Of a stretch of DNA of 21,207 nt, positions 1 to 21,207 are shown piece after piece. Location: IMG/VR virus record IMGVR_UViG_3300047323_000428, positions 1-21,207 of that record; one strand, written 5' to 3'. Every line of letters begins with the position of its first letter. Position 1 is the stretch's first letter. Under the pieces are notes generated by a model, which had not been told where the DNA came from, searched no databases, and was given only the letters and a program-made list of their open reading frames with translations. Source of the DNA: a virus (lineage: Duplodnaviria; Heunggongvirae; Uroviricota; Caudoviricetes). The translations under genes were made by a program, and so were the position numbers.

Positions 1-3000
1 GCCCGTCGTCGATGCCGTGCCGGTCGGCTTGGCTGGAGCCACAAGCTGCACCGATTGGATGAACCCGACCGTGTAAAGGCCGTTGGACGCCGACACCACG
101 CCGTTCGCACGGCTGATCGAGATGGGGTTGCTTATCCAGTTGCCCGCGTCGTCGTAGCGCGAAACGTAGAAGTTCGAGCCTGCATTGCTGCCGCTCTGCG
201 CCACATTGTCGACGGCAACGTCCCAGCTTGGCGCCCCAGCGGTCAGGAACTTCACACCGCGGAATTGTCCAGCGTTCGTGTTGAGGAAGAGGTTCGCAGC
301 GGCGGCGCCCGTGCTGATCGTCGGGCTTGCCGAGAACGTCATCGCGCCGCCGATGGTCGCCGCACCTACCGTGTCGAGCAACATGCGCCAGTCATACCAC
401 GTGCCGTTGTAGCAGGCGCGCGAGTAGACGGCGCCCGTGTTGTAGACGGTGTAGGTCTGATACGTCATGTTGCCCGACGTGTAGACCTCCAGCTTGCCCG
501 CGTAGACGGCCGGGTAGTTCGTGCCGCCCGAGGCGTTCGAGTTTGTCGACTGGTGATAGATGCCGGGCGTGGTGATCGTGTTCAGGTCGACACCGGCGCC
601 AAGCGCCGCACGCAAAGCGAGCGCATTGTTCGACACAAAGGCGGTCGTCGCGGCGTTCGTGCTGTTGTCGTAGAGCGCAGCGGTCGGGATCGTGAGCGCG
701 CCCGTGAACTTGCCCGTGCCAGCCACCTGCAGCAACGAGGAGCCGTCGTCGGTCGTGGTGCCGATGAGCGTGCGGCCGTTCAGGTAGTTGCTCGCAGAGC
801 CGTCAAGGTAGAGGTTCCACTTACCGGTCCCGCTCGTTACCTTGCCGCGATAGCCCGCAATGAAGGCGATGCCGGAGGCGTCCTGCACATCGAAGGCGTT
901 GTAGTTGCTGACCGTCGCCCCCGTGCCGATGGAAGGCGCGACTGCAATGAACCCATAGAGGTTCGCCATCGTGTAAGTGGCAGCCTTCAGCTTCGGTGAC
1001 GAGTAGAAGCCGTATCCGTTCGACGTGGCGCTTTCGTTGAATTCACCGCTGAAATTGACGCCGTATTGGGAAGTGCCGGTGCCCACCACCGTGCCGTTCG
1101 CCGCAATGACTGTGTTGGCCGAGAGCGAGTTCGTGCCGCCGACTGCCATATAGCCGTCTGCGTGCAGAGCAACGCCTGCGGCTGCATACACCCCAAGCCC
1201 GTCGCCCGCGTCGTTGGCGAACCGGATGGAGCCGTTGTCGACCAGCAGGCGCGTGTTCTTCGCGCTCGCACTCTGGTCGATGAACTGGATTGTCGGCTGA
1301 TACGACTCGACGCTCAATCCGCCGCCCGTGCCCGAGAGCGTGTCCACCACGCGCATCGTTGGTGCATTGATCGCTGCCCACGTCGCGCCGTTCGGATTGA
1401 CCTGGAATGCGGACACCTTGTCATCGACGCTCGTGCCGACCACGACCTTGCCCGAGCCATTCACATAAATCTTGCCCTTGGTCGTGCCCGTCGCATCCCG
1501 GCCGAACAGTCCGAGCGTGCCAGTGCCGTCCGGGTTCGCGTAGCCGTAGACGTCAGCGGCCACTTGGCCCGCGCCAAGATCGCTCGTGGTCGAGGCCCAC
1601 TTGAACTGCAACATGCCCATCGTGGTTTGCGATGCAGGCGGGGTTGCAACGGTCAATTGGCCGTTGGTGATGACTTGATACGGCGTGTAGCCCGCGCTGT
1701 TGCGCGCGATCACCACGCGATAGTTCGTGCCGAGCGTCTTGCCGCTCGTGCTCGCCGGGTCGCCTACCCACAGGTCGCCAGTCATCGTGTCGCCGCTCTT
1801 CGACACCGGGCTGCCGATCGAGGTGGCGAGCGCCTGCGCCTGTGCAGCGGAAGCCGCGGCGTTCGTCTCGCTGGTCTTGCTATTGGTTTCCGAGGTCTTG
1901 GCGTTCGACTCGGAGGTCGCGGCCGCCGTCTTGCTCGCAGCGGCAGCATCCTGCGAAGCCTTGGCGTTCGTTTCCGAGGTCTTCGAATTCGTCTCGGAAG
2001 TCTTCGCGTTTTGCTCGCTGGTCGAGGCATTCGCGGCGCTGGTTGCGGCCGCTGCGGCGGAGCCCGCCGCTGCCGATGCGCTTGCCGTCGCGTTCGCGGC
2101 CTGGGTCTGAGCGTCCGCATCTTCGTCGCGCCAGCCCGAGGCGGTGTAGACGCGCATCAACCCCTTGGTGATGTTCCAGTATTCCGCACCGACTTGCAGC
2201 GCCGCGCCGTTGTTGTCGACCGTCGGGTCGGCAGTCTTCTTGCCGAGATACAGCGCGTTCATGGTCGTGAGAATTCCCTGCACCGTCGCGCGGTCGGCAG
2301 CCGCCGCGCCCGCGGAGGCTGCGGCATTCGTCTCGGAAGTCTTGGCGTTCGTCTCGCTGGTCTTGCTATTCGTTTCAGACGTCTTCGCGGCATTTTGCGA
2401 AGCAAGCGCGGCAGCCGCGCTCGTTCCAGCATTCGTCTCGCTGGTCTTCGCAGCATTTTGCGAAGCAAGGGCAGCCGCCGCCGACGAGGCGCTATTCGTC
2501 TCGCTCGTCTTGCTATTGGTTTCGCTGGTCTTCGCGGCATTTTGCGAGGCGAGCGCTGCTGCGGCGCTGGCCGCGCTATTCGTCTCGCTGGTCTTGCTGT
2601 TCGTCTCGCTGGTTTTGGCGTTCGTCTCGGACGTTTTGGCGTTGGTCGCGCTGGTCGACGCGTTGCCCTTATAGGTGTTCGCGTTCGTTTCCGAGGTCTT
2701 GGCGTTCGTTTCGGAGGTCTTCGAGTTCGTCTCGGACGTTTTCGCCGCCGTCTGCGAGGCCAAGGCGGCTGCTTGCGAGACTTGAGCGGCCGCGAGGTCG
2801 GCACGAATCTCGGCCACGGCATCGACCAGGCCTGACGGGCTCACTTGGCTCATCAAGTCCTGGATCTTATACATCGTGTTCGTCCAGATGGCGGCCGTGC
2901 CGACGTCGCCCTGGCTGATGAGCGGCAGCATGTCCGGCACCGTGAAGTCGGTCGCAAACACGCCGGTCGCGTTCGCGTTGGTCGTGCCCTGGTAGGCGCC

Positions 3001-3183
3001 CGCAAGCAGAACGACGGTGTTGTTGCCGTCGAACGTCGCGTCAGCGGCAACCACATAGGGCACCAGGTCCGGCGTGACCATGAAGATGGCGTTCTTCTTG
3101 ATCCGGTAGGCAACGTTGTTGCCAATAACCGTCACCGTCTGACTGCCGTTCGTTACCGTGCAGACCTGCTTGAGTTGTGCCAT
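1..3183 (-). CDS. Lateral (side) tail fibre protein, Stf-like, 3'-truncated (>1061 aa)
   Basis: Hand translation from ATG at 3183 (MAQLKQVCTVTNGSQTVTVIG...) stays open to base 1. Contains an N-terminal anchor-type domain, KTSETN Ala-rich heptads as in lambda Stf, two GxxxxGTxxDDxxSxxQV modules and a pyocin-knob-like domain. Absent from the ORF track because no stop lies in the window. Confidence 0.93.
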   Translation of the reverse strand, partial: MAQLKQVCTVTNGSQTVTVIGNNVAYRIKKNAIFMVTPDLVPYVVAADATFDGNNTVVLLAGAYQGTTNANATGVFATDFTVPDMLPLISQGDVGTAAIWTNTMYKIQDLMSQVSPSGLVDAVAEIRADLAAAQVSQAAALASQTAAKTSETNSKTSETNAKTSETNANTYKGNASTSATNAKTSETNAKTSETNSKTSETNSAASAAAALASQNAAKTSETNSKTSETNSASSAAAALASQNAAKTSETNAGTSAAAALASQNAAKTSETNSKTSETNAKTSETNAAASAGAAAADRATVQGILTTMNALYLGKKTADPTVDNNGAALQVGAEYWNITKGLMRVYTASGWRDEDADAQTQAANATASASAAAGSAAAAATSAANASTSEQNAKTSETNSKTSETNAKASQDAAAASKTAAATSESNAKTSETNSKTSETNAAASAAQAQALATSIGSPVSKSGDTMTGDLWVGDPASTSGKTLGTNYRVVIARNSAGYTPYQVITNGQLTVATPPASQTTMGMLQFKWASTTSDLGAGQVAADVYGYANPDGTGTLGLFGRDATGTTKGKIYVNGSGKVVVGTSVDDKVSAFQVNPNGATWAAINAPTMRVVDTLSGTGGGLSVESYQPTIQFIDQSASAKNTRLLVDNGSIRFANDAGDGLGVYAAAGVALHADGYMAVGGTNSLSANTVIAANGTVVGTGTSQYGVNFSGEFNESATSNGYGFYSSPKLKAATYTMANLYGFIAVAPSIGTGATVSNYNAFDVQDASGIAFIAGYRGKVTSGTGKWNLYLDGSASNYLNGRTLIGTTTDDGSSLLQVAGTGKFTGALTIPTAALYDNSTNAATTAFVSNNALALRAALGAGVDLNTITTPGIYHQSTNSNASGGTNYPAVYAGKLEVYTSGNMTYQTYTVYNTGAVYSRACYNGTWYDWRMLLDTVGAATIGGAMTFSASPTISTGAAAANLFLNTNAGQFRGVKFLTAGAPSWDVAVDNVAQSGSNAGSNFYVSRYDDAGNWISNPISISRANGVVSASNGLYTVGFIQSVQLVAPAKPTGTASTTG
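382..594 (-). other. Pyocin-knob-like domain within the tail fibre
   Basis: GVDLNTITTPGIYHQ...NYPAVYAGKLEVY...YQTYTVY...YSRACYNGTWYDWR matches the recognisable DLN..TPGIY/NYP/G.LEV/QTY/R...NG.W..W pattern of this fibre knob family. Confidence 0.75.
1861..2004 (-). repeat. Second block of coding heptad repeats (4 x KTSETN) in the tail fibre
   Basis: Direct translation: AKTSETNSKTSETNAKASQDAAAASKTAAATSESNAKTSETNSKTSETN. Confidence 0.9.
2326..2742 (-). repeat. First block of coding heptad repeats (12 x KTSETN, interleaved with ALASQNA) in the tail fibre
   Basis: Direct translation, 21-bp period, synonymous codons differ between copies. Confidence 0.92.
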
Positions 3184-3200
3184 GTGTTGCGCTCGAATGT

Positions 3201-3222
3201 TAATCGTCCAGTTGGACGATTA
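3201..3222. repeat. 22-bp inverted repeat TAATCGTCCA-GT-TGGACGATTA
   Basis: Perfect 10-bp arms, directly adjoining the AGTCA palindrome and 18 bp upstream of the tail fibre ATG. Confidence 0.85.
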
Positions 3223-3227
3223 TAACA
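3219..3227 (-). promoter_or_regulatory. Candidate sigma70 extended -10 promoter (TGTTATAAT) for the tail fibre gene
   Basis: Perfect TGnTATAAT on the minus strand in an AT-rich intergenic gap of a GC-rich genome, about 35 bp upstream of the ATG at 3183. Confidence 0.6.
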
Positions 3228-3245
3228 GTCAATTTTGACTGTTAT
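3222..3245. promoter_or_regulatory. AGTCA-N4-TGACT palindrome, copy 1 (ATAACAGTCA-ATTT-TGACTGTTAT)
   Basis: 10-bp perfect arms, intergenic, upstream of the tail fibre gene. Confidence 0.8.
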
Positions 3246-3249
3246 CCAG

Positions 3250-3441
3250 TCATTCGCGCTTCGGGTGGGTCGTCTTCACGGCCTGACAGGCGTGAACCCA
3301 TGCCTCGGTTTCGGCTGGCAGCGCAATGCCCTGCTCCATCAGAGCGGCGAAGCCCTTCATGATCGCGTCGAGCGCATCACCCACCGCCGGGTAATCGGCG
3401 GCGCGGCGAGGTGCGACGTCTACCTTGTGGTGCAGTTTCAT
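3250..3441 (-). CDS. Small tail-associated protein, 63 aa (possible fibre or tip assembly factor)
   Basis: MKLHHKVDVAPRRAADYPAVGDALDAIMKG...WVHACQAVKTTHPK. ATGA overlap with the upstream stop supports a start at 3441 rather than 3480. The R..YP..GD.LDA..K / VK..PK pattern is typical of small genes beside phage fibres. Confidence 0.75.
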   Translation of the reverse strand: MKLHHKVDVAPRRAADYPAVGDALDAIMKGFAALMEQGIALPAETEAWVHACQAVKTTHPKRE

Positions 3442-3833
3442 GCTTGCGTCACCTCGAACGTCGCTTCGACCATCGGCCACGCCCCAACGATGACCGTGTA
3501 GGTGCCCGGATGGCTGGCCGAAAGCTCGCAGGTGCTATCCGTGCATTCGTGCTCGACGCCTTCAAAGAGGATCGCGCACGGCACCGGCAGGTTCTTGAGC
3601 GTCATGCCGTCAAGCACCGTGGGGTTGGCCGGGCGCGGCACCACGGCGCCGCCCACCACATACTCGGTCGCGGGGTTGCCCTGCGCCCCATCGACGCGGC
3701 AGCCGCCCTCCGGGATATTCTGGACGTCGAGCATGTGGCCCGGCACGCTGCCCGTGTAGACGATGCGCCCCGTTGCGTCCGCCATCGTGAAGATGGCGTT
3801 GCCGGTGGTGTTGAAAAGTGGCGTGTCAAACAT
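3438..3833 (-). CDS. Hypothetical tail-associated protein, 131 aa
   Basis: MFDTPLFNTTG... start preceded by TAAGGA, which overlaps the tail tip stop codon. Beta-rich. Positioned directly after the gpJ-like gene. Confidence 0.75.
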   Translation of the reverse strand: MFDTPLFNTTGNAIFTMADATGRIVYTGSVPGHMLDVQNIPEGGCRVDGAQGNPATEYVVGGAVVPRPANPTVLDGMTLKNLPVPCAILFEGVEHECTDSTCELSASHPGTYTVIVGAWPMVEATFEVTQA

Positions 3834-3843
3834 GGTTTGATCC

Positions 3844-6800
3844 TTATCGCTTGAATTCGATGATGGCGCACGATGCTGCTGCGCCGCTGAAGTAGCCCGT
3901 GCTGCCCCCACTCACCTGAACGGTGTAGGTGCCCGCCGGCAGGTTCGTCACCACGCCCATGCCGCAGGCAGCCTGGTTGTAGGCGTTCGAGAACCGCGCA
4001 ATCTGCTGGCCGTTGATGCTCATCGAGAACGCCGAGCCGGTTCCCGCGATCAGCCCGACGAGCGTGCCGCCGGAGGACGTGTAGGTCACGCTGCCGCTGC
4101 CGATGTTCCAGGCCGCGCAGGTCGACACCGCGTTCGCGCCGATGTGTGCCGTATCGACCTGCAGATTGCCGATGTGGGCGGTGTTGATCTGGCCGTTGGC
4201 GATCTTCGCTGCCGTTACCTGCAAGTCGCCGATCATCGCGTTGTTGATCGAGGCGTCGCCGATGATCGCGTTGTTGATGATGACGCGCGGCTGGCCGTAG
4301 ACCGTGCCGATGGTGAACGGATAGACGCCCGGATAGCCCGGCAGGATCACCGCGAACGTGTCGGATCGCACGAGGAACTGCGAGACGACACCCTGCGTGG
4401 TCGGATAGCTCGACAGGCCAAAGCCCGCGACGTAGCCGTTGTTGTCGATCTTGACCGAATACTGCGCATTCAGGCCGTTGATGGACGACTGCTGCGTCTG
4501 GATGCTCGTCGTATGGCTGCCGACAGTCGACTGCAGGGTCGAGATTTGGCTCGCGTTCGCCTGGTCGGCCGCAACCCGCGCGTTCGTCTCGGTCTGCACG
4601 TTCGCATTGGTCGTCCCAAGCGACGCGTTGACGCTGTCGATGCGGGTCGAAAGCGCACTGTCAGCCGATGCACGCGCGGTCGTCTCGGTGCTGATCGCGG
4701 CCATTGCAGGCTGCACGATCGAGGCCGGGCGCCATTCGACGTCCGTGAAATACCAGCGGTTGGCGTCGCTCGTGCCGGTGATGTTGATGTTCACCCAGAG
4801 CTGGCACTTCGAGACGCCCGCCGGCACCGTGACCGTGCCCGCAATGCGCGTCCACTTGGTCGTCGCCGACTGCGTAGCGGCTGCCACCCAGCTCGAACTG
4901 CCAGAAGACGTCGTAAACATCGCGCCGATCGTGAAGGTCGCCGCTGCGACAGGCGAAGCCACGTAGCACTCGAAGTAGTGCTGCTGGCCGGGCGAGACGT
5001 CCACCGTGCGCAGGCTGACCGAATCGCGCACGTTCTGCTTGAACACGTTAAGCGACGGGGCGCCGGTCGGCACGTCCGAGTTCGTCTTGCTCACCACCGT
5101 GAGGCCCGCGCTCGTCCAGCCGGTGGTCGTGCCGTCGTTGGCCGTCGGATTCACGCACAGGTTGGTCGTGTCAACACCGAAGCCTGCGGCGACCGTGTTG
5201 ATCTGCGTGGCAAGCGCGCTGTCAGCGGCCGTGCGAGCGTTGGCTTCTGAGGTGATCGCAGCCGTGTTGCTGCCCGTATTGGCTGCGATCGTGTCGATGC
5301 GCGTCGACAGCGCGGCGTCAGCCGTCGTGCGCGCGCTCGTCTCGGTTTGAATGAGCGCGGCGTTGGTCGAGTTGGCCGACACCACCGTGTCGATGCGCTT
5401 GGCAAGGCTGTCGGTTGCCGACTGGCGCAACTGCGTCTCGCTGCTCACCGCCGCCGTGATGGAGTCGGTGAGTTGCGACTTGGCCGTGTTAATGCGCTCA
5501 TTGACCGAACCCAGCACCGACTGCGGCGCTGTGATAAGGCCGATGGTCGTTTGCAGGTCCGCGTTGAGTTGGCTGTCCTTGAGCACGCCCTCGGCGATCG
5601 CGTTCACGTCCATGTAGGTCGTGCGAACGTGAAACTCCTGCGACGGCACCGTCTCATCGAGCCCGAAAGCGTCATACGGGACGATGTGGAAGTAATAGTC
5701 CGAGTTGAACATCAGGCCCGTGAGGAGCGCCGATGTGTCCGGGCCGTCATAGGCGGGCACCGTGCTCACTTCCAGATCACCACTCCAGCGCAGGTAAATC
5801 TGCGCGCCGGCGTAGTCGGTGTCGTCCGTGTGGGCGAAGTTGACCTGGATGCGATCGAAGGAGGAGGACGTCGTGACGGCCGTAACCTGCGGGGGCGGGT
5901 TGTAGGCGTCCAGCACCGTCGGCTTGCCGATGTGGTTGAAAATGTCGCGCACGGCAATTTCAAACACGATGTGGCGGTGCTGGCCGTCGCCGACGTTTTT
6001 CTCGTAGGTGTAGATATACGAGTTGTCGGTGGTGTGCTCCGTGCGCAGGAGCTTTTGCGTCTTCGTGCCGTAGCCCGCCGCGTCATAGATGCGCACCTCG
6101 TAGTCGAGGAAGTGCGGATCGCGCGTGCCGGAGTCGGCACCGTTGGCCTCGCTGCCGAACTCGAAGGAGCTCGTGACCGAGTTGTAGTTCCAGTAGAGCT
6201 TGCAGTCGCGGCCAGCCCACACGAAGTCCACGCCCGTGACTTGCGCGACTTCGATGTTGCCGACATAGCCCACCACCAGGTGGGAGGCCACCGGTGCGTT
6301 GTCGAAGGACGCGCGCTTGCCCCAGATATCGAAGGCCACGACCTTGACCGTCAGCACGTCGCCCTTGTTCGCGCCGGGGATCACGTAGCTGGTGGCCGCC
6401 GGCACCGACTTCACGAGGTTGAAGCCACCGCTATTGACGGCCACATAGACGTCCGCGCCCGCGTAGGAGCCCACCTGCGGGGTGTTCCATGCCGCGCGCA
6501 CGTCCGAGAGGATCTGCGTGCCCGAGACGTAGGTTTCCTCGTAGACCGAGAGCGCCTGCACTTCCGAGATGGCCGCGGCTTCGGCGGGCAGCGCCGGCGC
6601 GATGAGTGTGCTCGTCACCTCGGCGTAGCTCGACAGATCGTAGACCGCCGCGTCGTATTGGATCGCCGTGATGTGCCGGTTCAGGCTCGAGCTCGCCAGC
6701 GTGATCGCCTTGATGCGAAACGGCTTCTTGACCTTGGCCGCTTCACCGAACATATAGTTGGTGAATTGCTCGGGCGCGTAGGACAGGGGCGTCGCAAGCG

Positions 6801-9519
6801 TGATCGTGTCGGTCGTGCCGGCCACCGTTGCCACGGTCGCATCCGTCACCACGTCCGTATCAAAGAGCGTGACCATCTGACCGGCGGCAAAGCCCGTCAC
6901 ATCATCAACGTAGACGCCATCGGGCACCGTCGAGAGAATCGTCGTCTCTTCGCCACCGGCCGCGCGAATGCGGTTCACCCGCGCGCTGGTATTCACGCCG
7001 CCTGCGATCTGCACGAAGTTGCCAATCACCGAGCGCACAATCGGGGTTGCACGCGCGACATAGTTCGTGAGCAGCAGCACCTTGTAGCTCTTGCCCGCTT
7101 CCATCGTGACGGGCTTGTCGAGCACAAGCGTCGTCGCAGTGGACGCAGCCCCGAGCCGTCCCGACTGTGCCCAGTTCGGCATGTCGTGCTGCACGAGCAC
7201 TACGTCGCCCGGCGTGCAGGCGATCGACTCCAGCGGCGCATCGAACTCGATGGTCTGGGTGAGATACCGGTTCAGGTTGAGCTGAAAGGCGCCTTCCTTG
7301 TAGGCGGCCGTGATGTTGTCGATGCCGTAAAGGGTGATCGCCGACGTGTTCTGCTTGTTGCCCGATTGCGCGAGCGTCGGGTCCACCACCTTCACGGTGT
7401 GGGCGCGGTTGTTGTCGTCGCGGTCGTAATAGGTGACGTCGATTTCGGTCGCACGGTCCTGCGTGCCGAGCCACGTCATCTTGAACGAGTCTTTGACGAT
7501 GTTGCCCATGCCGAACATCATCACGGGGTCGGCCGGCGCTTCAGTTGCCACGTAAAAGCGCGTGCCGACCTGAATTACCTGAGCGTGACCCACGCGCAGG
7601 ATCATGGCCGACGCATCCCAGAAGGTCATCGTCTGGTCAAGCGGCCCGTTCCAGGTGAGGCCGGCCGAGTCGCAATAGGCCGCCCACGCATAGATCGAGT
7701 CCATGTCGATGCGCGAAATGTCCAGGCCCGCGCCGTAGATCGGGTTGGTTGCTGCATCCAGCCAGATCCACGCGGGGTTCGACGAGGGCATCTGGCTTGT
7801 CATCGTCGTGCCGTCGGCGCGGCTGTAGACGGTGATGAGCTTGCCGCCGTGCTTAAAGGAGACGTTGGGCGCGGCCGAGAGCTGGTCGTCCATCTGCACA
7901 CGAATCGCCAGGAGCGCCGTGTGGTTGTAGGCGATCCGGTCGAACGTGATTTCGTTCAGGTCCGTGAGATAGGTGTCCGACTGCGCCGTGTCGCCTGTGT
8001 CGGTCGGAAAGGACGTGAGAACCTTGTTGTTGTCCACGTCATAGGTCTGGACCGCGTAATCCTTGTCGCGGCGGATACGGAAGTCGTATTTGCCCAGCGA
8101 AAGCTGTGGCGAATAGAAGCTGCGGCGCACCACCGAGCGCAAGTTGTCGGTGATGTGCAGGTCCGGCTGCACGCCCGTTTCCTGCAACGTCGTGGAGATC
8201 GCGGTAGTCGTGCGCGCGCTCACCCAGTTGGAAGCCGGCCAGGCCGAGAGCGGGCGGCCGACATAGCCGCCGAACTTGTTGTAGGCGACCGTCGTGTCGT
8301 CTTGGCTCGCGGTGCCAGTGCTGTCACGTTGAGCGCGCAGCCCGTCGACGATCATCGCGTCGGCCGCAGCGGGATCGGTCGGATAGTCGGTGACGACCGT
8401 GCCCTTGACCGTCGGGTAGACCTTCAGGTTGACGTAGGCCGTCTCGACGTCCGAACTGACGTAGCTCCAGTCGGTTTCCTTCGTGCTGGTGGACGGCCGA
8501 TACTGGACGTTGATGTTGACCGAGTTGGGCTTAAAGGAGCCGCTCTTGGAGTCGACCGAATACAGGCCCGAAGGACAGTTGAAGTCCAGGCGCACCTGCT
8601 CGACTTCCGACATGGTGCTGGCGGTAATCCACGAGCCGTCGGCGGGCAGCTTCAGTTGCTTGCTGACCGGGCTCACCACCTTGTTGAACCAGTCGATCGG
8701 CTCTTGCGTGGCGTAGCCCAGGCGCGTTTGCACCGTGACGTTGGAAAACTCGCTGACCGGGCGCCCATTCAACTGAATGTCGGAGATCGAGGCGATCGGC
8801 CCCTCTCCGGCATTGATGAGCATGTAGAGGAACTGGTTGTTGCCGTTGCCCGAGGCGTCCGAGCCGCTCGTGTTGGCCTCGGTGTAGAGGCCGATGATGT
8901 TGCCGGCCGTGCGGAAGTTCGTGCCGTAGACCACCGGCACCGGGATGCCTTCCTGCGACGTGTTCTTTGCCCCGTCCGCGCCATACGAGGGCGAGTTGGA
9001 CATATCCGAACTCGCCGTGGGCAGAACCGGCGGCAGCAGCGCATTGAGCAGCAGCGAGCCCGCAACCGACACGGCCATCGAGGCGGCCGCGCTCGCGGCG
9101 ATCATGCCGCCCGTGGTGACGCCGGCAGCCACACCGGTTGCCGACCCGTAAGCGGCAGCAGCCGCGCCGCCCGTGTAGGCCGCGGCAATCGCAATGGCGA
9201 TCATGCCGATGATGCGGAAGATGCCCTTGCCGCCACCACCACGCGGAATCGGGCACATCACGACATAGTCGTCGGGCTGCAGGTAGGTTTTGGCGAGCGC
9301 AGAGTGCGCGACGATGCCGCCATTGACCGAGATGACGTAATCTTCAGCGAAGACCTTCGGCAGATAAGCCGCGAGCGACTTGTTCTTCCGATACGCCCAC
9401 TTGTCCACTTCGATCGCGCGAAATGGCTCGAACGGATTGGTGATCCGCTTGGCCGTGATGAACTTCTTTTCGCGGGGCGCCTTACGGGCTTTGCGTGGCG
9501 TGGCTGTCGCTGTATTCAT
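3844..9519 (-). CDS. Tail tip / central fibre protein (lambda gpJ-like) with fused N-terminal gpI-like region, about 1891 aa
   Basis: N-terminal Ubl-like segment ending CPIPRGGGG, then Ala/Gly hydrophobic helices, EGIPVPVVYG, GEGPI, SNPAW, EFDAPLESIACTPGDVV, FN3-like domains, coiled-coil repeats, YSVKIDNNGYVAGFGL (DUF1983-like) and 10-aa beta-helix-type repeats. Start at 9519 (MNTATA) is preferred to 9552 but is not certain. Confidence 0.93.
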   Translation of the reverse strand: MNTATATPRKARKAPREKKFITAKRITNPFEPFRAIEVDKWAYRKNKSLAAYLPKVFAEDYVISVNGGIVAHSALAKTYLQPDDYVVMCPIPRGGGGKGIFRIIGMIAIAIAAAYTGGAAAAAYGSATGVAAGVTTGGMIAASAAASMAVSVAGSLLLNALLPPVLPTASSDMSNSPSYGADGAKNTSQEGIPVPVVYGTNFRTAGNIIGLYTEANTSGSDASGNGNNQFLYMLINAGEGPIASISDIQLNGRPVSEFSNVTVQTRLGYATQEPIDWFNKVVSPVSKQLKLPADGSWITASTMSEVEQVRLDFNCPSGLYSVDSKSGSFKPNSVNINVQYRPSTSTKETDWSYVSSDVETAYVNLKVYPTVKGTVVTDYPTDPAAADAMIVDGLRAQRDSTGTASQDDTTVAYNKFGGYVGRPLSAWPASNWVSARTTTAISTTLQETGVQPDLHITDNLRSVVRRSFYSPQLSLGKYDFRIRRDKDYAVQTYDVDNNKVLTSFPTDTGDTAQSDTYLTDLNEITFDRIAYNHTALLAIRVQMDDQLSAAPNVSFKHGGKLITVYSRADGTTMTSQMPSSNPAWIWLDAATNPIYGAGLDISRIDMDSIYAWAAYCDSAGLTWNGPLDQTMTFWDASAMILRVGHAQVIQVGTRFYVATEAPADPVMMFGMGNIVKDSFKMTWLGTQDRATEIDVTYYDRDDNNRAHTVKVVDPTLAQSGNKQNTSAITLYGIDNITAAYKEGAFQLNLNRYLTQTIEFDAPLESIACTPGDVVLVQHDMPNWAQSGRLGAASTATTLVLDKPVTMEAGKSYKVLLLTNYVARATPIVRSVIGNFVQIAGGVNTSARVNRIRAAGGEETTILSTVPDGVYVDDVTGFAAGQMVTLFDTDVVTDATVATVAGTTDTITLATPLSYAPEQFTNYMFGEAAKVKKPFRIKAITLASSSLNRHITAIQYDAAVYDLSSYAEVTSTLIAPALPAEAAAISEVQALSVYEETYVSGTQILSDVRAAWNTPQVGSYAGADVYVAVNSGGFNLVKSVPAATSYVIPGANKGDVLTVKVVAFDIWGKRASFDNAPVASHLVVGYVGNIEVAQVTGVDFVWAGRDCKLYWNYNSVTSSFEFGSEANGADSGTRDPHFLDYEVRIYDAAGYGTKTQKLLRTEHTTDNSYIYTYEKNVGDGQHRHIVFEIAVRDIFNHIGKPTVLDAYNPPPQVTAVTTSSSFDRIQVNFAHTDDTDYAGAQIYLRWSGDLEVSTVPAYDGPDTSALLTGLMFNSDYYFHIVPYDAFGLDETVPSQEFHVRTTYMDVNAIAEGVLKDSQLNADLQTTIGLITAPQSVLGSVNERINTAKSQLTDSITAAVSSETQLRQSATDSLAKRIDTVVSANSTNAALIQTETSARTTADAALSTRIDTIAANTGSNTAAITSEANARTAADSALATQINTVAAGFGVDTTNLCVNPTANDGTTTGWTSAGLTVVSKTNSDVPTGAPSLNVFKQNVRDSVSLRTVDVSPGQQHYFECYVASPVAAATFTIGAMFTTSSGSSSWVAAATQSATTKWTRIAGTVTVPAGVSKCQLWVNINITGTSDANRWYFTDVEWRPASIVQPAMAAISTETTARASADSALSTRIDSVNASLGTTNANVQTETNARVAADQANASQISTLQSTVGSHTTSIQTQQSSINGLNAQYSVKIDNNGYVAGFGLSSYPTTQGVVSQFLVRSDTFAVILPGYPGVYPFTIGTVYGQPRVIINNAIIGDASINNAMIGDLQVTAAKIANGQINTAHIGNLQVDTAHIGANAVSTCAAWNIGSGSVTYTSSGGTLVGLIAGTGSAFSMSINGQQIARFSNAYNQAACGMGVVTNLPAGTYTVQVSGGSTGYFSGAAASCAIIEFKR
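4495..5439 (-). repeat. Five 32-aa coiled-coil repeats (ETxARxxADxALSTRIDT...) in the tail tip protein, split by an inserted domain
   Basis: Glu codons recur exactly 96 bp apart at 5439/5343/5247 and again at 4686/4590. Confidence 0.85.
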
Positions 9520-9877
9520 AAAATCCGACGATCCGATGCTTCCAGTGGTCAAGGCGCTCCGTCACCACCCCACCGGATTGCTCCCAGGTGTGGATGAAGC
9601 GATAGTCAGGAATGACTATTCCGCAGTGCGCAATGAAGCGCCCTGTTTTGAACATGACGAGCGCGCCTTCCTTCGGATAATCCAGGCGGCGCCAGAATTC
9701 GCGGGAGCCCACCATCAGCGCGTGAATCATCCCCGCGTCTTCCGGTGCGCCGTAGTCAGGGACTTTGACGCCCTGGTCCCGCTCGATGATGTAGCGGCAC
9801 AGCCCGTAGCAGTCGAAACTGTCGGGGCCGCGGCCGCCACGCTCGAAGGGAATCCCGATCAGTTCCGTGTTCGTCAT
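9482..9877 (-). CDS. NlpC/P60 (C40) cysteine peptidase, tail assembly protein K-like without JAB domain, 131 aa
   Basis: GIPFERGGRGPDSFDCYGL (catalytic Cys), HCGI and FIHT (His residues). Lies between the gpL-like and gpJ-like genes. Confidence 0.9.
   Translation of the reverse strand: MTNTELIGIPFERGGRGPDSFDCYGLCRYIIERDQGVKVPDYGAPEDAGMIHALMVGSREFWRRLDYPKEGALVMFKTGRFIAHCGIVIPDYRFIHTWEQSGGVVTERLDHWKHRIVGFYEYSDSHATQSP
9602..9619. promoter_or_regulatory. AGTCA-N4-TGACT palindrome, copy 2, intragenic (ATAGTCA-GGAA-TGACTAT)
   Basis: 7-bp arms inside the NlpC/P60 CDS, about 85-100 bp upstream of the tail tip start. Confidence 0.6.
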
Positions 9878-9884
9878 GGTCGCA

Positions 9885-9900
9885 TAGTCATTCTTGACTG
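9885..9900. promoter_or_regulatory. AGTCA-N4-TGACT palindrome, copy 3 (TAGTCA-TTCT-TGACTG)
   Basis: Fills the 28-bp gap between the gpL-like stop and the NlpC/P60 start. Confidence 0.75.
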
Positions 9901-9905
9901 TTATT

Positions 9906-10541
9906 TTAGCGATAAATGGAGCCCGAGGGAACCAATGCCGGCATTCCTCCGAAGTTCACCACGTTCGCGTGCGCGCGGCAGCCGAGCGTGCCGTCGAGCG
10001 TGTGGTCGCAACTGGTGAGCGAGCCCGAGTAGCGGCACGTGTTGGCGTCCTTGAACACCCACGGGCAAAAGTCGCGCCGCTGCGTGCGCTTCGGAAACTG
10101 CTTGGTGAGCGCGCTCTCGGCGCCAAGCGTGAAGCTGACTTCGTAGTTGGCGGCGGTCGCGGCCGTCACCTGAAAATACTCGGCCACTTCCGGGTCGCCA
10201 TCGAGGTTGTTCGCCGCGTAGACGCTGATCTTCACATTGAAGCCCACGCCGCCCGCATAGTCGTTCATCTTCGAGAGCACGGCCTGCGTGTAGTCGGCAA
10301 ACGAGAGCGAGATCGAGGGCGTCTCGCCCGAGGCGGAGGTCAGTTCGATCGAGAACTGCACGGCGGTGTAGGTCTGCCCCTGCACCACTACGTCTTCGGT
10401 GTTGTTCACATAGCGCAGCGTCTCGAGGATGGCGCCCGTGGTCGGGTCCGGCACGTCGATCGACAAGAGCGCCAGGTAGGCGACGTCGCTCGCAATGCGG
10501 TTTTTCTCGATAACCGAGGCGACTGAAAGTTTGTTTGCCAT
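9906..10541 (-). CDS. Minor tail protein L-like (tail tip hub), 211 aa
   Basis: LRYVNNTEDVVVQGQTYTAVQF and a C-terminal four-Cys motif CPW...CRY...CDHT...GCRAH...NFGGMP like gpL. RBS GGAGG. Confidence 0.9.
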   Translation of the reverse strand: MANKLSVASVIEKNRIASDVAYLALLSIDVPDPTTGAILETLRYVNNTEDVVVQGQTYTAVQFSIELTSASGETPSISLSFADYTQAVLSKMNDYAGGVGFNVKISVYAANNLDGDPEVAEYFQVTAATAANYEVSFTLGAESALTKQFPKRTQRRDFCPWVFKDANTCRYSGSLTSCDHTLDGTLGCRAHANVVNFGGMPALVPSGSIYR

Positions 10542-10907
10542 TTATACCTCCTGAACCTTGAAGGTCACGTCGTATTGGTGGGTGCCGCCGATGCCCGAGT
10601 AGGCAAATTGCAGCGTCGTATCGGTGGTGAAGCGCACCGCCACCACCGTGTGGTCGGTCGGGTTCGTCCAGTTGAAGATCACCGAGCCGCCGTGGCAGGA
10701 GTCGAAAAACGCCTGCAGCGTGTTCTTCTGCGCCTCGGTGAGTGCCTGAAAGCCCGAAGTCCACGTCTTGCGCGGGCGGCGCGTGTGACGCGGGCGCGTG
10801 AGCACATAGCCGCCCTCCATCGGGCTGGCGATAGCGGGGTTTTCCTGCTGGACCTGATACTTGCTGGAGTCCTGCAGGTCCATGAATGGCATTGATGCGT
10901 AGCTCAT
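10542..10907 (-). CDS. Distal tail protein (lambda gpM/Dit-like), 121 aa
   Basis: Follows the tape measure gene. Motifs MEGGY..TRPR.TR, L..FF....GG...FNWTNP, VRF, V.F...EV. RBS AAGGA. Confidence 0.85.
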   Translation of the reverse strand: MSYASMPFMDLQDSSKYQVQQENPAIASPMEGGYVLTRPRHTRRPRKTWTSGFQALTEAQKNTLQAFFDSCHGGSVIFNWTNPTDHTVVAVRFTTDTTLQFAYSGIGGTHQYDVTFKVQEV

Positions 10908-10918
10908 CGCGTCTTTCC

Positions 10919-13900
10919 TTACTTCATTGCGGATCGAAGCCCGTCGCGGAAGCTGCCGGGCGATTGGGCGCTCGTGAGCACCACGTCGAGGATCATTTGC
11001 TTGCCGTCAAAGCGCGTGCTGCCCTGCTGCTGCGCGCCCACCGACTGTCCCGTCTGATTGATGACGTTGACGGTGATGGTCGGCGTGCTGCCCGAGGATG
11101 CGGCGCCGTCGCCCGATGCAGCCGTGCCGTCGGTCTTGATCGTGACCGGAATCGAGCGGCCATCGGGCAGCGGGACGTAGGCTTCGTTCATCGAGCCTTC
11201 GCCGTAGAGCGCAAGCTGGGGGCTGTTTGCGATGCCGCCGTTGGCGTATTTGCGAAGCTGGGCGACACCGCGGCTCGTCATGATCCCGCCATCGGCAAAC
11301 GCACCCAGACCCATGCCGGCGGAGGTGCCAAAGAGCGCGCCCGAGCCGGAGATCGAGGACGAATTCGGCATGGTGAAGCTGTAGCCTGCGGCCGAGCCCG
11401 TGTTGGAGGCGCCGAAAAGCCCGCCCAGGCTGCTGCCAAGACCACCGAGCCCTGAGCCACCACCGACTGCAGCGAGCGCGCTCGCCGCGCCGTAGGCAGC
11501 CGTTGCGAGCGAGCCGAGTGCAGACGTCGTGGTTGCCTGAGTGGTGGTAGCCGTCGCCAGGCCGGTCACTTGCTGGCCCATCGCGGCGGTCGCCTGACCC
11601 ACGCCTTGTTGCGTGAACGACTTCAGTGCATCGGTCGCCTGTTGCGTGGCCGCCGGCATCGCAAACGCGTAAGCGGCCGATCCGGCGCCAGTAATGTCTG
11701 AAGCGGTGCTGGCCTGGCCGGCTGCCGTCGATGCGTTCGGGAAGACCAGCTTGTTGATGCCGCTCGTGAGCGCATCCAGCCCCGCCTTCAGGGGCGTGGA
11801 GAACGTCTCCTGCAGCTTGATCTTGAGCACGTCGAGCGCCATGCTTTCCGCGAGCTTGCCGATGTTGAGCTTGCCCGTCTTGACGAACTCCATAATCATG
11901 TCGATGGCGTTCGTCGCCCACGAGGCTTCGGCCTGCTGCATTTGGGCATACGTGTCCTGCCACGAACGCACGAGCCCGTCCATCGGCGACTCAAGCAGAC
12001 GCTTGCGCTCGGCCGCCACCACCGCGAGGTGCTGGTTGAACTCCTGCTCGGCCTGCAGTTGCAGCGCAGTCGCCTGCTTTTGCATGTCGGCGCGCTTTTG
12101 CGGGTCGGTTTCAGCCGCAATGGCTGCTGCCGACGCGTCCTGCTGCGTCTTCATGTCGAGGCTGTATTGCGCGAGATCCTTCGAGGTCTGCGAGTCGAAC
12201 TTGGCGGTGGTGCGCTGGCTCGCAAACGGCAGAAGGTTCTGCATCGTCTCGGCATCGCTTTGCTTGAACTTCGAGGAGAAGTTCAGCAGGTCCGCGCCGG
12301 CGCGGTTAGCGAGCGCCTGATCCTTGCGCTTGGTCCACTCGGCCCAGGCCTTCGTGCCCGTGCCCAGACGCTCTTCGGCACGCGCAAGCTCGCGCTCAAG
12401 CGCGCGCATTTCGCGCGTTTGCTTGGCCGCGCCGTCGTCAGCAGCCGCTTCTTGCGCCGCTTGCAGGTCGTTTTCGGTCGAGGCAAGACGCTCGTTGGCA
12501 AACACGAGCGCCTTCTTCTGCTCCTCGAGCTCCTTGTCCTTGGCAATCTGGTCGATCGCCGCCTTCACGTCCGCGTTGTTGGTGTCGAGCGAGCCGTCGG
12601 CTTTCTTCCACTTGCGGTTGCGCGGGTCGTGCGCCTTGTCGAAGTCACCGCCCAGCCACTTCGCGGTGAAGTCTTCGGTCGCGTCGCGGCGCAGCGCTTC
12701 CATGCCTTTCGGCTGGCGCGTGAGCAGCGCATCAATGTCGGAGGAGAGCTTCGAGCCCTTCGCCTTCAGTTGCTCGATGAACTTGACGAACGGGTCTTCG
12801 AACTCGCGCGTCTTGTGGCCGCCCGAGGTCAGTGCGTTCTTGATAGCCGGATCGGCATCGCCCAGTTCGGCTGCGGCCGGTGCATGCTGCACGTTGACCG
12901 GGCGCTGCGGCCCCATCTGGCCCGCGTCACCGCGCACCGAGTAGCCGCCATTGAACAGGCGCTCGCGCTCGGCAGCCTGAGCCTTGGCGTCTTCAAACGT
13001 CGCGCCGGTGCCGCCCGTGAAGGCCTTCTTGACACCATCCCACCACGAGCCGTCCTTGTTGACCTTCGCGTGAATCTTGCCGCTGTCGTTGCCGGCTGCA
13101 GCTTCGCCGGCCACCATCTGGCCTACAACACCGCTCCACTGCTTCGGATCGAATTTCCAGCTCGCAATGTCGCTGAAAATCTTCTTCATATCGGTCCAGA
13201 ACGTGCCTGCATTGAGCAGGATCGAATCGAACCAGTGGACAAACCAGTCGGACACCTTGTGGCCGCCCACTTCGAGGTTGCCAATGATGCCGGCCAGATC
13301 CCATGCGACGAGCAGCCACCCGACGTAGGGAATCGCGCGCATGAAAAGCGCACCGGTTTCGGCAACGAAGGCACCGACGCGCGCGACGAGTCCGGCGAAG
13401 GCGCCGCCCATCGTTGCAGTTGCGGCAGTGGTGGAGGCGGCCGCCGTTGCGGCGCCAGCACCCATCCCGCCGAGCCCCGCGCCGAGCGCCTTGAACACGC
13501 CACCGATGGTGCCGGTGATCGAGAGAAAGCCACGGATTGCGAGCACCGCGCCGCCGACGGCCGCACCGATGACCGAAAGCTGCGTGACCATTGGATTGTT
13601 CTGGGCGAACTCGCGCGCCGCCACCAGGAAGTCGCGCATGTAGCCGACGAGCTTCGTGACTTGCGGCAGCACCGAGTTGCCGATGATGATGCCGAGGTCT
13701 TTAACCGACGCCTTAAAGCCCTGCACGGCGCCGTCATAGTTCTTCATCACCTCGTCGTTGACCGCATCGACGCCCTTGTTCTGCTTGACGAATTCGCGCT
13801 GCTCGTTGATCCGTTGGGCCGAGTGCGGGTCGATCGATTGCGACATTGCGGTCGCCGCCGTCGTCTGAATCCCGAGCGCTGCAAGCAGACGCGCGATGGC

Positions 13901-15739
13901 GATCGACTGCGCGCGCTCATCGTTGACGTCCGCCCCTTCGTAATACTTCTGCTGGTTCTGCTTCTTTTGCGTGAAGGCGAGAAGCTGCGAGTAATGGTCC
14001 TGCAGCCACTTCACCGGGTTCGCCATCGCCAGGTCAGCGTCGATCAGGCCCGCGTGCTTGGCCTGCTGCTTCATCTGGCGCGGATCGTTAGACGTCACGG
14101 CGCCCGTATTGAGCAGCCCCGAGTCCAGGAAGATTTGCGTGGCCTGGTCGGTCATCTGCTTGCCCAGCGCGTATTGCTGGAACATTTTGAAGGACGTGCC
14201 CACGCGCGACACACCCGCGCCACCGCCGCCCATGCCGCCGCCCATCGTCTTGTTCTGGTCGACGATGCTCATGAGGTTGATGAGGCCGTCATCGGACAGG
14301 CGCGAAGCGCCCGTGCCCATCATGCGCAGGACGTTTTCCATGTCCTGCATCGTGACCTTGCCGCCGGTGGCCGTGCTGATCTTCTGCACGAGGTCCATCG
14401 TGCCCTTGGCCGCCGCCGGGTCATACACCTGCTGGCGCGTCTCCACCACCCCGTAGAGGTTGCGGATCGTGTTCTGCATGTCGCCGTGCGAGTAGCCGAG
14501 CGTTTGCAGGTTGTTGGCCGCGCGCACCGCCGTTTGCAGCGTCGCGTCGATGATCTGCTGGTTGTTCGAGCCCACCGAGCCGATCGCAGCCATGCGCGCT
14601 TTGACGGCGTCGAGTTGCGAGAGGAAGGCGTTGGTCTTCGTGAGGTCGAACGCCTTGCTCATGAACTCCTGGTTCTGCTGGTCGCTCATGCCAAGCGAGT
14701 GCAGGCCCACCTGGGCCGTTTGCATCTGCGCGGCGTCGTCAATGCTGCCCCGGATGCCCTTCTCGATCTTCATGCCGGCCCATACGCCCGCCATCGCTTT
14801 GAGCGAGTCGGTGAGCATGTCGGCCTGGCCGCGCACGTTGGTGAAGTTCTGCCCCGCGTTGCGCGTCGCAATTGCCTGCGCGTTCGTGGCGGCGGTGTTG
14901 GCAGAGGTTGCGCGCGTGAGCGCGTCAGTGGAAAGGGTGTTCTTGTCGGTGGCGGCCGCCAGCGTGCGGTTAGCCGTGACGAGCGACGTGACCGTGCCAG
15001 CGAGCGTCGAGACGGCCTTTTCCAGCCGCGTCATCGCGTTGGCAAGCGCGGTGTTGCTCGTGTTGGCCTTGCCTGCGGCCGTGCCCTGTGCGTTGGTGCC
15101 CTTGGCGGCTGCGTTGGCGCTGTTGCCGAGCTGTGCGTTGGCGAGCGCCGCACGCATTGCGGCATTGGGCGTCGAAAGGAGCGCCGCGGTCGCCTTGCCT
15201 GCGGAGGCAGCGACACCGTTGTTGGCCGCGTTGACCTGGGCGCCGGCGGTCTGTGCTGCAGCGCCCGCTTGTTGCAGCCCCTCACGCGCGCGAAGGAGCG
15301 CGGGGACCGACTTGTCAAAATTTGCCGCAAGCGTGCCGGCCGCGGCTGCCGTTTGCTCGATGCCCTTGTTCGAGGCGGCCGCAGCTTCCCCGACCGCACC
15401 GATGTTCTTGCCTGCCTTCGCGGCGATATCGCCCGCTTGCTGCAGGCCGCCGGCGAGTGCGCTCATCGACTGAGCGACCGCCTGCACCGACTTTTGGACG
15501 GGGTTGATTTCGGCGTTCGCGTTCTTGAAGCCCGAGGCGAAGTCCGAGAGCTTGCCGGCGATCTGCTCCATCGTCTTCGCAGCCGATGCGAGCGGCGCAT
15601 CAACGTTCTTGGCGGAGCTGGCGAGATCCTTCAGGCCCGTATTGAGCGCATCGGACGTGCTCTTTGCCTGCTTGGTCTTCAGCGTGAAGCCGCTGTCGTC
15701 CAGGGTCAGTGTTACTTTAATCTCGCCACCAATCGCCAT
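10919..15739 (-). CDS. Tape measure protein, 1606 aa
   Basis: Long Ala-rich helical protein after the chaperone genes. N-terminus MAIGGEIKVTLTLDDSGF, hydrophobic mid-section at about 13290-13590, C-terminal FADGG...YANGG...GEG..NEAYVPL motif. RBS GAAGGTG. Confidence 0.95.
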   Translation of the reverse strand: MAIGGEIKVTLTLDDSGFTLKTKQAKSTSDALNTGLKDLASSAKNVDAPLASAAKTMEQIAGKLSDFASGFKNANAEINPVQKSVQAVAQSMSALAGGLQQAGDIAAKAGKNIGAVGEAAAASNKGIEQTAAAAGTLAANFDKSVPALLRAREGLQQAGAAAQTAGAQVNAANNGVAASAGKATAALLSTPNAAMRAALANAQLGNSANAAAKGTNAQGTAAGKANTSNTALANAMTRLEKAVSTLAGTVTSLVTANRTLAAATDKNTLSTDALTRATSANTAATNAQAIATRNAGQNFTNVRGQADMLTDSLKAMAGVWAGMKIEKGIRGSIDDAAQMQTAQVGLHSLGMSDQQNQEFMSKAFDLTKTNAFLSQLDAVKARMAAIGSVGSNNQQIIDATLQTAVRAANNLQTLGYSHGDMQNTIRNLYGVVETRQQVYDPAAAKGTMDLVQKISTATGGKVTMQDMENVLRMMGTGASRLSDDGLINLMSIVDQNKTMGGGMGGGGAGVSRVGTSFKMFQQYALGKQMTDQATQIFLDSGLLNTGAVTSNDPRQMKQQAKHAGLIDADLAMANPVKWLQDHYSQLLAFTQKKQNQQKYYEGADVNDERAQSIAIARLLAALGIQTTAATAMSQSIDPHSAQRINEQREFVKQNKGVDAVNDEVMKNYDGAVQGFKASVKDLGIIIGNSVLPQVTKLVGYMRDFLVAAREFAQNNPMVTQLSVIGAAVGGAVLAIRGFLSITGTIGGVFKALGAGLGGMGAGAATAAASTTAATATMGGAFAGLVARVGAFVAETGALFMRAIPYVGWLLVAWDLAGIIGNLEVGGHKVSDWFVHWFDSILLNAGTFWTDMKKIFSDIASWKFDPKQWSGVVGQMVAGEAAAGNDSGKIHAKVNKDGSWWDGVKKAFTGGTGATFEDAKAQAAERERLFNGGYSVRGDAGQMGPQRPVNVQHAPAAAELGDADPAIKNALTSGGHKTREFEDPFVKFIEQLKAKGSKLSSDIDALLTRQPKGMEALRRDATEDFTAKWLGGDFDKAHDPRNRKWKKADGSLDTNNADVKAAIDQIAKDKELEEQKKALVFANERLASTENDLQAAQEAAADDGAAKQTREMRALERELARAEERLGTGTKAWAEWTKRKDQALANRAGADLLNFSSKFKQSDAETMQNLLPFASQRTTAKFDSQTSKDLAQYSLDMKTQQDASAAAIAAETDPQKRADMQKQATALQLQAEQEFNQHLAVVAAERKRLLESPMDGLVRSWQDTYAQMQQAEASWATNAIDMIMEFVKTGKLNIGKLAESMALDVLKIKLQETFSTPLKAGLDALTSGINKLVFPNASTAAGQASTASDITGAGSAAYAFAMPAATQQATDALKSFTQQGVGQATAAMGQQVTGLATATTTQATTTSALGSLATAAYGAASALAAVGGGSGLGGLGSSLGGLFGASNTGSAAGYSFTMPNSSSISGSGALFGTSAGMGLGAFADGGIMTSRGVAQLRKYANGGIANSPQLALYGEGSMNEAYVPLPDGRSIPVTIKTDGTAASGDGAASSGSTPTITVNVINQTGQSVGAQQQGSTRFDGKQMILDVVLTSAQSPGSFRDGLRSAMK

Positions 15740-15740
15740 A

Positions 15741-16459
15741 TCACACCTTCGAGCCTATCGTTTGTTCAGCCATAGATTTCAATGACGCAAAGCCCTCCAC
15801 GTCCCGCTGCTCGTCCTGCCGTTTGACGACTTCCGCACTCATCTTGGCGACGTTGCCGACTTCGATAATCAGATTCTTTCGATAGTCGGAAACCACCGGC
15901 CCTTCCTGCTGAGCGACCGCGGCGATGGTGAGCGCGCGCATGTCTTTCTGGGCCGAGATTCGATCGACGCTTTCGTGGAACAACCAGAAGCGGCGCATCG
16001 TCATGCCAAGGAGCTTTTCGTCGTCGTAGTGGTAGAAGTGCGCGACCCGGCAAAAGAGGAACCCGAAGTCCAGTTCCTCTAATGCCGGCTTGCTCAGTTT
16101 CCCGAGGGTTGCTCCGCGTCGGCCGCAGCCGCTTGTTCCTTCTGCTGCTCAACTGCCTGTTCGACCTTCTCGTCGTCCTCGCCCTTGATGAAGGCGGTGA
16201 TCTTGTTGAGCGTCTCCACCGAGCAGCCCATCAGGAGCTTCTTGGGTGCATCGGGGATCGAGCGCACGATCATGTCGACCGCTGCCTCGACGTGGTCAGC
16301 CACCGTTGCTTCTTGGTTGGCGACGAGCTTTTGCGCGATGCGCGAGGTTTCGATGAAGTTGGCGACGGTCATCGCGGGAACCTTGTAGGTCTTCCCGCCG
16401 AGCACCAGTTCGCGTTGTTCCTGCTCGCCCAGGGCGTCCAGGTTCAGAATCTTGGTCAT
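15741..16459 (-). CDS. Tail assembly chaperone G-T fusion (about 239 aa) produced by -1 frameshift
   Basis: The -1 frame is open from the slippery site through KLSKPALEELDFGFLFCRVAHFYHY...MTMRRFWLF to TGA at 15741. The track's 87-aa ORF (15741..16004) is the C-terminal part of this frame. Confidence 0.85.
16094..16459 (-). CDS. Tail assembly chaperone (gpG-like), 121 aa
   Basis: MTKILNLDAL...LVLGGKTYKVPAMTV. RBS AGGAG. Lies between the major tail and tape measure genes. Confidence 0.9.
   Translation of the reverse strand: MTKILNLDALGEQEQRELVLGGKTYKVPAMTVANFIETSRIAQKLVANQEATVADHVEAAVDMIVRSIPDAPKKLLMGCSVETLNKITAFIKGEDDEKVEQAVEQQKEQAAAADAEQPSGN
16097..16103 (-). other. Programmed -1 ribosomal frameshift heptamer G GGA AAC
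   Basis: X XXY YYZ in the correct phase immediately before the chaperone stop (TCG GGA AAC TGA). Analogous to lambda G/T GGGAAAG. Confidence 0.88.
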
Positions 16460-16477
16460 TGCTTTGCTCCTGTAGAC

Positions 16478-16500
16478 AGCCCCGCCATCGAGGCGGGGCT
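16478..16500. terminator. GC-rich hairpin AGCCCCGCC-ATCGA-GGCGGGGCT (terminator-like, no U-tract)
   Basis: 9-bp perfect stem downstream of the major tail gene and just upstream of the chaperone RBS. It lacks a poly-U on the coding strand, so it may be a pause, attenuation or mRNA-stability element. Confidence 0.45.
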
Positions 16501-16510
16501 TGGGTATGAT

Positions 16511-16532
16511 GGATAGTCATTTTTGACTATCC
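16511..16532. promoter_or_regulatory. AGTCA-N4-TGACT palindrome, copy 4 (GGATAGTCA-TTTT-TGACTATCC)
   Basis: 9-bp perfect arms, intergenic, 12 bp after the major tail stop. Confidence 0.8.
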
Positions 16533-16544
16533 TCCTAGTGACGC

Positions 16545-17066
16545 TTACGGCGTGACCGGGGCGACGCCGACGCTGAACAGCTTCTTCGTGACCGGATCGG
16601 GGTAGCCCGTGAAGTCCACGCTGTAGAGGCGTTCCTTCTCGACGTCATACGAGAAGTCGAGCGCGCCCGAGGTTGCGGCCAGCGGAATCACGAAGTCTTC
16701 CGAGTAGTCGTTGGCCGGCTTCGACACCGGGTGCAGACGCAGCTCCTTGGCGATCGAGAGCAAGTCCACGCCGATACCCACGCCCACGTCGACGCTCTTT
16801 TCGCCGCCCGCACCCGTGACGAGCGTGGCGCCCGGCATGATTGCGACCAGATTTTCCAGCGTCGTTTCCGCCAGCGGCACCTTCACCGACACGTCACGGC
16901 TCATGATGAGTTCGTTGACGGTGGTTTTGCCGAACTGGTCGATGTTGACCTTGTGCGTGTCGGTCTTCACCGACACCTGCACGCCACCCTGCGTGTAGCC
17001 GAGGTCTTTGCCATCGTAAGAGATGGTGCAGACGCCCAGCTTCACGTTTTTAGTATCGCTTGCCAT
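16545..17066 (-). CDS. Major tail (tube) protein, 173 aa
   Basis: KNVKLGVCTISYDGKDLGYTQGGVQV...VKVPLAETTLENL...LRLHP...YSVDFTGYPD. Strong RBS AAAGGAG. Directly precedes the chaperone and tape measure genes. Confidence 0.9.
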   Translation of the reverse strand: MASDTKNVKLGVCTISYDGKDLGYTQGGVQVSVKTDTHKVNIDQFGKTTVNELIMSRDVSVKVPLAETTLENLVAIMPGATLVTGAGGEKSVDVGVGIGVDLLSIAKELRLHPVSKPANDYSEDFVIPLAATSGALDFSYDVEKERLYSVDFTGYPDPVTKKLFSVGVAPVTP

Positions 17067-17091
17067 TCAAACTCCTTTGCAAAGAGGTTTT

Positions 17092-17111
17092 AACAGTCAT
17101 TTTTGACTGTT
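17092..17111. promoter_or_regulatory. AGTCA-N4-TGACT palindrome, copy 5 (AACAGTCA-TTTT-TGACTGTT)
   Basis: 8-bp perfect arms, intergenic, upstream of the major tail gene. Confidence 0.8.
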
Positions 17112-17115
17112 GCCG

Positions 17116-17144
17116 AATATACCACAGTGGACCTGTGGAGTCAC
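17116..17144 (-). promoter_or_regulatory. Candidate sigma70 promoter GTGACT-17 bp-TATATT (with TGn extension) for the major tail gene
   Basis: -35-like GTGACT (17144-17139), 17-bp spacer, TGG-TATATT (17124-17116). The predicted start site falls at the edge of palindrome copy 5. Confidence 0.5.
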
Positions 17145-17614
17145 GAGATTGAGAGGCGCACGGCGGCTGCCACCGCCTCCATCACGTGTCTTTCTGCGTC
17201 CTTGGCCGCGCGCGTCATGTAGCCGCCGCCAACGACATTGCGACCGCCATCCTTTTCTTCGGAAAGCGGCCCGCGTTTCTTGGGCCCGCCCGTGGGCTCC
17301 ATGTGCTCATGCACTTCGTAGGCGTAGTCGCCCACCGTCTTGCCCGGCCGCTCGGGAACCGGCATCGACTGGTCGACATACACCTCCATGCCCTTTCGCG
17401 CGAACTGGCCGAGTTCATTGCGACCGCCGCCCGTCTCGCGCACCTTGATCGCTTTTTCGAGGTTGCCCTCATCCACCGGCGCATACTCGCGGGCGTATTC
17501 CGCAACCGTCTCGGCTTCCTTGCGCATGGCGACAATCGCGCCCGCGACCGCTTTCACGCCGACCTGCTCGAGCGCCACCGTCAGGTTTTCCAGACCGATG
17601 ATTTCGACTGCCAT
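17141..17614 (-). CDS. HK97 gp10-like tail completion (neck) protein, 157 aa
   Basis: AREYAPVDEGNLEKAI, YAYEVHE and GGGYMTRAA are the APVD.G.L, YA..VHE and YL.RA hallmarks of this family. TGATG coupling with the upstream gene. Confidence 0.85.
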   Translation of the reverse strand: MAVEIIGLENLTVALEQVGVKAVAGAIVAMRKEAETVAEYAREYAPVDEGNLEKAIKVRETGGGRNELGQFARKGMEVYVDQSMPVPERPGKTVGDYAYEVHEHMEPTGGPKKRGPLSEEKDGGRNVVGGGYMTRAAKDAERHVMEAVAAAVRLSIS

Positions 17615-18015
17615 CAGATCACCTCCTGCACGAAGCAGACGTCCAGGTAGACGTTGAACTCGATGAGGCTGCCGCCGGTGAGCGGAAAGACCGCCGGCAG
17701 TGCTTCGGGCCGGCAGTGGTTGAAGGTCATTCGCGTCGCGCCGTCCTCCAGCACCGTGCCGGGATCGAGCGTGAGCGCCGCGAGCGTCTTGTCCATCAGC
17801 GCGCTCGCCTTCAGATACGTGGCTTCCCGTGCGATCACCTGCACGCGCGTCCTGTAGTAGCCCGGCAGTTCGTAGTCGACCTTTGTGCCGTTGATATCGT
17901 TGCGCACGAGCACGGCCGAAGTCGCCCCCGCGGGGAACATATAGGCGAAGAGATTGGTGCCCATCTTGCCGACGCCCTGTTCGACAAGCCGTTGCACCAG
18001 CGGCAGCACGTTCAT
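17614..18015 (-). CDS. Tail terminator protein, 133 aa
   Basis: G.NLF...FP, RVQVIAR...Y..A..LMD..L..L, terminal F.V.L. Size and pattern fit tail terminator ('minor capsid 3'-type) proteins. Confidence 0.75.
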   Translation of the reverse strand: MNVLPLVQRLVEQGVGKMGTNLFAYMFPAGATSAVLVRNDINGTKVDYELPGYYRTRVQVIAREATYLKASALMDKTLAALTLDPGTVLEDGATRMTFNHCRPEALPAVFPLTGGSLIEFNVYLDVCFVQEVI

Positions 18016-18360
18016 TTATGCACTCCAGTGAATGACGGACGCCTCGATGTGATCGAGCCGGCCGGTGAGGTCAAAGCGCTGCGTGAGCGCGGCGATTTTC
18101 ACGCGCTGGCTGGCAACCGTTGCCACCGTGTCGATGAGCGCGGCCGTCTTGGGCGAGAGCAGGATCATGCCGTCGGCCTCGAGCTCGAAGGCGCCGCCGT
18201 GCGAGGCCGTCTCGACGGTGGACACGGGCGTCTTGGTTGAGCGCGTGGTGAGCGACACCACACTGCAGCGCTCGCGCACCAGCAGCGGCGTCTTGGGTTG
18301 CCCGTAGACGTCCGTGCCGGTGGCGATCTCCAGCAGGATCGGCAGAGTCGGATTAAACAT
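18016..18360 (-). CDS. Head closure (stopper) protein, 114 aa
   Basis: TDVYGQP near the N-terminus, beta-rich, C-terminal RFDLTGRLDHIEA. Located in the neck module. Confidence 0.72.
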   Translation of the reverse strand: MFNPTLPILLEIATGTDVYGQPKTPLLVRERCSVVSLTTRSTKTPVSTVETASHGGAFELEADGMILLSPKTAALIDTVATVASQRVKIAALTQRFDLTGRLDHIEASVIHWSA

Positions 18361-18979
18361 GCGCCTCCAGGCGGGTGTTGGGGTGAAAAAGGCGGCCGCG
18401 CTGCTCGGGCAGATCCTTGAGCAGCACGCGCTGGGCGTCGCCGTCGGGCGTCACGACCTGAATCGCGTCATACCCCAGGCGCACCGCTTCGGCGACCGCC
18501 GCATCTACGGCCGTTTGCACGGCGAACTGGCGCACGGTGGTTTTCACGATCGTCTCGGCGGGGAACTTGCGCCCGAGCGAGTCTTGCGCCTTGAACTCGA
18601 CGCCGCCGATCTTCTGCTGCACGAGCTGGCCCATGCCGCCGCTGGCGCCTTTCACGAGCGAGGCCACGCCGGTCTGTCCGACGCGCATCGCCCGCAGGAC
18701 GCCCTTGATGTTCTGCGCGAGCGTCACCTTCAAGGCATCGAGCGCGTAACCGACGCGAGACGCGTCCGCGCCCTGCTCGCTCGCGTAGCTCGTCATCTCG
18801 TCTTCGGCGCGCGTGAGAAACGCGTGCGCAAGCCGGTGCGCTTCCCTTTCCGCGCTCTTCAGTGCAGCGGGCGAGAGTTGCGCGCCCGGTGCGACTGCAG
18901 CGAGGTAGATGCCCTTAAAGGCGAAGATCAGCGCTTCGTAATCCGCGCCGATCCGGTGGGTGAGGTCGTCGTAGATCAT
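18353..18979 (-). CDS. Hypothetical neck-region protein with minor-capsid/MuF-like C-terminus, 208 aa
   Basis: ATGA overlap with the adaptor stop supports the MIYDDL start at 18979. F..QDSLGRKF...VKT..R and LFHPNTR resemble minor capsid D..GR.W and HPNCR motifs. Confidence 0.6.
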   Translation of the reverse strand: MIYDDLTHRIGADYEALIFAFKGIYLAAVAPGAQLSPAALKSAEREAHRLAHAFLTRAEDEMTSYASEQGADASRVGYALDALKVTLAQNIKGVLRAMRVGQTGVASLVKGASGGMGQLVQQKIGGVEFKAQDSLGRKFPAETIVKTTVRQFAVQTAVDAAVAEAVRLGYDAIQVVTPDGDAQRVLLKDLPEQRGRLFHPNTRLEAHV

Positions 18980-19848
18980 GTCCGGGCGAGGCGCTTGTTC
19001 ATCTGCACGAAGTAGGACACATAGGAGAGCGCGCGCTTGCAGCACGGCAGATCCAGCGGCTTCGTCGAGCGATAGCTCTGGTGCGTCTGCCCCACCGTGT
19101 CGGAGGTGATGCCCGCCAGGCGCTTGTCGCCCATCGGGTCGCCCGTGAGGATGAAGTCGGCTTCCGCGACCTGAGCCTTTCGCAGCGCGCCCTTGAACCG
19201 CTCCGGCAGCGCATTGAACTGCTCGGCGGAGAGGAGCTCCAGATTGCCGTCGAACATGAAAAGCCCGTTCGTGGCGACATACTTGGACTGGTAGACACCT
19301 TCGGGCACGAAGTTCAGGCTGTCCTGGCCGAAGTTGATGTTGGAATTGAGCAGGTAGTAGGAGAGCTTCACGAGGTGCCAGCGTGCCTCGATCATGGCCG
19401 CATACCGCTCCTCGTCGGCTGCCGCATCCCAGCCAGGCGTGCCCGGAATCTCGGCGGCCATCAACTGCGCCTGAGCGTAGGTCTGGAAGCTGTTCACGCC
19501 GGGGATGAGCACCGAAACGGGCTCAAGGCCATAGGCGTAGGTGAGCACCACCTGGTTGCCGCTCTCCAGCGTGAGGTGCAGCTCCAGCAGGCGCGCGGCG
19601 CGTGTGGGGATCGTGTGGACGTCCATATCGGCCTGGCTGTGCCCGGCGATCTGGTTCAAACTCGCCGGCACCACGATCTGGGCTTCTTTGGTGCCCATCG
19701 TGAATCCTTCCAGCCGCGTGCTTGCCTGCAGTTCGGCGTTGTTCTCGTCGAGGATGCGGTAGTCGATCGCATCGACGTCCAGGGAGACGCCCTTTGCGAC
19801 CAGTGGAATCACGCACTCGACCGTGGTGCCTGCGAGAAAGAAGTCCAT
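18976..19848 (-). CDS. Head-tail adaptor/connector with an extra N-terminal beta domain, 290 aa
   Basis: The C-terminal half (NSFQTYAQA, AMIEARWHL, KAQVAEA, GITSDTVG, ALSYVSYF) resembles DnaT-like/gp15-type adaptors. Position follows the capsid genes. Confidence 0.7.
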   Translation of the reverse strand: MDFFLAGTTVECVIPLVAKGVSLDVDAIDYRILDENNAELQASTRLEGFTMGTKEAQIVVPASLNQIAGHSQADMDVHTIPTRAARLLELHLTLESGNQVVLTYAYGLEPVSVLIPGVNSFQTYAQAQLMAAEIPGTPGWDAAADEERYAAMIEARWHLVKLSYYLLNSNINFGQDSLNFVPEGVYQSKYVATNGLFMFDGNLELLSAEQFNALPERFKGALRKAQVAEADFILTGDPMGDKRLAGITSDTVGQTHQSYRSTKPLDLPCCKRALSYVSYFVQMNKRLART

Positions 19849-19851
19849 GCG

Positions 19852-20295
19852 TTACTCGCTCGCCTCGTCGAATGCGCCGCCCGTGGCCTTCACGATCGCA
19901 TCGATCAGGCTGCGAATCGAGTTGCCCTTGATGCCCATCGTCTCGGCAATCTCACGCAAGCCGCCGATGCCCTTTTCGTCGGCGATCTGGGCGAGGTCCG
20001 CTTCGTTGTAGACAACAGCAGCGACAGCGGCCGGTGCCGGTGCGGCTTGAACCGGGGCTTGCTCGGTCACGACCGTGGTGGCCGAAGTCGAGACGGCCGG
20101 CATGTGCATCGAGTCCAGAAGGAACTGCGAGACGCTCGGGTTGGTGCCGTCTTCGTATTCGCAGCGATAGACCGCGGCGATGCGGCACGCGTCCTTGTGC
20201 GAGACGTCAGCGGTCGAGACGCCGTCAACGAAGAACACTGCGCCCATTTGCGCGGTGTAGTGCTGCATGCCAGGGTCGAGAAGTCGAAGTTTCAT
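19852..20295 (-). CDS. Hypothetical post-capsid protein, 147 aa, with a C-terminal small helical (HeH/Rho-N-like) module
   Basis: The MKLRLLDPG start has RBS AAAGGA and lies downstream of the terminator, so it is preferred to 20358. Ala/Pro linker, then ADLAQIADEKGIGGLREIAETMGIKGNSIRSLIDAIVK. Confidence 0.75.
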   Translation of the reverse strand: MKLRLLDPGMQHYTAQMGAVFFVDGVSTADVSHKDACRIAAVYRCEYEDGTNPSVSQFLLDSMHMPAVSTSATTVVTEQAPVQAAPAPAAVAAVVYNEADLAQIADEKGIGGLREIAETMGIKGNSIRSLIDAIVKATGGAFDEASE

Positions 20296-20317
20296 TGCCT
20301 TGAATTCCTTTGATGTG

Positions 20318-20345
20318 AAAAAGGGCGGGCACATGGCCCGCCCTT
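20318..20345 (-). terminator. Rho-independent terminator after the major capsid gene
   Basis: AAGGGCGGGC-CATGT-GCCCGCCC followed by TTTTT on the coding strand. Confidence 0.8.
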
Positions 20346-20349
20346 CTAT

Positions 20350-20369
20350 CTTAGTCATTTTTGACTAAG
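20350..20369. promoter_or_regulatory. AGTCA-N4-TGACT palindrome, copy 6 (CTTAGTCA-TTTT-TGACTAAG)
   Basis: 8-bp perfect arms between the capsid stop (20377) and the terminator. Confidence 0.8.
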
Positions 20370-20376
20370 GCGTCGC

Positions 20377-21207
20377 TTAGACGTTCGAGACGCCTTGCAG
20401 ACGTGCGATGGAACGCGTGGACTTCAGCGCGAGGCCCGTATACCACTTCAGGCGGATACGCGTTGCGTCCTTGTTCTGCACCGTGCCGATGTTCTCGACG
20501 ACGATACCGGCGTTGCCACCACCGTAGATGCCGTGCAGGCCATCCAGTTCGTTCAGGCGCAGTGCGTAGACCGAGCACAGGTTCGAGCCCGTGCCGACCG
20601 ACTCGTTGGCACCCAGGAACTCGTTCATGATGATCGGCACGCCGTTGTGCGTGAGCATCGGGCGACCGAAGTTTTCCAACTGCTGCATCACAGCGTCGGT
20701 GCCGTAGGTCGCGCGCAGCAGGCCGCGGAATGCGCGGATCGTGCCACGACGCATCACCAGCACGTCAGCGCCGTTCGGCACTGCGTCGAGCAGCTCGTCC
20801 AGCATGGTCAGCGTGAGAGCGTTGCCGTTCGCGCCAGCCTTGATGGTTTGCGTGCCGCCAGCTTGCACAGCCAGGTTCGGCAGGCCGTCGAAGCTCTTCG
20901 GGTTTGCCGTTGCGTCGCCTTGAGCGAGCGTCTGGTGGAACACGCGCGCAACACCCTTCGCCTTCTTGGCGATCTGGATCGCCATCTGGTCGTTGGTGTC
21001 CGATTCCGTCGACTGCAGGAACTTGTCGATATCGACGTCGCCTGCGAGGATGCGCAGCTTCGTCACGACTTCCTGCACGGTCGATGCCGACTCGCTGACC
21101 GTGTCGTTCGGGTCGAGGAAGTCAGCGCCAGCCAGCGTGTCTTCGCGGTTGTAGACATACGCCTTGCCGTTCACGCCGACAAAGGGCAGGACCGAGAACA
21201 GGTCGTC
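20377..21207 (-). CDS. Major capsid protein (HK97 fold), 5'-truncated
   Basis: The frame is open to the window edge (DDLFSVLPFVGVNGKAYVYNRE...). LRILAGDVDIDKFL, FDGL, LDELLDAV, RLKWYTGLAL...ARLQGV are typical HK97-fold capsid motifs. Followed by a terminator. Confidence 0.92.
   Translation of the reverse strand, partial: DDLFSVLPFVGVNGKAYVYNREDTLAGADFLDPNDTVSESASTVQEVVTKLRILAGDVDIDKFLQSTESDTNDQMAIQIAKKAKGVARVFHQTLAQGDATANPKSFDGLPNLAVQAGGTQTIKAGANGNALTLTMLDELLDAVPNGADVLVMRRGTIRAFRGLLRATYGTDAVMQQLENFGRPMLTHNGVPIIMNEFLGANESVGTGSNLCSVYALRLNELDGLHGIYGGGNAGIVVENIGTVQNKDATRIRLKWYTGLALKSTRSIARLQGVSNV

Follow-up and report, generated by a model that had tools for sequence, protein, structure and literature searches.

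A 14-bp dyad, AGTCA-N4-TGACT, recurs throughout the genome of this phage, and it is most likely the docking site of a phage repressor and probably not a virion-specific RNA hairpin signal. We put at about two in three the probability that the repeated dyad is a double-stranded DNA operator for a homodimer of the phage's own XRE-type protein. The dyad is enriched, is conserved in relatives, keeps register with promoter hexamers, behaves as a pair of half-sites and co-varies with a candidate regulator gene. A first-pass annotation had listed a binding site for a phage regulator among several roles for the repeat; the arm, register and co-variation evidence, all drawn from sequence, leads us to favour that role.

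Copies in the window, the genome and its relatives

Window copies. The window is the whole 21,207-nucleotide stretch of DNA that was annotated. The six copies reported there were recovered, at 3227-3240, 9604-9617, 9886-9899, 16515-16528, 17095-17108 and 20353-20366, against 0.03 expected, and none of 100 window shuffles reached six. Searching the window with two mismatches added one match, which is chance level. As had been stated, five copies are intergenic. With gene identities taken from PHROGs, one precedes the tail-fibre gene, one separates two minor-tail genes, two lie on either side of the major tail gene, and one follows the major head gene. The sixth, at 9604, is inside an NlpC/P60-like minor tail gene. 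The annotation had called both arms and spacer invariant; the arms and the spacer length are indeed constant, but the spacer sequence varies (AAAT, TTCC, AGAA and three times AAAA on the coding strand). Its observation that the flanks are complementary also stands, with pairing at positions ±1, ±2 and ±3 in 5/6, 6/6 and 4/6 copies.

All features described here for the window lie on the minus strand. The tail-fibre copy is the core of a 24-bp perfect palindrome, ATAAC-AGTCA-AAAT-TGACT-GTTAT (3222-3245; RNA fold -11.9 kcal/mol), 44 nt 5′ of the gene start. It sits between the hexamers of one of the two promoters predicted by the promoter scan of the window, the sigma-70-like TGGATA-18-TATAAT with the TG of an extended -10 (3248-3219). 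The other, GTGACT-17-TATATT with TG (17144-17116), serves the major tail gene and is kept in relatives G005, G002 and G003; the 20-bp palindrome AAC-AGTCA-AAAA-TGACT-GTT (17092-17111) begins 7 nt past its -10 hexamer, approximately at the transcript's +1. The copy at 9886-9899, between the stop of an L-like minor tail gene and the NlpC/P60-like start, has a -10-like TAAAAT ending 3 nt upstream, and its ±1 flanks are non-complementary. The copy at 9604-9617 lies within the NlpC/P60-like gene (9482-9877), 52 nt 5′ of the J-like gene start, where it is read as ATA GTC ATT CCT GAC TAT; the rare ATA makes up 1.8% of isoleucine codons genome-wide, and the dyad is kept in G005 and G002.

The two remaining copies follow the major tail and major head genes. 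A 22-bp palindrome, GGAT-AGTCA-AAAA-TGACT-ATCC (16511-16532), lies 8 nt past the major-tail stop codon, and 3′ of it is a GC-rich 9-bp hairpin (16478-16500, from a 76-nt fold) that resembles a terminator stem without a T tract. The 20-bp palindrome CTT-AGTCA-AAAA-TGACT-AAG (20350-20369) lies 10 nt past the major-head stop codon and 2 nt before an intrinsic terminator, GGGCGGGCC-ATGT-GCCCGCCC then TTTTT (20318-20343). In the wider family the dyad after the capsid gene fills the spacer of a TTGnnn-17-TAGAAT promoter (TTGnnn, 3 nt, dyad, TAGAAT); here that promoter has decayed to GCGACG-17-TAAGAT. The promoter search was negative at 16515 and 9604.

Genome copies. The dyad had been described as punctuating the virion operon, a restriction that did not survive a scan of the full 111,080-bp record. 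There are 30 exact copies (0.05 expected; none for the reversed control), making it the top dyad of the genome. The intergenic enrichment that the annotation had suggested looking for was found: 29 of the 30 are intergenic in a genome that is 15% non-coding (P = 3e-23), and a further 17 intergenic copies have one mismatch. The copies occupy short gaps between lytic, minus-strand gene blocks and cover early, replication and virion blocks alike. The plus-strand block with the regulator and ParA, from 86,960 to 97,759, holds zero exact dyads.

Relatives. Copy counts and orthologous positions bear out the claim of a selected, non-random regulatory signal conserved in relatives. The dyad also ranks first among palindromes in at least seven relatives, G001, G002, G003, G005, G006, G007 and G008, where it occurs 14 to 34 times. 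Orthologous dyads were found after the capsid gene at 63/79 loci and before it at 65/79, and on the two sides of the major tail gene at 34/46 and 41/57, in phages whose capsid proteins are 62 to 96% identical. The cultured phages JGB6, BUCTxx99 and nickie lack the dyad, and no regulator orthologue was detected in them. These ~110-kb phages are relatives of SSU5, nickie and RHEph10 that are common in soil and plant-associated metagenomes; IMG/VR holds at least 346 capsid relatives, and the hosts are Proteobacteria, probably Burkholderiaceae.

Arms, promoter register and flanks

Arms. Five genomes yielded 135 exact copies and, with one mismatch, 86 more, of which 73 are intergenic; a control palindrome gave 6 one-mismatch copies (1 intergenic). 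Two-mismatch copies are at background (133 versus 118), and 4 of the 133 are compensatory, about the chance number. Compensatory arm changes were absent from the exact and one-mismatch copies, as they were from another 153 sites of the wider family. Single-arm mismatches are mirror-symmetric (ACTCA/TGAGT, AATCA/TGATT, AGTAA/TTACT), and in the wider family T14 is changed to G 19 times and A1 to C three times, never both in one copy. RHEph10 carries A[AG]TCA-N4-TGA[CT]T 19 times, in 9 mixed and 10 matched arm combinations, the pattern expected of independently varying arms. Symmetric single mismatches, no excess of compensatory doubles and independent arms are the half-site behaviour of an XRE-type dyad operator. 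The spacer is lineage-specific (AAAC; GCAC/ACGC; ATAT; CCGG) over fixed arms; in the operator model that we propose, individual bases of the 4-bp centre would not be recognised.

Promoter register. Relative to the dyad, 32 of 91 sites have their best -10 hexamer beginning at +13 to +15, about 12 have it at +36 and about 9 have it at -13 to -17; at least half of all sites are registered with a promoter. Such predicted overlap with promoter elements is a property of operators. About two thirds of the spacer-type promoters have a -35 with fewer than 4/6 matches. The antisense TTGACT was considered as a -35 hexamer and has no -10 at usable spacing; enrichment of T at -15/-16, considered as a -35 or a third half-site, was rejected because it reflects the T tract of upstream terminators.

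As we envisage it, each AGTCA half-site would receive one recognition helix of a homodimeric XRE-type (434 Cro/cI-like) protein. At most copies the dyad fills a 17-bp sigma-70-type promoter spacer or abuts the -35, so that a bound dimer would exclude RNA polymerase; some others, such as that before the major tail gene, lie at about +1. At the copies with no usable promoter (after the capsid gene, after the major tail gene and inside the NlpC/P60-like gene) we infer a block to elongation, in which the bound protein may be a roadblock or may reinforce a terminator-promoter junction, in the manner of stoperators. With ~30 dyads across the genome a single protein could silence nearly every lytic block, and would thus keep nearly all of the lytic programme silent in the prophage state.

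That the regulator represses, and does not activate, is likewise inferred. Several features would suit an activator of middle and late promoters that replaces or assists the -35, in the fashion of P1 Lpa or a class II activator: the commonest register places the dyad immediately 5′ of a good -10 and in contact with it (the 32/91 class), many dyad promoters have weak -35 hexamers, and the second register (-10 at +36) centres the dyad ~42 bp 5′ of the likely start, the classical class II position. We nevertheless regard this as improbable. Activator sites hold one register and the dyad has at least three, including +1 and promoter-less places; a protein in the promoter spacer would occlude polymerase; and the canonical TTGnnn-17-TAGAAT geometry of the wider family's spacer-type sites should fire without help. 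The spread of dyads over early, replication and virion blocks, with none in the regulator/ParA plus-strand block, and the likeness of the candidate protein to Cro and cI repressors also speak against activation. Lpa binds a 9-bp inverted repeat confined to 11 late promoters, which it activates (PMC10695390). The dyad here is instead found on nearly all lytic blocks, genome-wide and in several registers (+13, +36 and -13).

Flanks. The annotation had argued from the covarying flanks for a stem-loop and against an operator. That argument does not hold for the dyad as a whole: the arms are uncompensated, the spacer varies between lineages, the promoter register is fixed, and in 117 intergenic copies from five genomes flank covariation was not above within-genome shuffles. 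A covariation analysis across relatives, which it had proposed, did score at the head/tail sites, with no such signal in the arms or in the flanks genome-wide. In alignment A1 of these sites the score was 0.253 versus 0.097 in shuffles, and 0 of 500 shuffles reached the observed score. With four head/tail positions taken from each of five genomes, the three flank pairs are complementary in 17/20, 17/20 and 14/20 copies, by several pair types. Extension of the palindrome by at least 3 bp is seen at 10 of 15 head/tail sites of this subclade versus 4 of 76 elsewhere (P = 4e-7); G001 to G003, taken as independent genomes, give 6 of 9 versus 3 of 36 (P = 7e-4). In the wider family pairing is confined to ±1 and ±2, where there is a lineage-wide TA/TA versus AY/RT pattern. 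Flank complementarity is therefore real but narrow, being enriched only at the head/tail sites of this subclade.

Some observations run against a plain operator. The element is directional along genes, with A at -3 in 62/91 sites, at -2 in 71/91 and in the centre in 74/91, although this orientation test is thin because few sites adjoin minority-strand genes; a symmetric dimer alone does not explain the 5′ AAY flank and central A. The copies at 16515 and 20353 lack a usable promoter and are each flanked by a stop codon on one side and a terminator-like hairpin on the other. Finally, the head/tail flanks are complementary yet off-consensus (GGAT/ATCC, CTT/AAG, GAT/ATC), which a model of independent half-sites does not predict.

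A rival reading is an RNA stem-loop with an A-rich loop that sets late-gene stoichiometry through mRNA stability, processing or antitermination, whether this is its main role or an additional one at the head/tail copies. In its favour, five of the six window copies have folding energies of -9 to -14 kcal/mol (z -3.6 to -5.2); covariation and extension are concentrated at the head/tail positions, where flanks are more complementary though less consensus-like than elsewhere; a palindrome and then a GC hairpin come after both the capsid and the major-tail cistron; and the orientation of the element follows transcription. We hold this reading to be unlikely, slightly more so than activation. Compensatory change, the mark of structured RNA, is at chance in the arms, which are independent in RHEph10, and its flank counterpart is limited to head/tail sites of one subclade, fading to ±1/±2 in the wider family. 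The loop differs between lineages and G.U near-pairs are not in excess over A.C. A dyad at 21389 lies upstream of its -35, and the left flank of the 17095 copy falls between the -10 and the likely start and so outside the RNA from that promoter. No Rfam family reached its gathering score in the window.

The nearest known RNA element would be the boxB of lambda nut, which shares a possible 5-bp stem, a purine-rich loop and a location in intergenic transcript regions. Function of boxB depends on the loop sequence, and there are two copies per genome. The dyad differs in having a lineage-variable loop, an invariant, uncompensated stem and ~30 copies per genome.

A combined reading, which we advance tentatively and think somewhat likelier than either of these two rivals while still improbable, is that in this subclade the operator copies bracketing the capsid and major-tail cistrons were extended to perfect palindromes of 8 to 10 bp with covarying outer bases, and there serve both as DNA repressor sites in the prophage and, beside the terminators, as 3′ UTR stem-loops.

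The flanks also bear on whether the dyad is a non-regulatory mobile or mutational palindrome (REP- or MITE-like, a product of quasi-palindrome template switching, or a restriction-modification target). Its copies are dispersed, intergenic and palindromic, and template switching in an inverted repeat could, as quasi-palindrome mutagenesis suggests, extend the flanks at promoter-free sites; however, extension is seen at only 3 of 35 other promoter-unconstrained sites. Orthologous positions are held across capsids of the divergence given above, the register with promoter hexamers is fixed, the 9604 copy is maintained within a gene at rare-codon cost, and over-representation is the opposite of what is expected of a restriction target. 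We consider an origin of this kind very improbable.

A candidate XRE-type regulator

The proposed binder is encoded by an XRE-type helix-turn-helix gene at 86,983-87,516 of the same genome, whose product is probably 142 aa. It is the sole gene with a presence profile equal to that of the dyad. The protein matches Pfam HTH_3 at E = 1.3e-4 with 22.4 bits, just below the curated cut-off of 23, and a Caballeronia homologue is an XRE family regulator in UniRef. Its sequence matched only bacteriophytochromes in the PDB, at chance level. The N-domain of the AF2 model aligns with 434 Cro (TM 0.81, rmsd 1.5 A) and P22 c2 (TM 0.82 to 0.84), with further Foldseek matches to 434 repressor, SinR, C.AhdI and C.BclI. 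With weak Foldseek E-values (~1e-2), the basis for assigning the fold is the TM-scores to small HTH domains. Together the model alignments and the near-threshold Pfam match point to an HTH_3/XRE domain.

The candidate is predicted to be homodimeric. The homodimer model scored 0.60, against 0.00 for the best of three controls, a mark reached by 20/30 solved same-chain pairs and 1/23 solved single chains, counts that are approximate because our own alignment was used. Runs agree in at least 93% of contacts with partner pLDDT of at least 82, and in the model the C-terminal helices make up the interface, so that the HTH stays free.

Regulator and dyad co-occur and co-vary over 12 genomes or loci. 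Dyads cluster upstream of the XRE gene in G000, G005, G002, G003 and a Paraburkholderia MAG locus, and regulator and dyad are both present in G006, G007 and G008. In G009 the regulator is diverged (NQNMVSFIVRG for KPNMLSMIRQG) and there is no AGTCA dyad; AGTAA-N4-TTACT occurs there 13 times, beside AATAAT. The recognition helix is changed in the lineages with altered arms (AGTAA-N4-TTACT; ARTCA-N4-TGAYT). From these sequence correlations the XRE protein is the probable binder of the dyad. A 68-aa gene at 86,581-86,784 is an unlikely binder, as its only homologue is in G005 and it has no Pfam match. Distant alphaproteobacterial homologues (identity of 36 to 42%, confined to the HTH) are without the dyad and are probably other XRE proteins.

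Known systems and meaning for the lineage

The annotation knew of no described element with this sequence, and our literature searches likewise returned no description of the AGTCA-N4-TGACT motif, nor of gene control in the ~110-kb phage lineage. A close parallel in site design is with the operators of the 434 and P22 repressors and Cro proteins (XRE/HTH_3), which are 14-bp sites with conserved outer arms and a variable 4-bp centre that overlap promoters. Here too the protein is a putative Cro/cI-type HTH dimer, its N-domain superposing on 434 Cro, 434 repressor and P22 c2. The differences are that ~30 to 47 sites are spread over 111 kb, where those phages have two triplets in one immunity region, that the arm sequence differs, that the candidate has no significant sequence similarity to any solved protein, and that binding is here proposed.

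The C-boxes of restriction-modification C proteins (PMC2647307) are also bound by small XRE-type HTH dimers and contain GACT/AGTC tetranucleotides, and C.AhdI and C.BclI are among the candidate's best structural matches. Their spacer sequence tunes affinity (PMC2647307). They read GACT-N3-AGTC, with half-sites inverted and spaced otherwise than in AGTCA-N4-TGACT, and belong to a single autoregulatory locus, unlike the genome-wide set here.

The C1 operators of phage-plasmid P1 are dispersed; they are asymmetric 17-mers, unlike this dyad. P1 too is a plasmid-like prophage, and one regulator there serves many transcription units (PMC10695390).

In distribution the dyad resembles the stoperators of Cluster A mycobacteriophages (L5 gp71 type, PMC6550527), which number 20 to 30 or more genome-wide, lie in short intergenic gaps and follow the direction of transcription; some act as true operators within promoters, others lie away from promoters, and motif and repressor co-vary between lineages. 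Stoperators are 13 to 14 bp, lack dyad symmetry and are bound non-cooperatively (PMC6550527). With 30 exact and 17 near copies and an asymmetry along the direction of genes, the present set matches them in site number and orientation. It departs from them in its strict 5-N4-5 dyad and predicted dimer, where stoperators are asymmetric and bound non-cooperatively, in having at least half of its sites embedded in promoters, and in its proteobacterial (probably Burkholderiaceae) hosts.

The proposed system would thus be a proteobacterial, dyad-symmetric counterpart of the mycobacteriophage stoperators. After the capsid gene, stop codon, -35, dyad, -10 and terminator stem follow one another in a compact, conserved arrangement. 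If the dual use suggested above is true, the stem-loops would adjust message stability or read-through for the two most abundant late transcripts. The operator model predicts immunity groups defined by arm sequence (AGTCA, ARTCA and AGTAA), and the 14-bp dyad with its candidate repressor offers a testable switch for the whole phage lineage.

Distribution of the dyad

The first-pass annotation described AGTCA-N4-TGACT as six palindromes punctuating the virion operon. All six were recovered as exact matches where it had placed them (0.03 expected from shuffles), and allowing two mismatches added just one, chance-level hit. All window genes lie on the minus strand, in which the copies (core starts 3227, 9604, 9886, 16515, 17095 and 20353) read (A)AY-AGTCA-AAAA/AAAT/AGAA/TTCC-TGACT-RT. 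The adjoining genes are assigned by PHROGs to tail fibre, J-like central fibre, minor tail proteins, major tail protein, tail completion protein and major head protein. Five of the six are intergenic, as claimed; the sixth, 9604, falls inside an NlpC/P60-like minor tail gene, is read there as ATA GTC ATT CCT GAC TAT (ATA being 1.8% of Ile codons in this genome), and is kept in two relatives.

The dyad is not specific to the virion operon, since nearly every minus-strand gene block of the phage is marked. The window covers the first 21 kb of a 111,080-bp record, which as a whole has 30 exact copies and none of a reversed control; with 0.05 expected, this is by far its most over-represented dyad. 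Enrichment in intergenic DNA is strong (29 of 30 copies fall in non-coding DNA, which makes up 15% of the genome, P = 3e-23), usually 1 to 30 nt 3′ of the preceding gene's stop codon. Four complete IMG/VR relatives (108 to 113 kb) have 17, 25, 34 and 29 copies and three further IMG/VR relatives 19, 14 and 24; de novo searches of the phage (G000) and relatives G001, G002, G003, G005 and G006 ranked the dyad top in all six. It is absent from cultured phages JGB6, BUCTxx99, nickie and SSU5. A family-wide positional survey of 80 capsid and 58 major-tail loci from IMG/VR, counting copies with at most one mismatch, found the dyad within 120 nt 3′ of the capsid stop at 63/79 loci and 5′ of the capsid gene at 65/79, and likewise 3′ (34/46) and 5′ (41/57) of the major tail gene.

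Some copies are paired, one exact with one near, at 49519/49552, 65265/65292 and 107008/107030 of G000 and 96134/96156 and 54553/54580 of G005, with 22 to 33 bp between their starts and the spacer sometimes inverted, an arrangement suggesting that pairs of dimers bind cooperatively at some of the gene blocks. At 36045 of G000 is a single both-arm variant, TGTCA-TACG-TGACA, with one-mismatch copies close by at 35621 and 36329.

Half-sites and promoter register

In five genomes 135 copies are exact and 86 have one mismatch, 73 of these 86 being intergenic; a control palindrome of equal composition gave 6 and 1. Two-mismatch copies are at background (133 versus 118) and only 4 are compensatory, about the chance number. 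Single arm mismatches are mirror-imaged between arms (ACTCA/TGAGT, AATCA/TGATT, AGTAA/TTACT) and show no bias toward changes that G.U pairing would tolerate on the transcribed strand. Across the wider family, T14 became G 19 times and A1 became C three times, never in one copy. Phage RHEph10 provides a natural experiment: its 19 copies of A[AG]TCA-N4-TGA[CT]T have mixed arms in 9 cases and matched arms in 10, so the arms are independent. The 4-nt centre varies by lineage (AAAC, GCAC/ACGC, ATAT, CCGG) while the arms are constant. This is the behaviour expected of two half-sites read by a symmetric protein; a stem maintained by pairing, or a loop recognised by a protein that binds RNA, would behave otherwise.

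The best sigma-70-type promoter was scored around 91 oriented sites. At 32 the -10 starts at +13 to +15 of the dyad, which thus occupies the spacer, its final arm T doubling as the first T of TATAAT; at about 12 the -10 starts at +36 and the dyad adjoins the -35; at about 9 it starts at -13 to -17, placing the dyad at about +1. The excess of T found 15 nt upstream of dyads comes from the T tracts of the terminators before them. A separate scan of the window found two dyad-linked promoters, both minus strand with TG: TGGATA-18-TATAAT around 3227, and GTGACT-17-TATATT ending 7 nt before 17095. Lpa, which acts at late promoters of phage P1, is the model for a rival reading of the dyad as the site of an activator of middle and late promoters; that the dyad occurs in several registers, and within canonical -35/-10 geometry, makes this improbable here.

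After the capsid gene (window 20300-20376 and loci L123-L202) the family-wide order is stop codon, TTGnnn, 3 nt, dyad, TAGAAT, GC hairpin with T tract, Shine-Dalgarno and ATG, the hairpin lying within 2 to 5 nt of the TAGAAT -10. This junction is a predicted canonical promoter whose 17-bp spacer holds the dyad and which fires into the stem of the terminator; its transcripts would start inside that stem and so escape the terminator. In G000 the promoter has decayed to GCGACG-17-TAAGAT, with dyad and terminator retained.

Two leaders have further structure. Immediately 3′ of the tail-fibre promoter -10, where the fibre mRNA is predicted to begin, is a small hairpin, CGTCCA-AC-TGGACG (window 3203-3216, minus), of which G005 retains an altered form (CGGCCAACCTGGACG). 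The major tail gene leader CCTCTTTGCAAAGGAG (window 17067-17094, minus), identical in G000, G005, G002 and G003, includes the palindrome TTTGCAAA, for which pairing with the AAGGAG Shine-Dalgarno is possible; it may be a translational control hairpin.

A candidate regulator

When all called genes were compared with nine relatives, only an XRE-type helix-turn-helix gene at 86,983-87,516 tracked presence of the dyad or its RHEph10 variant. The comparison found it absent from nickie, JGB6, BUCTxx99 and SSU5; G006, G007 and G008 have both dyad and regulator. Its product (142 aa as called in databases) scores 22.4 bits against HTH_3, whose cut-off is 23. The N-domain of its AF2 model (mean pLDDT 74) superposes on 434 Cro (TM 0.81, rmsd 1.5 Å) and also on P22 c2, 434 repressor, SinR and controller proteins C.AhdI and C.BclI. 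A homodimer model scored 0.60 (best of 3 controls, 0.00), a mark reached by 20/30 proteins solved as pairs of one chain and 1/23 solved as single chains, counts that apply only roughly because a custom alignment was used. At least 93% of contacts recur between runs, with partner pLDDT at least 82 and an interface of C-terminal helices; the modelling supports pairing as a homodimer.

Four exact dyads lie directly upstream of the gene (86,505 to 86,960), with similar clusters 5′ of its orthologues in G005, G002 and G003. A Paraburkholderia MAG locus has, across 20 kb, five exact and three near dyads, of which four lie no more than 650 bp upstream of a regulator homologue. From 86,960 to 97,759, in the plus-strand block that encodes the regulator and ParA, there are no exact dyads, which fits a repressor of lytic functions.

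Relative G009 (40.7% GC) has a diverged homologue and lacks the AGTCA dyad. Its top dyad is AGTAA-N4-TTACT (13 copies), mostly AGTAAG[CT]GCTTACT then AATAAT (loci L266-L271), and its recognition helix is NQNMVSFIVRG versus KPNMLSMIRQG (SNMVTMIKKG in RHEph10). Both arms have changed at all sites together with the protein, which indicates a specificity switch rather than hairpin compensation. The G009 dyad is a candidate heteroimmune operator dialect. In G010, a relative in which no regulator homologue was detected, AGTCAGAATTGACT occurs in three identical copies (9415, 63992, 92400) that may be part of a longer repeat. Salmonella phage SSU5, whose whole record has no AGTCA dyad and no XRE gene orthologue detectable by tblastn, carries a dispersed set of different palindromes: 14 copies of AAACA-N3-TGTTT, which overlap 13 of AACAA-N1-TTGTT, and 8 of TAAGT-N4-ACTTA. 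These may belong to an analogous system under a different regulator.

The best explanation, to which we give a probability of roughly two in three, is that a dimeric repressor of XRE type uses the dyad as its operator throughout the genome.

Flanks and comparison with known systems

The first-pass annotation had taken covarying flanks to suggest a stem-loop. That proposal is borne out only in part: the arms behave as half-sites, while flanks do covary at head/tail positions (after and before the capsid and major tail genes; 20 copies, five genomes). Taken together, the 117 intergenic copies of five genomes showed no more flank pairing than within-genome shuffles (49 versus 45.4 at ±1, 56 versus 59.5 at ±2, 41 versus 35.3 at ±3). 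At the head/tail sites the three flank positions were complementary in 17/20, 17/20 and 14/20 copies and drew on several types of base pair; the covariation score was 0.253 versus 0.097 shuffled, a value reached by 0 of 500 shuffles. Extension by at least 3 bp occurs at 10/15 head/tail sites versus 4/76 elsewhere (P = 4e-7), and at 3/35 other sites free of promoter overlap. The effect is no small-sample accident, recurring in genomes that had not prompted the hypothesis (6/9 versus 3/36, P = 7e-4). These flanks (GGAT/ATCC, CTT/AAG, GAT/ATC, GTA/TAC) are farther from the AAY consensus than those of other sites, so a stronger operator is no obvious explanation.

As RNA the head/tail palindromes have predicted folds of -9 to -14 kcal/mol, and that the copies after the capsid and major tail genes act secondarily as RNA stem-loops is a minority reading that we consider unlikely. 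Against it, complementarity in the wider family is confined to ±1 and ±2, in lineage-wide dialects (TA/TA versus AY/RT); G.U and A.C near-pairs are equally common in the flanks; the left flank of 17095 falls after the -10 but before the likely start of transcription; and the 21389 dyad is upstream of a -35. Neutral template switching is a possible source of the extensions.

In architecture the proposed operator is closest to those of 434 and P22: 14 bp, fixed arms, a variable 4-bp centre and a Cro/cI-type HTH dimer. In deployment it is closest to dispersed operator sets, such as the many C1-controlled units of phage-plasmid P1 and the stoperators of Cluster A mycobacteriophages, 20 to 30 transcription-oriented sites mostly outside promoters, which are however asymmetric and bound non-cooperatively (PMC6550527). 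The C-boxes of restriction-modification controller proteins share its GACT/AGTC tetranucleotides but have half-sites in reversed orientation, GACT-N3-AGTC (PMC2647307). Our literature searches found no paper describing the AGTCA-N4-TGACT motif. Read as an operator, it would give a little-studied phage lineage a concrete, testable switch.
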